Positions 1 to 64,000 of a stretch of 64,000 bases of DNA are shown here, in pieces. The notes beneath the pieces are model-generated. The model searched no databases. It had not been told where the DNA came from and was given only the letters and a program-made list of their open reading frames with translations. Source of the DNA: an uncultured Gemmatimonadaceae bacterium (GTDB taxonomy: Bacteria > Gemmatimonadota > Gemmatimonadetes > Gemmatimonadales > Gemmatimonadaceae); NCBI GenBank assembly GCA_963829055.1, contig CAWHHI010000010.1, positions 128,001 through 192,000 on the forward strand, in the 5' to 3' direction. The stretch's first letter is position 1, and each line of letters opens with the position of its first letter. A program made the position numbers and the translations under genes.

Positions 1-1600
1 CGCCGCGGCGCATCATGGTGCGCAGGCTGTCGATGATCTCTCCGGCGCGGCGGTCCGCACTGACGATGTCCGCGAAGATGTCGCGAAGCTCGACGAGGTC
101 GGGCGCGTCCCGCGTCATGATGCGCTGGCCCGCCTGGGCATTGTTGAGGATGCTGCCGAGCGGCTGACCCAACTCGTGCGCGAGGGAACCCGAGAGCGCG
201 CTCAGCGTCGCCACGCGGGAAAGGTGCGCCAGCTCCTCCCGCTGCAGCTGCGCCTCCGCACCAGCCTGTTTTTGGCGCGTGATGTCCATCGAGACGCCGA
301 GCATTCGCGGAGGTGCGTCATTGGCGGCGGGGCTAACGCGGCCGCGCCCGGCGATCCATCGCACCGAGCCATCGGGCAGGATGATGCGATACTCCGCCTC
401 ATAAGAACCGGACGTCTCCAGCGCGTGCTGGATCGCTTTCGCACGCACAGCACTATCGTCTGGATGGACGCGCCCGGTCAGGCTGGAGAAATGAACGGGT
501 TCGCCCGGCGCGAAGCCGAAGAACTTCCGTCCTTCGTCCGTCATCCAGACCCTGTCGTTCGCCACGTCCCAATCCCACACCGCCAATTGTGCGCTCTCCA
601 CCGCCAGGCTCATACGCTCCTCACTGACGCGCAACGCCTCCTTGGACCGTCTTTCGTCATCGATGGCGACCGCGAGCAACATCAGTGGAGTGGCCACCAT
701 CAGCAGGAACAACTGCAGGTCCAGTGCGTTTTCCGAGGGGGTTTGCGTCAGGAACGGCCCACGTCCCTGCATTGTTCCCCAGATCGCCATGATCGTGATG
801 ACGAGCATGGAGGTGCCAATGCCTCCAAGCCCAAAGCGGAGGGCCGCCCAGATGAGAAAGGGAACTGGCGCATAGAGGAGCGCGGGCGAAGTGTTCGGTC
901 CCGCGGGCGACCAGTTGAAGGCGACCCATCCGACCGCGAGAATGCCCACGGCAAGGAAGCATGCTTCCAGAAAGCGTCTGGGTGAGGCTTTAGACCGTTT
1001 TACGAATAGCTGGTGGACGCCAATCAGGATGACCGGCACCAGCACGATCGCTGTCACTCCATTCGAGATGCCGAGATTGCGCCATTCGACCCAGTAGCGA
1101 GCTCCAAAGCCATAGGCGACGGTGAAGGCAGCGCCCCAGAAGGCCGTCCCGAACGGAACGATGACTACCGCAATCAGAACAAAAATGATGGCTTCACGAA
1201 GCGTGATGCGATTGAACGGCGACCTTATGAAGATGCGAATCCCGCCGGCCGTCAAAACGGTCTTCACGGCATTGAACGCCTCGCACTGCAGTGCATAGAG
1301 AAGCGGCCAGTGCGCTTGCTGCGTAGCGAAGAAGTGACTGGAAGCGGCGGCCAGCACATAGGCCCACCAGTGCCGGGTGGGGACGAGCAGCAGAATGGAA
1401 ACGAGGACCGCGTGCGGAGGAAAGAACAGCGATACCTTGCTATCGGGAAACGTCAGTACCCAGGCGGTTCGCGTCGCGAGATAATAGCCGGCACCAGCGG
1501 CCAGAATCCGGACTATGGTGCGGAGAGAGAACCCGGGTTGCTCGGTAGGCCGGGGGTCAGCGTGGAATTCCAGGTCGCCGTTCGCTCTTACTTGCGGCAC
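1..1600 (-). CDS. MASE1-PAS sensor histidine kinase (FixL/NodV-like), 3' end outside the window
   Basis: Not in the ORF track because there is no stop in the window. Manual minus-strand translation from GTG 1600 gives a MASE1-like membrane region (GYYLATRTAWVLTFPDSKVSLFFPPHAVLVSILL), a PAS/PAC region (VHPDD..YEAEYRIILPDGSVRWI..GVSMDIT) and an H-box (LSGSLAHELGQPLGSILNNAQA). The plus-strand ORFs here are shadows. Confidence 0.88.
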   Translation of the reverse strand, partial: MPQVRANGDLEFHADPRPTEQPGFSLRTIVRILAAGAGYYLATRTAWVLTFPDSKVSLFFPPHAVLVSILLLVPTRHWWAYVLAAASSHFFATQQAHWPLLYALQCEAFNAVKTVLTAGGIRIFIRSPFNRITLREAIIFVLIAVVIVPFGTAFWGAAFTVAYGFGARYWVEWRNLGISNGVTAIVLVPVILIGVHQLFVKRSKASPRRFLEACFLAVGILAVGWVAFNWSPAGPNTSPALLYAPVPFLIWAALRFGLGGIGTSMLVITIMAIWGTMQGRGPFLTQTPSENALDLQLFLLMVATPLMLLAVAIDDERRSKEALRVSEERMSLAVESAQLAVWDWDVANDRVWMTDEGRKFFGFAPGEPVHFSSLTGRVHPDDSAVRAKAIQHALETSGSYEAEYRIILPDGSVRWIAGRGRVSPAANDAPPRMLGVSMDITRQKQAGAEAQLQREELAHLSRVATLSALSGSLAHELGQPLGSILNNAQAGQRIMTRDAPDLVELRDIFADIVSADRRAGEIIDSLRTMMRRG

Positions 1601-1921
1601 TGCGTCCTCATTCGAGCCATTCGGTCTCCTCCAGGTTGCGCGAGACCGCGCAACGGCGAATCAGGGAGACAAGCGACGGCAGGATGCCCTCCCCGCTACG
1701 GTCGATGTGGGCGAGTTCGACAGCTGAGCGCAAGGGTCTCGAGGGGACGATAATCACCATCAGCAACAGGTTTGGCGCCGATGCGCTGCGTTCGATCAGT
1801 TGGGATTGCCGGGGTTCCAGTTCATCCAGGATCCGCTTGATTACGAAAGCCGTACCCATCATTCCAACATGGGCGCTAAGCCACAGCATCACCTAACGAG
1901 CAATTGTTCTTGGGAGGCTTC

Positions 1922-3229
1922 ATGAGCACGCTCTCGCGTCGTGACTTCGCCCGCTTCCTCGGCATCTCCGGTACGGCTGCCCTGGTTCCCCGCCCCGGGG
2001 GCGCGCAACGATTCGAGTCGTTCGCCGCGCTCTCTCGCGAGCTCGGCCCTCTTCCACGCACGCCCATCGAGCCGGACGAGGCATTCTGGCAATCGGTGCG
2101 CGCACGATTTCTGATTCCTCGAAACCTCGGATTTCTCAACGCCGCGAACTTGTGTCCGATGTCGCTTCCCGTGCTCGAGGCGATCGAGAAGAACGCGCGC
2201 AGCTACGAGCTCAATCCATCCCCCGACGCTCGGTCCCCGCTCCTGCACGCGCGTGAGGACGCGCGAGGGCTCCTGGCCGAGGCGCTCCGTGTCACGCCCG
2301 AAGAGTTAGTGCTTACCAGAAACACGACCGAAGGCAACAACTTCGTGTCGAGTGGACTGACGCTCGGCGCGGGCGATGAAGTGATCGTCTCGTCGGACAA
2401 CCATCCGAGCAACCTCAACGCATGGCGGCAGAAGGCGACGCGATTTGGTTTCACGGTCGTCACCGTCGCGCCGCCACCGTCGCATCCGGGCACTCGAGGG
2501 TATGTCGATCTGTTCGCGAAGGCGTTCACGCCGCGAACGAAGGTCCTCGCCGTCACGTATGTGAGCAGCAACTCGGGCGACATGCTTCCCGTTGCGGAGC
2601 TATGTGCCCTCGCCCGCGAGAAGGGCGTGCTCTCACTCGTCGACGGCGCCCAGGCATTCGGAGTGCTCGACGTCGACCTGAGCAAGATCAAGCCAGACTT
2701 CTTCACGGGGTCGATGCACAAGTGGCCGTGCGGCCCGAAGGAGAAGGGCGTGCTGTTTGTGAACAATGCCGTGCACGACCGGATCACGCCGTCGATCTAC
2801 GGTGTGTATGGAGGTGCGGTGGGCATTTCGAAGACGTTCGAGGCGGAAGGGCAGCGCGATGACGCAGCAATCGCCGCGGTCGTCGACGCGCTCAATTTCC
2901 AGGGCGGAATCGGGCGCGCGACGATCGAACAGCGTTCGCGGGCCTTGGCCGCCCATCTGATGACGAGCCTTCAGCGGCTGAACGGCGTCAAGCTCTGGAC
3001 CGATCCGTCGCCCGATCGCTCGGCCGCGATCGTGATCTTCAAACCAGGCAATCTCGATCCGCGGCCGCTCGGTGAGGCGCTGGCGAAGAACGAGAAGATC
3101 GTCGTGACGGCGCGTGCGGCGAATGGATCGAATCCGGGACTTCGCGCCGCGCCGCACTTCTACAACACGATGGAAGACGTCGATCGCTTCGTCGGCGCGA
3201 TCGGGAAGTACGTGAAGAATGGCGCATGA
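1922..3229 (+). CDS. Class V PLP-dependent aminotransferase (isopenicillin-N-epimerase/cysteine desulfurase-like) with Tat signal
   Basis: Tat motif [18 protein letters not shown] and PLP-lysine motif SMHKW; GGAGG upstream of ATG 1922. Confidence 0.88.
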
Positions 3230-3314
3230 GCCGGTGAATCTAAAGTTCCCAACCGCCTGCCGCCGTTGGCCCGGCTATTCGGACTGAGATCATGTCAGAC
3301 GCCCAACACCGCCC

Positions 3315-4586
3315 ATGCCTACGATTCGCGATTTCCTAATGCTCGCCGCCGCACTGGCCACCGTCACGTCCTCGAGCGCGGCGCAGCGCCGGCCCGCTGC
3401 CGCAGACACGGCGTCACTGCTGGCGCACGCGCGCCGACTGCACCGGGAAGTGCCGATGATCGATACACACAACGATCTCCCGGAGATGATTCATAGCGGT
3501 GCTCATGGTGATCTCGACGCGATGGACCCAGACAAGACGCTCCCGATCGACACGGACATTCCGCGACTCAAGAAAGGGCTCGTCGGCGCCCAGTTCTTCG
3601 CCGCGTACGTGCCTTCATCGTTCATCGAGAAGGGCGGCGCCAGGTTCGCGCTCGAGGAGATCGACATCATCGATCGCTTCACTAGGGCGTCGCCGTCGCT
3701 CGAAGCTGCCCGCACCGCGGACGACATCACCCGGATTCACGCCAAGGGGAAGATCGCGTCGCTGATCGGGATAGAGGGCGGGCAGGCGATCGAAAATTCG
3801 TTAGGCGCGCTCCGCCTGTTCTTTCGCCTCGGCGTGCGATACATGACACTGACTCACAGCAGCACGACGCTGTGGGCCGACGCCGCGACCGACGAACCGA
3901 AGCACGGAGGCCTCACCCGCTTCGGCGAAGAGGTCGTGCGCGAGATGAATCGCCTCGGGATGATGGTCGACATCTCGCACGTGTCCGACGGGACGATGGA
4001 CGACGTCCTTCGCATCAGCGAAGCGCCGGTGATCTTCAGTCATTCCTCCGCGCGCGCGCTCGCCGATCATTGCCGCAACGTTCCCGACAGCATTCTGACT
4101 CGGCTCGCGAAGAACGGCGGAGTCGTGATGGTGAACATCTATCCAGGGTTCATCAACGCAACCGCGGCGAAGCAGGCCGCCAACGTGCTGGACAAGGAAC
4201 GCGAGTTCAAAGCCATGTACCCGAACGATCCGGATAAATCGGCCAAGGCGTTCACGGATTTCTTGAGCACATTCAAAACCGAGACGGGCACGCTCGAGGA
4301 AGTCGCGGATCACATCGACTACATCCGGAAAGTCGCCGGCATCGACCACGTGGGGATTGGCGCCGATTTTGGCTCGCTCACGCAGCATCCGACCGGACTC
4401 GACGATGTGTCCCGGTACCCGTATCTTACCGCCGAGCTGATTCGCCGGGGCTATACGGATTCCGAGGTGAAAAAGGTCTTGGGGCTCAACATCCTCCGCG
4501 TGATGCGGGAGGTGGAGCGAGCAGCTGTGCGAATCCAGCGAACGCGCGGGCCGTCCACCGCGACGATCGAGGAGTTACGCCAGTGA
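3315..4586 (+). CDS. Membrane dipeptidase (peptidase M19)
   Basis: IDTHND, GIEGG, RYMTLTH, DISHVS, FSHSSA and HVGIGADF motifs; signal peptide. Confidence 0.92.
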   Translation: MPTIRDFLMLAAALATVTSSSAAQRRPAAADTASLLAHARRLHREVPMIDTHNDLPEMIHSGAHGDLDAMDPDKTLPIDTDIPRLKKGLVGAQFFAAYVPSSFIEKGGARFALEEIDIIDRFTRASPSLEAARTADDITRIHAKGKIASLIGIEGGQAIENSLGALRLFFRLGVRYMTLTHSSTTLWADAATDEPKHGGLTRFGEEVVREMNRLGMMVDISHVSDGTMDDVLRISEAPVIFSHSSARALADHCRNVPDSILTRLAKNGGVVMVNIYPGFINATAAKQAANVLDKEREFKAMYPNDPDKSAKAFTDFLSTFKTETGTLEEVADHIDYIRKVAGIDHVGIGADFGSLTQHPTGLDDVSRYPYLTAELIRRGYTDSEVKKVLGLNILRVMREVERAAVRIQRTRGPSTATIEELRQ

Positions 4587-4624
4587 GTTCCTATTAGGCC
4601 CGCACTCCAGCCTTCCACGTCAGG

Positions 4625-5974
4625 TCAGCGATTGACCGGGAATTCCTGTATCCAGTGGAATCCGCGCGATATCAGCAAGAACTTGTTCAGGTCGTGCTGC
4701 GTCATTGCCATGCGCACGCGCTTGCCGCCCAGGTCTCCCTCGAATGTGAGCTTCGTCGGTGACGGCCGCTCGTATGCCAGCACCGACTTCCATGTACTGT
4801 CGCTGCCTTTCTTCAGATCGATCGTGCGCTTCACGGTGTCGATCGTACCGACGAAGCGATCGAACGACTGATCCATCTTCTGGAACGAGATGCCGCCGTT
4901 CAATGACTGAAACACCGCGTGCCCATATCGCAGACTGTCGGTCGTGAGCGGTGGCCGAATCTCGCCGTTGATCGCCATCGAGTCTACGTCCCAGATGCCA
5001 TAGAGCGGGGACTTCGGCGCACCGGGGCCGTACTGCTTGTAGCCCTGCGTTCCGCCATACACCGCGAGGCCGAGCGCCCAGACGGTGAACACCAGCAGTG
5101 CGGCGATCCAGCGGCGGTGTGACGACGCGCTCGGACCATAACGCGGCGCCGACGCCGGCACGACCGGGCGATTCAGCACGAACCAGTTGATCAGGCGACG
5201 CGCATCTGGCGCGATGAGAAAAATCGACATCAGCACCAGATGAAACGCGAACAGCTTCACCGGTACATCGTACGTCATGTTCACCATGAACACGCCGAAC
5301 GTCACGCCGAACGTCACGAGTGCGCCGATCAACCCCGTCCACGGCAACAACAACAGCAGCCCACCGAGCACCTCGGCCGATCCGATGAAGCGTTCGTATC
5401 CTGGTGCGGCGCCGATCGAGTACCAGATCACTCCCATCGGCGAGAAGTCGCCGTATGGCTCGAGCAATCGACTGAGGAACACCGTCGGCATCTGCAGCGG
5501 AAATACTTTCGCGAAGCCGTACGAGAACATCGTTGTGCCAAGCGCGACTCGAAGAAACAGTCGGAACCATTTCTGGAGACGGGGATAGCTCGTCGTTCGG
5601 CGCGCGACGATCGACCAGACGACGGTGCCGAGGGCTGCCAGTAATACCAGGGTGAAGGCGTGCGTCCAGTCGAACAGCGTGTCGCCACTTCCGGTCGGAT
5701 GCACCGTGGGCGTTACACCGAGTACGTGATTGCCGACCCAGAGCACGAGAGGGCGTATCGGCAACTTTTCGGCAAGCACCGGCACGCGGAACTTCGGGAT
5801 CGGCAGCATGCCCGCAAGCATCTGCGTCGTGAGGACGTAGATGCCGAAGTAGAGGAAGCAGAACCGGAAGGCAATGCGGGCGGCGGGAGACCACGCGCCT
5901 TCGCTCTGTTGTTGCGGTTCTGGCACCACGCTCGACGGCGAGCGCTCCGTGATGTAGTCGGCGGTGAGAGTCAT
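4625..5974 (-). CDS. DoxX-like multi-pass membrane protein
   Basis: Several TM segments; YGFAKVFPLQMP..LLEPYGDFSPMG and NMTYDVPVKLF motifs. Confidence 0.75.
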   Translation of the reverse strand: MTLTADYITERSPSSVVPEPQQQSEGAWSPAARIAFRFCFLYFGIYVLTTQMLAGMLPIPKFRVPVLAEKLPIRPLVLWVGNHVLGVTPTVHPTGSGDTLFDWTHAFTLVLLAALGTVVWSIVARRTTSYPRLQKWFRLFLRVALGTTMFSYGFAKVFPLQMPTVFLSRLLEPYGDFSPMGVIWYSIGAAPGYERFIGSAEVLGGLLLLLPWTGLIGALVTFGVTFGVFMVNMTYDVPVKLFAFHLVLMSIFLIAPDARRLINWFVLNRPVVPASAPRYGPSASSHRRWIAALLVFTVWALGLAVYGGTQGYKQYGPGAPKSPLYGIWDVDSMAINGEIRPPLTTDSLRYGHAVFQSLNGGISFQKMDQSFDRFVGTIDTVKRTIDLKKGSDSTWKSVLAYERPSPTKLTFEGDLGGKRVRMAMTQHDLNKFLLISRGFHWIQEFPVNR

Positions 5975-6025
5975 GAGGTGTGACGATCGTGGAGGGTCCC
6001 GGTCCGCGTTCGAACCGACAACCGT

Positions 6026-6754
6026 ATGACAGGTGCCGGTCGTCCGCCATACTGGTCTGCGCGATCCGCCCCGGCAGGCCTACCGCGAAGATGTCCGATG
6101 GTGGCATGGGGACACATGCTGTGCTCGGCGTCGCGTCGAGTCGCCGCTTGCGGCGACGCCGGCCCAGGCTACGAGCTCGAGCCCGGAGCGCTGGCTGCTG
6201 CCCAGTGCTACCCGGAGCTTATCCCCGCAACGCTTCTCGGCTACGCGTGGGGTCTCGGATTGCTGGGAGCGGGATCGGCGATCATCGCGGCGGGGCGCCG
6301 ATGGTTCAACGTGCCGTACCCGCCAGTCCCCATCGCCGACTTTGCGTTTCAGCAGCGATTTCCGTGGGCCGCACCGCTCTTGCCGATCGGTTTTGCTCTC
6401 GTGTTGAGTGCGATCATCCTGTTCGCGACTGGATCGATGCAGCGGCGTCGCGGAATGCTGCCGCTTCTCTGCGTGCTGATCGGTGTCGCGGTCGTCAGCA
6501 CGTTCGCGGGCGTCGTATATCCGTTCGAGGCGGTCGCGTTCTCATCGCTGCTCGCGCTCGTCCCGATCTGCGTCGTGAGCGCCGGATTTCTGGCGAGCGT
6601 GATCGCGATCTCGGTCGCGATGGGCGTTCCGATCGCGATCGACCTGATGTGGGCGGGCGGGGAGTTCATGTCGTCCGGCATCATCGCCTTGCTGCTGCTG
6701 CTCGTGCCCGCAGCGTGGGCGATGCGGTTGTACGCGGCGGAACGGAAGGCCTGA
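6026..6754 (+). CDS. Hypothetical membrane protein, possibly a 5'-truncated fragment
   Basis: Hydrophobic multi-TM C-terminal region; the N-terminus looks non-coding and the start is uncertain. Confidence 0.45.
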   Translation: MTGAGRPPYWSARSAPAGLPRRCPMVAWGHMLCSASRRVAACGDAGPGYELEPGALAAAQCYPELIPATLLGYAWGLGLLGAGSAIIAAGRRWFNVPYPPVPIADFAFQQRFPWAAPLLPIGFALVLSAIILFATGSMQRRRGMLPLLCVLIGVAVVSTFAGVVYPFEAVAFSSLLALVPICVVSAGFLASVIAISVAMGVPIAIDLMWAGGEFMSSGIIALLLLLVPAAWAMRLYAAERKA

Positions 6755-6801
6755 TGTAGCCGGGTTTCCACCGCACGAGGACTGGAAGGGCGCTCGGTAG
6801 T

Positions 6802-8247
6802 TCACCGCGACTTCGCGGCCGGCTGCGCTGCGCGAAGTGCGCGCTCGCGCAGCGCCGCGAGCGCGGCCGGCGCGTATGCGCGACCGTCCGCAACCACGAG
6901 TGCGATGCGACGGGTGTTGCGAATGTCGCGGAGCGGGTCGGCATCGAGGACCATGAGGTCCGCGACGCACCCCGCGCACACGGTGCCGACCGTATCGCTG
7001 GCGAAGTAGCGTGCCGGCTCCGCCGTCGCGGTCCGCAGCGCGCGCCACGGGGAGAGGCCGGATCGCACCAGCGCTTCGAGCTCCGCGTGCATCCCAAACC
7101 CTGGGATGCTGTTGGGGAGTGGCGCGTCGGTGCCCGCGAGGATCGGAACTCCACTCTGCGCCAGCCCTCTCACCACCTCGAGCCGCTTCGTCCAGAGCGC
7201 GCGTCCGAGCACGCTCGCGTCCGGGGGCATGTCGGGCGGGATCTCTAGCGCGGCCGCCATCGCGGCGCGCAGCGTCGGCGGCAGGTAGTGCGCGAGCGTG
7301 TCCGACGGCAGTCGCTCCTTCGGGAGCGCCGCGAGCATCTCGAGCGCGACGAACGTCGGAGTCACCCATGTCGGGTCGGCGGCGATGTGGCGATAGACCG
7401 CCGTCTGGTCGCTCGTGCTGCACTCGCCGAGGACGGCCAGGTCGAGAGGATACGCGGCCGACAGTCGGACCGAGTCGGCTGCGGAGCACGGGTTCAGAAA
7501 GCCGTCGAGGTGCTCGAGGCTGCGCTGCCCGGAGTCCGCCGCTTCTTCGACGGTGACGTCGGACTGCAGGTGACCGGCGAGCGGCAGGCCGCGCGCACGG
7601 GCGGCGCGGGCGAGAGCGAAGAACGCGTCGCGCGGTACCAGCGCGTGCACCTTCACGAAATCCACGCCGAGTCCGGCGAGTGAATCAACGGCGGCGCGTG
7701 CCTGCTCGGGCGTGCGGACGACGAAGTGCGGAAGCGCCGCCTCGCCGCCCTGGACGTACGGACCCGAGGCGACGATGCGCGGCCCGGCGCGCGTGCCTCC
7801 GCGGATCTCGTCCCTCCACCGCCGGATGACGGCGAAGTCGCCGCCCATGTCCCGGACGCCGGTCACACCGTTCGCGATGTAGAGACCGAGCAGCGCCGCT
7901 CCATCCGGAACAGCCGTGTGCACGTGCATGTCCCACAGGCCCGGGATGACGAACTTGCCCGATGCGTCGACGACGCGGGCGTTCGCCGGGACCTTGATCG
8001 TGCTCCCCGCGCCCACGCTGACAATGCGTCCGCCATCGACGACGACGGTGCCGTCCCGGATCGGGATGGAGTCGGTCATCGTGTGGATCGTGGCGTGGAT
8101 GATGGCGAGGGGGCGGCGCGCGGGGACGGTCGGCGAGCCGCCCTGCTGCGCGTGGGCGGGCGCGGCGAGAGCGATGGCAAAGAGCGCGAGCGCGCGGCGA
8201 AGCGCCGGTCGCGGCTCGGGGATCTCGAACGAACTGGTGCTCGGCAT
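6802..8247 (-). CDS. Secreted amidohydrolase family protein
   Basis: VIPGLWDMHVH, NGVTGVRDMG, SLEHL, ILAGTD and ADLMVLDADPL motifs; signal peptide ending AHA-Q. Confidence 0.9.
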   Translation of the reverse strand: MPSTSSFEIPEPRPALRRALALFAIALAAPAHAQQGGSPTVPARRPLAIIHATIHTMTDSIPIRDGTVVVDGGRIVSVGAGSTIKVPANARVVDASGKFVIPGLWDMHVHTAVPDGAALLGLYIANGVTGVRDMGGDFAVIRRWRDEIRGGTRAGPRIVASGPYVQGGEAALPHFVVRTPEQARAAVDSLAGLGVDFVKVHALVPRDAFFALARAARARGLPLAGHLQSDVTVEEAADSGQRSLEHLDGFLNPCSAADSVRLSAAYPLDLAVLGECSTSDQTAVYRHIAADPTWVTPTFVALEMLAALPKERLPSDTLAHYLPPTLRAAMAAALEIPPDMPPDASVLGRALWTKRLEVVRGLAQSGVPILAGTDAPLPNSIPGFGMHAELEALVRSGLSPWRALRTATAEPARYFASDTVGTVCAGCVADLMVLDADPLRDIRNTRRIALVVADGRAYAPAALAALRERALRAAQPAAKSR

Positions 8248-8511
8248 TCGTGAGGGAGTGGCCGGAGTCGGGTCGAAGAAGCCTCGAAAGCTAAGGGGCG
8301 CGCTCGGCAGCGCTGGCATCATGGAACAGCCGTCCACGCTTTGATGACGTAGCGGATCGCGTTCGTGCTCTCGAGGTCCTCGGGTCGGTTGCGTCGAGCG
8401 CCATCGGCGAGCGCGATGGTTGCTACTTGGCACCGCTCGCGAGCTTCGACGCCCCGTTAGCCGGCGGCTCGGCGGCATCATCCCGGCTCGGCTTGGCGGA
8501 CTCCGCTCGGC

Positions 8512-8853
8512 TCAGTCCTGCTCGAAGCCGTCGGCGTCGCCCGCATCGCCGGCATCACCGGCATCGCCGGCGTCGTGCCCCCAATCGCCGCCGTCATGGT
8601 CGTTATGGTCGTGATGGTGGCTGTCGTCGGAGCCGTGATGGTGGTCGTGGTCGTGATGGTGATGGTGGCGATCGTGGCGACCCCGATGCGCGTCGCCGCC
8701 TGTGTGCGGGCCGTCGTCGGCCGCCCGGACGTCGGAGACGAGGCTGTCGTCCGCCGCATCGGCCTGCGTCGCCCGAGCGCGCCGGCGATACTGCGCGATC
8801 AGGTAGCCGCCGATCAGGAGCGCGACCGCCCCGGGGACCCAGCCGGTCATCAC
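8512..8853 (-). CDS. Small membrane-anchored His/Asp-rich low-complexity protein
   Basis: N-terminal TM helix, HHHHHDHDHHH tract and (GDA)n repeat; GGAGAG upstream. Confidence 0.55.
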   Translation of the reverse strand: MMTGWVPGAVALLIGGYLIAQYRRRARATQADAADDSLVSDVRAADDGPHTGGDAHRGRHDRHHHHHDHDHHHGSDDSHHHDHNDHDGGDWGHDAGDAGDAGDAGDADGFEQD

Positions 8854-8913
8854 GACTCTCCGCGACAGAGGTGTCGTTCGCCGTCCAGTATCTGGCTCTT
8901 TGCGGACGTTAGG

Positions 8914-9183
8914 TGGGAATCGGTTGGGGCGCTAGCTCCATGCCATCCTCGAGCGAAGGTGCAGATCGGGCTGGGGGCCATGATCGGTCTTCCGATCGCC
9001 GCACGGTCTATGTTCGAGCTCACCGGTACGCCCGATGGCGGTGGCTCCGTGGCGCAATCGATGGCGGTCGCGCTCGGCCTCTCGGCGGGGATCGTGCTAG
9101 CCGTGGGATTGGGGTCCTGTCTCGTGCCTACGCGGCGAGTCCTCGCGATCCAGGCGAGTGAGGCATTGCACGCGGACGCTTGA
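8914..9183 (+). pseudogene. C-terminal remnant of an FtsX/MacB-type ABC permease
   Basis: GIVLAVGLGSCLVPTRRVLAIQASEALHAD matches the typical permease C-terminus; no N-terminal part is present. Confidence 0.6.
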
Positions 9184-9213
9184 TAAGGACTCCATCACGA
9201 TCGCCGTCCTGCC

Positions 9214-9714
9214 CTAGGCGCCACGTTCACGACCGACGTAGGCGAAAGCAACGTAGTCGTTTCCGTTGAACACGAAGCCAGCCACTTCGTGCATTCCCAT
9301 CTTGGCGTGCGCGCGCAGCGATGCCGGGTTATCGCGCCGGATAAAAAGAATACCCTCCCGTCCTGGCAACAAGCACTGCAATTCCGCGAACATGGCCTGT
9401 GCCAAGCCTTTGCCACGCTCCTCGGCGCTCACGCAGATCGGGCCGTAAACATAGGCATCAGTTGCACCGGGATACGCGGCGAGCATCGCACGGATGATGG
9501 GAACATCGGCATTCATCTCCCGCGCGCTGGTCATCAGGTAGCCGGTGATGCGGCCACTGGATCGTGCGACGATCAACGGCATGGCACGCATCATTTCGGC
9601 GATTCGCGGACGTGGCAGGCTGGCCGAGAGCATGCCACCGCGCTCGGGCTGGTTTGCCGCCTGCAGTTCCAGGATACCGTCCAGATCGATCTCGGTTGCT
9701 CGGCTAATCTCCAC
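9214..9714 (-). CDS. GNAT family N-acetyltransferase
   Basis: YGPICVSAEERGKGLA acetyl-CoA motif and DNPASLRAHAKMG; GGAGGAGG RBS just after GTTAGGC (9735-9729). Confidence 0.85.
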   Translation of the reverse strand: MEISRATEIDLDGILELQAANQPERGGMLSASLPRPRIAEMMRAMPLIVARSSGRITGYLMTSAREMNADVPIIRAMLAAYPGATDAYVYGPICVSAEERGKGLAQAMFAELQCLLPGREGILFIRRDNPASLRAHAKMGMHEVAGFVFNGNDYVAFAYVGRERGA

Positions 9715-9819
9715 GCGCCTCCTCCAGCGCCTAACGCCCGAGTGATGGCACTTGCGTGAGCGCCGGTGATCGAGGATAGAATGGCATCGCCCGGGAAGAC
9801 GTCGGCGCGCGGCACCCGA

Positions 9820-10053
9820 TTACACCCGTCGACCGCGGACGCCCGAGGCAACCACCAGCAATCCCACAACGAGCACGAGCGCACCGGCTGTCATCCAGCC
9901 GACCGATCCCCCCTCCAGAGGCTTGCAGTTCGCCACACACAGGATCGGGCGGATGTGGACCAAGTCAGCCCCCTGCAACAGCCAGAGCAAGCCGAGGAGC
10001 GTCAGCGCAACGCCCAACAGGATCCGCGCGATGGCCCAGGAGCTCATGATCAT
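9820..10053 (-). CDS. Small two-TM hypothetical protein
   Basis: GVALTLLGLLWLLQGADLV..GWMTAGALVLVVGLLVV; GAGG RBS after GTTAGGC (10074-10068). Confidence 0.6.
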   Translation of the reverse strand: MIMSSWAIARILLGVALTLLGLLWLLQGADLVHIRPILCVANCKPLEGGSVGWMTAGALVLVVGLLVVASGVRGRRV

Positions 10054-10147
10054 ACCTCGAGGCTGACGCCTAACGTTCATCGGCCTGTTCCGTCGTAACC
10101 CGACCACCACGGCAACCGCTGATGACGGGACTCAAAGCCGGGCAGCC

Positions 10148-10231
10148 CTACGCCAGGGCGTTCCGGGCGATGACCTCGCGATGGAACGCGGCGCTCAGTT
10201 TGGGCCTGCGACGCTGCGTGGCGTAGTCCAC
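10148..10231 (-). pseudogene. C-terminal remnant of a GH1 beta-glucosidase
   Basis: VDYATQRRRPKLSAAFHREVIARNALA* resembles the conserved GH1 terminus (VDY-TQ-R-PK-SA). Confidence 0.6.
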
Positions 10232-10241
10232 ACAGCGCCGC

Positions 10242-10475
10242 GGCGCACTCCTCGCGCTCGAGGTGCGAATAACGCGGGTGCACGTGGCCGAAGCGGTACG
10301 ACTGCCCGGGCACCGGAATCGCATCGACCCCGATCGCTGGCGTCCGCTCATCATGAGCTTCCAGCAGTTCTACGGTCTCGGGGACCGCGTGCAGCCGTCG
10401 ACGCTCGCCGAGATTCCCGAGGAGGCGTATCGGCCGCGCGGGCCGGTCGTGCCTAACGTTACCCAGGCGGCGTGA
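10242..10475 (+). pseudogene. C-terminal remnant of a flavin reductase family (DIM6/NTAB-like) protein
   Basis: EVRITRVHV..NRIDPDRWRPLIMSFQQFYGLG..STLAEIPEEAYRP; N-terminus absent. Confidence 0.65.
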
Positions 10476-10511
10476 GCGAAGCCAACGAGCGCGGCCCGAG
10501 GAATCGAGGAT

Positions 10512-11403
10512 CTACCGTTCGCTGCTGTCCGGGACGCGCGCGCGGGCCGCGGCGACCGCTCGCTCGGCATCTCGCACCTGTGCCGCCGCGGCCTCGGCGG
10601 CGCGTCGCGCACGTTCGACGTCGGCGCGTCGCGCCTTTGCCTCGGCCTGCGCGTCCAATAGCGCGCGCTCGGCGGCATCGAGCGTCGCCTGGGTCTCTCG
10701 AACCGATTGCTCGGCACGCTCCGACTGTTCGCGCGCGTCCGCGAGCGACGCTTCGGCGCGGTGCAGATCGGCGCGGGCGGCAATCGCGCGCTCGGCCTCC
10801 TGCGCGGCTTGCTTCGCCGCCTGCGCGCTCGGCTCCGCCTTCGGCGGCTCGGGGACGGGTGCAGCGGTCGATTGCGGCGATGCAGCAACCGATGGCGACG
10901 ACGGGACGCTGATCGTGATGGCCGTGAGGATATCGAGTCCACCGCCGTCAGGCACGTCGACCAACCGTCCGGCGCGCAGGTCGCTGAACGCGCTTGTCTC
11001 GCCGATCACCGCGTGCACAGCGGTCACGAGTGCATGCGCGTCGATCGGCTGCCCTGCGCGGATCGCGACGCGCGCACCCGCCGCGGCCACGTCGCGTATG
11101 GCCGTGCGTACGTTGTCCATCGCGACGCGCAGGTCGGCGCCGGACTGCACGGTTTGCGCTGCACCTGATTGCAGCCGTGAGCTGTTCGATGGACGCCGGG
11201 TCCTCGTGCACGATGTTGTCGAGCACCCACGCGGTGCGGCTCGGCTTGCGCAGTGCCTTGACGCGGTCGGCGTCCTCGCGCCGTTTGGCCGCGCGCAACT
11301 GCTTGGCCAGCGCATCGCGCCGGCTGACGAACTCCTCGAGCGGTCCACGGTAGACCGCGAGTAGCGCCGTTTCGAGCTCGCTCGGCTCCGGAGGCTGGGT
11401 CAT
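10512..11403 (-). CDS. Conserved hypothetical coiled-coil protein (frameshift near 11170)
   Basis: Joins ORFs 10948..11442 (YRGPLEEFVSRRDALAKQLR..LRKPSRTAWVL) and 10512..11348 (Ala/Glu/Arg coiled coil). Confidence 0.7.
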
Positions 11404-11408
11404 ACGCG

Positions 11409-11967
11409 TCAACCTACCCCGCTGAGCTCCCGCGCCAGCCATGCCTGCGCGAATCGCAGGTCCCGCATCGCCGTCGGCGCGGAGGTGCCGAGCACCTCGG
11501 CTGTCTCCTCGAGCGTGAGGCCGCCGAAGAAGCGGAGCTCGACCGCCTTCGCTTGCCGCGGGCTGATCGCCTCCAGCCGTGAGAGAGCGTCATCGAGCTC
11601 GAGCACCGTGTCGAGGTCCACCTCCGGCGCGGCAATCTTCTCGTCGAGTGAGAGCTGCTGGCGAGCCCCGCCACGCTTCGCCGCGTTGCGCTGGTTGGCG
11701 TAGTCGATGAGCACGCGTCGCATCGTGCGCGACGCCATCGCGAGGAAGTGCGCCCGGTCCTGCCACTCCACGCGCTCCACATCGACCAGCCGCAGATACG
11801 CCTCGTGCACGAGCCCCGTCGTGCCGAGCGTGTGGCCGGCGCGCTCGCCACGCAGCCGCGCCCGGGCGAGCTGCCGCAGCTCCTCGTAGACGACGGGCAG
11901 TACGCGATCCATCGCCTCGGGATCGCCCTTCCCGCCAGCGGCGGAGCATCTGGGTGACGTCGGTCAT
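11409..11967 (-). CDS. ECF sigma-70 factor of the Ser/Thr-kinase-associated type (frameshift near 11920)
   Basis: MTDVTQMLRRWREG followed by VYEELRQLA..HTLGTTGLVHEAYLRL..VELRFFGGLTLEETAEVLG. Confidence 0.88.
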
Positions 11968-12049
11968 GGGCGCGGGGAGGGGGGCAATCGCCGTGATTTG
12001 GGTGCGATGAAAAATCGGGGGGTCGTTTGCCGCCATACAAGGTGAAGCA

Positions 12050-12919
12050 GTGAACCAGCCGACCTCGCCCCCACTGGAGTCATGCCATGCAGACCACCAT
12101 TCGCGCGCGCCGCGCCCGTCGTTCACCGGCCATGCGGTCGTCGCTACCCTCATCGTCCTCCCCGTCCTCGCCGCCTGCAGCGAATCCATCGCGAGCGAGA
12201 CGAAGAGCGCCATTACCTACGCTGCTCCGACGCCCATCGGTGATGGGACTGTCCGCACCTACGTCGTCCGTGACTCCCGGGGCGTCCCCACATCGGTCGG
12301 TGTCGAGCTCTCCGAGTCCGCACTTCGCGGCCTGCCGGCCACGAAGACGATGCTTCACCTCCCGTTCCCGAAGGAAGCGGGCGACCAGTACACGTTCGCC
12401 ATGTTCGACTGGAACCCCGCCGGGCACGTGCCCGACCACGTCTATACGATCCCACATTTCGACTTCCATTTCTACATGGCGAAGGAGGACGATGTCATGG
12501 CGATCTCGGGTGGGCCCGACCCGGTCGTCGCGGAATCCCGCTTCGTCCCGAAGGACTACATCTCGCCCGGGAACGAGGCGTTCCCCGCGATGGGTGTGCA
12601 CTGGGTCGACGCGACGTCTGGAGAGTTCAATGGAAAGACCTTCGACCAGACGTTCATCTGGGGCTTCAGCCGCGGACAGCTCCTGTTCATCGAGCCGATG
12701 ATCACGAAGGCGTTCCTCGAGTCGACGTCCTCGTTCACGACGGAGCTCAGGCAGCCGGAGTCGGTCCAGCGCGCCGGGCTCTATCCCAAGCGGTACTCGA
12801 TCCGCCATGACACCGCCGCCAAGGTCTACCGCGTCACGCTCGACGACCTGACGCCGAGAGATGAGCTAGCCCCATGGACTCCACCAAGCGCAGTCAATGG
12901 ATCTTCCCCGCCCTGTTGA
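12050..12919 (+). CDS. DUF5602 (TTHB210-like) lipoprotein
   Basis: Lipobox LAAC; DWNPAGH.P..Y.IPHFDFHFY, MGVHWVD and FIEPMIT motifs. Confidence 0.78.
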   Translation: MNQPTSPPLESCHADHHSRAPRPSFTGHAVVATLIVLPVLAACSESIASETKSAITYAAPTPIGDGTVRTYVVRDSRGVPTSVGVELSESALRGLPATKTMLHLPFPKEAGDQYTFAMFDWNPAGHVPDHVYTIPHFDFHFYMAKEDDVMAISGGPDPVVAESRFVPKDYISPGNEAFPAMGVHWVDATSGEFNGKTFDQTFIWGFSRGQLLFIEPMITKAFLESTSSFTTELRQPESVQRAGLYPKRYSIRHDTAAKVYRVTLDDLTPRDELAPWTPPSAVNGSSPPC

Positions 12920-13042
12920 TCCTCATGAACGTGGGCGCCTCTGTGGTGGCGTTTAAGGCGGGGGATTGGCGTCGTGGGGTGTACTGGATCGCGAGTGCCT
13001 TGTGCCTTGGGATGTTCGCGGCGTACGTCAGGGTTCGATCGT

Positions 13043-16000
13043 CTACTGCGAGCGTGGCGCAGCCGGCTCGTCCTCGTCCCACGCTTCCGCGAATGCTTCG
13101 GCGCCTAACGCCTCACGCAGCGAGTCGATCTCGCGCGCGTGAGGCGCGCGGCGTCGCGGTGGCAAAACGGCCCCGATCGCCGCCCGCTGCCGCTCCGCCG
13201 CACCGAAGAGCCGCGCTGCTGCCCGTGCATCTCCCTCATCACGCCGCACGCGTGCCAGCACATCGAGGCACTCGGGCAGAAGGAACCGGCTCCCGAGACG
13301 CCGCGTGATTGCGAACGCCTCATCGAGAGCGTCATGCGCCGCGGTCAACGCTCCCGCGCTGGCGCCGCGCGTCGGCCTGCCGGGTGAGGACCTGAGCGAG
13401 ACTCGCGACGTCGCCCCGACGGTGGAGCGCGACACTCTCCGCGTACAGCGGCTCCGCGCCAGCGGCATCGCCGGCGTCGCGGCGAAGGTCGCCGGCGGTC
13501 CGAAGGGCGAGTCCCGTCGCCCAGAGAAACCCATGCGCGCGGAGGGTTGGGAGCCAGGCGTCGATTGATGCCACAGCGTCGTCCGACCCGAGCGTCTCAT
13601 AAGCGATGACTACCGACGACAGGCTCGTGCTCGCGCGATGGATGACATCACCCGTCCGGTAGGCGGCATCGGTCCCGTCCTTCAGGATCGCACGGGCGCG
13701 GTCGACATTTCCCATCCACATCTCGAGCGCGGCGAGCGACGTCGACATGAACGCAACGCCACGCGGGTCGCCTAACGACCGATGAGCGCGGAACGCATAC
13801 GCGAGATGTTCGCGCGCCTGCGCCAACTCGCCCCGATGGTAAAAGCGCACCCAACCCAGATTGTTGTGCGCGAGCGCAATACCGCGCACGTCGCCGAAGC
13901 GCTCGTGAACCGCGAGCGCCTCCTCGGCGAGCGCTATCGCACGGGTTGGCTCGCCCGTGAGGTACATCGACCAGCTCAGGTGATTGAGCGTGGCCGCGAC
14001 GGCATGCTCGTCGCCCGCCTCACGGAAGAGCCGCTCCGCCTCCTCGAACAGCAATCCCGCCTCCACAGGAGCGCCCTGCATGTGCGTCATCACACCGTGC
14101 GACAGGATGAGCCGCGCGCGTGCCTCGTGGTTGCGTTCGGAACCGGCCGCACCGAGCACGCGATCGATCCGATTCCGTCCTTCGGTGAGGAACCCCCCGG
14201 TCCAGAAGCGGACGAGCGCCTCGGCCATCCGGATGGCTTCGTCGACGTGTCCGCGGTCGAGCGCATAGTCCAGCGCTGCGCGAAGGTTGTCGTGCTCACG
14301 CTCGAGTCGCTCGAACCACGTCCGCTGCTCGGGGCCACGGAGGTGGGGCGCGGCCTCCTCGGCCGTGGCGAGCATGGTCTGCAAGTGAGCGCGGCGCGCG
14401 CCGTCTTCTTCGCCGGCCTCGGCGAGCCGCTCGCGGGCGAAGCCGTGAATCGTCTCCAGCATCGCAAAGCGCGGCTCACCGTCCGGCTGCTCGTCCTGTC
14501 GCAGCAGGCTGTGGCTCACGAGCGCCGTCAGCGGCTCGAGCACGTCGCGCGGATCACCAAGCGATGCGGCCAGTGCCTCGGCGGCACCGACCGTGAAGCC
14601 GCCGGCGAAGACGGCGAGTCGGCGGAAAACGGTCTGCTCCGGGGCGCCGAGGAGTGCGTGACTCCACCCGATCACCTCGCGAAGGGTCCGGTGGCGCTCG
14701 GGAAGATCACGCGCGTCGCTCCGCAACACGTCGAGGCGCTGGTCGAGCCGCGCCAGCAACGCGCGCGGCGGAAGAAGGCGCGTGCGTGCCGCCGCGAGCT
14801 CGATCGCCAGCGGCATCCCATCGAGGCGCCGACAGATGCGGGCGACGGTCGACGCGTTCTCGATGCTGAGCGCGAAGTCGGGACGCACTGCCTGGGCGCG
14901 TTGGACGAACAGGCGGACTGCGTCGCCGGGGTCGGCGAGCCGCTCCGGCGTGGTCATCTCCTCGGGGGTAGCGACGAAGAGCGGTGGCACCGGGAGCTCG
15001 TGCTCGCCGCCAATGCCTAACGGGGCACGGCTCGTGGCGAGCACCGCGACGCCGTGGCAGTTGGCGAGCAGCTCGGCCACGAAGGGAGCTGCCTCGAGCA
15101 GGTGCTCGAAGTTGTCGAGGACGAGGAGCACGCGCCGCTCGCGCAGATGGCCGATGAGCCGCTCCCCGTGCGTGCCCCCTCCGGCGTCACGCAGACCGAG
15201 GGTCTGGGCGACGGTTTGCGGCACGAGCGCCGGGTCCGTGACGGGGACGAGCGAGACGAAGTGCACGCCGCCCTGAAAGCGTACTCATCTGGGCATGCAG
15301 CCGCGTGGAGCGCGAGGCGCGTCTTCCCCATCCCGCCCGGCCCGGTGAGCGTGACGAGGCGCTCGTGCTCGAGCAGCGCATCGATGCGCGCCACCTCGCG
15401 CTGACGCCCGATGAAGCTGGTGAGCGGCGCGGGGAGTATCGGTGCATCGCCCGCCAGCGCCGGCTCCGCCGTCGCGTCGGCGACCGTCTCCGCTCCCGCC
15501 TCCGATCTGCCAGCTGGTCGCGGGCTCCCGCCGATTTGCCGGAGCGCATCCCGCACCTCGGCGGCGCTCGCGTAGCGTTTGTCCAGGTTGCGGGCGAGCA
15601 GCCGATCGAGCAGCCGCCGCACGCCCGTCGGAACATCGTCAGGGAGCGGAGCCGAGGGCTTGTCCAGCACCGCGTGGAGGATGGCTGCCACGCTCTCGCC
15701 CGACCACGGGCGCTCGCTGGTGAGCATCTCGTGGAGCACGACCCCCAGCGCCCACAGGTCGGCCCGCGCGTCGACGGCATCGCCCCGCACCTGCTCCGGC
15801 GCCATGTAGTGCGGTGTCCCGAGCGCGTCACCGGTTCGCGTCCAGGCGTGGCCCGCTATCTTGGCGATCCCGAAGTCCACGATCTTGGCTACGCCGTTCG
15901 TGGTGATGAGGATGTTCTCGGGCTTGATGTCGCGGTGAACGATCCCTCGCTCGTGCGCCGCGCCGAGCCCTTCGGCGATCTGCTGCGCGATGCCTAACGC

Positions 16001-16537
16001 GTCGGCCAGCGGCAGCGGGCCGCGGGCGATGCGCTCGCGCAACGTCTCCTCGCCGTAGTACGCCATGGCGATGAAGAGCCCGCCGTCGCGCGTCTCGCCG
16101 ATCTCGTAGATCGTCGCCACGTTCGGGTGATCGAGCGCGGCCGCCGACCGTGCCTCGGCGAGAAAGCGGGCGTTGCGCCCCGGATCGCTGCGAAGGTCGC
16201 CGGGGAGGAGCTTGAGCGCGACGTGCCGATCGAGGCGAGGGTCGTGGGCGAGATACACCCGTCCCATGCCGCCGCGCCCTATCTCGCGCAGCAGCGTGTA
16301 CGTGCCCTCCAACGGGGGAACGGGCTCCGAGGTCGGCGTGGGATCAGCCGGAGGAGCGCCGAGCAGGTTGAGGAAGTCGCCCGCGCGCTCGTGCGCGTCG
16401 ACGAGCGAACGGAGCTCGTCAGACAGTTCCGGGTCGGTGCGCGACAGCAACTCCAGCCGCGCGCCTCGGTGGCCGGTGTCGAGCTCGATCAGCTCGTCGA
16501 AGAGGAGCTGAATCCGCTCCCAGTGCTCGCCGGACAT
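13043..16537 (-). CDS. Ser/Thr protein kinase fused to an NB-ARC/STAND-like ATPase and TPRs (frameshifts near 15290 and 13380)
   Basis: Kinase motifs GRGGMGRVY, VALK, HRDIKPEN, DFGIA and YMAPEQ; Walker A GPGGMGKT; LLVLDNFEH; ICRRLDGMPLAIELAA; TPR-like helices. Confidence 0.9.
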
Positions 16538-16736
16538 CACCGACAATAACGCGCCGAAGCGGTGAGGACCATGGTGGCCTACGGCGAGGCCTCCGCGCGC
16601 GCCTCGAGCGCCGCGTTCAGCGCGTCGTGGCTCGACTGCACGCGGGACCCGAGCGCCAGGCTGTGCGTCTTCGATGGTCGCTATCAATGCCATCGGCGGG
16701 CGACCCAGGGATCCTGACGCGACAGCGCAACGCACG

Positions 16737-17222
16737 TCAGGCGGCAGGTGGCGATGCGCGCTGGACCGCCTCGAGCAGGCGATGGGCGTTGAACGGTTGG
16801 AGCAAGAACGTCATCCGCATTCCTTCGCCCGCCGGGAGATGATCCGGTAGCTCGGCGCCGGTCAGAAGCACCGGAATGCCACGCGCGCGCGTGGCGTCCT
16901 CGGCGACGATGGACAGGTCGGTGATGAGCAGGCGCGCTGAAAGACGGCGAGCGACGTCGAACGGATCGTCTCCAGAGCGACTTTCGACGATCCGAAGCTC
17001 GGCCTGCGCTCGGAGACACTGTCTGATGTAGTCGCGAATGTCCGGGTCGGACACCGCGAGGAGGATGGCCGAGCCGCCGTCCCCAGCGCGTTCGGTGTCG
17101 TCCGCCGTGGGACTCGGCTCCGCAGCGAGGAGCGCAATCTCCAATTGCAGCCGGTCCGACGCCGGCACTCGCGGCGCCTCTGCATCGTGTCCGGCGGCAC
17201 CTGCCTGGTGTGGTGCATCCAT
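16737..17222 (-). CDS. Degenerate receiver-like domain protein
   Basis: ILLAVSDPDIRDYIRQCL..LLITD..PVLLTG..FLLQPF..LLEAV follows a CheY-like pattern; AGGAG RBS. Confidence 0.55.
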   Translation of the reverse strand: MDAPHQAGAAGHDAEAPRVPASDRLQLEIALLAAEPSPTADDTERAGDGGSAILLAVSDPDIRDYIRQCLRAQAELRIVESRSGDDPFDVARRLSARLLITDLSIVAEDATRARGIPVLLTGAELPDHLPAGEGMRMTFLLQPFNAHRLLEAVQRASPPAA

Positions 17223-17240
17223 TGTCGCGTCGTACTCCTG

Positions 17241-17278
17241 AAAAAAATCCCCACTCTCCCGGCCGCGGAGAGTGGGGA
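17241..17278 (-). terminator. Rho-independent terminator
   Basis: 12-bp stem TCCCCACTCTCC (17248-17259)/GGAGAGTGGGGA (17267-17278) followed on the minus strand by T7, just after the stop at 17296. Confidence 0.85.
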
Positions 17279-17295
17279 CTGGGGTTCTCGTTAGG

Positions 17296-19385
17296 TCACT
17301 TGAGCTTGAAGCTCGCCTGGTGCGTCGTCCCGTCGGCGAGCGTGAGGTTCAGCATGCGGCACGTACCGGCCCACGCCTTGTCCGTCTTCCACGTGTAGCT
17401 GTACTGCTGCGTGCTCGCGTCGTACGCGAGACTGCTGTTGCCGGCGGTCACCGTCGCCTCGATGTCATCCTGCGGCGCGCTGGCGCTGCACGACACCTGC
17501 TGCGACGCGGGGGATCCGGCGGCGAAGATGGCGAGGCCTCGATTACCGCCGAGACCGAAGGTCACCTGCACGGCTGCCCCAGCCTTCACGACGTTCACCG
17601 TCGGCATGGGGTCGACCGGCTGCAGGAAGCCGGTGAAGGGGTACGCCACCGTATAGTTGGCGGCGACGGTGTTCGTGTTGCCGGCGTTGTCGGTGGCGGT
17701 GCAGCTGACCGACTTGCTTCCCACGGTGGTCGTGGTCGGCGTCCCGCAGCTCGCCGATGCGAGACCCGACCTCTGGTCTGTCGCGTTAGGCGTCGCGGTG
17801 GCGGTGCCGTTCAGGAGCACCGGATTGGGCGAGACCACGGGTGCGAGGGTGGGTACGGTACCGTCGCGCTTGATCGTGACGGTCTGGACGTTCGTGCCAC
17901 CGGCGCTGGTGGCGCTACAGGTCACGTCTTGACCCTGCGTGTCGGCGCTGATCGTCGTCGGCGCGCACGGTGCGGACGTGACGGCCGACTCGCCGTCGTT
18001 CACCGACCAGCGTCACCGTGACGTCGCTCGTGTACCAGCCGTTGCTGCCTAACGTGCCGTCGATGCTCGGCGTGATGACGGGCGGCGTGTCGTCGGACGA
18101 TGGCTCCGCCTCGTACGCGCCGATGTCGCAGCCGGCGCCCTGCGGCCGGGCGACGCCCCGCTGATCCTGTGTCGCGCAAACGCTCGCGATGCGCCGCGTC
18201 GATCGCCGCACTTCCCGCGCCGAGCGCCATGGTGGCCGTGGTGCCGGGCGCGTTGAGCGAGAGCGATCCGAGCTTCGGGTCACCGGTAGTGGCCGGCACG
18301 ATGCCCGCGCAGGCAGCCGCCGCCGGATACACCAGGTTACCGCCACCGTCGGCGATGGCTGGAGTCCCGAAGCTGCCGCAGTGTCCCTCCACTGTTGTTC
18401 GCCACGATCGTGTTCACCAGCGAATACGTTCGGCCTGTCGGTGAGCGAGTAGATGCCTCCGTACGTGCTCGCACTGTTCCCCGCGACCGTCACGTGGATG
18501 AACAGCGCCCGGAAGCCTCTTTGCCGAAGCCGCCGCCGATCGGCGCGCTGTTGCCCGTGACGGTGACGTTCATGAGCGACACGGTGCCGCCGTTCTGGAA
18601 GATCCCGCCACCAATGGAGCCGGCGGCGTTCCCCGAGATCGTGCTGTTGGTGACGGTCAGGTTGCCACCGGCGGCGTAGATGCCCCCACCCTTGCCGTTG
18701 GACCCGTTGGCCTGGTTGTCCGAGATCGTGCTGCTGTCGATGGTCATCTGCGCCGCGGTGTATGATGGCACCGCCGCCGCTGCTCGTCGTCGTGTTGCCC
18801 GAGAGGACGACGCCCTTCAACGTGATCCAGGTGTCGGTGAAGAAGCTGGCGATGCCTGCGCCGTTGCCGCCGCGGCCGCCGGAGATCGTGAGTCCCCTGA
18901 TTTCTACCGCGACGTTTCCGCGGATATCAATGATCCCGAACTCGGCCGCCGCATCAGCCGCCCGGCGCACGGTCAGGAGATTGGCGCCCGGACCGACGAT
19001 AGTCACACTCTTCTGGATCTGGAGCTGACCACCCAGCGTGATCACCTGAGGCCCGGCGGCGGTCAATGCCGGGTCGAACGTGATGGTAGCCCCAGCCATA
19101 CCGGGCGGCAAAATCGATCGCCTCGCGGAGCGTGCATCCGTTGCCCGTACCCGCATCGTCGCACGCGCCGTCACTCTGATCGGCGAGGCTGTTGACCACA
19201 GGACTAAAGCTTTCCTGGCTGAAGTGAGGAGCCCGAACGGCCGGTGCCACGATTGGATCACGGTCGCTGCAGCCCGCGAGCGTGGCGACCGCCAGCACGA
19301 CCGCGGCGTATCGGATGTAGGATGGCCTGGGGGCGAGCTCGGCAGAGCGACGAGCCGGCCAACCGGAGCGGCGATTCGGATTCAT
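17296..19385 (-). CDS. Secreted CSLREA / beta-helix / choice-of-anchor Q / PxKF-domain lipoprotein (several frameshifts)
   Basis: Lipobox LAGC; CTLREAI; repeated TNSTISGN..GGG; DQRGVARPQGAGCDIGAYE; C-terminal FTGFLQPVD..VKAGAAVQVTF. Spread over several ORFs. Confidence 0.8.
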
Positions 19386-19589
19386 ATGAGGCTCTCACGT
19401 CGAAGAGGTCCGGAGCGGTGCGCGCCACTCACGAACCGGCGCGCCAGCCGAGGCGGGTGCCTCTGGCTGGCGCGCAATCTTCCCGGAACCCTCGAACCGC
19501 TCTAACCAGGGCGTTGCCGCGTTTGGCCTCCACGTTGCCTGCAACGTCCTGCACAATTGCGCGCAACATTGAGGCAAGTGACTGGGCGT

Positions 19590-19719
19590 GTCATTCCGAG
19601 CGAAGCGGCCGTAGGCCGCGAAGTCGAGGAATCGGCTATGCCGGTAGAAGGATCAGTCCCTCTTCCGGGAGAACTGCGATTCCTCGACTCCGGCCCGTCG
19701 GGCCTCCGCTCGGAATGAC
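19590..19719. repeat. 130-bp palindromic REP/MITE-like element
   Basis: Terminal IR GTCATTCCGAGCG/CGCTCGGAATGAC, inner IR AGTCGAGGAATCG/CGATTCCTCGACT and small side hairpins. Confidence 0.85.
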
Positions 19720-22700
19720 CCGCTGCGGTACTCGGATGGGCTCACGCCGTGCGCCTCGCGGAACGACCGCGAGAAGTGCGACAGGCTCTGAAACCCCACC
19801 GCATACGCCACCTCGGCCACGTTGCCCGCGCCTTCCTTGAGAAGCTGCGCCGCGCGCTCGAGGCGGAGCCGCCGGATGAGGTCAGATGGAGTCTCGCCCA
19901 CCAGCTCACGCGTGCGACGGAACAGGTGTGATCGATCGAGAAAGACATGCTCCGCCAGCTCCGCGACGCCGAACTCCGACTCGGTCAGATGCGCCGCGAT
20001 CGTCGCGTGGAGCCTATCGACGAACGCCTGGTCCGCGGATCCCAACGCGGACTGTGGCGCGGGCGCCGGAAGCTCCACACCCTCGGCCGCAAACCGCTCG
20101 CGAAGGCGTCGCCGAGTCGTGATGAGGTTCTCCACGCGCGCGTCGAGCTCGCGCATCTCGAATGGCTTGGCCAGGTAGTCGTCCGCGCCGACCGCCGAGC
20201 CCGGTCGACCCGGTCGTCGGTCGAGGCCAACGCGGTCAGCAGGATGATCGGAATGAAGTCGGTTTCAGGATCGCTCTTGAGCGTCCGGCAGAGCGCGTTG
20301 CCGTCGATCCCCGGCATCATCACGTCGCTGATCACGAGATCGGGCAGGAGCGACCTGGCTCGCTCGATGCCGTCCCCGCCGTCGCCCGCCTCCACGATCC
20401 GATACCGCGACTCGAAGTGCGATCGGATGTACGCCCGCAGATCGGCGCTGTCGTCGACGATGAGCAGCGTCGTGACGTCGGCTGCGCCGTCAGCACCTCG
20501 CGTCTCGGTCTCGCCGTTGCCGGCGATGGCGTGATCGACTTCCAGCTCGTCCGTTCGTGCCAGCGAGCCTTCAGGTCCGGCGACGATCTGATCATCGCGC
20601 AGATGCGCGCGGCCTAACGGGAGCGTGACGGTGAACGTAGCGCCACCGGCACTCTCGACGGCGATGCTCCCGCCGTGCAGCTCGACCAGCTCTTTGGCGA
20701 GCGCGAGGCCGATGCCGGTGCCCGGCTGCGCGCGCGTGCTCGATTCGTCGACCTGATAGAACCGCTCGAAGACATGCGCCAGGTGCTCGGGCGGAATTCC
20801 TGGTCCGCTATCGATGACGTTGACCCGCGCGATGCTGTCTTCCGTCTCGACGCGCAGGGCGATGCGGCCGCCATCCGGCGTGAACTTGAAGGCGTTCGAG
20901 AGCAGGTTGCCTAACACCTTCTCGAGCGCGTCCGCGTCGAACCAGACATCGATCGGTTCGGGCGGCGCGACGACGTCGAAGTCGATGTGGTTCTGCGCCG
21001 CGATCTGTCCGAAGGCCGCGGCAACGCCGCGCGCAAACGTCACCAGGTCCTGTCGACGCGCGCGGAGCTTCATCTGCCCCGCCTCCAGCTTCGCGACGTC
21101 GAGAATCTGATTCACCAGCCGCAGGAGACGCCGCGAGTTGCGAAGCGCCATGTCGAGCTCCCTCGGCGGCTCGAGGATCGGCTGGTGCTCGACGCGCGCG
21201 CGAAGATCCTCGAGCGGGCCAATCGTCAGGGTCAGCGGCGTTCGGAACTCGTGACTGACGTTGGCGAAGAACCGGGACTTCGCCTGGTCGAGCTCCTTGA
21301 GCTGCTCGGCCTGCAGCTCGAGCTGATGTTGATTCTCGCGCAGCTCGCGCGTCCGCTCATCGACGAGTCGGCCGAGCTCCAGCGCACGTGCGCGAAGATT
21401 TCGAACACGCCATCCAACGAGGCCGGCCACGATGAGGCCGGCGGCCAGCAGCGACAGCAGTCGAAAGCTTCTGGTCTCCCACAGATGCGGCGCCAGATCG
21501 AGCTGGAGCGCCGCGCCCCGCTCGTTCCAGACGCCGTCGTTGTTGCTTGCCGCCACCCGGAACGTGTATCGGCCGGGCGGCACCTTCGTATAGAACGCCG
21601 TGCGACGGTTGCCGGCATCGACCCACGTCGCATCGTATGGCTCGAGTCGATAGCGGAAGCGCACGTTGGCTGGCGCCAGAAAGCTGAGCGCCGTGTACCG
21701 GATCTCGAGATCCCGTTGCGTCGTGCCTAACGATATGCCGTTTCGACCGGCCGGTACCGTCGTTCCGCCCGAGGTGACCTGCTCGACGACGACGTTAGGC
21801 GGAATGGGGTTCCGCCGGATCCGTGCCGGATCGACGACCGCGACACCAGCCTGCGTCGCGAACCAGAGTCGCCCGTCGCGCGATCGGATGGCGGCCGGCT
21901 GCGAGCCACCGTTCGCCTCGCGATTCCGCAGTCCATCCCGCTCGGTGTACGCCGTCGAGTTGATCGTCGGCCGCCGACCCGCCGCAAACTCGAGCAGCTC
22001 GCGACGGTCCACCCAGAAGATCCCGCGGTTGCCGCTCATCCAGAGGCGATCGGCGTCGTCCTCGAGAATGGTGTGGATCACCTCATCGAAGAGCCCGTCG
22101 CGCGCACGCAGCGTGATGATTCGACCGCGCTCGCTTCCCTTCTTCCCAGTCGCGTGGATCGAGGCGCGCGAGCCCGCGACCTTCGGTGCCGACCCAGAGC
22201 CAACCGTCGCGGTCCACGTGGAGCGACCGAACACGATCGAACGGAAGTCCGTCGGCCGTCGTGATCGAGCGGAAGCGCCCGTCCTTGTATCGCAGCAGAC
22301 CGTCGGCGGCAGTTGCCATCCAGAGAGCGCCGTCGCGAGAGCGCTCGAAGGCTCGCACGACTGGTTGCCGGTCGCCGGTGCCGACGCGCGGCGTCGTCCA
22401 CCGATCTCCGTCGAGCCGAAGCAGCCCCACGTCCGATCCAAACCAGAGCACGCCAGTCGAGTCCTCATACATCGCGTGAGCCTGGGCGCGGCGAGCGACG
22501 TCATTCGGAGCGAGCGCGCATTGCATCGTGGTCGGCATGCACTCCAACAGTCCGATGGCGCCGATCCACAGACGCCCGGTGCGGTCTTCCTTGAACGAGA
22601 GCACGACACTCGAGTTCCCAACCGGCGCGACCACGCGCGTGATGCGATCTCCGTCGATGCGGCTCATCCCGCCGTTGAGCGTGCCGATCCACATGGTGCC

Positions 22701-23876
22701 ACGAGGGTCTTCGTAGACCGAGTACACGTTGTCTGCCGAGAGACCTTCGGGAGCGCCGATGACGGTGAACGACGCGGGCTTCAGCCGGTGAAGACCGGCG
22801 CCCCAGGTGCCGAGCCAGATGCTGCCTTCGTGATCGCGCATGATCGCGGTGATGCTCGACGGGATCGTAGGCGCCGCGCGCGAAAGGACCGGGAGCGTGT
22901 AGATGCGGCGACCATCGCGATACAGCTCTGGCCCGGACGTGTAGAGCATTCTCCCGGACTCATCCGGGACCAGCACCTGCGTGTTGTGCGAAGCCCCGAC
23001 TCTCGGCTGCACTGCGACCGCCCGGCCGGGCTCGAGCCGATAGATCTCGCCCGGCGTGAGTGCCCACGCGACTCCGGTTGCCGGCGAGACGGAGAAATCC
23101 ATCACCTCCCCCCGGTCAACGACCTTCTCCGCTCGATCGCGGAGCCGCCAGATGCCGCCTTCACGGAGGCCAAGCCACAGTGCTCGAGCCGAATCTTCGG
23201 TTATCGCCTGAATGGCCCCTCGCTTCGCCTCATCGGGCTGGCCAATCGCGGCACTCGCGCTATCGCCGTCGATGCGGAACAGACCGCGGCCGCGCACTCC
23301 GACCCACATCGATCCGTCGGAGCGTTGCGCGATCGAGTACACCGGGGCGTCTATGCTCTCCCCTGCAACGCGGACGAATCGGTCGTCGCGGATGATGCCC
23401 AGTCCGTGCTGCGTTCCGATCCAGAGCGTGGCTGCCTTGTCCTCGAAGATGGTCCACACGTCAGTCGTGATCCCGCGGTCGCGTCCGAACGTCGTGAAGC
23501 GTCCATCGCGAAACCGGACCAGCTGATTGTCTTCGGTGCGGAGCCAGAGCGCGCCGTCACGCGCCTCCTGCAGGCTGATGATCCGATTGTTCGGGAGGCC
23601 AGGCGATGTGGCGGAGTTGAAGACGGTGAAGCGGACGCCGTCGAAGCGGGCGAGTCCGTCGAATGTCGCAATCCAGATGTATCCGTCCCGGCTCTGGAGC
23701 AGCGCATTGACGGAGTTGACGGGCAACCCATCCTGCACCGTCCACGACTCGTGGACGAAGGTCTCGGCCGATCGAGGAGCGCGGGTCGGTGCGCTCGGAC
23801 CCTGCGCCGCTGCCACGATGGGAGCAGCGATGAACGCGATGGCGTTCGACAATCCGAGGTGCACGACGTAACCCAT
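19653..23876 (-). CDS. Hybrid two-component sensor/regulator (beta-propeller, Y_Y_Y, HisKA, HATPase, REC, AraC); frameshifts near 22150 and 20190
   Basis: DGLP.NSV..LLQSRDGYIWIAT repeats; YTKVPPGRYTFRV; FFANVSHEFRTPLT; NLLSNAFKFT; GTGIGLAL; DLVISDVMMP; AraC tail VAYAVGFQSLSHFSRSF. Confidence 0.92.
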
Positions 23877-24026
23877 CGCAACAACGTCTCGCTGGAAATT
23901 GCGAAGCGGAAGGTGTCCGGTTTCCCAAATGCGTAATCGTCCGCCGCGGACCTGCATGGCGAAGGGCCGCAGTTGCTGAACACAGAGCTGCGCACGCAGT
24001 TTAGGACGCCCCCAGGCTCAGGCAGG

Positions 24027-25673
24027 ATGATGACACGTCTCAATCCCTACGACGTCGGTCTCGACAAGACTCCCGCGAACTACGCTCCGCTGACGCCACT
24101 CAGCTTTCTCAAGTGGAGCGCGCGCGTATGCCCGGATCGCCTCGCGGTCGTGCACGAGACGCGCCGGTTCACGTGGGCCGAGACCTACGCGCGCGCGCGC
24201 CGGCTGGCCTCCGCGCTCGTGGCCCGAGGGGTAACGACGGGCGACACCGTCGCCACGCTGCTGCCTAACGTGCCGGCGATGTACGAGGCACACTTCGGCG
24301 TGCCGATGACGGGCGCGGTGCTCAACACCCTCAACACACGCCTGGACGCGGCGACCATCCGGTTCATGCTGGAGCATGGCGAGGCGAAGGTGCTCCTCGT
24401 CGACCGCGAGTACGCGAGCCTCGCGGCCACGGCGCTTGCCGGGATCGACTCCCGCCCGCTCGTGATCGACGTCGACGATCCCGCCTACGACGGCGACGGC
24501 AACCCGTTAGGCGAAGTAGAATACGAGGCGCTACTGCGCGACGGCGATCCGGCGTACGACTGGCAGCCGCCGTCAGACGAATGGAACGCGATCTCCCTCA
24601 ACTACACGTCCGGGACCACCGGGAATCCAAAGGGAGTCGTCTACCATCATCGCGGCGCGTATCTCAACGCGATCGGCAACATCCTCTCGTGGAGCATGCC
24701 GCGGTATCCGGTCTATCTCTGGACGTTGCCGATGTTCCACTGCAACGGGTGGTGCTTCCCCTGGAGCATCGCCGCGCAGAGCGGGACGAACGTGTGTCTG
24801 CGGAAGGTCGACGCCGAAGTGATCTTCCGCCTGATCGCCAGGCATCGCGTCACGCACTACTGCGGCGCTCCCATCGTACACAACACACTCACGGGCGCGC
24901 CGCCCGAGATGCGTGAAGGGATCACGCACCGCATCGCGGCGATGGTGGCTGGTGCCTCGCCACCGCCATCGACGATCGAAGCGCTCGAGGCGATCAATAT
25001 CGACCTCACGCACACCTACGGGCTCACCGAGGTCTATGGACCCGCGACCGTGTGCACGAAGCAGGAAGAGTGGGACGATCTCGATCCACACGACCAGGCG
25101 CTTCGCAACGGGCGACAGGGTGTTCCGTATCTGGTCGAGGAAGATGCCGCGGTACTCGACCCCGAGCGCATGGAGCCGGTGCCCGCCGACGGTGAGACCA
25201 TCGGCGAGATCATGTTTCGCGGGAACATCGTGATGAAGGGGTATCTCAAGAACCCGTCCGCCACCGCGAAGGCGTTCGAAGGCGGATGGTTTCACTCGGG
25301 CGATCTCGCCGTCACGCAGCCCGACCAGTACATGAAGATCAAGGACCGCGCGAAGGACATCATCATCTCCGGCGGCGAGAACATCTCGTCACTCGAGGTG
25401 GAGGACGCCCTGCACCGCCATCCGGCCGTGTTCGCCGCGGCGGTGGTGGCGGAGCCGCACGAGAAGTGGGGCGAGACGCCGTGCGCGTTCGTCGAGCTCA
25501 AGCCTAACGCTGTGGTGGCAGAGGGCGACCTCATCGAGCACTGCCGGCAACTCCTCGCGCGCTTCAAGGTGCCGCGCCGCATCGTCTTCGGACCGCTCCC
25601 GAAGACGTCGACGGGGAAGATTCAGAAGTTCATCCTGCGCGAGCGGGCGAAGTCGGCGGCCGCGATCGTCTGA
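24027..25673 (+). CDS. Acyl-CoA synthetase (AMP-binding)
   Basis: YTSGTTGNPKG, YGLTE, GWFHSGDLA, DRAKDIIISGGENISS and LPKTSTGKIQK motifs. Confidence 0.95.
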   Translation: MMTRLNPYDVGLDKTPANYAPLTPLSFLKWSARVCPDRLAVVHETRRFTWAETYARARRLASALVARGVTTGDTVATLLPNVPAMYEAHFGVPMTGAVLNTLNTRLDAATIRFMLEHGEAKVLLVDREYASLAATALAGIDSRPLVIDVDDPAYDGDGNPLGEVEYEALLRDGDPAYDWQPPSDEWNAISLNYTSGTTGNPKGVVYHHRGAYLNAIGNILSWSMPRYPVYLWTLPMFHCNGWCFPWSIAAQSGTNVCLRKVDAEVIFRLIARHRVTHYCGAPIVHNTLTGAPPEMREGITHRIAAMVAGASPPPSTIEALEAINIDLTHTYGLTEVYGPATVCTKQEEWDDLDPHDQALRNGRQGVPYLVEEDAAVLDPERMEPVPADGETIGEIMFRGNIVMKGYLKNPSATAKAFEGGWFHSGDLAVTQPDQYMKIKDRAKDIIISGGENISSLEVEDALHRHPAVFAAAVVAEPHEKWGETPCAFVELKPNAVVAEGDLIEHCRQLLARFKVPRRIVFGPLPKTSTGKIQKFILRERAKSAAAIV

Positions 25674-25674
25674 T

Positions 25675-26001
25675 TCAGGTCGCGGGAAAGAGCATCCGCA
25701 GCACAAACACTGACAATAGGGCGGCGAGGCTCAGCGCGGCCGGCCAGAAGCGAGCAAGGCGCCGGAGCCGGGTCGGGGCCGATCCCGCCGCGCCAGGATC
25801 ACGCGCGCGCAGTTCGGCCAACGCCTGCTCGAACGCACCGGGCGCGATCCCAGCTTCACGTGCCGCCTCGCGCAGCTCGCCAACGGACAGCTCGGCGACA
25901 CGGGCGGCCTCGAGCTCGCTCGCTCGCGCGAGGAGCTGCCGGGCCGCCTTCTCAGGCAGCCGCTCAGCGTCGCGGGTCTGATCGCGCTCGGTCATCGGCA
26001 T
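25675..26001 (-). CDS. Small hypothetical protein with C-terminal TM
   Basis: LLARASELEAA..LSVGELREAAREAGI; GGAGG RBS. Confidence 0.65.
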   Translation of the reverse strand: MPMTERDQTRDAERLPEKAARQLLARASELEAARVAELSVGELREAAREAGIAPGAFEQALAELRARDPGAAGSAPTRLRRLARFWPAALSLAALLSVFVLRMLFPAT

Positions 26002-26119
26002 CCTCCTGCGAAGTGAGTGCGGCGGGGTGGGCGGCGGGATGCTCGGAAAATAGCGCCGCGGCCGGGAGGCGCCCACTCGACATCCCGGCGAGCCAGGGCG
26101 CGTGGCGTCGAATCAGGGG

Positions 26120-26957
26120 CTACGCGCCTATCGCGAGCGACTCGGCTCCGCGCGGCGCGCTGGGCCCGCGACTCCGCCACCACACCACGAGCCAGCGCGG
26201 CGGCGAGGAGTAACGCGTTCGCCGTCCACATGGCGACAAACGGGGAGACCAGTAGCCGCTCGGCGAGCGCTTCGCCCGCAATGAGGGCGACGTAGTACAT
26301 CGCAATGACGTTGGGGAAAGCGACGATCGCCAACGCGACGCCGTCGTGTGGGGAGAGAAGTGCGAGCGCCACGCCGGTCAGCGCCAGGACCACGGACGCC
26401 GCGGAGAGGGCGTACTTCTTCTGGATCTCGACCTCGTACGAGACCGCGCGCGCCGCGGAGGCCGACCCGGCGTCCGCCCGGGCGCCGCGTGCCGCCGTCC
26501 GCAGCTCGGCGATCGTCATCTCGCGGTCGCCCCGCTCGACTGCGCGGCCCGCCTGCACGAGCCGCCAGCCGCTGGTTCGCGCGGGGGAGGATCTGGTCGT
26601 TCGAACACGAACATCAGCGTGGCGACGCCGGCCGCGGCCACGAGTACGGGCACGACCAGGCGGCGGATGCCGTGGTGCTCCGTGCGAGCCGCCGTGAGCA
26701 CTCCCTCCCGGCCGAGCTGGGTGAAGACCCAGAGCACGGCGAGGAGGACCGCCATCGGGACCGTCATCGCCGCCGTGAACGGCACCGCGAGCAGCACAGC
26801 CGCGACGAGGGCGCCGGTCGGGACTCCCCGCGCGCGCAGCTCCGGCAGCTGCTTCGTCGCGTAATTGGCGAGCAGGAACGTCGTCACCGACGACGAAGGC
26901 AACGGCGAAGGCGATGGCGTGGCGGTGCAGGAGCTGCCGGGTCGTGGGGTTCGGCAT
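26120..26957 (-). CDS. LptF/LptG-family permease-like protein (frameshifted)
   Basis: LAVPFTAAMTVPMAVLLAVL..LGREG; ERGDREMTIAEL..YEVEIQKKYALS; SPFVAMWTAN. Confidence 0.65.
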
Positions 26958-27083
26958 TGACGGACCTCAGGAGATGTGCGCCGTCCTACAGACTGGATAC
27001 GACCTTCGCCAGCGAGAGTGTGCGTCGCGGGGTGTGAGCGCCAGTCGTTCGTCAGCTCGGGTCGAGCGGTGGAGACGCTTCCG

Positions 27084-29529
27084 CTACTCCGCGCGAAGCG
27101 CTTCCGCCGGGTCGACGTGCGCCGCCCGCCTCGCGGGGAACCAACTCGCCAGCGAGGCCGTCGCGACGAGCACCAGCGCTGCTCCAGCCAGTGTCAGAGG
27201 ATCACTCGGCGTGACGCCATACAGAAATGCTCGCAGGAACGGCGCCGCGATCGCGTAGAGCACGAAACCGGCAGCGACGCCGCTCGCGGTCAACGCCAGT
27301 CCGCGCATCGCGACTGACTGAGCGAGTTGCTGGGGGGAGGCGCCGAGCGCGACGCGCACGCCGAACTCGCGGGTTCTGAGTGCGACCGTGTACGCCATCA
27401 CGCCATACAACCCGATCGTTCCGAGCAGCAGCGTGATCGCGGCCGCAGCCAGTCATGAGCGTCAGCGCCAGCGAGAGACGCGACGTGGACGCGCGGACGA
27501 CGTCGCTCATGGTCTCGACATTGAAGATCGGAACCGTCGGGTCGAGGTCGCGCACAACCCGCCTAACGGCTGCCACCACGGCGGCCGGCGGCCCGGATGT
27601 CCTGACGACGAGCGCCATCGTGTGTCGCGCACTCGGTTCCGTCGTCGGATCGATCGGGACGACCTGGGGCACGTAGACCGTTGCGGACGGTGGCGTGGCC
27701 AGGTCATAGTCGCGCACGTCTCCGACGACGCCGATGATCGTGTATGTCGGTCCCGAAGGCGCCAACCCCAGACGCTTTCCTAACGCGGCCTTGCCGGTGG
27801 GATCCTGCCAGATCGTCGCCGCGGCCCGCTGGCTGATGATCACGTCGCCGTCGCGTTGGAGCCCGAGGCGCTGAAAGCCGCGGCCAGCAACGAGAGGAAT
27901 CCGCATGGTCGCGAAGTATCCGTCGTCGACGACGTTCGTGGGCAGAGACAGCGTTCGCCCTTCGACACGAAACGACTGCTCACGCGTTTCACCGGCGCCA
28001 AGCGGGAGTCGCGTCGTCAGGCCGGCCGCGCGAACACCCGGGAGCTGCCCAGCCAACTCGGTCAGCCGTGCGTAGAAGGCCACGGACGACGAATCGCCAT
28101 AGCGCGCGAACGGCAGTTGGGTCCAGATCGTCACGACGTTGGTGGCGTCGAACCCCGGACGCTCCTGATACAATCGGTGGAAGGTGCGCAGCAACAGCGC
28201 GGATCCCACTGAGACCATGAGCGCCACGGCGATCTGAAGGACGGCAATCGCTGCTCGGAGTCGCTGCCGCGTCCTTCCCGCCGTCTCGCCGCGCCCTCCG
28301 TCACGCAGGTTGATCGAAAGGGTCGCGCGTCGAATACGAATCGTGGGCATCACGCCGCAGATGACCGCCCCCAGAATCGAAATGACGACGGCGAATCCCA
28401 CCGTCGTTAGGCCCGGCCTCAACTCCGCGAGACGAGGGACGTCGGCCGGACCGAACGCCACCAGCGCGTGGACTGCCCCCCACGCCGCGAGGAGCGCGAC
28501 AGCGGCGGCGGCTGCGGTGAGCACGATCGATTCGCCCATGAAATGGGTGGCGATGCGCAGGCGGCTTGCGCCGAGCGCCTCGCGGACCGCGAGCTCGAGT
28601 TGGCGCCCGTCGGCACGGATCAACAGGAGATTGGCGACGTTGGCCCACGCGACGAGCAACACGAGGCCCGCGGCGGCGGCCAGCATCCACAGCGTACGCG
28701 CGATTCCGCTCGTGACCTCGTCGCGCAACGGAAGCACGATGGGCCTGGGGTTCGCCTGATCGAGCCACTCCGCCGTCGCCGTTCCCGATTCCAGACGCGG
28801 GAACGACTCGGCCATTCGTGGCAGCACGTCCGCGAGCTCGCGCTGCGCCTGCTGGAGTGTGGCGTTAGGCGCGAGCCGCGCCACACTCGAGTAGGTGAAG
28901 TCTCCCAACGCCGGGCTGCTCTGATCGAGCCTCACGGGGAGCCAGAGCCGCGTGTCGGCCGCCGGGAAGACGAACCGCTCCGGCATGACGCCGACAATTT
29001 CACGCGGGACGCTGTTGGCGATCAGCGTCTTTCCGATGACGTCGCGAGCCGCGTTGAAGCGCGTTCGCCACAGGGACTCGCTCAGGATGACGGCGTTCGG
29101 ACCGTTCAGCCGCTCCTCATCCGTCGTGAACGAGCGACCGAGAAGCGGCCTCACCTGAAGGAGTGGGATCATCGACGCGGTCACCCACGTCGCGGTCACG
29201 CGCTCGGGGAGGTCGTCGCCGTCACCCATCCAGATATTGGCGTTGCCGGTTCTATAGAAGCCGACATCGTCGAGACGTCGCGCGAAGCGCCTGTAGGTGA
29301 AGTAGACACCGGGCGGCTGCTGTATGCGGCGGAGCTCGGTCGTTTGCAGGCCGACGCTGACCAGGCGATCCGGGTGTCCGTACGGCAGCGGCTCGAGCAA
29401 CACGCCATACACGATGGCGAACATCGACGTGACCGAGCCGATACCGAGAACGAGTGTGAGGATCACCGCGACGGTGAACACCGGCGTGCGCTTCAGTGAT
29501 CTCAACGCGTGTCGGAGCGAAGTCGGCAT
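27084..29529 (-). CDS. ADOP-type duplicated ABC permease (MacB/FtsX), frameshift near 27450
   Basis: LRSLKRTPVFT..LGIG; ANVANLLL.RA..R..ELAVR.ALGA; GLYGVMAY.V..RTREFGVRVALGA; PARRAA.VDP. Confidence 0.9.
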
Positions 29530-29774
29530 GATCAGCTCATTGCTTTCTTCACGAGTGCGCCGATACGTGCTTCTCGGCGAAGCACCTAACGCCTTGACTC
29601 AGTATGATCTGGTGACGAACCGAACGCACATTGCCTGTCGACGCACCGTCACTGCGCCCTAGATTGGGCTCATTGCCGCCCGAGCGGTAGGACTTCCCAA
29701 AGATTCTGCTCCCGCCCCCTCACGCGGCGATCATCGGTTCGTGCAGATCGCCCGGATAATCCAGGTATCGAGGT

Positions 29775-31120
29775 ATGCGCAGACTCCCCCTCCTCATCGC
29801 GGTGCTCGCTCTCACGGACGGCGCCGTCGGAGCGCAGCAACCGTCGCTCCCGACACCGCCACGAGGACACCCGATCTTGCCCGCGCCGGAATCACCGCGC
29901 ATGGCTGAGCTCCGTGAACGATTGCGGCGCGGCGACTCGACAGCGCTCGCGACATTCTGGACGCGCGCCGCGTCCGAGCGGACACCGATCATCGAGACCA
30001 TTCCTGGAGATAGCGCTCGCGTTCTCGCGACATTCGTGTACCGGGACACCACACCGCTGTCGAATGTCGTCATCTCCGGCGGCGTCGCAGGCTGGGTCGA
30101 TGCGCTCACCGTGATGGAACACGTGGCCGGCACCGACCTGTGGTACAAGAGCGTTCCCGTGCGGAAGGACATACGCATCGGTATCAGTTCCGGAAGAACG
30201 ACTCCCTGTTCCCGTGGTTCGTGGATCCGAACTTCGCCAAACGCTGGGCCGCGGGGTTTGCGGATCCGCTGAACCCGAAGGTCGAAGCGCTTCCTGCGGG
30301 ACCACGTTCGGCATTCGACGCGGCCGTCGCCCACGCACGCAGCCGTGGGACGCGGTCCGCCGGGGCCGCGCCGGCAAGCTGAGCGCCGCCACGTTCACCA
30401 GCTCACACGGCACGAGCAGCGCGATCTCTGGAAGTACACGCCACCGGTTACGACACCACGGCAGCACGGCGAGCGGGTGGCCTGCCAGATCTCGTGCGTT
30501 TGACGGTGGCGCGTGTACGGGACGCCTGGTGCCACACCGCACCATCCTCGACAACATGCTCGCCGATCGTCGGATCGCGCCGATCATCGTCGTGCTTCAT
30601 CGCCAACGGTAGCCAGCGGATGCAGGAGCTTGCCGCGAATCCAGACTTCGCCGACTTCGTCGCCGATGAAGTGATGCCGTGGGTTCGTCAACGTTATGCG
30701 GTGACGTCATCTCCAGGGAAAACAGCGATCGGCGGATCGAGTCACGGCGCCCAGGCAACGTCGTGGCGCTCCGCTACCCGGGGCTGTTCGGCCAGGTGAT
30801 CTCGCAGTCCGCGTCGCAGGTGGGGGCCCGAGGGCGAGGACGGCGAGTGGCTTCGCGCCGTCGCGACGATCGCAAGCTCCCGGTGCGGTTCTACAGGGGT
30901 CGGAGTCTACGAGACGGATCGCTCGGCCAACCAGGGGCCGGGCCAGGTGTGGCCAAACCGTCACTTCCGTGACGTGCTGCGAGCGAAGGGATACGACGTC
31001 GACTATCGCGAGTTCGCCGAAGCGCACGAGTACCTCAACGGCGCGGGACGATCACGAGGCACTCATGCCGATCTTCCCGGCGCCGCATCGCGATCGGCCA
31101 ACTCGCACGGAATTTCAGCG
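29775..31120 (+). pseudogene. Enterochelin esterase (Fes)-like alpha/beta hydrolase, many frameshifts
   Basis: Pieces across frames: FW..A..RTPIIE, TDLWY, YTPPGYD, ILDNMLA..RIAP, FVADEVMPWV..Y, nucleophile GGSSHG, LRAKGYDVDYREF. Could be intact in vivo. Confidence 0.7.
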
Positions 31121-31122
31121 CC

Positions 31123-33592
31123 TTACTCCCCGTACGGCACCCAGATGTTCTTGACCTGCGTCGCCTCGCGGAGGAACTCGCGCCCTTCCCCGTGACGCGC
31201 GTCGAGCCAGTCGCGGCGCTGCCACGTCGCCCACGTCCGCTTCATGTTCACCGCCGACGCCTCCTCGACCAGCTTCACGCCGGCCGCGGCACCGAAGTAC
31301 CAGACCGCCTCCACGTCATCATGCTCGGCAAGCACGCGCGCGAGCGCGTCCTTCGCGCCGGTGACGATGTTGACGACTCCAGCCGGCACGTCCGACGTCT
31401 CGAGCACGCTGTAGAAGTCCGTGGCGGAGAGTGGCATGCGGCTCCGACGGGATCACCACCGTCGCGTTTCCCATCGCGATCGCCGGCGCGACGAGCGAGA
31501 TGAGGCCGAGCAGCGGACGCTCGGAGGGGCACGCGATGCCGACGACGCCGATCGGCTCGTTCATCGCGAGCGCGACGCCGCGGATCGGCACGTTATGCAC
31601 GGCGCCGTCGTACTTGTCCGCCCACGCGGCGTACGTGAACAGCCGCGAGATCGACGCGTCCACTTCACGCGACGCCTCGATCTCGCCGCAGCCGGTCTGG
31701 GCATCTACTCGCCGCGCGAACTCCTCGGCGCGCGCCGCCAGGTTCTCCCCGATGTAGAACAGGATCTGTGCGCGCAGGTGCCCGGTCGCCTTCCCCCACC
31801 CCTTCCACGCCGAGTGGGCGGCCTCGACGGCGTTGCGGATGTCCTTGCGGTTGCCTTCGCCAACCTCTCCGATCAGCGCCCCGTTAGGCGCGTGAACGCG
31901 GCGGACATGCCCCTGGTCGGGGCGCGTCTGCTTACCGCCGATGAACAGCTTGGGGGTACGGTTGATGGCTGGAACCCGTAGCGGTCGGCGACCGTCGTGC
32001 GCGGCGTTCGCCCGGTCGTTAGGCCCCGATGTGCCACGTCCAAGGTGTCCGGATTCCCATGTGGCGTGCGTCGCGTTGCCTCGATTGCTAGCCTCCCCAG
32101 TCCCCAGTCCCGCGTCCCCAGTCCCCACACCGACGGGCTTCACGTACTCCCACATGCCCTCGCGTCCACCCTCGCGCCCGAATCCACTCTCGCGGTAGCC
32201 GCCGAACCCGCTCGACGCGTCGAACAGGTTCGTGGAGTTGATCCAGACGACGCCAGCCTTGATCTTCGGCGCGATGTCGAGCGCGAGGTTGATGCTCTCG
32301 GTCCAGATGCTCGCCGCGAGTCCGAATGGCGTGTTGTTCGCGAGCGCGACCGACTCCTCCGGCGTGCGGAACGTCATCGTCACGAGCACGGGACCGAAGA
32401 TCTCGACCTGCGCGATCATCGACGACGGCTGCACGTCAGTGAACAGCGTCGGCGGATAGAAGTAGCCCTCGGTCGGACACGCCCACGACGGCTGCCACAT
32501 CGTCGCGCCCTCGTCGACACCGCGCTGCACGAGACCGCGGATGCGATCGAGCTGCACCGGCGCGACGATGGCGCCCATGTCGATCGCCTTGTCGAGCGGT
32601 TGACCGATGCGAAGCTTCTCCATCCGCGCGCGCAGCTTCGTCGTCAGGCGATCGGCGATCCCTTCCTGCACGAGCAGACGCGAGCCGGCGCAGCACACCT
32701 GCCCCTGATTGAACCAGATCGCGTCGACGACACCCTCGACGACGCTGTCGAGATCCGCGTCGTCGTAGACGATGAACGGGCTCTTGCCCCCGAGCTCGAG
32801 CGACAGCTTCTTGCCGCTGCCGGCCGTGGCGCGGCGGATGATGCGACCGACTTCCGTCGACCCAGTGAACGCGATCTTGTCGACGTCCGGGTGTTCGACG
32901 AGGAGCTTCCCGGTCTCGCCATCGCCGGTCACGATGTTGAGCACCCCCGCGGGAATCCCCGCCTCGCCCGCGATCTCGGCGAAGAGGAGCGCGGTGAGCG
33001 GCGTGAACTCCGCCGGCTTGAGCACGACCGTGTTTCCCGCGGCGAGCGCCGGCGCAACTTTCCACGCCAGCATGAGCAGCGGGAAGTTCCACGGAATGAT
33101 CTGACCAACGACGCCGACCGACGTGTAGCCGGCGAACTCGCTCTCGAACAGCTGCGCCCAGCCGGCGTGGTGGTAGAAGTGCCGGGCGACGAGCGGGATG
33201 TCGAGGTCGCGCGTCTCGCGGATGGATTTGCCGTTGTCCATGCTCTCGACGACGGCGAACAGGCGCGAGTGCTTCTGGATCTCGCGCGCGAGCGCGTACA
33301 GATGCCGCGCGCGCCCGTGGCCCGAGAGTCCCTTCCATCCGGGGAGCGCCTGCTTCGCGGCGGCAACGGCGGCGTCGATGTCGGGCTTCGCCCCCTGCGA
33401 CACGCGCGCGAGCACGGCGGCGGTGGATGGGTCGATGACATCGAACGTCTTCCCCGGGCGCGACCAGATTCCGTCGATGAAGTGTCCGAACTGCTGCTCG
33501 CGATGCGACGCGAGCCAGCGGCGAGCCTCCGCGTCCGACTCGGGCGCAGGACCATACTCCATACTCCGAAAAATCTCAGCGACGGTCGTCAT
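31123..33592 (-). CDS. Two-domain aldehyde dehydrogenase (ALDH16-like), frameshift near 31435
   Basis: IIPWNFP, FTGSTEVG, LELGGKSP, NQGQVCCAG and EIFGPV; second ALDH half ends ATQVKNIWVPYGE. Confidence 0.92.
32094..32128. repeat. Heptamer tandem repeat (TCCCCAG)x5 in the ALDH linker
   Basis: TCCCCAG TCCCCAG TCCCGCG TCCCCAG TCCCCAC. Confidence 0.75.
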
Positions 33593-33649
33593 GGAGGAGA
33601 GGAAAAGAGGCGATCGTTAGGCGACAAACAGCGTGAACGGCGCAGAACA

Positions 33650-33864
33650 GAACGGCGCCAAATCCCAGACAGCGCGAAATCCCGAAGAGCGCGGAATCCC
33701 GAACGGCGCCAAATGCCAGACGGCGCGAAATCCCAGACGGCGCCAAACGGCGGTGCCATTCCGCTCTTTGTCGCTGTTCGGGATTTCGCGCAGTCTGGAA
33801 TTTCGCGCTGTCTGGGATTCCGCGCCGTTCGGGATTTGGCGCCGTTCGGGATTTGGCGCCGTTC
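33650..33864. repeat. Palindrome formed by two inverted arrays of 17-bp tandem repeats
   Basis: Five full units plus a partial of consensus (GA/AG)ACGGCGCSAAATCCC at 33650-33747, and five reverse-complement units at 33780-33864. Confidence 0.92.
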
Positions 33865-33881
33865 GGCCTTTCGCATTTTCT

Positions 33882-35072
33882 TCATGGCATTGGCATTCGG
33901 TATGCCGCCGCGTATCGGCCCGTCACGAAGTGCTCCAGCTGACGCTCGATGTCGGTGAGCAGCGCGCTGGCGCCGAAGCGGAACAGGTCCGCGCGGAGCC
34001 AACGGTCGCCGAGCTCCTCCTTCATCAGATAGAGGTACTCGAGCGCCGTCTTGGCCGAGCGGATGCCGCCGGCGGGCTTGAAGCCGATGGCGTACCCCGT
34101 GCGCTCCTGGTATTCGCGGATCATCCGACACATCACGAGGGCGAACGGCAGCGTCGCGTTGACGCCTTCCTTCCCCGTCGACGTCTTGATGAAGTCCGCG
34201 CCGGCCTGCATGGCGACCATGCTCGCGCGGGCGACGTTGCCTAACGTCGCGAGCTCGCCGGTCGCGAGAATCGCCTTCATGTGCGCGTCGCCACACGCCT
34301 CGCGGAACTGCCGCACCTCGTCGTACAGCGCGGCATAGTTGCCCGTGAGCACGTGGGCGCGCGTGATGACGATGTCGATCTCGCGCGCGCCGGCGGCCAC
34401 CGAGGCGCGGATCTCGGACACGCGCTCCTCGAGCGGGCTCAGGCCGGCGGGAAATCCCGTCGACACCGCCGCCACCGGGATGTCCGTCCCGGCGAGTGCG
34501 TCGACCGCCGTCGGCACCATCGCGTGGTACACGCAGACCGCACCGACCGTGATCCCGAGCTGCTCGACGCCTAACGACCGAGCGAGGTCGTCGCGCAACG
34601 GCCGGCGTGCCTTCGCGCACAGGCGCCGCACCGTGCCGGGCGTGTCGTCGCCGGAGAGCGTGGTGAGGTCCATGAGCGTGATCGCGCGCAGCAGCCACGC
34701 CGCCTGCCACTCCTTCTTGACGGTGCGACGCGTCGGGATCGTCGCCGCCCGACGCTCGACGGCGCTCCGGTTGACGCGGATTGCGCGTACGACGTCGAGG
34801 TCCAGAGGAATGCCTGGGTTCCGCGCCGGATGATGATCCGAGGCCCCGGAGCGCTGAGGCAGCGCTTCCCGACCGTCGTCTCGTGCGACTTCGACGACGG
34901 GCTGCTCGCGCGCCGTCTCGGGCGCGGATTCGCGCAGCGCCTCGTGGTCCTGCTCACGCTCTGCCGGCGGCGCGGTGCTCACCAGGCGCGGCCCCGTCTC
35001 AGACGGGATCGGCGGGGAATTCTGCTCGCCAGGCGGCGACGGGACAGGCTCGATGAACCGCTTCAAGGACAT
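33882..35072 (-). CDS. deoC: Deoxyribose-phosphate aldolase with N-terminal extension
   Basis: MDLTTLSGDDT, AVCVY, STGFPAG, EIDIVI, ADFIKTSTGK, GFKPAGGI and FRFGASALL motifs; start uncertain. Confidence 0.93.
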   Translation of the reverse strand: MSLKRFIEPVPSPPGEQNSPPIPSETGPRLVSTAPPAEREQDHEALRESAPETAREQPVVEVARDDGREALPQRSGASDHHPARNPGIPLDLDVVRAIRVNRSAVERRAATIPTRRTVKKEWQAAWLLRAITLMDLTTLSGDDTPGTVRRLCAKARRPLRDDLARSLGVEQLGITVGAVCVYHAMVPTAVDALAGTDIPVAAVSTGFPAGLSPLEERVSEIRASVAAGAREIDIVITRAHVLTGNYAALYDEVRQFREACGDAHMKAILATGELATLGNVARASMVAMQAGADFIKTSTGKEGVNATLPFALVMCRMIREYQERTGYAIGFKPAGGIRSAKTALEYLYLMKEELGDRWLRADLFRFGASALLTDIERQLEHFVTGRYAAAYRMPMP

Positions 35073-35370
35073 GACGACCACCACGGAACCGCGGGGGAGA
35101 AACCGGCGTAGCCCTTCGAGGACAAGCTACTCTAAGGTAGGAGCAGGGACGCGCCGCGTGGAGGGGGACTATCTACCCGACGGTCTGCCTTCCCCGCTGG
35201 GCATGAACGCCGCCGGCCTCCTCGGGACGCTGGGCGTAGAGTACGCTCGGGCCTGCTCCACCGGTGCTCGCGCAGCTCGAATACCGCACGATGCTCGGTC
35301 TCGCCACAGTACGGTAGACATACACGATCGCGTGTCGCGCCTAACGCCTGATGTTCGGTTGCGGCGTCCT

Positions 35371-35922
35371 TCAGCGCGTTTCGTCTTTGGGTCCGAACAG
35401 GAGGATGCCAAGCAGGAACACGACGACGCTGAAGAAGAAACCGCCGGTGATCATCAGGATCCAATCGAGTACGGGCACGTCGATCCGCCAGCCGAGCAGG
35501 AACACCCCAGCGGCAGCCAGTCCCATGAGCAGAATCGTGAAGTAGTCGCCCAGCCTCGGAGGCGGGATCGGCCCGGACTCGATCGGATCACTGGGAAGGT
35601 GAACGTCAGGTCCCTGCGGATCGTACACCACCAGCTCATGCTCGCGGGCAAGCTCGAGGATCGCATCGATGACGGCGTTGTCCGCTCCCCAGCGGATGTC
35701 GAGAAGCAGGACGCGGTCGGATTGTTCCGGTGGGGTGTCCGCCCATGGTCCGTCGTCCGCGTCCGGAAATCGCCGGAGCAATTCCTTCGACACCGTGGCG
35801 ATGTCAGCGCTGGATTGGAACGCGCTGTCATCGCCACGGTTGTAGTACGGCTGCAGAAGGGCCTCCGCCTTGTCCGGATCATCGACGACGGGCGCCTTCC
35901 AGAGGATCAGCGTCATGCTCAC
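35371..35922 (-). CDS. Hypothetical protein with two C-terminal TM helices
   Basis: Good coding-like ORF, ELAREHELVVYDPQ motif. Confidence 0.65.
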   Translation of the reverse strand: MSMTLILWKAPVVDDPDKAEALLQPYYNRGDDSAFQSSADIATVSKELLRRFPDADDGPWADTPPEQSDRVLLLDIRWGADNAVIDAILELAREHELVVYDPQGPDVHLPSDPIESGPIPPPRLGDYFTILLMGLAAAGVFLLGWRIDVPVLDWILMITGGFFFSVVVFLLGILLFGPKDETR

Positions 35923-35998
35923 GGCACAGACGCTACCGCAATGCTGCCCACATCACCAGATCAGCCGCGACGGTGCATCGATCGGTGTTGCGACCTGG

Positions 35999-36478
35999 TT
36001 AGACTGCTGGCACACGGAGGTCCAACTCGTAGAAGAGCGTCGCGCCGAACTCCGTCGCGCGGTACGGATCGACTGACCGGAAGCCCAGGCTCGCGTAGAG
36101 GCGCTGCGCGGCATGCATGGTGGTCAGCGTGCCGAGGCGCAGACGTTCGTAGCCTAACGCGCGTGCATCCGCGATCGCGTGCTGGACGAGCGCGCGGGCG
36201 ACGCCCGCACCGCGGCTCGCTGGGCGGACGTACATGCGCTTGATCTCTGCGACGCCAGGGATCAGTTGCTGGAGCGCGATACAGCCGACCGCGTCGGGGC
36301 CGTCCCACGCGAGCCACAGACCGCCCGTCGGTGGCTGGTACGGCGCGGGGAGCGCAGCCAGCAAGGCGGCTGTGGCCGCGGCGTCCTGAGCAGCGGAGTG
36401 GGCTTCGACGTGCGCGCGGATGAGCGCCCGCGCCTCTGTGAGCGCTTGGGGCTCGGTGACACGGCGGATCTCGATCAT
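35999..36478 (-). CDS. GNAT family N-acetyltransferase
   Basis: AEIKRMYVRPASRGAGVARAL and AQRLYASLGF. Confidence 0.9.
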   Translation of the reverse strand: MIEIRRVTEPQALTEARALIRAHVEAHSAAQDAAATAALLAALPAPYQPPTGGLWLAWDGPDAVGCIALQQLIPGVAEIKRMYVRPASRGAGVARALVQHAIADARALGYERLRLGTLTTMHAAQRLYASLGFRSVDPYRATEFGATLFYELDLRVPAV

Positions 36479-36639
36479 TCTCCGAAGTTAAGCGCTATGC
36501 GGGAAGCGCTTCGCGCGCGCCGGGATCGAAGCGCGGATCCCCAGGTCCCTCGCTGGTGGCCGGGATGACAGGACGCAGATCGAGGTGACAACCGGCTCCC
36601 CGTCGCACATCTTGATCGCGTCCCGTCGGAGCCAACCAA

Positions 36640-37850
36640 ATGTCCAATCGGCGTACCTTCCTGAAGCAGACCGCCGCGATCGGCGGGGCCCTCAGCCTTT
36701 CACCGCTCGCAAAGCTCCCGCTCGAGGCGGCCGTGCCACTCACGCGGCCGAATCCCGGACGCGCACCCGCGCCGCTCAACATTCTCATCCTCGGCGGCAC
36801 CGGCTTCACCGGCCCGGAGCAGGTCGAGTACGCGATCGCGCGCGGCCATCGCGTGACACTCTTCAATCGCGGCAAGACGCGGCCCGGCATGTTCAAGGGA
36901 AAGGTCGCCGAAGAGCTCATCGGTGACCTCAACGGCGACACGAGCGCGCTGAAAGGAAAGAAGTTCGACGTCGTGATCGACAATCCGACGACGCTTCCCT
37001 TCTGGGTGAAGAACGCCGCGCAGTACCTCAAGGGGAATACCAAGCACTACATCTTCATCTCGACGACGTCGGTCTACGCCGATCAGAGCGAGATCGGCAT
37101 CAACGAGAACAGTCCGACGGTGCCGATGCCCGCCGGCCTCGATCCGTATCAGCCCGACCAGCGCAACACGGCGCAGCTCGCGGCGTCGAGTAACCCGGGG
37201 AACTACGGCGCGTTCAAGGCGCGCGCCGAAGTGGAAGTGCAGAATCAGTATCCGGGCATCAACACGATCATCCGGCCGTGCCTCATCGTCGGGCCGCTCG
37301 ATCGCACCGACCGTTTCACGTACTGGCCGGCGCGTATCGACAAGGGCGGCGAAGTGCTCGCGCCCGACAAGCCGGACGATCCGTGTCAGTTCATCGACTC
37401 ACGCGATCTCGCCGAGTTCATGATCCGCATGGCGGAGATGCGCGAATTCGGAACGTACAACGCGATCGGTCCCGAGAAGCCGATGACGATCGCCGAGATG
37501 TTGTACGGCGTCAAAGCGCGTCACCACGGCCGGCGCACAGTTCACGTGGGTGCCGTGGGAGTTCCTGCAGGCGCAGGGCGTCCGCCCGTGGACGCAGCAT
37601 GACGGTCTGGCAGCCGCCGTACGGGCGCACCGCGGGCTACCAGCGGCGCAGCGCGGCGAAGGCACTCGCGAAAGGCCTAACGTTCCGCCCGCTCGCCGTC
37701 ACGGCGAAAGACACGCTCGACTGGCACAAGACGCGTCCCGCAGAAGAGCAGGCCGCGACGCTCGAAGGCAAGATCAACGGCCTGTCGATGAAACGAGAAG
37801 CCGAGGTGCTCGCGGCGTGGAAAGAGGAGGTGGCGAAGCAGAGCAAGTGA
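36640..37850 (+). CDS. NAD-dependent epimerase/dehydratase (isoflavone-reductase-like) with Tat signal, frameshifted near 37520-37600
   Basis: NRRTFLK; ILILGGTGFTG; YGAFKA; RPCLIVGP.DRTDRFTYWP; tail GLTFRPLAVTAKDTLDW. Confidence 0.85.
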
Positions 37851-37878
37851 GAATTCACGACGATGCTACACGACGGTG

Positions 37879-38268
37879 CTATCTGACGGCGTCGGGATTT
37901 TGCGCGACCAGCCACGCAAGCGCTGCATCCCGATCGGTGAAGATCGCATCGCGGCTGTACTGCTCCGAAAAAACCTGGTACTGGCGCGACACGCCGTAGG
38001 CGACAGGAGCAGATACCAGGATTGCGGTGGCCCACGTTCTATTCTGGATCGCGGGCCGCGCGATCGCCTCGATCAGCGTCGATAGCTCGGCACCGGTAAA
38101 TGCTATGTGCGCATCGAGAAGATCCACGAGCGTCCGCCTGCAGCGCATGACCTCCGGATCCGTGAGATAGGTGCGCCAGTATGCCGCGAGCTCGCCGGCG
38201 GTGACGGTTCCGGTCCAGGACTCGTTGATGATGTTGTGAACGCGGTCCACGGTGTATGCAATCGGCAA
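37879..38268 (-). CDS. Hypothetical protein (STAS/SpoIIAA-like)
   Basis: TAILVS.PVAYGVSRQY..IFTDRDAALAWL; GGAGG RBS. Confidence 0.6.
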   Translation of the reverse strand: MPIAYTVDRVHNIINESWTGTVTAGELAAYWRTYLTDPEVMRCRRTLVDLLDAHIAFTGAELSTLIEAIARPAIQNRTWATAILVSAPVAYGVSRQYQVFSEQYSRDAIFTDRDAALAWLVAQNPDAVR

Positions 38269-38282
38269 CCATCACCTCCAAC

Positions 38283-39818
38283 TCATTGTGAAAAACGATC
38301 GATGACTCTCCGCACACCTTCGTGTTCTGGTTGGTGTTCGTTGGCCTGCAGATGCGCGCCGGCTTCGAGAAGCGCGCGCACGCAGTCTTCGTAGTCACCA
38401 CCGGCGTCGCGCACAAAATCTGCCCCCCAGCACGCCCAGCCCAGCGGTGTCGACGAGTGTTCTGCATCGCGGATGTCCGTCGCCGCTCCAGCCTCCAACA
38501 GCAGGCGAACCTGCTGCGCACGTCCGTGAAGAGCGCTGAAGTGGAGCGCAGATGCGCCGGAAGTGTCCGTGGTGTTGACAGGAAAGCCGGCTGCGACACA
38601 GGCCGACACGGTCGCCTCTCTGCCGAGTGTCGCCGCTTCGATGAGGAGTTGGTGATCCGACGGCGCGAGCGCCGCCAACACATCAGGTGACGCGAGCTGA
38701 CGCGCCGCTTCGACATCACCTCGCCCGCACGCAGCGAGCAGCAGGTCGACGGCAGAGAGACGCTGTGTTTCCGCGCCGAGCGATTCGAGCAGCGACGCGA
38801 TGTCGTCGAAGCCACCGCGTCGCGCGAGTAGCCATGGTGTCGCGCCATCACCGCGACGTGCGTGGATGTCGGCGCCGTGGTCCAGGAGGAGCCGAATGAC
38901 GTCGACACTCTGTCCGCGGCGCGCCGCGACGTGCAGCGCCGGCTCTCGCTCTTGTGCACTCGGGACGTTTGGATTGGCTCCGTGGTTCAGCAGCCACTCG
39001 AAACCCTGTTTGACGCGTGTCTCGCGATCGAGGTTCCAGTTGCGCAGGAGAAAGTACAGCGCGGTGTTTCCCCAATCGCCAACGAAGTTCAGGTCTGCGC
39101 CAGCACGCAGCAGAAGCTCCAGTGCGTCTTCGTGAAACCGTTCGGCCGCATGAAAAATGGATTCGCCGTCAGTTGGGTTCGCGCCCGCATCGAGCAGCAC
39201 GCGTGCGAGCGGCAACACGTTTCGCATGCCCGTGACCGCGTACAGAGCTGGAACACTGTACTGCGCATCGCGCGTATTCGGGTCGGCGCCCGCGGCGAGC
39301 AGGACGCGCGCTGTCGCCAGCAGTCCCGCATCGCGGGCCTCGCTCTCGCCATGGAATGGTGAGTAGCAGAGGAAGAGCAGCGGATCGGCAGGTGAATGGC
39401 CGGCGCGCTCGGAGACGAGCCCTGGATTCGCAGCGACGAGTCGCGCGACGGCAGCGTCGAGTCCAAGCGCGGCTGCGACATGCACACTCGTTGTCGCGAT
39501 GTGCGGGTGAACACGGAGCACTTCGCGAGCGCGTTCCAGGTTCTGTTCCTGAACGGCCGAGAGGAAAGCCTCGACGCCGTCATCGTTGCTGCGCGACGCT
39601 TGCACGTGCGAGCGCAACTGCGCCCACGTGTGAAAGCCATACTCGCGGGCGATCACGCGCTGCGCGAACAAGAGCTTTCGTTCGGGGGTGTCGCCGATCG
39701 CGTCGCGGACGCGCTGAAGGGCAACCGGGTCGTCAGCCTGCCAGGCCTTATGAAGGGTCTTCGCTTCGCGCTTCAGGTGATCGAGATGCGGGCGGGCAGG
39801 CAGCTCACGTGCCGACAT
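38283..39818 (-). CDS. Ankyrin-repeat protein with N-terminal LPARPHLDHLKREAK domain
   Basis: Many LL.AGADPN/GANPN ankyrin repeats; AREYGFHTWAQL; GGAGG RBS. Confidence 0.9.
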   Translation of the reverse strand: MSARELPARPHLDHLKREAKTLHKAWQADDPVALQRVRDAIGDTPERKLLFAQRVIAREYGFHTWAQLRSHVQASRSNDDGVEAFLSAVQEQNLERAREVLRVHPHIATTSVHVAAALGLDAAVARLVAANPGLVSERAGHSPADPLLFLCYSPFHGESEARDAGLLATARVLLAAGADPNTRDAQYSVPALYAVTGMRNVLPLARVLLDAGANPTDGESIFHAAERFHEDALELLLRAGADLNFVGDWGNTALYFLLRNWNLDRETRVKQGFEWLLNHGANPNVPSAQEREPALHVAARRGQSVDVIRLLLDHGADIHARRGDGATPWLLARRGGFDDIASLLESLGAETQRLSAVDLLLAACGRGDVEAARQLASPDVLAALAPSDHQLLIEAATLGREATVSACVAAGFPVNTTDTSGASALHFSALHGRAQQVRLLLEAGAATDIRDAEHSSTPLGWACWGADFVRDAGGDYEDCVRALLEAGAHLQANEHQPEHEGVRRVIDRFSQ

Positions 39819-39960
39819 GACAAACCTCCTTTCGTGGCTCGCCCGGGTCCGCGTCATCGGGCTGAAAGAAGGCTGTGTTGGCTATCGCCTGCTTCTACAG
39901 GTGGACTGAGTCCTGTCCGCGGACGGAAGCGCCCTGGCGCGCTCCGTCCAACATAGTGCA

Positions 39961-40110
39961 TCAGGGCCGTGGTAGGCGAATCGTGTCGAGCATCTCGCGG
40001 ACGGACTCGATGACGAGCTCGGGCTGGTCGCGTTGGATGTAGTGCTTGCTTTTCTCGGCGAGGATCCACGAGGTACGGTCCGACCAGCCGGCCGGGCGCG
40101 TGCCATCGCG
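39961..40110 (-). pseudogene. C-terminal remnant of an alpha/beta hydrolase
   Basis: AEKSKHYIQRDQPELVIESVREML matches the catalytic-His region; the upstream part looks non-coding. Confidence 0.5.
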
Positions 40111-40366
40111 AGTCATCGCGCCGATGAAGGACGCGGGCGTACACCTGCCAGCAGTCGCCGGTCTCCAGCTCCCGTGCTCACATCCGCGTAGAGAGACGAG
40201 CCGTCCGCATTGAACACGATCTCGGCCATCTTCGCCCCCGGCCGCGCGAGAACGCGCACCGACTTCGCCGAGCCGATCGTTACGTCGACGTACGCTGTGT
40301 CGCCGCGTTGGTACGCAACTGACGGAACAGCGTGTCGCGATCCGGGCCGGTGTTACGGTTGACGTC

Positions 40367-41515
40367 TCATTTCGTCTTCGGCGCTCGCTGGCGGACACCG
40401 TTCTGGACGAACACCAGGCCGGTCACCTTCCCGGCAGGATCGGTCTCGAACTCGATTTTCACGTCGACCACTTTCAGTGAGAAAACCGTCGGTGAGTCTG
40501 CATACAGCTGAAATTTCGGCTGACCCGTCGCCTGGACGAACAGCTTGTCCCCGTCGCGCGTGATGGTCATGACGAACGTCGGCGCGACAGGATAGTCCCC
40601 GACAAAGCGCTCGAGCTCGGGACGAGGGGTCGCTGCCGACAGGACAGCGCGAATCTCTGATGTTACGAGATCAGGCTCCGTCACGTGGACGAAGTGACTG
40701 CTGGCCGACGTCAACACGAGATGCGCTCTTGCCGACCGGCGAGTAAGCCGAGAAAAATGCTCGACGCGTTGATCGAACGTCGTTTGAAAGTACAAATCAG
40801 CGTCGCCGGGGAATTTGACTCCCGGCGCAAGCGGCTCTCTCTTGCCCGCGAGGAGGATGCTCATCGGCACATCCGGCGGATCCCCCGCTTCGCGATACTC
40901 GACGAAGCCGCCGCGTTCCACGCGCTCGATCTCCTGATACTCCGCGCGGAGCCCCGCCGGCGCTGCCGCCAGCGCTGGTTTGGTCATGCTTGCGATCGCG
41001 TCGTGGCCGTTCGTCATACCGGCCTTCGCGTAGATCGCTTGCATATCGGCTTCCGTCTGCGTGAAATCACTCGGATCGATGTAGACGAGACCTACTACTT
41101 CCCGGGGGAACATTGCACCGAACGTGTGGATGATTGGTCCTCCATAGGAGTGACCGACGAGCACGTACGGCGGGGGCGCGTCGAGCTTGGCGAGGAGGTC
41201 GTGGAGCTCTGTGGCGATCTGTTTTACGGTTCGCTGCGTGGTCGCGGGATCCGACTTGCCGACGCCCGCCCGATCGTATGCGATCGTTCGCGTCACCGCC
41301 GCGATGTCAGACTGCAGCCCGTTCCAGGTTGCGACCTGCGACCCGAGGCCACTTTCGAACACGACGGTCGGCACGCCCGGTCTGGCCGTTCCGGCCACCT
41401 GTACGTTGACTTTCCGACCGCCGACCTCGACGAGCGAAGGTGTGGGGACCTGAGAGCTCGCGATACGCGCCACCGTGACGAAGCCGAGCGTGGCGAGAAG
41501 GCTGGTTCTGATCAT
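40367..41515 (-). CDS. Secreted alpha/beta hydrolase with C-terminal DUF3471
   Basis: VVFESGLG, YDRAGVGKS, VGHSYGG, SSHFVH; LERFVGDY..LFVQATGQ. Confidence 0.88.
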   Translation of the reverse strand: MIRTSLLATLGFVTVARIASSQVPTPSLVEVGGRKVNVQVAGTARPGVPTVVFESGLGSQVATWNGLQSDIAAVTRTIAYDRAGVGKSDPATTQRTVKQIATELHDLLAKLDAPPPYVLVGHSYGGPIIHTFGAMFPREVVGLVYIDPSDFTQTEADMQAIYAKAGMTNGHDAIASMTKPALAAAPAGLRAEYQEIERVERGGFVEYREAGDPPDVPMSILLAGKREPLAPGVKFPGDADLYFQTTFDQRVEHFSRLTRRSARAHLVLTSASSHFVHVTEPDLVTSEIRAVLSAATPRPELERFVGDYPVAPTFVMTITRDGDKLFVQATGQPKFQLYADSPTVFSLKVVDVKIEFETDPAGKVTGLVFVQNGVRQRAPKTK

Positions 41516-41576
41516 TGAACGCCTGTAGTTGGTAGGAGGGGCAAGCTGTAGCGGAACAGCCAGGCTCGCCAGGGAC

Positions 41577-43437
41577 TCAGCCCGGAGCGGTCCGCACGTA
41601 CTCGTCGACGTTCTTCGCCAGCACGTCGAGCGGCACGTTGCCTCCGCGCACGACGGTGTCGTTGAACGCCTTCAGATCGAACCTCGCGCCGAGTGCTGCC
41701 GTCGCCTTCTCGCGCTGCCGGTTGATCTCGCTGTGACCAACCTTGTAGCCGCATGCCTGTCCCGGCCACGCGCAGTAGCGGTCGACTTCACTCGCGACCT
41801 CGAGCGGATTCGATCCGTTGATGTCCACGAAGTACTGGACGCCCTGCTCACGCGTCCAGCGCTTGGCGTGGAGGCCCGTGTCGACGACCAGCCGGCACGC
41901 GCGGAACGCGAGCGATTGCAGATACCCAAGGCGACCGACGCGATCGTCCGCGTAGGCCCCGAGCTCGTCGGCGAGCTGCTCGGCGTATAGCGCCCATCCT
42001 TCGGAGTACGCGTTGAAGTCGAGCATCTGCCGGATGAGCGGCATCTGGTGCGTGTACTCGCCCTGCCACACGTGTCCGGGAATCGCTTCATGGAAGGCCA
42101 GGTCCGCCAGGCTGTACTTGCTGTGGAGCTCCGTAGTCCGGAGGTTGATCCACATCCGACCTGGGATCTTGCCATCGATCGACCCCGCGCCGCCGTACGC
42201 CGCAGGAGCACCGGGCTCCTCCTCGGGCGGCAGCCGCTTCACTTCCATGTTCGGATCCACGACCGTGTTGAATGCGCGCGGCATCTGTGCGCGAATCCAT
42301 GCCAGGCGTTCGTTGATGAAGGCCATGATGTCGGCGCGGCCCTTGTCGCCTTCAGCGAACTTGTAGCGGGGATCGTTCGCCAGCGCCTTCATTCGTTCGC
42401 CGACGGTGCCCTTCGAGAAGCCGATCTCCTTCAGGATCGTGTCCATCTGCGCGTGCAGCCGCTTCACTTCGCTCTCGCCTAACGCGTGGATCTCGTCGGG
42501 CGACATGGTCGTGGTGGTCGAAGCCCTGAGCGCCCACCGATAGATACTCCTCGCCGTGCGGCCGAGCCGCGATCCCCGCGTCGTTCGTCGCTATCGACCG
42601 CTGTGACTGCAGCTCGCTGAGCTGGCGCTCGAGCGCCGGCGCAATCTCCTGCGTGACGATCGTCCGCGCGCGCCCCGCCCAGTCCCCGGGGATGTTCTTC
42701 GACCGCCGCACGATCGACTCCACGAGCGACCCGCCATTCCGCGCGTTGCTCGCGGCGAGCGTCATCTGGCGCACGGCCTTGTCGATCAGGAACGCCGGTG
42801 GGACGAGACCTGCCGCGCGCGCCGCCTGCATCCGTTCGCGCTCTCCATCGAGCTGCTTCGCATACGACTGCAGCCGCGCGAGATACGCCTCGGCGTCAGG
42901 AGCGCTCTCGACGCGATGATCGGCATCGAGGAAACGCGGGATGTCGAGATAGGCGCCGACATTCTGGATGACGACGTACGGCGTGTTGCGCCAGCCGCCG
43001 ACGGCGACGTCGCCATACGGAAGCGCGAAACCGTCGAGCGCTGTCGCATACGCGCTCCGCACGACCTCGAAGCTGGTGCGCGTCGCGTGCGAGAGGCCGC
43101 TCGTGTCGAAGGCGTTGACGCGATCGAGATCCACCCGAAGCTGTTTCGCCAAACGCCGCTGGCCCTCCGCGGAGCGATCGGCGAGCACGGATCGCAGTGC
43201 GGCTCTCGCGCCGGTGTCGATGCCCAGCGAGGTCGCCTGCTCTGGCTTCAGGCGAATGAGATTTTCAGCCATCTCATCGAGTAGCGTGAGCGCACTGGCC
43301 TCGTTCGACTTGGTCGGCATGGGCTCACCGGAACGCCCGCAGGCAGAAAACAACGGGAGGGCGGCGGCGGAGACAACAGCCGCGATCATCTCACGACGAC
43401 TGAGTGTCGTGTCGGAACGCGCGCGATCTTCGGTCAT
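41577..43437 (-). CDS. DUF885 family lipoprotein (frameshift near 42545)
   Basis: Tat/lipobox SRRE..FSAC; HEAIPGHVWQ, AYSEGWALYAE, RLVVDTGLH and EVDRYC.WPGQACGY motifs. Confidence 0.9.
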
Positions 43438-43886
43438 GCTGCTCATTGAAGTGAATACGTGGGCGATTTTGCTCTTTCTACTTTCTCGGCCGCGTGACGA
43501 TGCACGTCTTCGTCCGCCCCACGCCACTCCGTTGCGCGATCATATCACGCACGACGTCGCGCAGGCGACCGTCTGGCGTGGATGGCGAGCGATGAAGCCA
43601 ATGCTGCGTCGCGGCCCTTCCGCGACGGCGTTCACGCCGGCGGCACGACGCCACCTCTGCATCCCATGGCGCCTGCGCGCCGAGCTCGCCCGGTGCGGGC
43701 TGGCTCCGGAACGCGACGCGTACACGAACTTCCTCGTGTACCCGCTCGACTGGCTGTGGCCACGGGCGAACCAGGCACTGTCCCAGTTGTTGACGCGCAT
43801 GTCGGTCGTTCGAATCGTGGCATGCACGGGGTGTCAGTACATGGTGGCGGCGCGAAGGCCACGATGACCTCTGCCGACGCCGTCAG

Positions 43887-45221
43887 CTAGAGCGCGACTG
43901 CCTCCTCGCGCGGAGCGACGCGGGCGGGCGCCGCGTCCCTGGTGATCCGTCGGTGCTGCGCACGGCCGAGCCAGATGCCGAGCACACCCCACACGAGAGC
44001 GAGCGGCACTGTCACCGAGACCAACGCGGCCAGCCCCATTCCAAGACGGCCGAGCAGCCCCTCCAACTGGGCGCCAACCACGTCGCCAGTGCGATAGACG
44101 AACGTGTCGATGAACGCCTTGGACTTGTACTTGTCTTCGCGCGGTACGACGGTGAACAACGTTTCTCGCGCGGGCCGGATAATGGATCGCTGCACGGCAC
44201 TGAACGTCGCCTGAAGGACTATCAGCGCGGCCAGCGATGCCGAGATGGCCAGCCCCACGAAGCCGAGGGCGACTATCACAGGCAGCAGCGCCAGCGTTAT
44301 GTGAACGCCAAGCCGCTTCATCAGCTGCCCCGTCACGACAGCCTGTAGCACGAGCGTCGTGAGCTGGGTGTAGAAGTCGATGCGCGCGAACACCCCCGTT
44401 CGCATGTCGAGGTCGGTCCCGAGCGCGGCAACCATCTGCAGGCGTGTGAAGTAGATGAACGTGCTGACCACCGTGAGGATCAGCACGTACGCAGAGATAC
44501 CGAGCAGGTATGGTGAGCCGAACACGGCGCGGAATCCGCGCCAGGCGCTCCCGCCGATGATGGCGCGGTCATCCACTACTGGAGGTGCGTTGGGATCGTC
44601 AGTCGCCTCCGGCTTCCGGTGCTGGAGTCGCGTTACGACCCATGCGGCGACCACCGCGAGCCCGAGCGAGGTCGCTGCCACCGGGAGCAGTCCCGCCGTC
44701 CCGAGCGGACGCACGAGCTTCGACGCCAGCCAGGGACCGGCGATCGCGCCGAGCGTCCCGCCCACGCTGATGATGCCGAAGAGTCGCTTGCTCTGCTCCA
44801 GCGAGAACCGGTCGGCCATGAGCGCCCAGAACACCATCGTGGCGAACAGGTTGAACACGCTGAACCAGACGAAGAACACCATCCCGCTCACCTGGCCGAT
44901 CGCGTTCGGGGCGCTCACGAGGACGACATAGAAGGCGAGCAGGCTCACGGCGAAGAACAGGTAAGTGGCCGTGATGAACACGATGCGCCGGTAGCGGCTC
45001 ACCATCAGCGCGAACACCGGGTTCACCGCCAGCGTGACGACGGCCGTCCCGATGAAGAGCCAGCGCACCGCCTCGATCCCCCGCTGCATGCCGAGCGCCT
45101 CGCGGGCGGGGCGGATCACCATGAGGGCGGTGAGGATGAAGAAGAACGAGAGGGAGGACGCCACCACGGCGGCCCCTTCCCCTCGGCGAACCTGGATGAA
45201 GCGCTGGAGAAGGGGCGTCAT
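43887..45221 (-). CDS. NTP/NDP exchange (TLC/AAA-like) MFS transporter
   Basis: WFSVFNLF..FWALMADRFS.EQSKRLFG; RPARETLFTVV.REDKYKSK.FIDT.VYR.GD. Confidence 0.88.
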   Translation of the reverse strand: MTPLLQRFIQVRRGEGAAVVASSLSFFFILTALMVIRPAREALGMQRGIEAVRWLFIGTAVVTLAVNPVFALMVSRYRRIVFITATYLFFAVSLLAFYVVLVSAPNAIGQVSGMVFFVWFSVFNLFATMVFWALMADRFSLEQSKRLFGIISVGGTLGAIAGPWLASKLVRPLGTAGLLPVAATSLGLAVVAAWVVTRLQHRKPEATDDPNAPPVVDDRAIIGGSAWRGFRAVFGSPYLLGISAYVLILTVVSTFIYFTRLQMVAALGTDLDMRTGVFARIDFYTQLTTLVLQAVVTGQLMKRLGVHITLALLPVIVALGFVGLAISASLAALIVLQATFSAVQRSIIRPARETLFTVVPREDKYKSKAFIDTFVYRTGDVVGAQLEGLLGRLGMGLAALVSVTVPLALVWGVLGIWLGRAQHRRITRDAAPARVAPREEAVAL

Positions 45222-45388
45222 GGGTCTAGCGCACTCCGGAGCTGGCGATCGCGATGTCGTGCGTCCGCACGGATCGACGTCAACTCCAGTCTACGTTGCG
45301 CTGAAAGCGGTCGTTGAGCCGGAGTGATCAGGATCGGCGTATGTGGTATGGTCCGGCTTCCAGCGCTGTCAGGGAGCGAGACGAGCTC

Positions 45389-46531
45389 TCACCGGTTGGA
45401 CACCTTCAGCGGGAACCGCTTGAGGGCGGGGCCGAGCTTCTGGTTGCAGGCGGCACCGGCCAGCTCTGGCTCCCACTCCACCGTCGTGGTCGCGGCGAGC
45501 TCGGCGCCCAAGCCAGCGCGCGCGACCTTGAGCGGTGTGCGCACGCCGTTCTGCACGAGCGTCGCCGCCGTGGTGTAGACGCCGTGCGGCAGATCGTTGA
45601 TCGCCAGGTTCGAGCCGAAGCGGACGACGCGCGTGATCGCGCTCCCCGCGCTCCCATCCACGAGCGGTCCCTGGGGCGTGAACTGCACCTCGATCTCATC
45701 GCCGGTGCGGATCCCTGAGACGTCCCACGTATCCACGTCCACACCGGCGCCGAAGACGTTGGCGGAGGCATCGGGGATGCGGCCGGTGAGCTGCCAGCGG
45801 AAGTCGCGCACCACGGTGCTGCCGGGCACGAACGCATCGTAGTCGGCGTCGTTAGGCATCCCCAGGCGCACGCAGTACGACTGGCCGCGGTAGGCAACCT
45901 CGGTCCACGCCTTGACCTGGTGCGACAGGCCCGCGGGGAGCCCGCGCACGACGTAGCGGCCGTCGGCGCCGGTGCGCGTCGCCACGACGTTCGGATTGAA
46001 CACCATCTTGACCTCGACCAGCGCGTTCGCGATCGGCTGGCCGCGGGCGTCGCGCGCGACGCCGGTGACGACGCCGGCTTCGGACTGCGGTGGCGGGGCC
46101 GCCGCGGCAACGCGCGCGGTGAACGTGGTGGTGACGTTCGGTACGCCGGCAGCGGTGCCGATCAGCGTGATCGGGTAGTCGCCCGCGGGCACGCTCGCGG
46201 CGGCCTGCACGCTCAGCGTCGCCGAGGCGGCAGTCACCGGATCGTTAGGCGCGGTGACGGCCAGCCCTGCGGGCGCGCCCGCGGCGACGAGCGTCACCGC
46301 ACCGGTGAAGTTGGTACGAGCCAGCGAGACGGTCGCGGTCCCGCGCTGCCCCTGCTCCACGGTGATGGCCGCGGGAGTGACGGTCAGCCCGAGCGACGGA
46401 GCCGGGTCCGCTGACGGGGGTGGCGTTGGTACGGTAGCGGCTTCGCCGTTGGTGCACGCACCGGCGAGGGTGATCATGAGGAGCGCGATGTATGGGGCGC
46501 CGGAGGCGCGCGAGAAACGACTGGCAGGCAT
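45389..46531 (-). CDS. Lipoprotein with Ig-like and carboxypeptidase-regulatory-like domains
   Basis: Lipobox LAGAC; VTGVARDARGQPIANA.V..TRTGADGRY; RDFRWQLTG. Confidence 0.72.
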   Translation of the reverse strand: MPASRFSRASGAPYIALLMITLAGACTNGEAATVPTPPPSADPAPSLGLTVTPAAITVEQGQRGTATVSLARTNFTGAVTLVAAGAPAGLAVTAPNDPVTAASATLSVQAAASVPAGDYPITLIGTAAGVPNVTTTFTARVAAAAPPPQSEAGVVTGVARDARGQPIANALVEVKMVFNPNVVATRTGADGRYVVRGLPAGLSHQVKAWTEVAYRGQSYCVRLGMPNDADYDAFVPGSTVVRDFRWQLTGRIPDASANVFGAGVDVDTWDVSGIRTGDEIEVQFTPQGPLVDGSAGSAITRVVRFGSNLAINDLPHGVYTTAATLVQNGVRTPLKVARAGLGAELAATTTVEWEPELAGAACNQKLGPALKRFPLKVSNR

Positions 46532-46829
46532 TGGAGTGTGTGGTGGATTGCGGAGGTTGGAGAGGCCGCCGCGGCGGCTGCGTACCACGTGCGCCGAGTG
46601 TACGGGCTGCCGGCGTGGCGCGCGTGGGAAGTTCGACCCGGGTCAAACTTCCCATGTACCGGCGCTGACGAGGCCGGCCTGCCCGAACGGGCGCACGATC
46701 ATCTCCGATCTGCCTGGCGACCTCTACGCATTGCCGATCGCCGGTAGCAATTCGTCGTTAGGCTGCACCGGTGCGAACTTGCCGTGCAGCAGCCGCTCGC
46801 ACTCTGACCGGACCGGAGTCCAGCATCTA

Positions 46830-47912
46830 TCAGCCGACGACCTGCGTGAGCACGCGCTGCACGTTGCCGCCCAGCACCTTTGCGACCTCCGCCCGGGTGA
46901 ACCCCTTCGCCTGGAGCCCGTTAGCCCAAGAGGTGACCTCCGCATACGTGCTCAACACGGGCTTGAAGTTGCCATCCATGTCAGTCCCCAAGCCAACATG
47001 GTCGATCCCGACTACATCGATGAGACGCTTGGTATTGTCGACGAATTCGTCGAAGCTGGCGTTGAAGCCGCTCGGCCAGGCTCCGATCACGCCACCCGTC
47101 TTTGCTACGAGCTTCGCATGCTCCTCGCTGATGGCTCGAGCCGCCAGCGGTCGGCTGTCATCGATCTTCAGAATGCTGTGCGACAGGATGAGCGGCGCGG
47201 ACGTTTGAGACGCGACATCCCGCACGGTGTCGAAGGCCGCATGGGCCACATCGAGGACCATGCCCGCTGCCGTCGCTCGCTTGACCACGGCCTTGCCGAG
47301 CGGCGACAGCCCACCGTGTTGCCGGGGCTGGGTCTGCAGATCCCCGAGGGCGCTGGGTACGTAGTGCACGAGCTGTAGGGAGCGGACACCGTCCGCGTAC
47401 AGCTGGTCGATGCGCTCCGGCTTGCCATCCAGGAACTCGCCTCCTTCACAAGCCAGAAACGCGGCTACCTTCTGTTCGCGTTGCGCCCGAAGCAGATCGG
47501 ATGATCGCGTCGCCAGGAACGCGGGCGTCGCGGTCAAGAGTTGTCGCAGGATACTCAGCTGCCGGTGGTACTCGCGCGCGGCATCTCCAGCCGCATAGGT
47601 GCCGCGTGGAACGATGCCAGTCGGCGTGCGCTCGATCAGCGGTGCATCGGCCACGAGGCTGAAGAACGCGCCGGTCAGCTTTGCGTCGCGCATACCGGTC
47701 ACCGTCTTCAACACGGCCGCGTCGCCCGCGTACTCCGGACGTCCTTTGTCGAAGAAGGCGCCAGGATGCGCGTGCAAGTCGAACGAGACCGGCGCGCCCT
47801 GCCCCAACGCTTCACCCGCGGCGGCTGCGGCGGGCAGGAGCCTGAGACCCGCGGCGGCCACCAGGCTGTCCTGCAGAAATCGGCGGCGGTTGATCACGAT
47901 CGTTGCTGGCAT
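46830..47912 (-). CDS. Membrane dipeptidase (M19) with Tat signal
   Basis: NRRRFL; DLHAH, ACEGG, LQLVHY, DVAHA, LSHS and HVGLGTDMDG motifs. Confidence 0.9.
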   Translation of the reverse strand: MPATIVINRRRFLQDSLVAAAGLRLLPAAAAAGEALGQGAPVSFDLHAHPGAFFDKGRPEYAGDAAVLKTVTGMRDAKLTGAFFSLVADAPLIERTPTGIVPRGTYAAGDAAREYHRQLSILRQLLTATPAFLATRSSDLLRAQREQKVAAFLACEGGEFLDGKPERIDQLYADGVRSLQLVHYVPSALGDLQTQPRQHGGLSPLGKAVVKRATAAGMVLDVAHAAFDTVRDVASQTSAPLILSHSILKIDDSRPLAARAISEEHAKLVAKTGGVIGAWPSGFNASFDEFVDNTKRLIDVVGIDHVGLGTDMDGNFKPVLSTYAEVTSWANGLQAKGFTRAEVAKVLGGNVQRVLTQVVG

Positions 47913-47926
47913 TGGGTTGAAGGTGA

Positions 47927-49919
47927 CTAGCGGCTGACTTTCTTGAACACGATGTCGCGTGCCCTGCCGTTGCCGGCCTCGAACCCGGTGACATTGCCTT
48001 GCGCATCGCGGCGGAAGACGACCTGGCTCACAGGCAATGTCGCGGAGAAGCTGTCCCCGCTGGTGTGCGTCAGCGCGACCGGTCCGAAACGACGGTGCCG
48101 GATGACGAGTTGCCCGCCCTCGACACTCAGGTCATAGAATGTCTCCAGCTCCTCGCTGAAGTAGCGTCCCGCGTAGTTGGTGAGGTCCACCACCGCCGCT
48201 TTTTCTACGACGCGTTTTCCCGGGTGCTGGGCGCCGTCCTGCTGGAAGGTGATCCCCTCCACTGCTCCGTCCGCTGCCGTGTTGAACGTGATCTGCGCCG
48301 GCGCGCCGACCACTTCGAAGGTGGTCATGGACGTCGGCCGCAGCGGGAGCGCCGGCTGGCCCGGAAGCTGGAGTCGCAGCTGACCGCCCTGCAGTTCCAC
48401 AGTCAGGAGCAGGCCGCCGAGCGTCGTCATCTCGTATTTGCCGGCATAGCGCCGCAGCGTCGCGGCAGGCACGTCGACGCCCGAGGTCGCGCTCGCGGTC
48501 GCGGTCGGGCGCTGGGGCGCGGCCGTCATCTGCTCGCCGAAGAAGGCATCCGCCACCACGTTGGCGATTCCGCCCGGTACGCCCTGGTAGTTGCTGAACA
48601 CGACGTAGCCGGCGTCGAGGTCGGGGTAGTACACGAACGTGGAGCTGTGCGCGACATCGTTGCCGCCGTGCTGCCACCGCTGCAGGCCGCGGTTCGTGTC
48701 GAGGAACACGACCATAGCCGTAGTTCGATGGCTTTCCGTTGTTGAGCACGAACGACGTCGTCATCTCCTTGATGACTGCCGGCCCGCCCAGCTCCCCAGT
48801 CTTGAAATTGCGCAACCACTTTGCGACGTCGCCCGGCGTCGTGTTGATGCCGCCCGCGCCCTGCGACGCGTGGAGATCGCGCACTTCGCGGAAGCCGCCC
48901 TCACCGGCGATGTACCCGATCGATCGGCCGTGGATGATCTGGCCCGGATTCGCGCGCACCCACGTCTTCGTCATGCCCAGCGGCAGGAACACCTCGTCGC
49001 GCATCCACTCCGCGAACGGGCGGCCGGTGACTCGCTCCACCACGATGGTCGCCAGGCTGAACGCCGAGTTGTTGTAGTTGAACTCCGCGCCGGGCTCGTT
49101 CTGCAGCGTCGGCTGCCGGTTGATCACCTTGATGACTTCGTCCGGGGCGATGTAATCGCCCTCCAGCACCTGACGTCCCTCGATGATCAGCGTGTTGATG
49201 AACTCGCGGTAGCCGGTGGTGTGCGACAGCAGATGTCGCACGGTGATCTTCTTGCCGAAGTCCTTGAGCTCGGGAATGTGCTTCCGCACGTCGTCGTCCA
49301 GCGAGAGCTTCCCGCGCGACGCCAGCAGGGCGAGTGCGAACCCGGTGAACTGCTTCGACGAGGAACCGATGTTCGTCGGCGTCTCCGGCGTGAACGGCAT
49401 CCCGTACGTCAGGTCCGCGGCGCCATACGCCTTCACGAACGACAGCTTGCCGCCCTTGATCACGCCCACGACGGCTCCCGGCGTGTCCTTGTACAACTGT
49501 GCGGCGGCCTGGTCCACCTTGCCTTCCGGTGTCGTCGCCACCGGCTCGGAACGCGTGAGCTGCACACGCACCGCGCCGCCTTTGCCCGCCGTCGCCGGCG
49601 TGACCTCGATCACGTACCGGCCCGCCGTGTCCGTCGCGAACGCAAACGTCTCCGGGCCGCCTCGCCCGACGCGCGCCGCCCGCTGCACACGCTTGCCTGC
49701 CGGGCCCGTGATCGTCACCGTTGCGTCGACCCCGTCCTGATCCACTCGGCCGGCGACGAAGTGGCTTTTCGGCAAATTCAGTTCGTATCGGAGCGTACCG
49801 TCCGCTGCCAGCGTCGCGCGCACAGGCGTTCCGACCTGCAGCCGCGACGCTTGTTGAGCGTGGACGCCGCTGACGCAGAGGAGAAGGAGCGCGAAACCGC
49901 CCGTAATGCAGGCTCTCAT
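47927..49919 (-). CDS. Beta-lactamase-family serine hydrolase with accessory domains (frameshift near 48715)
   Basis: SxxK motif GSSSKQF, LLSHTTG, FNYNNS and HGG; DUF3471-like tail. Confidence 0.88.
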
Positions 49920-50151
49920 GACTGATCCTTGGAAGGCAGGACCGCCTCCAGGGAGGAGGACGGTGGTGTGATCGTGTACCATTTTGGTATACAGAATAGT
50001 CGCCGCGCAAGGACGGCTGCACCACTTCCGCGCGAGGTGCGGACCACGGTTTGTGCGATGACGATTTCGCAGGGTATTGGTGCGAGTCGCGGCCACCTCG
50101 GAAGAGAGGGGCGGACATCAGCGCTGTTCGTCGTGCACCGGTCGGTGCGCC

Positions 50152-50250
50152 GCCTAACGCCCCAGTTACGCCGCACAGGGGTCATACACGAGTGATGCGA
50201 AAGGCATCACAATGCAATGAACCCTTTGTCGGCGTCAGCGCTCGTTAGGC
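50152..50250 (-). mobile_element. Integron attC site (99 bp)
   Basis: Plus (bottom) strand: GCCTAAC-GCCCCA-GTTACGC-CG...T-CG-GCGT[C]AGC-GCTC-GTTAGGC, with R and L boxes and two extrahelical bases. Confidence 0.85.
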
Positions 50251-50323
50251 CGCCCGCGCGGGCATGGCAAGCCGGCAGCATTCATGCTATCGAAGGCCGG
50301 CGCCGGCAGGTGCACGCGGCACA

Positions 50324-50788
50324 TCAGTCCGCGCGCGTGTACGTCAGAGCCAGATCGGGTTCCCACGGCGCACCATTGCGCGACAATTCCCCGCGGCTGA
50401 CGATCGTGTGCCGGTCCGCCGCGATCGTGCCGACGAACCGCTGGGAGAAGTCCGGCGCATTGCGCCACCACTGCCATTCATTGGAGTGGATGCGCGTCTC
50501 GTACCGGCGCGAGACGCCACGCTCGTCGAAGTACAACATCGAGCACTCGCTCGTCGTATCGTCGGTACCGAAGATGGCGATACCGCTTGGAATTTCGGGT
50601 TCGTCGATTCGCGATTCCATGAGCAGGAACGCTCCGCTCGCGATCCAGCTGAACGAGGTGCGGCCGTGAAACGTCTTCCCCGGGGCGAGCGGATGTGTCC
50701 CGACCGTATTCCACGTGCCAACCAGGATGCTAAAGGGCTGAAGCAGCGGATTGGGCTTTGCGGCCTCATTGTCAGCAAACATGGCCAT
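50324..50788 (-). CDS. Gene cassette: DUF1579-like protein
   Basis: LVGTW..G.HP..YFDERGVSRRY..FSQRF.G..W..DL.LTY; bounded by attC sites with matching GGCCTAAC/GTTAGGCC ends. Confidence 0.75.
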   Translation of the reverse strand: MAMFADNEAAKPNPLLQPFSILVGTWNTVGTHPLAPGKTFHGRTSFSWIASGAFLLMESRIDEPEIPSGIAIFGTDDTTSECSMLYFDERGVSRRYETRIHSNEWQWWRNAPDFSQRFVGTIAADRHTIVSRGELSRNGAPWEPDLALTYTRAD

Positions 50789-50807
50789 GCGTACTCCGGA
50801 TGTGGTG

Positions 50808-50903
50808 GCCTAACGCTGGAGTTCAGCTGCAAGCGCGCAGGGTTGGAGCCATGCTGCCGAGAGGAGCGTCCGCGCGCTCGTCAGCTGCATCGATTCGTTA
50901 GCG
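50808..50903 (-). mobile_element. Integron attC site (96 bp)
   Basis: GCCTAAC-GCTGGA-GTTCAGC-TG-CAAGCGCGC...GCGCGCTCG-T-CA-GCTG[C]ATC-GATTC-GTTAGCG. Confidence 0.88.
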
Positions 50904-50940
50904 CGCTCGACGATGTTTGTCATTCACCCGCGGCGGTCGC

Positions 50941-51302
50941 CTAACTCCACCAGCGGCTCGCCCGCACGAAGGATCTCGACCGCACGACTCCGGCTGCCGT
51001 GACGAGCGCGCGGAGGGCGACGTTCGTCACGTTGCCGGTCGTCACCCAGACGACTTGCGGCGGCGGGCCACGGCGTCCAGCAGATCGACGAAGTCGGCGT
51101 CCTTCGTTACGACGACCGCTCCAGCGGTGCGCGCCGCGTCGAAGATCGCGGCGTCGCTCGCCCCGAGCAGCCCGAGGTCGAACGTGTGCGCCGCCTCGAT
51201 GCCAGGGACCTCGCCGCGCCACTTCGCCAGGGCCGGCGGCAGTTGCGCGTCGACCCACACGCGCAGGACCGGCCGCACCGCTCCGCCGCCGGCGCCCGAC
51301 AC
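50941..51302 (-). CDS. Cassette toxin: DUF5615 PIN-like (VapC45-type) nuclease, frameshifted
   Basis: VWVDAQLPPALA..ASDAAIFDAAR..VVVTKDADF, then PPQVVWVTTGNVTN in a second frame. Confidence 0.82.
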
Positions 51303-51522
51303 CTACGCCGCGACCGTGGGGTGATCCAGGCGCCGAGCGGCGTACTCCAGGGCGGCCGAATGTCCTCCCGCTCGAGGTACGGGAAGTCGGCCAAAATCTG
51401 GTCCGGCGTGTCGCCCGCCGCCAGCAGTTGCAGCACGTCTATCACCCGCGCCGATCCCACGATGCAGGGCGGCCGCCGCACTGCTCAGGGTTGACCGTGA
51501 TTCGGTCTAGGAGCGAGGCCAT
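51303..51522 (-). CDS. Cassette antitoxin: DUF433 protein, frameshifted
   Basis: MASLLDRITVNPEQCGGRPC..RVIDVLQLLAAG.TPDQILADFPYLEREDI..LEYAARRLDHP. Confidence 0.85.
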
Positions 51523-51594
51523 ACGAGGAGTTCGGTCGGGGACACAGGAAGATAGCCCGTCGGGAGCGTGCCTGCAGGCGGGGCTGCGCGGTCG

Positions 51595-51721
51595 CGCTAA
51601 CGCCAAGTTCAGCTGCGGAGCGCCCCGGTTGCGGGCGTCGCAGACTCGAATCTCCTACCAAGGCGACCGGCGCACAACCTGATGCCGGTCGCTCCGTCAG
51701 AATGCAACGCACGCGTTAGGC
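51595..51721 (-). mobile_element. Integron attC site (127 bp)
   Basis: CGCTAAC-GCCAA-GTTCAGC-TG-CGGAGCG..CCGG...CCGG..CGCTCCG-T-CA-GAATG[C]AAC-GCACGC-GTTAGGC. Confidence 0.82.
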
Positions 51722-52088
51722 GGCTGGTCGCAACGCTCGTGTGGGGAGCACTGAGTCGCGAACCGTATGCGTACTCCGGGCCATAACGAGTTCCTGCAAA
51801 CCGCCGGCCCGCGTCCCGGTCAACCCCGCCTCCCAACCTGGCACCACCACCCCGCGGCCACGACGAAGGTGAATGGTTCTGGCGAGGGGGTGCCGTCACT
51901 CGCTCGCCGTTCGGCAGCCGGGCTTCGAACCGGACGGTCAGCTCACAGGCGGACTGCGCGGCGGGACCGGTGCCTGTCGCTAGGTCGCGATAGTACAGCC
52001 GCGGGTGTACGCGAACTCCTTCGGCGTGACCTCCAGTCGCGCGCCCCGCACGGTTTCACGCCGGGCAGGTGCGCGCCAACGAAAGCGC

Positions 52089-52116
52089 GTCAACGTCCCG
52101 TACACGTTCCGTCAAC
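52089..52116 (-). promoter_or_regulatory. Candidate OmpR/PhoB-type operator, copy 1
   Basis: Reverse complement is GTTGACGGAAC-GTGTACGGGAC-GTTGAC (11-bp period); 25/28 identical to 54125-54152. Confidence 0.6.
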
Positions 52117-52156
52117 CAGCGTTGAGACCTCTTCGTGACCGGCGCGCGCCGAGGTA

Positions 52157-53309
52157 TTGTGGACGCATGCGGGCGGTGAATCGGTGACCGAGACCTCGGG
52201 ACGAGTCGACGGCCCGGCGGCGCTCTTCGGGCGCCGTTGGGCGCACGTCGCGTGGTGGCTGCTCGCGTGGAACGCGGCCGTGCCGATCCGGCTCGTCGGC
52301 ATGGTCATCGATTCCGCGGGCCGCCCCGGCTTCAGAGCGGGAGCGCAGATCGGGGGCCTGATCCTGGATCAGACGTCGTGGGCCGTCGCGACGTACGTGA
52401 TGTTCCGTCTCGCGCTCGTGGCCCGTCGGGCGCCGCTGCGACGGGTCGTGACGCTCCTCGGCCTGCTGGCCGTCCCGCTGATGGTGCTCAGGTACTGGGC
52501 GACGTCCTCCATCCTGCAGGCGCTCGGCCGGCCTGCGGTGCCGGTCGGCCGCATGCTCTTGTTCAATGGCCCGTTCTACTTCTTCCTGCTGATGGCCGCG
52601 GCGGCGCTGGGGCTCCTCGTGGTGTACATGCAGCGCGAGCGCGATAACGCCGTCTTTCAAGCGACCCTCCAGGGCGAGCTCGCGTCGGCACGGCTCCAGA
52701 CACTCCGGCTTCAGCTCAACCCGCACTTCCTGTTCAACGCGCTGAACTCGATCGCGAGCCTCGTGCACTCCGACGCGTCGAAGGCCGACACCGCGATTGC
52801 GGCACTCTCCTCGTTCCTCCGGGCGTCGCTCTCCGTCACGCGCGGCGAGGAGACGACGCTGGAGAACGAGCTCCGGCTCGTCGACGCCTACCTCGAGATC
52901 GAGGTGCTGCGCTTCGAGTGGCTGACGGTGGATCTCGACGTGCCGGACGCGCTGCGCTCGGCGTGTGTTCCGGCGTTCGTGCTGCAACTGCTCGTGGAGA
53001 ACGCGATCCGCCACGGGTTGGCGCCGCGCCGCACGCCGGGTCGCGTGACGATCGCCGCTCGCCTCGACGGCGATCGGCTGGTGCTCTGCGTGTCCGACGA
53101 CGGCGTGGGGTTCGGCGCGCGATCGCAGCGATCCGTCGCTCGGGATCGGGTTGCAGAACGTGCGGGCGCGGCTCGCGCAGCTGCACGGCACCGACGGCCT
53201 GCTCGCGCTCGAGTCGTCGACCCCGCGCGGCACGGTCGCGACGATACGCATCCCGTATCGCGTCTGCCCTTCCGAACCGACGCCGACTTCCGCCGCCGCC
53301 GACGCATGA
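52157..53309 (+). CDS. LytS/YehU-type sensor histidine kinase (frameshift near 53140)
   Basis: TM N-terminus; LQLNPHFLFNALNSI, TLENEL..YLEIE and LQLLVENAIRHG; tail GSGLQNVRARL..GTVATIRIP in another frame ends at TGA 53309. Confidence 0.88.
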
Positions 53310-54100
53310 CTTCCATGCGCGTGTTGATCGTGGACGACGAGCCGCTCGCGAGACAGCGGCTGCGTCACCTCCTCGACGAGATCCCGGGAACGGAGGTCGT
53401 CGGCGAATGTGGCGACGGCACCGACGCGGCGAAGGCGATCGTCGACCTCGCACCCGACGTCGTCCTCCTCGACGTGCAGATGCGCGAGATGGGAGGCTTC
53501 GCACTCGTCGAGACAATCGGCGCGAACCACATGCCGCCCGTGGTCTTCGTTACCGCGCACGACCAGTTCGCGCTTCGAGCATTCGACGTCAGCGCCGTCG
53601 ACTACCTCCTCAAGCCCGTGCAGACGCCGCAGCTCGCGCGCGCGCTGCAACGCGCCGCCGACCGGCGACGGGCGACGGATCCGGCGCTGTACGGCAACCT
53701 GCGAGCGCTGCTGGACACGGTGCGAACGATGCTCGGCGACGCCGCCGCGCCGCCAACGGTAGCGGCGCCCGCGCCAGAGCGTCCGCCGGTGCAGCCCGGC
53801 ATCGTCACGTTCTCCGACGTCGTCGTCGACCTGCGCGCCCACACCGTGCATCGCAACGGCGTCGCCGTCGCCCTGTCTCCCCGCGGCTATGCGCTCCTCG
53901 CGACGCTAGTCGTTAGGCCGGACGAGGTCATCACGCGCGAGCAGCTGCTGCGCGAGATCTGGGGGTATTCCTCGGACGTGATGTCACGCACCGTCGACAT
54001 GCACATCATGGAGCTTCGCCGGAAGCTCGAAGTCGACCCGGCGAACCCGCGCCACTTTCACACCGTGCGGAAGACCGGGTATCGCTTCACGCGAGGATAG
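53306..54100 (+). CDS. Response regulator: LytTR-type receiver with OmpR-type winged-helix output domain
   Basis: ATGA overlap with the kinase stop; VLIVDDEPLAR..FVTAHDQFALRAFDVSAVDYLLKP, then LSPRGYALL..TREQLLREIWG..SRTVDMHIMELRRKLE..TVRKTGYRF. Confidence 0.88.
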   Translation: MTSMRVLIVDDEPLARQRLRHLLDEIPGTEVVGECGDGTDAAKAIVDLAPDVVLLDVQMREMGGFALVETIGANHMPPVVFVTAHDQFALRAFDVSAVDYLLKPVQTPQLARALQRAADRRRATDPALYGNLRALLDTVRTMLGDAAAPPTVAAPAPERPPVQPGIVTFSDVVVDLRAHTVHRNGVAVALSPRGYALLATLVVRPDEVITREQLLREIWGYSSDVMSRTVDMHIMELRRKLEVDPANPRHFHTVRKTGYRFTRG

Positions 54101-54124
54101 TCGGCGATAGTCGCGGGTTCGAGC

Positions 54125-54152
54125 GTTGACGGAACATGAACGGGACGTTTAC
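54125..54152 (+). promoter_or_regulatory. Candidate OmpR/PhoB-type operator, copy 2
   Basis: GTTGACGGAAC-ATGAACGGGAC-GTTTAC, about 90 bp upstream of the aldo/keto reductase. Confidence 0.6.
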
Positions 54153-54239
54153 ACGCGTTCGTTTGCGCCGTCCGGCTCTCCGGTTCCACAATGCGTCACA
54201 GCATTGCGTGGTTTCCGGAACCCCGACCCTAACGCCTCA

Positions 54240-55234
54240 ATGGTCAACCGTCGCGAATTCCTCGGCCTCACGCTCGGCGCCGGCGCTACGCTGGCGCTCA
54301 CGCCGGAGCTGCTCCGCGCATTCAGACACTCGAGCAGCCGAGTGGAAAGCTCATTCAGCGGGCCATCCCGTCTACCGGCGAGATGCTCCCGGCCGTCGGA
54401 CTCTCGTTCAGCAACCACCCGGGGTGCGCGGATCACGCCGCGCTCACGGAGGTCCTGAAGACGTTTGCCGACAGCGGCGGCAGAGTCTTCGACGCGATGC
54501 ACGTCAACCCGGCGTCGGAGCAGTTCCACATCACGGCTGCCACGGAGCTCGGGATTCAGAACAAGCTCTTCTGGTCGACGCGAGGTACTCCCGGCAACGC
54601 CGCGCCGCAGCCCGGCGCCGCCTTCGTGAACGGGCACATCGATTCGTTGTTGGCGAGGATCAAGGCGCCGAGGATCGACCTGGTCATGCTGCCCGTGGCG
54701 GCCGATCCGACGAACCTCGCCGCCCTGAAGGAGGAGAAGAAGGCGGGGCGCGTTCGGTACATCGGCGTGCAGACGATTTCGGTGAACGTCCAGTCTGCCC
54801 AGCTCGAGGCACTCATGCGCAACGAGCCGATCGACTTCATCGGCGTCGACTACGACGTGAGCAATCGTCGCGTCGAGGACACCATCCTGCCGCTCGCCCA
54901 GGAGCGGAAGATCGGTGTGATGGCGTTCTTCCCCTTCAACAACGCTCGAGGACTCAGTTGCACTGGTGGCACGAGCCTCTTCTCGCGCGTCGCCAACAGG
55001 CCCGTTCCGGAGTGGGCCGCCGATTTCGACGCCAGGACCTGGGCGCAGTTCTTCCTCAAGTACGTCATCAGCCACCCGGCAGTCACCGTGGCGCGTACGG
55101 GGACGACCAAGGCGACGCACATGGTCGACAACCTCGGCGGCGGCATCGGCCGGCTGCCTAACGGCGCGATGCGGAAGCGGATGGCGGAGTTCATCGATGC
55201 ACTCCCACCCGCGCCTGCGCCGCAGCGTGGGTAA
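54240..55234 (+). CDS. Aldo/keto reductase with Tat signal (frameshift near 54330)
   Basis: MVNRREFLG; RAIPSTGEMLPAVGL; KKAGRVRYIG; ILPLAQERKIGV; WAQFFLKYVISHPAVT. Confidence 0.85.
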
Positions 55235-55333
55235 GCACGTCCGCCACCGCTGGAACGAAAGTAGCGCCGCGCCTAACGGGCCATCCGACGTACGTGGTGG
55301 ATCCGGCATCACTCGATACATGGGGAGGATAGT

Positions 55334-55573
55334 ATGAAGAGCGTCGTGGTCATGCCGCTTCTCGCGGCTGCGCTGTTCGCCGCCGCATGCGGAGGGGACG
55401 GCGATCCGACGGCAGTAGACACGACGGCACGCGTGCGTTTCTTCAACGCGACGACGGGAATGGCGGGCAGTGGTGGTTTCACGACGAACGGACAGTTCGC
55501 AACCGGTTCCGCACTCGCGTTCGGTCAATCCACGCAAGCGTGCGCCACGGTGAATGCCGGCTCGACATCGTAG
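55334..55573 (+). pseudogene. Truncated lipoprotein (DUF4397-like N-terminus)
   Basis: GGAGG RBS, lipobox AAAC, TARVRFFNA motif; stops after 79 aa. Confidence 0.55.
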
Positions 55574-55705
55574 CGCAGCCACGCTCAACTTGCAGGGTGG
55601 CACTGTCAACACGGTTGCGATCGTTCCGATCGAGTCGGGTGGTTTCCAGCTGATCAACATTCAGCGCTGCTAACGCAGCAAACCGAGGTTCCAATGGTTG
55701 GCTGG

Positions 55706-56863
55706 ATGAAAAGATCGGTCTCGAGCACGTGCCCACGCCGCCGTAGCTCGACGCGGATCGTCGCCGCCCTCGCCCTGGTGGTCTGCGCCGCGTGCGGCGA
55801 CAGCGGACCCGCCGCACCCGCTTCTGAGATATCGGTCGACTCTGCCTTCGTGACCGCGCTCCGCGCGCGACTCGAAGCCGTCACGCAGGCCGGCGAGTTC
55901 TCCGGCGCTGTGCTGGTCATCCGCGACGGGCGCACGCTGTTCGAGGGTGCCTACGGACTCGCCGATCGGGAGCGAGGCGTCCCGAACACGCCGCTCACGC
56001 AGTTCCGCGTCGGGTCGATGAACAAGATGATGACCGCGGTTGCGACGCTGCAGCTCGTGCAGGCCGGGACGCTGCGCCTCGACGCGCCGCTCGGCACGTA
56101 CTTGCGAGACTACCCGAACGCGGAGGTCGCGTCGACCGTGACGGCGCACCACCTGCTCACCCACACCGGCGGCACGGGCGACATCTTCGGACCGGAGTTC
56201 ATGACGCACCGGTTGGAGCTTCGCACCACGTCGGATTACCTCCGCCTCTACGGCACGCGGGGCACGCAGTTCACGCCGGGGGCGCAGTGGGTGTACAGCA
56301 ACTACGGCTTCATACTCCTCGGCGCTCTGATCGAGCAGCTGAGCGGGAATAGCTACTACGACCACGTCGCGGCGCGCGTGCTCGCGCCGGCGGGCATGAT
56401 GGCCACCGGCTTCGCGCCAGAAGACTCGCTCGTGCCCGGGCGGTCGGTCGGCTACACGCGGCTGCTGGTGCCCGGCGCGCTCGTGTCGAACGCGCCGACG
56501 CTGCCCTACCGCGGCACGCCCGCGGGGGGCGGGTACTCCACGGTGGGGGACTTCGCGCGCTTCGCCGTTGCGATTCGGGAGCGCCGACTGCTGGATTCGG
56601 CGCACACGACGCTGCTCCTCACCGGGAAGGTCGCGGTCGGCCAGGGGGTGCAGTACGCGTACGGGTTCTTCGACCACGTCGTGCGCGGCCGACGATTCGT
56701 CGGGCACAGCGGAGGTGCGGCGGGGATGAGCGGCGACCTCGAGTTCGAGCCGAACGGCGGGTACGTGATCGTCGTGCTGTCGAACTTCGACTCGGCGGCG
56801 ACACAGGTGGCGACCTTCATCCTCGATCGCCTGCCGGCCACGCCCGCGGGAGGCGGCATATGA
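55706..56863 (+). CDS. Beta-lactamase-family serine hydrolase lipoprotein
   Basis: FSGAVL, GSMNK (SxxK), LLTHTGG, YSNYG and GHSGG motifs. Confidence 0.9.
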   Translation: MKRSVSSTCPRRRSSTRIVAALALVVCAACGDSGPAAPASEISVDSAFVTALRARLEAVTQAGEFSGAVLVIRDGRTLFEGAYGLADRERGVPNTPLTQFRVGSMNKMMTAVATLQLVQAGTLRLDAPLGTYLRDYPNAEVASTVTAHHLLTHTGGTGDIFGPEFMTHRLELRTTSDYLRLYGTRGTQFTPGAQWVYSNYGFILLGALIEQLSGNSYYDHVAARVLAPAGMMATGFAPEDSLVPGRSVGYTRLLVPGALVSNAPTLPYRGTPAGGGYSTVGDFARFAVAIRERRLLDSAHTTLLLTGKVAVGQGVQYAYGFFDHVVRGRRFVGHSGGAAGMSGDLEFEPNGGYVIVVLSNFDSAATQVATFILDRLPATPAGGGI

Positions 56864-58176
56864 GACGCGCTACAGCATTGTCGACGATTCCGATCGCGTG
56901 TCTCGCGGTTCTGCTTTCCTGCCGCGGAGAGCCGACGACCCCGGCCTCCAAGCCGGTTACGACTCCTGCGCAGCAGGAGATTCCGATCACCGGCGCCGCG
57001 GTGCCGGGAATGAAGTCGTACGATCAGGTCATCCCCGATTTGATGCGGAAGTACGCGATTCCCGGTGGCGCGGTTGCCGTGATGCGCGATGGCAAGTTGA
57101 TCTACGCGCGCGGCTTTGGTTACGCGGATGTCGAGAACAAGACGCCGGTGCAGCCTGACGCCCTGTTCCGGATCGCCAGCGTGTCCAAGACGCTCACCAG
57201 CGCCGCCATCATGAAGCTCGTCGAGGAGGGCAAGCTCAAACTCGACGATCGCGTCGCGCCACTCATTGCCTACCTCACGCCCGCACCGGGAGCGACCGTC
57301 GACCCGCGGTGGGAGCAGATCACCATTCGGCATCTGCTCAACCACACCGGGGGCTGGGATCGTGAGAAACCGAATGGCGGATTCGACCCGATAGATCGGC
57401 CGGCGATCGCCGCGGCCGCGGTCGACGCGCCCGCGCCGGCATCGGCGTGAAACGCTGATCCGCTACATGAAGGGAATGCCGCTCGACTTCAATCCGGGCG
57501 AACGGTTCGCCTACTCGAATTTTGGCTACATCATTCTCGGCCGCGTGATCGAGCGTGTGAGCGGCATGCCGTACAAGGAGTACGTGCGCGCACGCGTGCT
57601 CGCGCCCGTGGGCGCCAATCGCACGCAGCAGGGCAAGTCGCGCATGAGCGACGCGCTCCCGGACGAGGTGAAGTACTACTGGCCCGGGGCTGGGCGTGAA
57701 CGCGCCGCTGGTGCCATCCGTTTTCCCGGGCGAAGGCCTGGTGCCCCTCAACTACGGGGGCTACCACCACGAAGCGGGTGATGCAAGCGGCGCCTGGGTC
57801 TCGTCGACCGTCGATCTTCTGCGATTCCTGGGCGGCGTCGATGGCCGCCCCAATCGTCCGGACATCCTCAGCGCTGAACTCGTCGCGGCAGATGACCAGC
57901 TACGGCGCGCAGGTATGTGCCAGTGGCGCGTGCTATTACGCAGCCGGCTGGTTTGTTCGCCCAACCCAGGGCGACGCGAACTGGTGGCACGGGGGAACGC
58001 TGCCCGGCACGACGAGCATGCTCGTGCGCACGTATAACAACTTCTCGTGGGTCGGTCTGTTCAACACTCGCTCCCTGACAGCCAACCTCGAGGCCGAGCT
58101 CGATGCCGCGCTCTGGAATGCGCTCGCGGGCGTCACATCATTTCCGACGCACGACCTGTTTTCGACCTTCCGATGA
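56860..58176 (+). CDS. Beta-lactamase-family serine hydrolase lipoprotein (several frameshifts)
   Basis: FRIASVSK, LLNHTGG, YSNFGY and WWHGGTLPG across three or four frames; ATGA overlap with the previous gene. Confidence 0.85.
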
Positions 58177-58300
58177 CATGAGCCGCAGCATCAACGTGTC
58201 TGCGGCTCTGTGTTGAACAGAACGGCGCTCCGCAACTCACGCTTTCCCCGGACAGCGTCGTCGTGGGTGTATTCGAATCGTCGCCGCTGATCGCCACGGT

Positions 58301-58705
58301 TTGGGTTTTAGCTGGGGCGGCGCGACGGGTGCGCTGTTCGTCGGCATTGAACGGCGCCTTAAAACGGCGGTGCTCGTAGTCGGACACGGCGGTCACGTCT
58401 CGCACGCCACGGGTCCGGAAGGGTTCAAATACATTGCCGGTTTCTCGTGTGCCAGACGTGTCGCCTGGATTCGAGCGATGGCACCGATAGAGCCGATTCG
58501 ATTCGTTGGGCATGCTAACATCCCGTTGTTGTTGCAAAACGGGACGTTGGACGCCCTGATACCGCGTCCCGATGCGGAGGCGATACACGCAGCCGCGCCG
58601 CAGCCCAAGGAGGTTCGCTGGTATGACGCGGGACACGGCCTCACTCCGCAGGCCGGCGACGACAGGTATGCGTGGCTGCATCAGCACATTGGCATAGACC
58701 CCTGA
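58301..58705 (+). pseudogene. C-terminal remnant of an alpha/beta hydrolase
   Basis: Begins at the nucleophile elbow GFSWGG; LLQNGTLD and WYDAGH motifs; N-terminus missing. Confidence 0.65.
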
Positions 58706-58834
58706 AGTCCGTGCAATGACACCGGCAATCGCGGTCGTCGCGGTGACGGATTCCGGGTGCGGAGCCTCGATCGCAACGTCAGCCGGGATCGCCGGAAGAT
58801 ACCGGATGCTGGCGAGAAACTCGATGCTCGCAGC

Positions 58835-58861
58835 GCTCGTCAGGTTCAGCGCACGTTAGGC
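58835..58861 (-). mobile_element. attC half-site (R''/L'' arm only)
   Basis: GCTCG-T-CA-GGTT[C]AGC-GCAC-GTTAGGC matches the right arms of the intact sites; no partner arm upstream. Confidence 0.65.
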
Positions 58862-59089
58862 CGCGACGTAAGTGGCCTCTCGGCCGGCTAGACTAGAGTG
58901 ACCGGCGCAACGTGTCGACCTCCACGTCGGTCCAGCGCGTCCATGCCGGCGACAGTGAATTGGAGCGCGCGCCCGGTCAACGGGACCTCGGCTAAATAAC
59001 GCGGATCGCGTTGTCGCCCGAACTCAGAAGCATACTGGTGGCCTGCGTGAGTCTCGCCCGGGAAGGTTCGCGCACCGTCGTATCGGGAT

Positions 59090-60100
59090 TTAAAAAGGAC
59101 AGGGGCGGAAGCGGAATCCCGTTCGCGCCCACACCGGCAAGTCCTCCAGCGTCAGCTCGCTGAATGTCCCGCCGTTGTTGTGCCAGTGGCTCATGATTCG
59201 ATCCTCCGCCGCGCCGTTCACCCAACGCCGCCCCAGCGAGATCGCGACATGCTCGTTTTGGTCCCAGTACATCACGTCTCCCTCTTGTGGCACCAGGCCG
59301 GGGTGCGGAGCGAATGGGACGCTGTCATAGAAGCCTAACGCGTGGCTGAGGGCTCGGCCGTAATGCTCTTCGCCGTTACCGCCACGAAGGTGATTGAACT
59401 CATTCACGAACGCCGCCCGCCGGTGCGTGAATCTGAGCCAGTCCAGGGTCACGAGGTTCGCCCGGTAGGCCGAGTACAACACGGCTTCCCAACAGTTCAT
59501 GTGGGCCCGGGGGCTCGGGATGGGGCCGTTGCGGTTTATCCACTCCGCGAAGTGGTTTCGCCGCATTCCCGCGCCGTGATTCCAAAGTTGTTTCGGCTGG
59601 TACATGGGCCCGGCGTTAGGCACCAGCGCCAGTAGTCCCTGGTTGACGGGCCCCGACGGGACCCAGGTGAACCACCCGTTCATTAGACGGGCAGTCGCGG
59701 CGAGTTGCACCCCGCGCCCCGTTGCTCGCTCCGTGCGCAGCCGGCGTAGTCGCTGGACATGCGCGAGGTACACATTGGGCGCGGGCGGCGGTGGGGGGGC
59801 CGCGGGCGGTCCCGGGAGCTGGAGTGCCAAGGCCTGGGCTCGGGACGCGGCTTGGTTGTCGATCAAGGACCAGGCGTCGCAACGGTTGATGAACGCATTG
59901 CGGACCTGATCGGGTACCACCGCCACCATCGGCAGATCGTTGGCGAGCTCCGACAACACGGCATCGCGGAAGAGGTCTTCGCTGTCGGCGTCGTTATTGA
60001 CGTAGATCTGGACCAGCTGGAGGACTAGCGGCGCGTGTGCAACGAGGTTGGGACGGCCCACTCCAGTGAAAATTTGCTGGACCTGCAACAAGGTCAGCAT
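59090..60100 (-). CDS. Hypothetical protein with possible papain-like/NlpC-P60-type Cys-His domain
   Basis: GAGAGG RBS; Pro-rich linker; MNCWEAVLYSAY and GDVMYW..EHVAISLG. Confidence 0.7.
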   Translation of the reverse strand: MLTLLQVQQIFTGVGRPNLVAHAPLVLQLVQIYVNNDADSEDLFRDAVLSELANDLPMVAVVPDQVRNAFINRCDAWSLIDNQAASRAQALALQLPGPPAAPPPPPAPNVYLAHVQRLRRLRTERATGRGVQLAATARLMNGWFTWVPSGPVNQGLLALVPNAGPMYQPKQLWNHGAGMRRNHFAEWINRNGPIPSPRAHMNCWEAVLYSAYRANLVTLDWLRFTHRRAAFVNEFNHLRGGNGEEHYGRALSHALGFYDSVPFAPHPGLVPQEGDVMYWDQNEHVAISLGRRWVNGAAEDRIMSHWHNNGGTFSELTLEDLPVWARTGFRFRPCPF

Positions 60101-60320
60101 GCCGGTGGCCTCTCAGTGGTGCGCGAGTAGAATGTCGAGGGGAACGTCGAGCTTTTGTTCCTAGATCCCCTGAAATTGTGCGTCACTGCCTCGTGCAGCA
60201 ATGGCTCCCCATCATCGGGCATGAACCGGGCGGTCGAACTCCACGACGTTGATCGCCTAACGCGTCAACCAGCGAGCACCGGGGCCGAGATCCGTATGAC
60301 AGTCTGAAATGTGTGTTGCC

Positions 60321-60376
60321 GCATAACGCCTCTATTGACCTGCGAGGGCAGATCATAAGATGCGGCGGCGCAGTCG
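60321..60376 (-). mobile_element. attC half-site (R'/L' arm plus loop)
   Basis: GCATAAC-GCCTCT-ATTGACC-TG-CGAG has the same 7-6-7-TG layout as the left arms of intact sites; right arm absent. Confidence 0.55.
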
Positions 60377-60778
60377 CGCCCAAACGCTGAGGCTCTGGCG
60401 TTGCTATCAACGGCATCCGAAGAGATCCGGGGCTACGGCTCATTGCCTCGTTCAGAGCTTCTGGAGAAGTTGATGGCTCGCGCTGACACGCCTAACCACG
60501 GCGGGAAGAGTCCCATGCTCGCGCCGAACGCACGTAGCAGCATCACGCGGTGCCCGCAGGCTGGGACGGTCGCCCGGGCGGGAGGCGGAAGTCTCGTTCG
60601 GCCGCGGCGAACAAGGTCAGGTCGCTGACGGTGGTGGCGGACAGTGCGACAGAACATCGTGAGGGTCATTGCAGGGAGTACAACGCATCCAAGAGGTCGC
60701 AGCTCCGATGTACGTCGGCCAGATTAGGTCAGGACTGCGGAGAGATGACGTGCGTGTGAAACACGGGGCTGCGTGGCC

Positions 60779-60838
60779 GCCTAACGCCTGAGTCAAGCCG
60801 AGTCGCGAAGCGGCTTCGGCTCGAATGAATTGCTAGGC
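60779..60838 (-). mobile_element. Integron attC site (60 bp, aadA-like short type)
   Basis: GCCTAAC-GCCTGA-GTCAAGC-CG-AGTCGC-GAA-GCGGCT-T-CG-GCTC[G]AAT-GAATT-GCTAGGC. Confidence 0.9.
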
Positions 60839-61011
60839 CGCACTTGCCGCGCCATTTCAGTGTCGCCCTTAGGACTGCGGGCGGCGGGCTTCCACCGCGA
60901 TACGACCATCGACCACGAAGTCCGGGGCATGTTGCCGTCCGGCTCGTACACGACGTTGGCGTAGCCGGAATGCCTGAGGTAGCGCTCGACTAGAGCTTTG
61001 GTATCGTCCAT
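60839..61011 (-). pseudogene. Internally deleted cassette gene (PD-(D/E)XK-like start)
   Basis: MDDTKALVERYLRHSGYANVVYEPDGNMP, then PDFVVDGRIAVEARR after a shift; cassette ends GCGGCCTAAC/GCTAGGCCGC match. Confidence 0.5.
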
Positions 61012-61061
61012 CGCAGGAGATATGATCGCACGCTTGTTTCAGCACGCGGAGTACCGAGGCG

Positions 61062-61157
61062 GCCTAACGCCTTAGCTAAGCTGCAAGCGGATCAAATAAA
61101 ACGCGAGCGTAGCGAGCTTCATTAAATGGCTTGTCAGCTTCAGCGTGTGTTTTAGGT
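61062..61157 (-). mobile_element. Integron attC site (about 96 bp)
   Basis: GCCTAAC-GCCTTA-GCTAAGC-TG-CAAGC...GCTTG-T-CA-GCTT[C]AGC-GTGTGT-TTTAGGT. Confidence 0.85.
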
Positions 61158-61202
61158 GGCGCTCCGACACCGCGAAACCTTCATGGTTTGATCGGAACGC
61201 AG

Positions 61203-62138
61203 TTACTTGGAATGCCCAATGAGTCGCCTCACCTCGTCGGCAACGATCTCGGGAATTGCTTGCTCCATGAAGTGCGGTACGTCGCTCATGACGAGAAGCC
61301 GTCCAGGGGAAAAGCGCTCGACGAAGGCGCGCTGCTCAGCCCGGATAGCAATTGCCATCTTCTCAACAGGCCACGAAGGGTCAAGGTCGATCCGCGTGGT
61401 CGCAATGTAGGTGACCGGAATGTTGACCTTTCGGCGCCGCATCGCGTGTGCTTGCCTGTAAGTCGTAAGCTGATCAAACTGCTCGACGTTCCGTTTCCAG
61501 TCGTTCGGTTGCATGCGCGCTTCGCTTGGCAGAAATCGCTCGTCAATCGTACTGACATCATCGGGCAGACTTGCGTCGAGCAGGACCATTCCGTTGACGT
61601 CATCAGGGTAAGTGGCGGCGTACATTACAGCGATGAGGCCGCCGAAGGAGGCGCCAAGGAGGATGAACGGACCGCGAATGTGCGCAGCCGCGAGCAGCCT
61701 ACGAAGATCCGTCACGGCGTCCTTACCAGTAAGCGGACCCCGAACCTTGTCACTAAATCCGACATTAGCGCGGTCGTAGATGCACACACGAGCTCGATCG
61801 CGCAGATAGCTCGGAATTAGCCCTGAGTTTTGACTGCTACCGCGGGTCACGATGATCCCGTGCATGTAGACGACTGTGTGTGGCCCGCCGCCCTCACATC
61901 TGAGATACAACTTGTGGCCACCGACATCGAACAGTCCTTCTACAACAGGCAGGACCATCGTCGACTGCGGCCGCTCTCCAGCAGCCTGGCGCGACACGGT
62001 TCCGGATCCCCCGCGTTGAGTGACGGTTGTAACGGATGAGCAACCGCCGAGCATGACGGTCAACGCCGCGACTGTGAAGAGTGTCTCACGGACAAAACTC
62101 TCACGCATACTGCACATGACCTCTGCGACTCTAGACAT
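61203..62138 (-). CDS. Gene cassette: alpha/beta hydrolase lipoprotein
   Basis: Lipobox LGGC; FDVGGHKLYLRCEG, YDRANVGFS, GASFGG and PHFM; start uncertain. Confidence 0.85.
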   Translation of the reverse strand: MSRVAEVMCSMRESFVRETLFTVAALTVMLGGCSSVTTVTQRGGSGTVSRQAAGERPQSTMVLPVVEGLFDVGGHKLYLRCEGGGPHTVVYMHGIIVTRGSSQNSGLIPSYLRDRARVCIYDRANVGFSDKVRGPLTGKDAVTDLRRLLAAAHIRGPFILLGASFGGLIAVMYAATYPDDVNGMVLLDASLPDDVSTIDERFLPSEARMQPNDWKRNVEQFDQLTTYRQAHAMRRRKVNIPVTYIATTRIDLDPSWPVEKMAIAIRAEQRAFVERFSPGRLLVMSDVPHFMEQAIPEIVADEVRRLIGHSK

Positions 62139-62167
62139 TCAGCCACTTGATTCGTAGGTGAAATGCC

Positions 62168-62263
62168 GCCTAACGCCCCAGTTCAGCTGCGTCGGCGCGG
62201 GCTGCAGCTGTGACTGCGGTTGCAGCGGTGCGCGCCCACGTCAGCTGCAACGATCCGTTGTGC
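62168..62263 (-). mobile_element. Integron attC site (96 bp)
   Basis: GCCTAAC-GCCCCA-GTTCAGC-TG-CGT.GGCGCG...CGCGCC.ACG-T-CA-GCTG[C]AAC-GATCC-GTTGTGC. Confidence 0.9.
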
Positions 62264-62277
62264 GGCGCCGCAATGGA

Positions 62278-63134
62278 CTATCCTGCCGTGCCGACGCGCC
62301 GGAGTGATGGCGTGACGTGGAATTCAATCAGGGCTCTCATCGAATCATGCCACGAGAAGTTACCCGGCAGTGGGTCCCCATCGAACCATGCAGCTGGACC
62401 TCGCGTGGGGTAGAGCGGGATGTGAATACCTGCCCAGATCACGATCTGCCATTCCTCGGTAGGCCAAAACGCCACTAGCAGGAGCAGCTTCCCGAGTTGA
62501 AGGCTGATCTTGTAGGCACCCTCGTTCGTCTGACGCAGACTCGCCTCGTTCTCCGCGCTATCGGAGAAGAACCTCCACACGGCGTTTTGCTGCCAGTAGA
62601 ATTGCCGTGTCCCGTATGTTGCTGTCCGAACACCTTCACGCCCTCGGCAGGACGCGTTGGGTCTAGGAAGAGAGACTGGAAGTGCTCGGGCGGAACGTTC
62701 GCGTGATAGTTCGACGCGTTATTCAGAACAATGGCGGTCTTGAACGCCCAGGTGGCAACGGTGTGACGCTCAGCCTCTGTGAGGTGGACGACTTCGAGTT
62801 CGCCGTCGATCAGTGGGATCAGCAGGGGCTTCGCTCGCCCCTCTAACTGACTCATCCATCCGTTGTTGCAACGCTTGCAGACACGCCCTGCAAGAAAGTT
62901 CCCGAGGTCGTGCTTGCGTTGCGTGACGAGTGTTCCATCGGGCCGCATGTGCGACGGACGCACCTCCGCATTGCGGATTCCCAAGTGCTCAAGCACCCAC
63001 TGCGGGAGGACATGCTCGCGCGCCCGGCCACCTGACAAGGGCCGGTCGCAGAACACACATATTCGGGCCGGGCGCGATGCTGGGGGTAGTGGCAAGCTCT
63101 CGTCCGGGTACGCGAGACTAGTGTGTCCGCCCAA
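62278..63134 (-). CDS. Gene cassette: HNH-like zinc-binding protein (frameshift near 62595)
   Basis: CVFC..REHVLPQW..RVCKRCNNGWMSQLE; joins ORFs 62475..63134 and 62278..62580; start uncertain. Confidence 0.7.
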
Positions 63135-63317
63135 CGCCAGTTAGGCGCTCTTGATATGCAGCGAAGACTGCGTGAAGTACGGCGAGCGCTCGCTGCGAAT
63201 ATCCGAGTTCGCCAGCGACACGTCAGTGCAGTCGAAGGGTGGGTCCCACCTCGGCAATCGACGAGGGTGCGCCGTGAATGTTATGCAGCGAGGCGCGGGC
63301 TGCATAAGAGGTTAGGG
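63129..63317 (-). mobile_element. Atypical long attC/attI-like element at the head of the array
   Basis: Ends GCCCAAC and GTTAGGG; internal IR CTCTT(GAT)ATGCAGC/GCTGCATAAGAG; nested GCCCAAC-GCCA-GTTAGGC. Confidence 0.45.
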
Positions 63318-63595
63318 AAACGCCATTTGCGTGTACCATCGCCGGACGAGCACTCACAACCGGTCCGGCTGTCTGCGCACCTGAACGACCGCGATTCGAC
63401 CCGATTGCACCAACGCTCTAGCCAACCGCACCCGCAGCGGCGGGACGTACGCGCCGGTCGAGACCGCGGCCGCTTACAAATCGACACGGACACCGTTCCC
63501 CATCACCCACACCTGCGTCGTGTCACCGCGCGGCGAGACCGTGCCCATCCTTGTTAGGCACGTGCCGCTACTGGCGACGGATTGTGCGGCTCACG

Positions 63596-64000
63596 TCACC
63601 GCGCCGCGGCCGACCGCTTGAGCATCCATCCGTACAGGAAAACGATCGCGCCCACGAAGCCGAGCACGCCGAGCCACGGCGCCGAGCGCGAAGGTCTCGG
63701 GCACGAGCGCGATGCGGCGCGTCCTTCGCCCAGGCCGACGATCAGGCCGGCGTTGATCACGCCCCACAGACTCTCGCCGACGATCAATCCGGACGCGACG
63801 AGCGTACCCAGTCGCTCGGCGCGCTCTGGATTCGCCGCCGACCGCGCGCGGCCGTCGTACCAGTGCGAGATGACGGCGCCGACGATCACCGCGAACGTCG
63901 CCGACATCGGCAGATAGATCCCGATGCCGACCGCGAGCGGCGGGATGCGCAGCTTCTTCATCGCGCCGAGCGTCGCGTCGACCAGAATGAGCGCGACGCC
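63596..64000 (-). CDS. OPT-family oligopeptide transporter, C-terminal part
   Basis: PPLAVGIGIYLP and GTLVASGLIVGESLWGV motifs; possible indel near the 3' end. Confidence 0.88.
   Translation of the reverse strand, partial: GVALILVDATLGAMKKLRIPPLAVGIGIYLPMSATFAVIVGAVISHWYDGRARSAANPERAERLGTLVASGLIVGESLWGVINAGLIVGLGEGRAASRSCPRPSRSAPWLGVLGFVGAIVFLYGWMLKRSAAAR

Follow-up and report, generated by a model that had tools for sequence, protein, structure and literature searches.

Only for two families of bacteria, both animal-associated, have strong sequence tags been explained by experiment, and HIP1 (GCGATCGC), an octamer of cyanobacteria for which a periodicity of tens of kb has been reported, has been unexplained for 30 years. 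The closest described systems are the DUS of Neisseriaceae, whose receptor is ComP, and the USS of Pasteurellaceae, short non-palindromic words of which both strands carry thousands of exact copies, spaced at about 1-1.5 kb. According to Bakkali 2007 (PMC1939737) both have the shape of abundance and sharpness that is reported below for another word, and their one-off forms are over-represented as a class. Treangen 2008 (PMC2397512) gives a DUS spacing of about 1.1-1.5 kb and reports that the alternative allele of a new DUS is the preferred-codon spelling and that recently acquired genes are without DUS. For HIP1 an enrichment of 15- to 300-fold and conservation beyond codon needs have been described (PMC5861425), and a 2026 preprint (10.64898/2026.06.24.733823) argues that it is an uptake signal.

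Here we describe what is the same phenomenon in abundant, mostly uncultured soil phyla, centred on the octamer GCCTAACG as it occurs in a 64-kb window (the whole stretch of DNA analysed) and in the 7.78 Mb genome that contains it (G000). The word shares with DUS and USS the number, exactness and density of copies, the steep fall to one-off forms, the use of several frames inside genes against codon preference, orthologous conservation, absence from acquired islands, lineage dialects and even spacing, the likeness in spacing holding for G000 and not for G041 and G042. It differs from them in being another word in other phyla (probably Gemmatimonadota and Verrucomicrobiota), in having no terminator-type inverted pairs and mostly under-represented one-off neighbours, in reaching host density in phage genomes, and in being common to two phyla and equal to the integron attC core. 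Like HIP1 it is an enriched octamer conserved beyond codon needs, but HIP1 is a palindrome recognised by methylases, whereas the word described here is asymmetric and a crude motif scan tied no methylase to it. Literature searches found no published description of this word.

Abundance and sharpness of the word

GCCTAACG ranks first among the 8-mers of G000, with 5,004 exact copies spread over all 20 contigs, which is about one copy per 1.53 kb and an excess over the Markov-2 expectation of 49x, or 72x with a masked background. It is non-palindromic, i.e. it differs from its own reverse complement, and its copies are balanced between the strands (2457/2547). A bias relative to replication, which the sequence-only reading of the window had proposed to look for, was found on none of the seven large contigs (7/7 without skew, permutation p 0.10-0.98). 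The 24 one-off neighbours sum to 8184 copies genome-wide, jointly 1.38x expectation; eight of them are over-represented (2.2-24.8x) and the other 16 stand at 0.32-0.91x. Tolerated variants are R at positions 1 and 8 and A at position 3, in contrast to T at position 2 or 3 and C at position 4, and the preference of a reader would be about RC[C/A]TAACR. Three chromosomal islands of 31-50 kb each are without the word.

In the window all 45 copies that had been listed by eye proved exact (28 of GCCTAACG and 17 of CGTTAGGC on the + strand). Dinucleotide-preserving shuffles gave a mean of 1.19 and a largest count of 4, and 0/100 reached 45; the earlier base-composition expectation of 2-3 was of the right order. 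The estimate that about 29 copies are located in CDS agrees with the 29/45 within crude gene calls. Enrichment extends beyond the window to all 20 contigs, and a polishing artefact is excluded because assemblies made independently, from two phyla, contain the word as well. The copies are given below; those on the - strand are CGTTAGGC on the + strand, and the basis is an exact match unless another is named.

3799..3806, -, word copy
9729..9736, +, word copy
10068..10075, +, word copy
10451..10458, +, word copy
13103..13110, +, word copy, retained in G002 and G001 orthologues (exact match, orthologue alignment)
13770..13777, +, word copy; orthologues with tolerated variant ACCTAACG
15015..15022, +, word copy, retained in orthologues
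15992..15999, +, word copy, retained in orthologues
17784..17791, -, word copy
18047..18054, +, word copy
20612..20619, +, word copy
21725..21732, +, word copy, inverted pair with 21793 (hairpin non-significant, z -0.9 to -1.2)
21793..21800, -, word copy, inverted pair with 21725
24263..24270, +, word copy, acyl-CoA synthetase-like gene, CCCCAACA/CTCCAACA in the homologues
24505..24512, -, word copy
25502..25509, +, word copy, common to 2/5 homologues
27561..27568, +, word copy, retained in G005 and G002 orthologues
28405..28412, -, word copy, retained in 1/2 orthologues
28863..28870, -, word copy, retained in orthologues
31882..31889, -, word copy
32017..32024, -, word copy
33615..33622, -, word copy
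34239..34246, +, word copy
34569..34576, +, word copy
35339..35346, +, word copy
36152..36159, +, word copy
37675..37682, +, word copy
42477..42484, +, word copy
45850..45857, -, word copy
46243..46250, -, word copy
46756..46763, -, word copy
50152..50250, +, canonical attC, word on both arms (50152 +, 50243 -) (hairpin z -5.4/-6.7; nhmmer match)
50808..50917, +, attC-like site, word only at 5' (R'') end (attC search)
51714..51721, -, word copy
53911..53918, -, word copy
55156..55163, +, word copy
55271..55278, +, word copy
58854..58861, -, word copy
59333..59340, +, word copy
59614..59621, -, word copy
60255..60262, +, word copy
60779..60786, +, word copy, possibly decayed attC
61062..61170, +, attC-like site, word only at 5' end (attC search)
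62168..62277, +, attC-like site, word only at 5' end (attC search)

Codon override and conservation

Inside the CDS of G000 the word occurs 3387 times versus 164 (range 143-190) in ten within-gene synonymous-codon shuffles, so the enrichment survives a codon-preserving null. The four codon phases seen in the window recur genome-wide (xCG-TTA-GGC 1318, CCT-AAC 949, CTA-ACG 616 and GTT-AGG 478); all four open phases are thus occupied, and the two stop-containing phases hold 0 copies. The use of rare codons was also correctly noticed: 1322/2974 TTA codons (44.5%), 622/4393 CTA codons and 482/6922 AGG codons lie within the word. The core of the earlier view, a lineage-specific iterated signal that works at the level of DNA rather than of protein, holds. 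Eligible synonymous sites are in the word state in 75% of cases when one change is needed, in 43-44% when two are and in 16% when three are, and this conversion graded by mutational distance is new here. At xCG-Leu-GGC sites CTG and TTG are depleted and CTC is retained. Orthologous alignments at 78-88% identity conserve 14/20 words versus 33.4% of 23,195 other 8-mers, and the allele alternative to the word is GCCGAGCG, the preferred-codon spelling.

Spacing of copies

The mean gap between copies in G000 is 1529 bp, and gaps <200 bp number 215 versus 611 expected. Among eligible sites the word-state share is 6.8% at <50 bp from another copy (n=354) and climbs to about 50% at 0.5-2 kb, and such a short-range rise away from copies suggests that a segment as a whole benefits. 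At gap 20-50 there are 14 direct pairs versus 49.9 expected in G000 and, against arithmetic expectations, 16 versus about 54 in G005 and 25 versus about 123 in G014. Close pairs are depleted in both orientations in Gemmatimonadaceae, close inverted pairs such as the terminators of Neisseria are not in excess in G000, and in this family a second copy within about 300 bp brings diminishing returns. Chthoniobacterales show no interference: 62-69% of eligible sites are in the word state at every distance <1 kb, and close pairs number 131 versus about 101 expected in G041 and 104 versus about 97 expected in G042, which resembles site-by-site conversion. The mutual avoidance of copies up to about 300 bp apart, present in Gemmatimonadaceae and absent in Chthoniobacterales, is new here, and repulsion in one phylum versus saturation in the other makes the rival mechanisms testable.

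Distribution among genomes and phages

GCCTAACG fills 7/7 genomes of the genus and one other genus of the family, which is probably Gemmatimonadaceae. Seven genomes of Chthoniobacterales (Verrucomicrobiota) are also filled, in the 9-mer form GCCTAACGA. The spread across phyla is patchy and comes with a dialect, A following 95% of the copies in G041. In several phage genomes the word is about as dense as in a host. A 44-kb phage genome, rated 98% complete and in which a tyrosine integrase was not found, has 29 copies, and a 17-kb phage fragment with portal and terminase genes has 31; phage strand counts are biased, unlike those of chromosomes (8/21 in G051, 22/9 in the L263 record). The word shows no tie to integron integrase, RecC, Vsr, ComEC or type IV pili. 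A gene family that went with it across 112 genomes was ruled out as the determinant by 80 contigs from metagenomes.

Possible origin of the word

Of the mechanisms offered in the sequence-only reading, an uptake sequence fits best. We tentatively favour, at somewhat less than an even chance, a double-stranded self tag of the DUS/USS kind that would be kept by uptake or recombination drive. Word-bearing DNA would be preferred by one of the cell's DNA-handling machines, most likely its DNA-uptake/transformation apparatus, word-bearing alleles would displace alleles without the word, and point mutations toward the word would be fixed through rare synonymous codons where the protein permits, until most eligible sites were converted. 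We infer that the driving force is a preference exercised during uptake or recombination, and that the competence machinery includes the reader. The abundance and sharpness matching DUS/USS argue for the self tag, as do the balanced strands with no skew and four open phases, the codon override with conserved copies, the segment-wise benefit seen in the spacing, and the islands without the word together with the G041 dialect. Phage genomes at host-like word density argue against it, and so do the missing interference in Chthoniobacterales, the 16/24 under-represented neighbours and the fact that terminator-like inverted pairs at close range are not in excess; that the letters equal the attC core stays a coincidence under uptake or demands an extra assumption. 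Core uptake parts are present in G000 and its relatives (ComEC in 40/41, PilO in 39/41), which is in favour of uptake, but they are equally common in word-poor relatives and therefore non-discriminating, which counts against it. The eight pilin-like ORFs of G000 and the seven of G041 resemble each other in the N-terminal helix and nowhere else. Should the word be a mark for DNA exchange, it sets the partners of gene trade in soil, and a simple 8-mer would become a handle for finding the reader and for tracing the donors of integron cassettes.

A serious rival to the self tag, though on balance unlikely, is a writer inside the cell, i.e. a sequence-specific repair, mismatch-correction or methylation-linked system that resolves near-cognate mismatches toward the word and would act on any DNA replicating there, like very-short-patch repair or the HIP1 proposal. 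It accounts for the phage genomes, for the site-autonomous saturation of G041 and G042 and for the mild deficit of most one-off neighbours, its expected substrates, and the depletion of CTG and TTG with retention of CTC fits a stepwise, transition-favoured route. Sites written one by one would not be expected to interfere at short range as strongly as they do in G000, G005 and G014. The bias of Dcm/Vsr repair likewise lifts one word and lowers its neighbours (CCWGG/CTWGG counts), but its known effects are few-fold and not 50-70-fold, and canonical Vsr (PF03852) is present in 4/41 relatives, none of them word-rich. A crude motif scan (77.5% of G041) found no DNA methyltransferase common to G000 and G041. 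It is quite improbable that the word is instead an intracellular self tag, Chi-like and orientation-blind, for a nuclease, defence system or recombination machine, so that word-bearing DNA is spared or repaired better, with selection on host and phages alike to keep the word. The word-rich, strand-biased phages, the even spacing and the islands without the word are in accordance with this; the persistence of those 31-50 kb islands in the chromosome also speaks against it. Chi and KOPS/AIMS are over-represented 8-mers read by a DNA motor, but they are strongly leading-strand-skewed with replication (PMC3384302), while the word is unskewed and RecC (PF04257) was not found in G000 or its word-rich relatives (1/41 overall). 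No PADLOC family was tied to the word (one candidate protein scanned). If the copies were bound by an abundant nucleoid or chromosome-organising protein and selection kept them regularly spaced, this would explain the even spacing and the zone of about 300 bp free of a second copy in Gemmatimonadaceae. Such spacing is absent in Chthoniobacterales, the phages and the occurrence of one exact word in two phyla would require that the protein had been transferred, and among the best 150 G000-G041 protein pairs none was a DNA-binding candidate, which leaves this explanation very improbable; no nucleoid protein is known to have thousands of exact 8-bp sites.

The letters of the word call for a separate comparison with integrons, as it is the attC inverse core/core (RYYYAAC/GTTRRRY, PMC3053210) plus one base, in the identical spelling GCCTAAC/GTTAGGC. 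The attC sites of the genome start with the full octamer, and cassette arrays of many phyla carry it. The copies could be dispersed secondary integrase sites, as had been suggested from the window, or raw material for new attC, but this is scarcely probable: the genome has 16 attC-like sites versus 5004 words, fewer than 1% of words lie in attC, and more than 99% of copies are in ordinary genes without a hairpin partner. Relatives with and without intI were compared, as had been proposed, and intI is present in 29/41 regardless of enrichment and was not found in the word-rich G002, G004, G041 and G050. The tolerated variants diverge from the integrase consensus RYYYAAC, and the depletion of close pairs is unrelated to intI, G042 having intI and no depletion. 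An integrase is not known to have a way of writing its own site into genes. It is also conceivable, at a low probability, that cassette DNA of any phylum counts as self to an uptake or DNA-sparing machine tuned to the attC R-box, the spelling then being no coincidence and the genome-wide word a by-product, or that word-saturated genomes, with cores flanking nearly every gene, give birth to cassettes; in either case the word would connect the integron gene pool with transformation-type exchange, and would do so across phyla. Of the eight copies that the sequence-only reading placed in attC sites of the window, five were confirmed, two in the canonical site and three in the sites with the word only at the 5' end. 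A folding imperfect inverted repeat (57-141 bp) is started by 2/45 of the window's words.

Abundance of the octamer and codon usage

All 45 positions at which the sequence-only reading had listed an iterated octamer carry an exact copy of GCCTAACG or its complement (hereafter the word); dinucleotide-preserving shuffles of the window gave a mean of 1.19 copies and a maximum of 4. The 45 copies have no flanking sequence in common and the 5004 genomic copies show only a weak bias at the adjoining bases (C/T before, C/A after), which indicates that the repeat does not extend beyond the octamer. The window corresponds to C10:128001-192000 of the source assembly G000 (7.78 Mb, 66.7% G+C, 20 contigs). 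In this assembly the word occurs 2457 and 2547 times on the two strands, ranks first among the 8-mers under a Markov-2 model and is carried by every contig at 0.48-0.80 copies per kb. Markov models of orders 0-3 predict 297, 131, 102 and 258 copies, and masking the words out of the background lowers the expected count to 69.

Our crude gene calls (7259 CDS covering 78% of the genome) place about two thirds of the copies inside CDS, at a density of 0.55 per kb against 0.98 per kb in non-CDS. They occupy the codon phases xCG-TTA-GGC (1318), CCT-AAC (949), CTA-ACG (616) and GTT-AGG (478), while no CDS copy was found in the two phases that would create a stop. Within-gene shuffling of synonymous codons produced 143-190 copies compared with 3387 observed, and 44.5% of all TTA codons (1322/2974) are located in the word. 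The claim of the sequence-only reading that protein sequence does not explain the copies is therefore not refuted by these counts: the enrichment persists against the synonymous-codon shuffle and extends beyond the window.

Among eligible sites, i.e. places where the protein permits the word via synonymous codons, the fraction in the word state drops as more changes from preferred codons are needed: 75% for Pro-Asn (961/1285), 44% for xCG-Leu-GGC (1321/2989), 43% for Leu-Thr (620/1443) and 16% for Val-Arg (482/2947). In aligned rpoC loci the word-poor relatives have GCCGAGCG where the word sits, i.e. a change from CTC to TTA. In the Leu-Gly context of G000 both CTG and TTG are depleted and CTC remains, which fits an origin of the word by stepwise point mutation with strong fixation bias and argues against template copying. 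Copies of the word are conserved: 14 of 20 words were unchanged in congener alignments at 78-88% identity, as compared to 33.4% of 23,195 other 8-mers. The acyl-CoA synthetase-like gene at 24042-25673 of the window belongs to a multi-copy family, with several homologues per congener (77-82% DNA identity), in which some copies have the word and others lack it at the same site.

Eight of the 24 one-off neighbours of the word are enriched in G000: A (24.8x), C (13.5x) and T (3.7x) at position 1, A (21.5x), T (4.5x) and C (3.1x) at position 8, A at position 3 (10x) and G at position 5 (2.2x). The remaining 16 stand at 0.32-0.91x, and all 24 pooled at 1.38x. The tolerance profile is about RC[C/A]TAACR and differs from the integrase consensus RYYYAAC as it is given in PMC3053210.

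Spacing and word-free stretches

The mean gap between copies in G000 is 1529 bp, and gaps shorter than 200 bp number 215 versus 611 for a Poisson process. Restricting the comparison to eligible sites, binned by distance to another copy, provides a cleaner test: the share in the word state is 6.8% within 50 bp, rises to 22% between 100 and 200 bp and to 43% between 300 and 500 bp, and reaches about 50% between 0.5 and 2 kb. Beyond 4 kb the fraction is down to 10%, which marks foreign islands. The depletion of close pairs affects both orientations, with 14 direct pairs versus 49.9 expected and 5 and 4 inverted pairs versus 24.9 expected for each. Spacing differs between the phyla. In G041, a genome of Chthoniobacterales (Verrucomicrobiota), 47-83% of eligible sites are converted and there is no interference, the converted share being 62-69% at every distance below 1 kb. 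As G042, of the same order, has the integron integrase gene intI and none was found in G041, the integrase does not account for this difference.

Direct pairs of the word at gap 20-50 (expectations are our arithmetic from rounded genome sizes)
G041, Chthoniobacterales: 131 observed, about 101 expected
G042, Chthoniobacterales: 104 observed, about 97 expected
G050, Chthoniobacterales: 5 observed, about 14 expected
G005, relative of G000: 16 observed, about 54 expected
G014, relative of another genus: 25 observed, about 123 expected

Three stretches of G000, spanning 31-50 kb each, are free of the word and may be recently acquired islands or else mis-binned or chimeric sequence:
C6:5440-55037, word-free stretch at a contig end
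C11:1-46789, word-free stretch at a contig end
C6:591808-623330, word-free stretch at a contig end, 72.8% G+C

C19:1-11556 is also word-free (56.5% G+C). It carries genes with 59-73% identity to genes of G041, including one that was not found in any other of the 41 relatives, and may have been transferred recently from Verrucomicrobiota or be a product of chimeric assembly.

Distribution among genomes and phages

Among the 41 relatives (counts include the unpublished genome G013) the word is hyper-abundant in all seven genomes of the genus, with 1242-2569 copies per strand, and also in G014, with 3190/3170 on the two strands. Counts are moderately raised in, among others, G040, G020, G010, G019, G036 and G038, and most other relatives are at background (1-42 per strand). 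Many copies in relatives that are not hyper-abundant form evenly spaced same-strand runs resembling cassette arrays. When 185,579 species genomes were scanned for a three-copy pattern, the matches included many Gemmatimonadaceae and some Chthoniobacterales MAGs as well as short-cassette arrays of many phyla. Whole-genome counts confirmed three Chthoniobacterales, G041 (2282/2280 in 3.2 Mb), G042 (2584/2602) and G050 (708/757), while seven tested genomes of other groups were at background. Of 70 additional genomes sampled evenly across the order of G041, four were enriched (G085, G121, G110 and G098) and 66 were not.

A follows 95% of the copies in G041, so the word of this genome is a 9-mer dialect, which does not tolerate A at position 3. 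For the word-poor relatives, candidate dialect words (including TCCGTCGA, GATTCCA and CGGGATCC) were drawn from the rpoC loci (7 kb) of 30 genomes. Of these, GCTGAACG and TGAAGTCA did not hold up genome-wide, and CCGCCTAC turned out to be a local tandem repeat. Literature searches on the word, on uptake sequences in these phyla and on an over-represented core site yielded no description, and a search for the letters of the word found primers only.

The word is also found in phages. Viral contigs scanned for a two-copy pattern yielded 119 stretches, 80 of which were analysed. Twelve loci of at least 10 kb have a density of 0.4 copies per kb or more; some are one-stranded runs, but others are clearly phage DNA. 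A 16,975-bp viral record with scaffold, portal and terminase genes has 31 copies, a 49-kb provirus has 18, and the phage genome G051 (44 kb, rated 98% complete), in which no tyrosine integrase was found, has 29 (8/21 by strand). Unlike in chromosomes, the word is strand-biased in G051 (locus L207) and in L263/L264 (22/9). In one of these phages the favoured strand is antisense to the genes, in the other it is sense.

Search for the reader

Several known systems were considered as the machine that recognises the word. The proposal that the copies are dispersed landing sites for an integron integrase failed every direct test and was rejected: an attC profile found only 16 sites in G000, 12 of them adjoining the one full intI and four in the window, and intI is present in 29 of the 41 relatives regardless of enrichment.

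C20:208041-208958, the only full intI of G000

The identity of the word with the attC core is nevertheless too exact to dismiss, the chance of a given 7-mer lying inside a random 8-mer being about 2 in 10,000 by our arithmetic; the cassette pool may have shaped the specificity of the reader, or vice versa. A Chi/KOPS identity was also rejected. The check for strand bias suggested in the sequence-only reading revealed no skew: the strand of the word correlates with GC skew at -0.16 in G000, and in seven large contigs of G000 and seven of G041 cumulative strand excursions were no larger than permuted ones. RecC occurs in one of the 41 relatives and was not found in G000. Canonical Vsr, considered as the writer, is present in four of the 41, none word-rich, and was discarded. 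Competence genes do not discriminate (ComEC in 40/41 relatives, PilO in 39/41).

An unbiased screen compared the 7259 crude CDS of G000 by blastp with six-frame ORFs of 77.5% of G041. There were matches for 2380, and Pfam identified the best 150 of these pairs as housekeeping or metabolic genes. The gene C19:8758-9423 (67% identical to G041) was rejected, as among the 41 relatives it occurs only in G000. Among the pilin-like ORFs of G000 and G041 no shared domain was seen beyond the N-terminal helix, and a crude motif scan of G000 and 77.5% of G041 found no common DNA methyltransferase.

One candidate family of about 205 aa was followed further:
G000 C5:243031-243672, family member
L325:14969-15586, family member
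L456:1501-2130, family member

It is strongly conserved, with invariant FVGRGDMSRGG and LLGSIATGKY motifs. Its database relatives number more than 8000, every one annotated as 'hypothetical', and it has no sequence match in Pfam, NCBIfam, PADLOC or PDB. An AF2 model (pLDDT 75) did not match any fold, as Foldseek (E-value 0.03 at best) and VIA (Z 5.3 at best) stayed within background. Since an ATP-dependent DNA ligase directly follows the gene in G041 and G042, the family is probably a DNA-repair enzyme. It is present in 13 of 14 strongly enriched genomes versus 12 of 100 others. It was found in all seven genomes of the genus, in G014 and G019, in all five word-rich genomes of 71 Chthoniobacterales searched and in G042, and also in 10 word-poor genomes. 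A test on 80 metagenome contigs encoding the family was negative. Only 32 words occur in their 453 kb, and the word is missing from 38 of the 47 loci of at least 3 kb, among them contigs whose protein is 73-76% identical to that of G041. The family was thus rejected as the determinant of the word, and its association with the word at the genome level is best explained by kinship. Copies split in two pieces or with an in-frame stop (G014:C291:1833-2401, G022, G027 and G019) may be decaying genes or assembly errors.

Possible nature of the word

The word has the anatomy of the DNA uptake sequences of Neisseriaceae and Pasteurellaceae (DUS/USS; PMC2397512, PMC1939737), and a tag of this type is the preferred, though quite uncertain, reading. 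Three observations argue for a force acting inside the cell, namely the phage genomes carrying the word, the saturation of sites independently of one another in Chthoniobacterales and the under-representation of one-off neighbours. Such a force could be a repair-type writer, which we consider rather unlikely, or the word could serve there as a nuclease or defence tag, which appears improbable.

Other sequence elements

Two attC clusters of the window, at 50152-51000 and 60700-62300, have no nearby integrase (CALIN-type cassettes), and the full intI lies elsewhere together with a run of attC-like sites (C20:119-208 kb). Another short signal may be represented by GGGATGAC, with seven dispersed copies in differing flanks on the metagenome contigs L490 and L492 (12-17 kb; about 0.3 expected), and by GGATGACA/TGTCATCC, which ranks highest of all 8-mers in G000 when a maximal-order Markov model sets the expectation (337 vs 167). 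About 130 bp of the window (19589-19719) match dozens of places at 75-91% identity on both strands in G003, G004 and other congeners, and judging from these matches the segment looks like one of a family of small dispersed repeats or MITEs in the genus.
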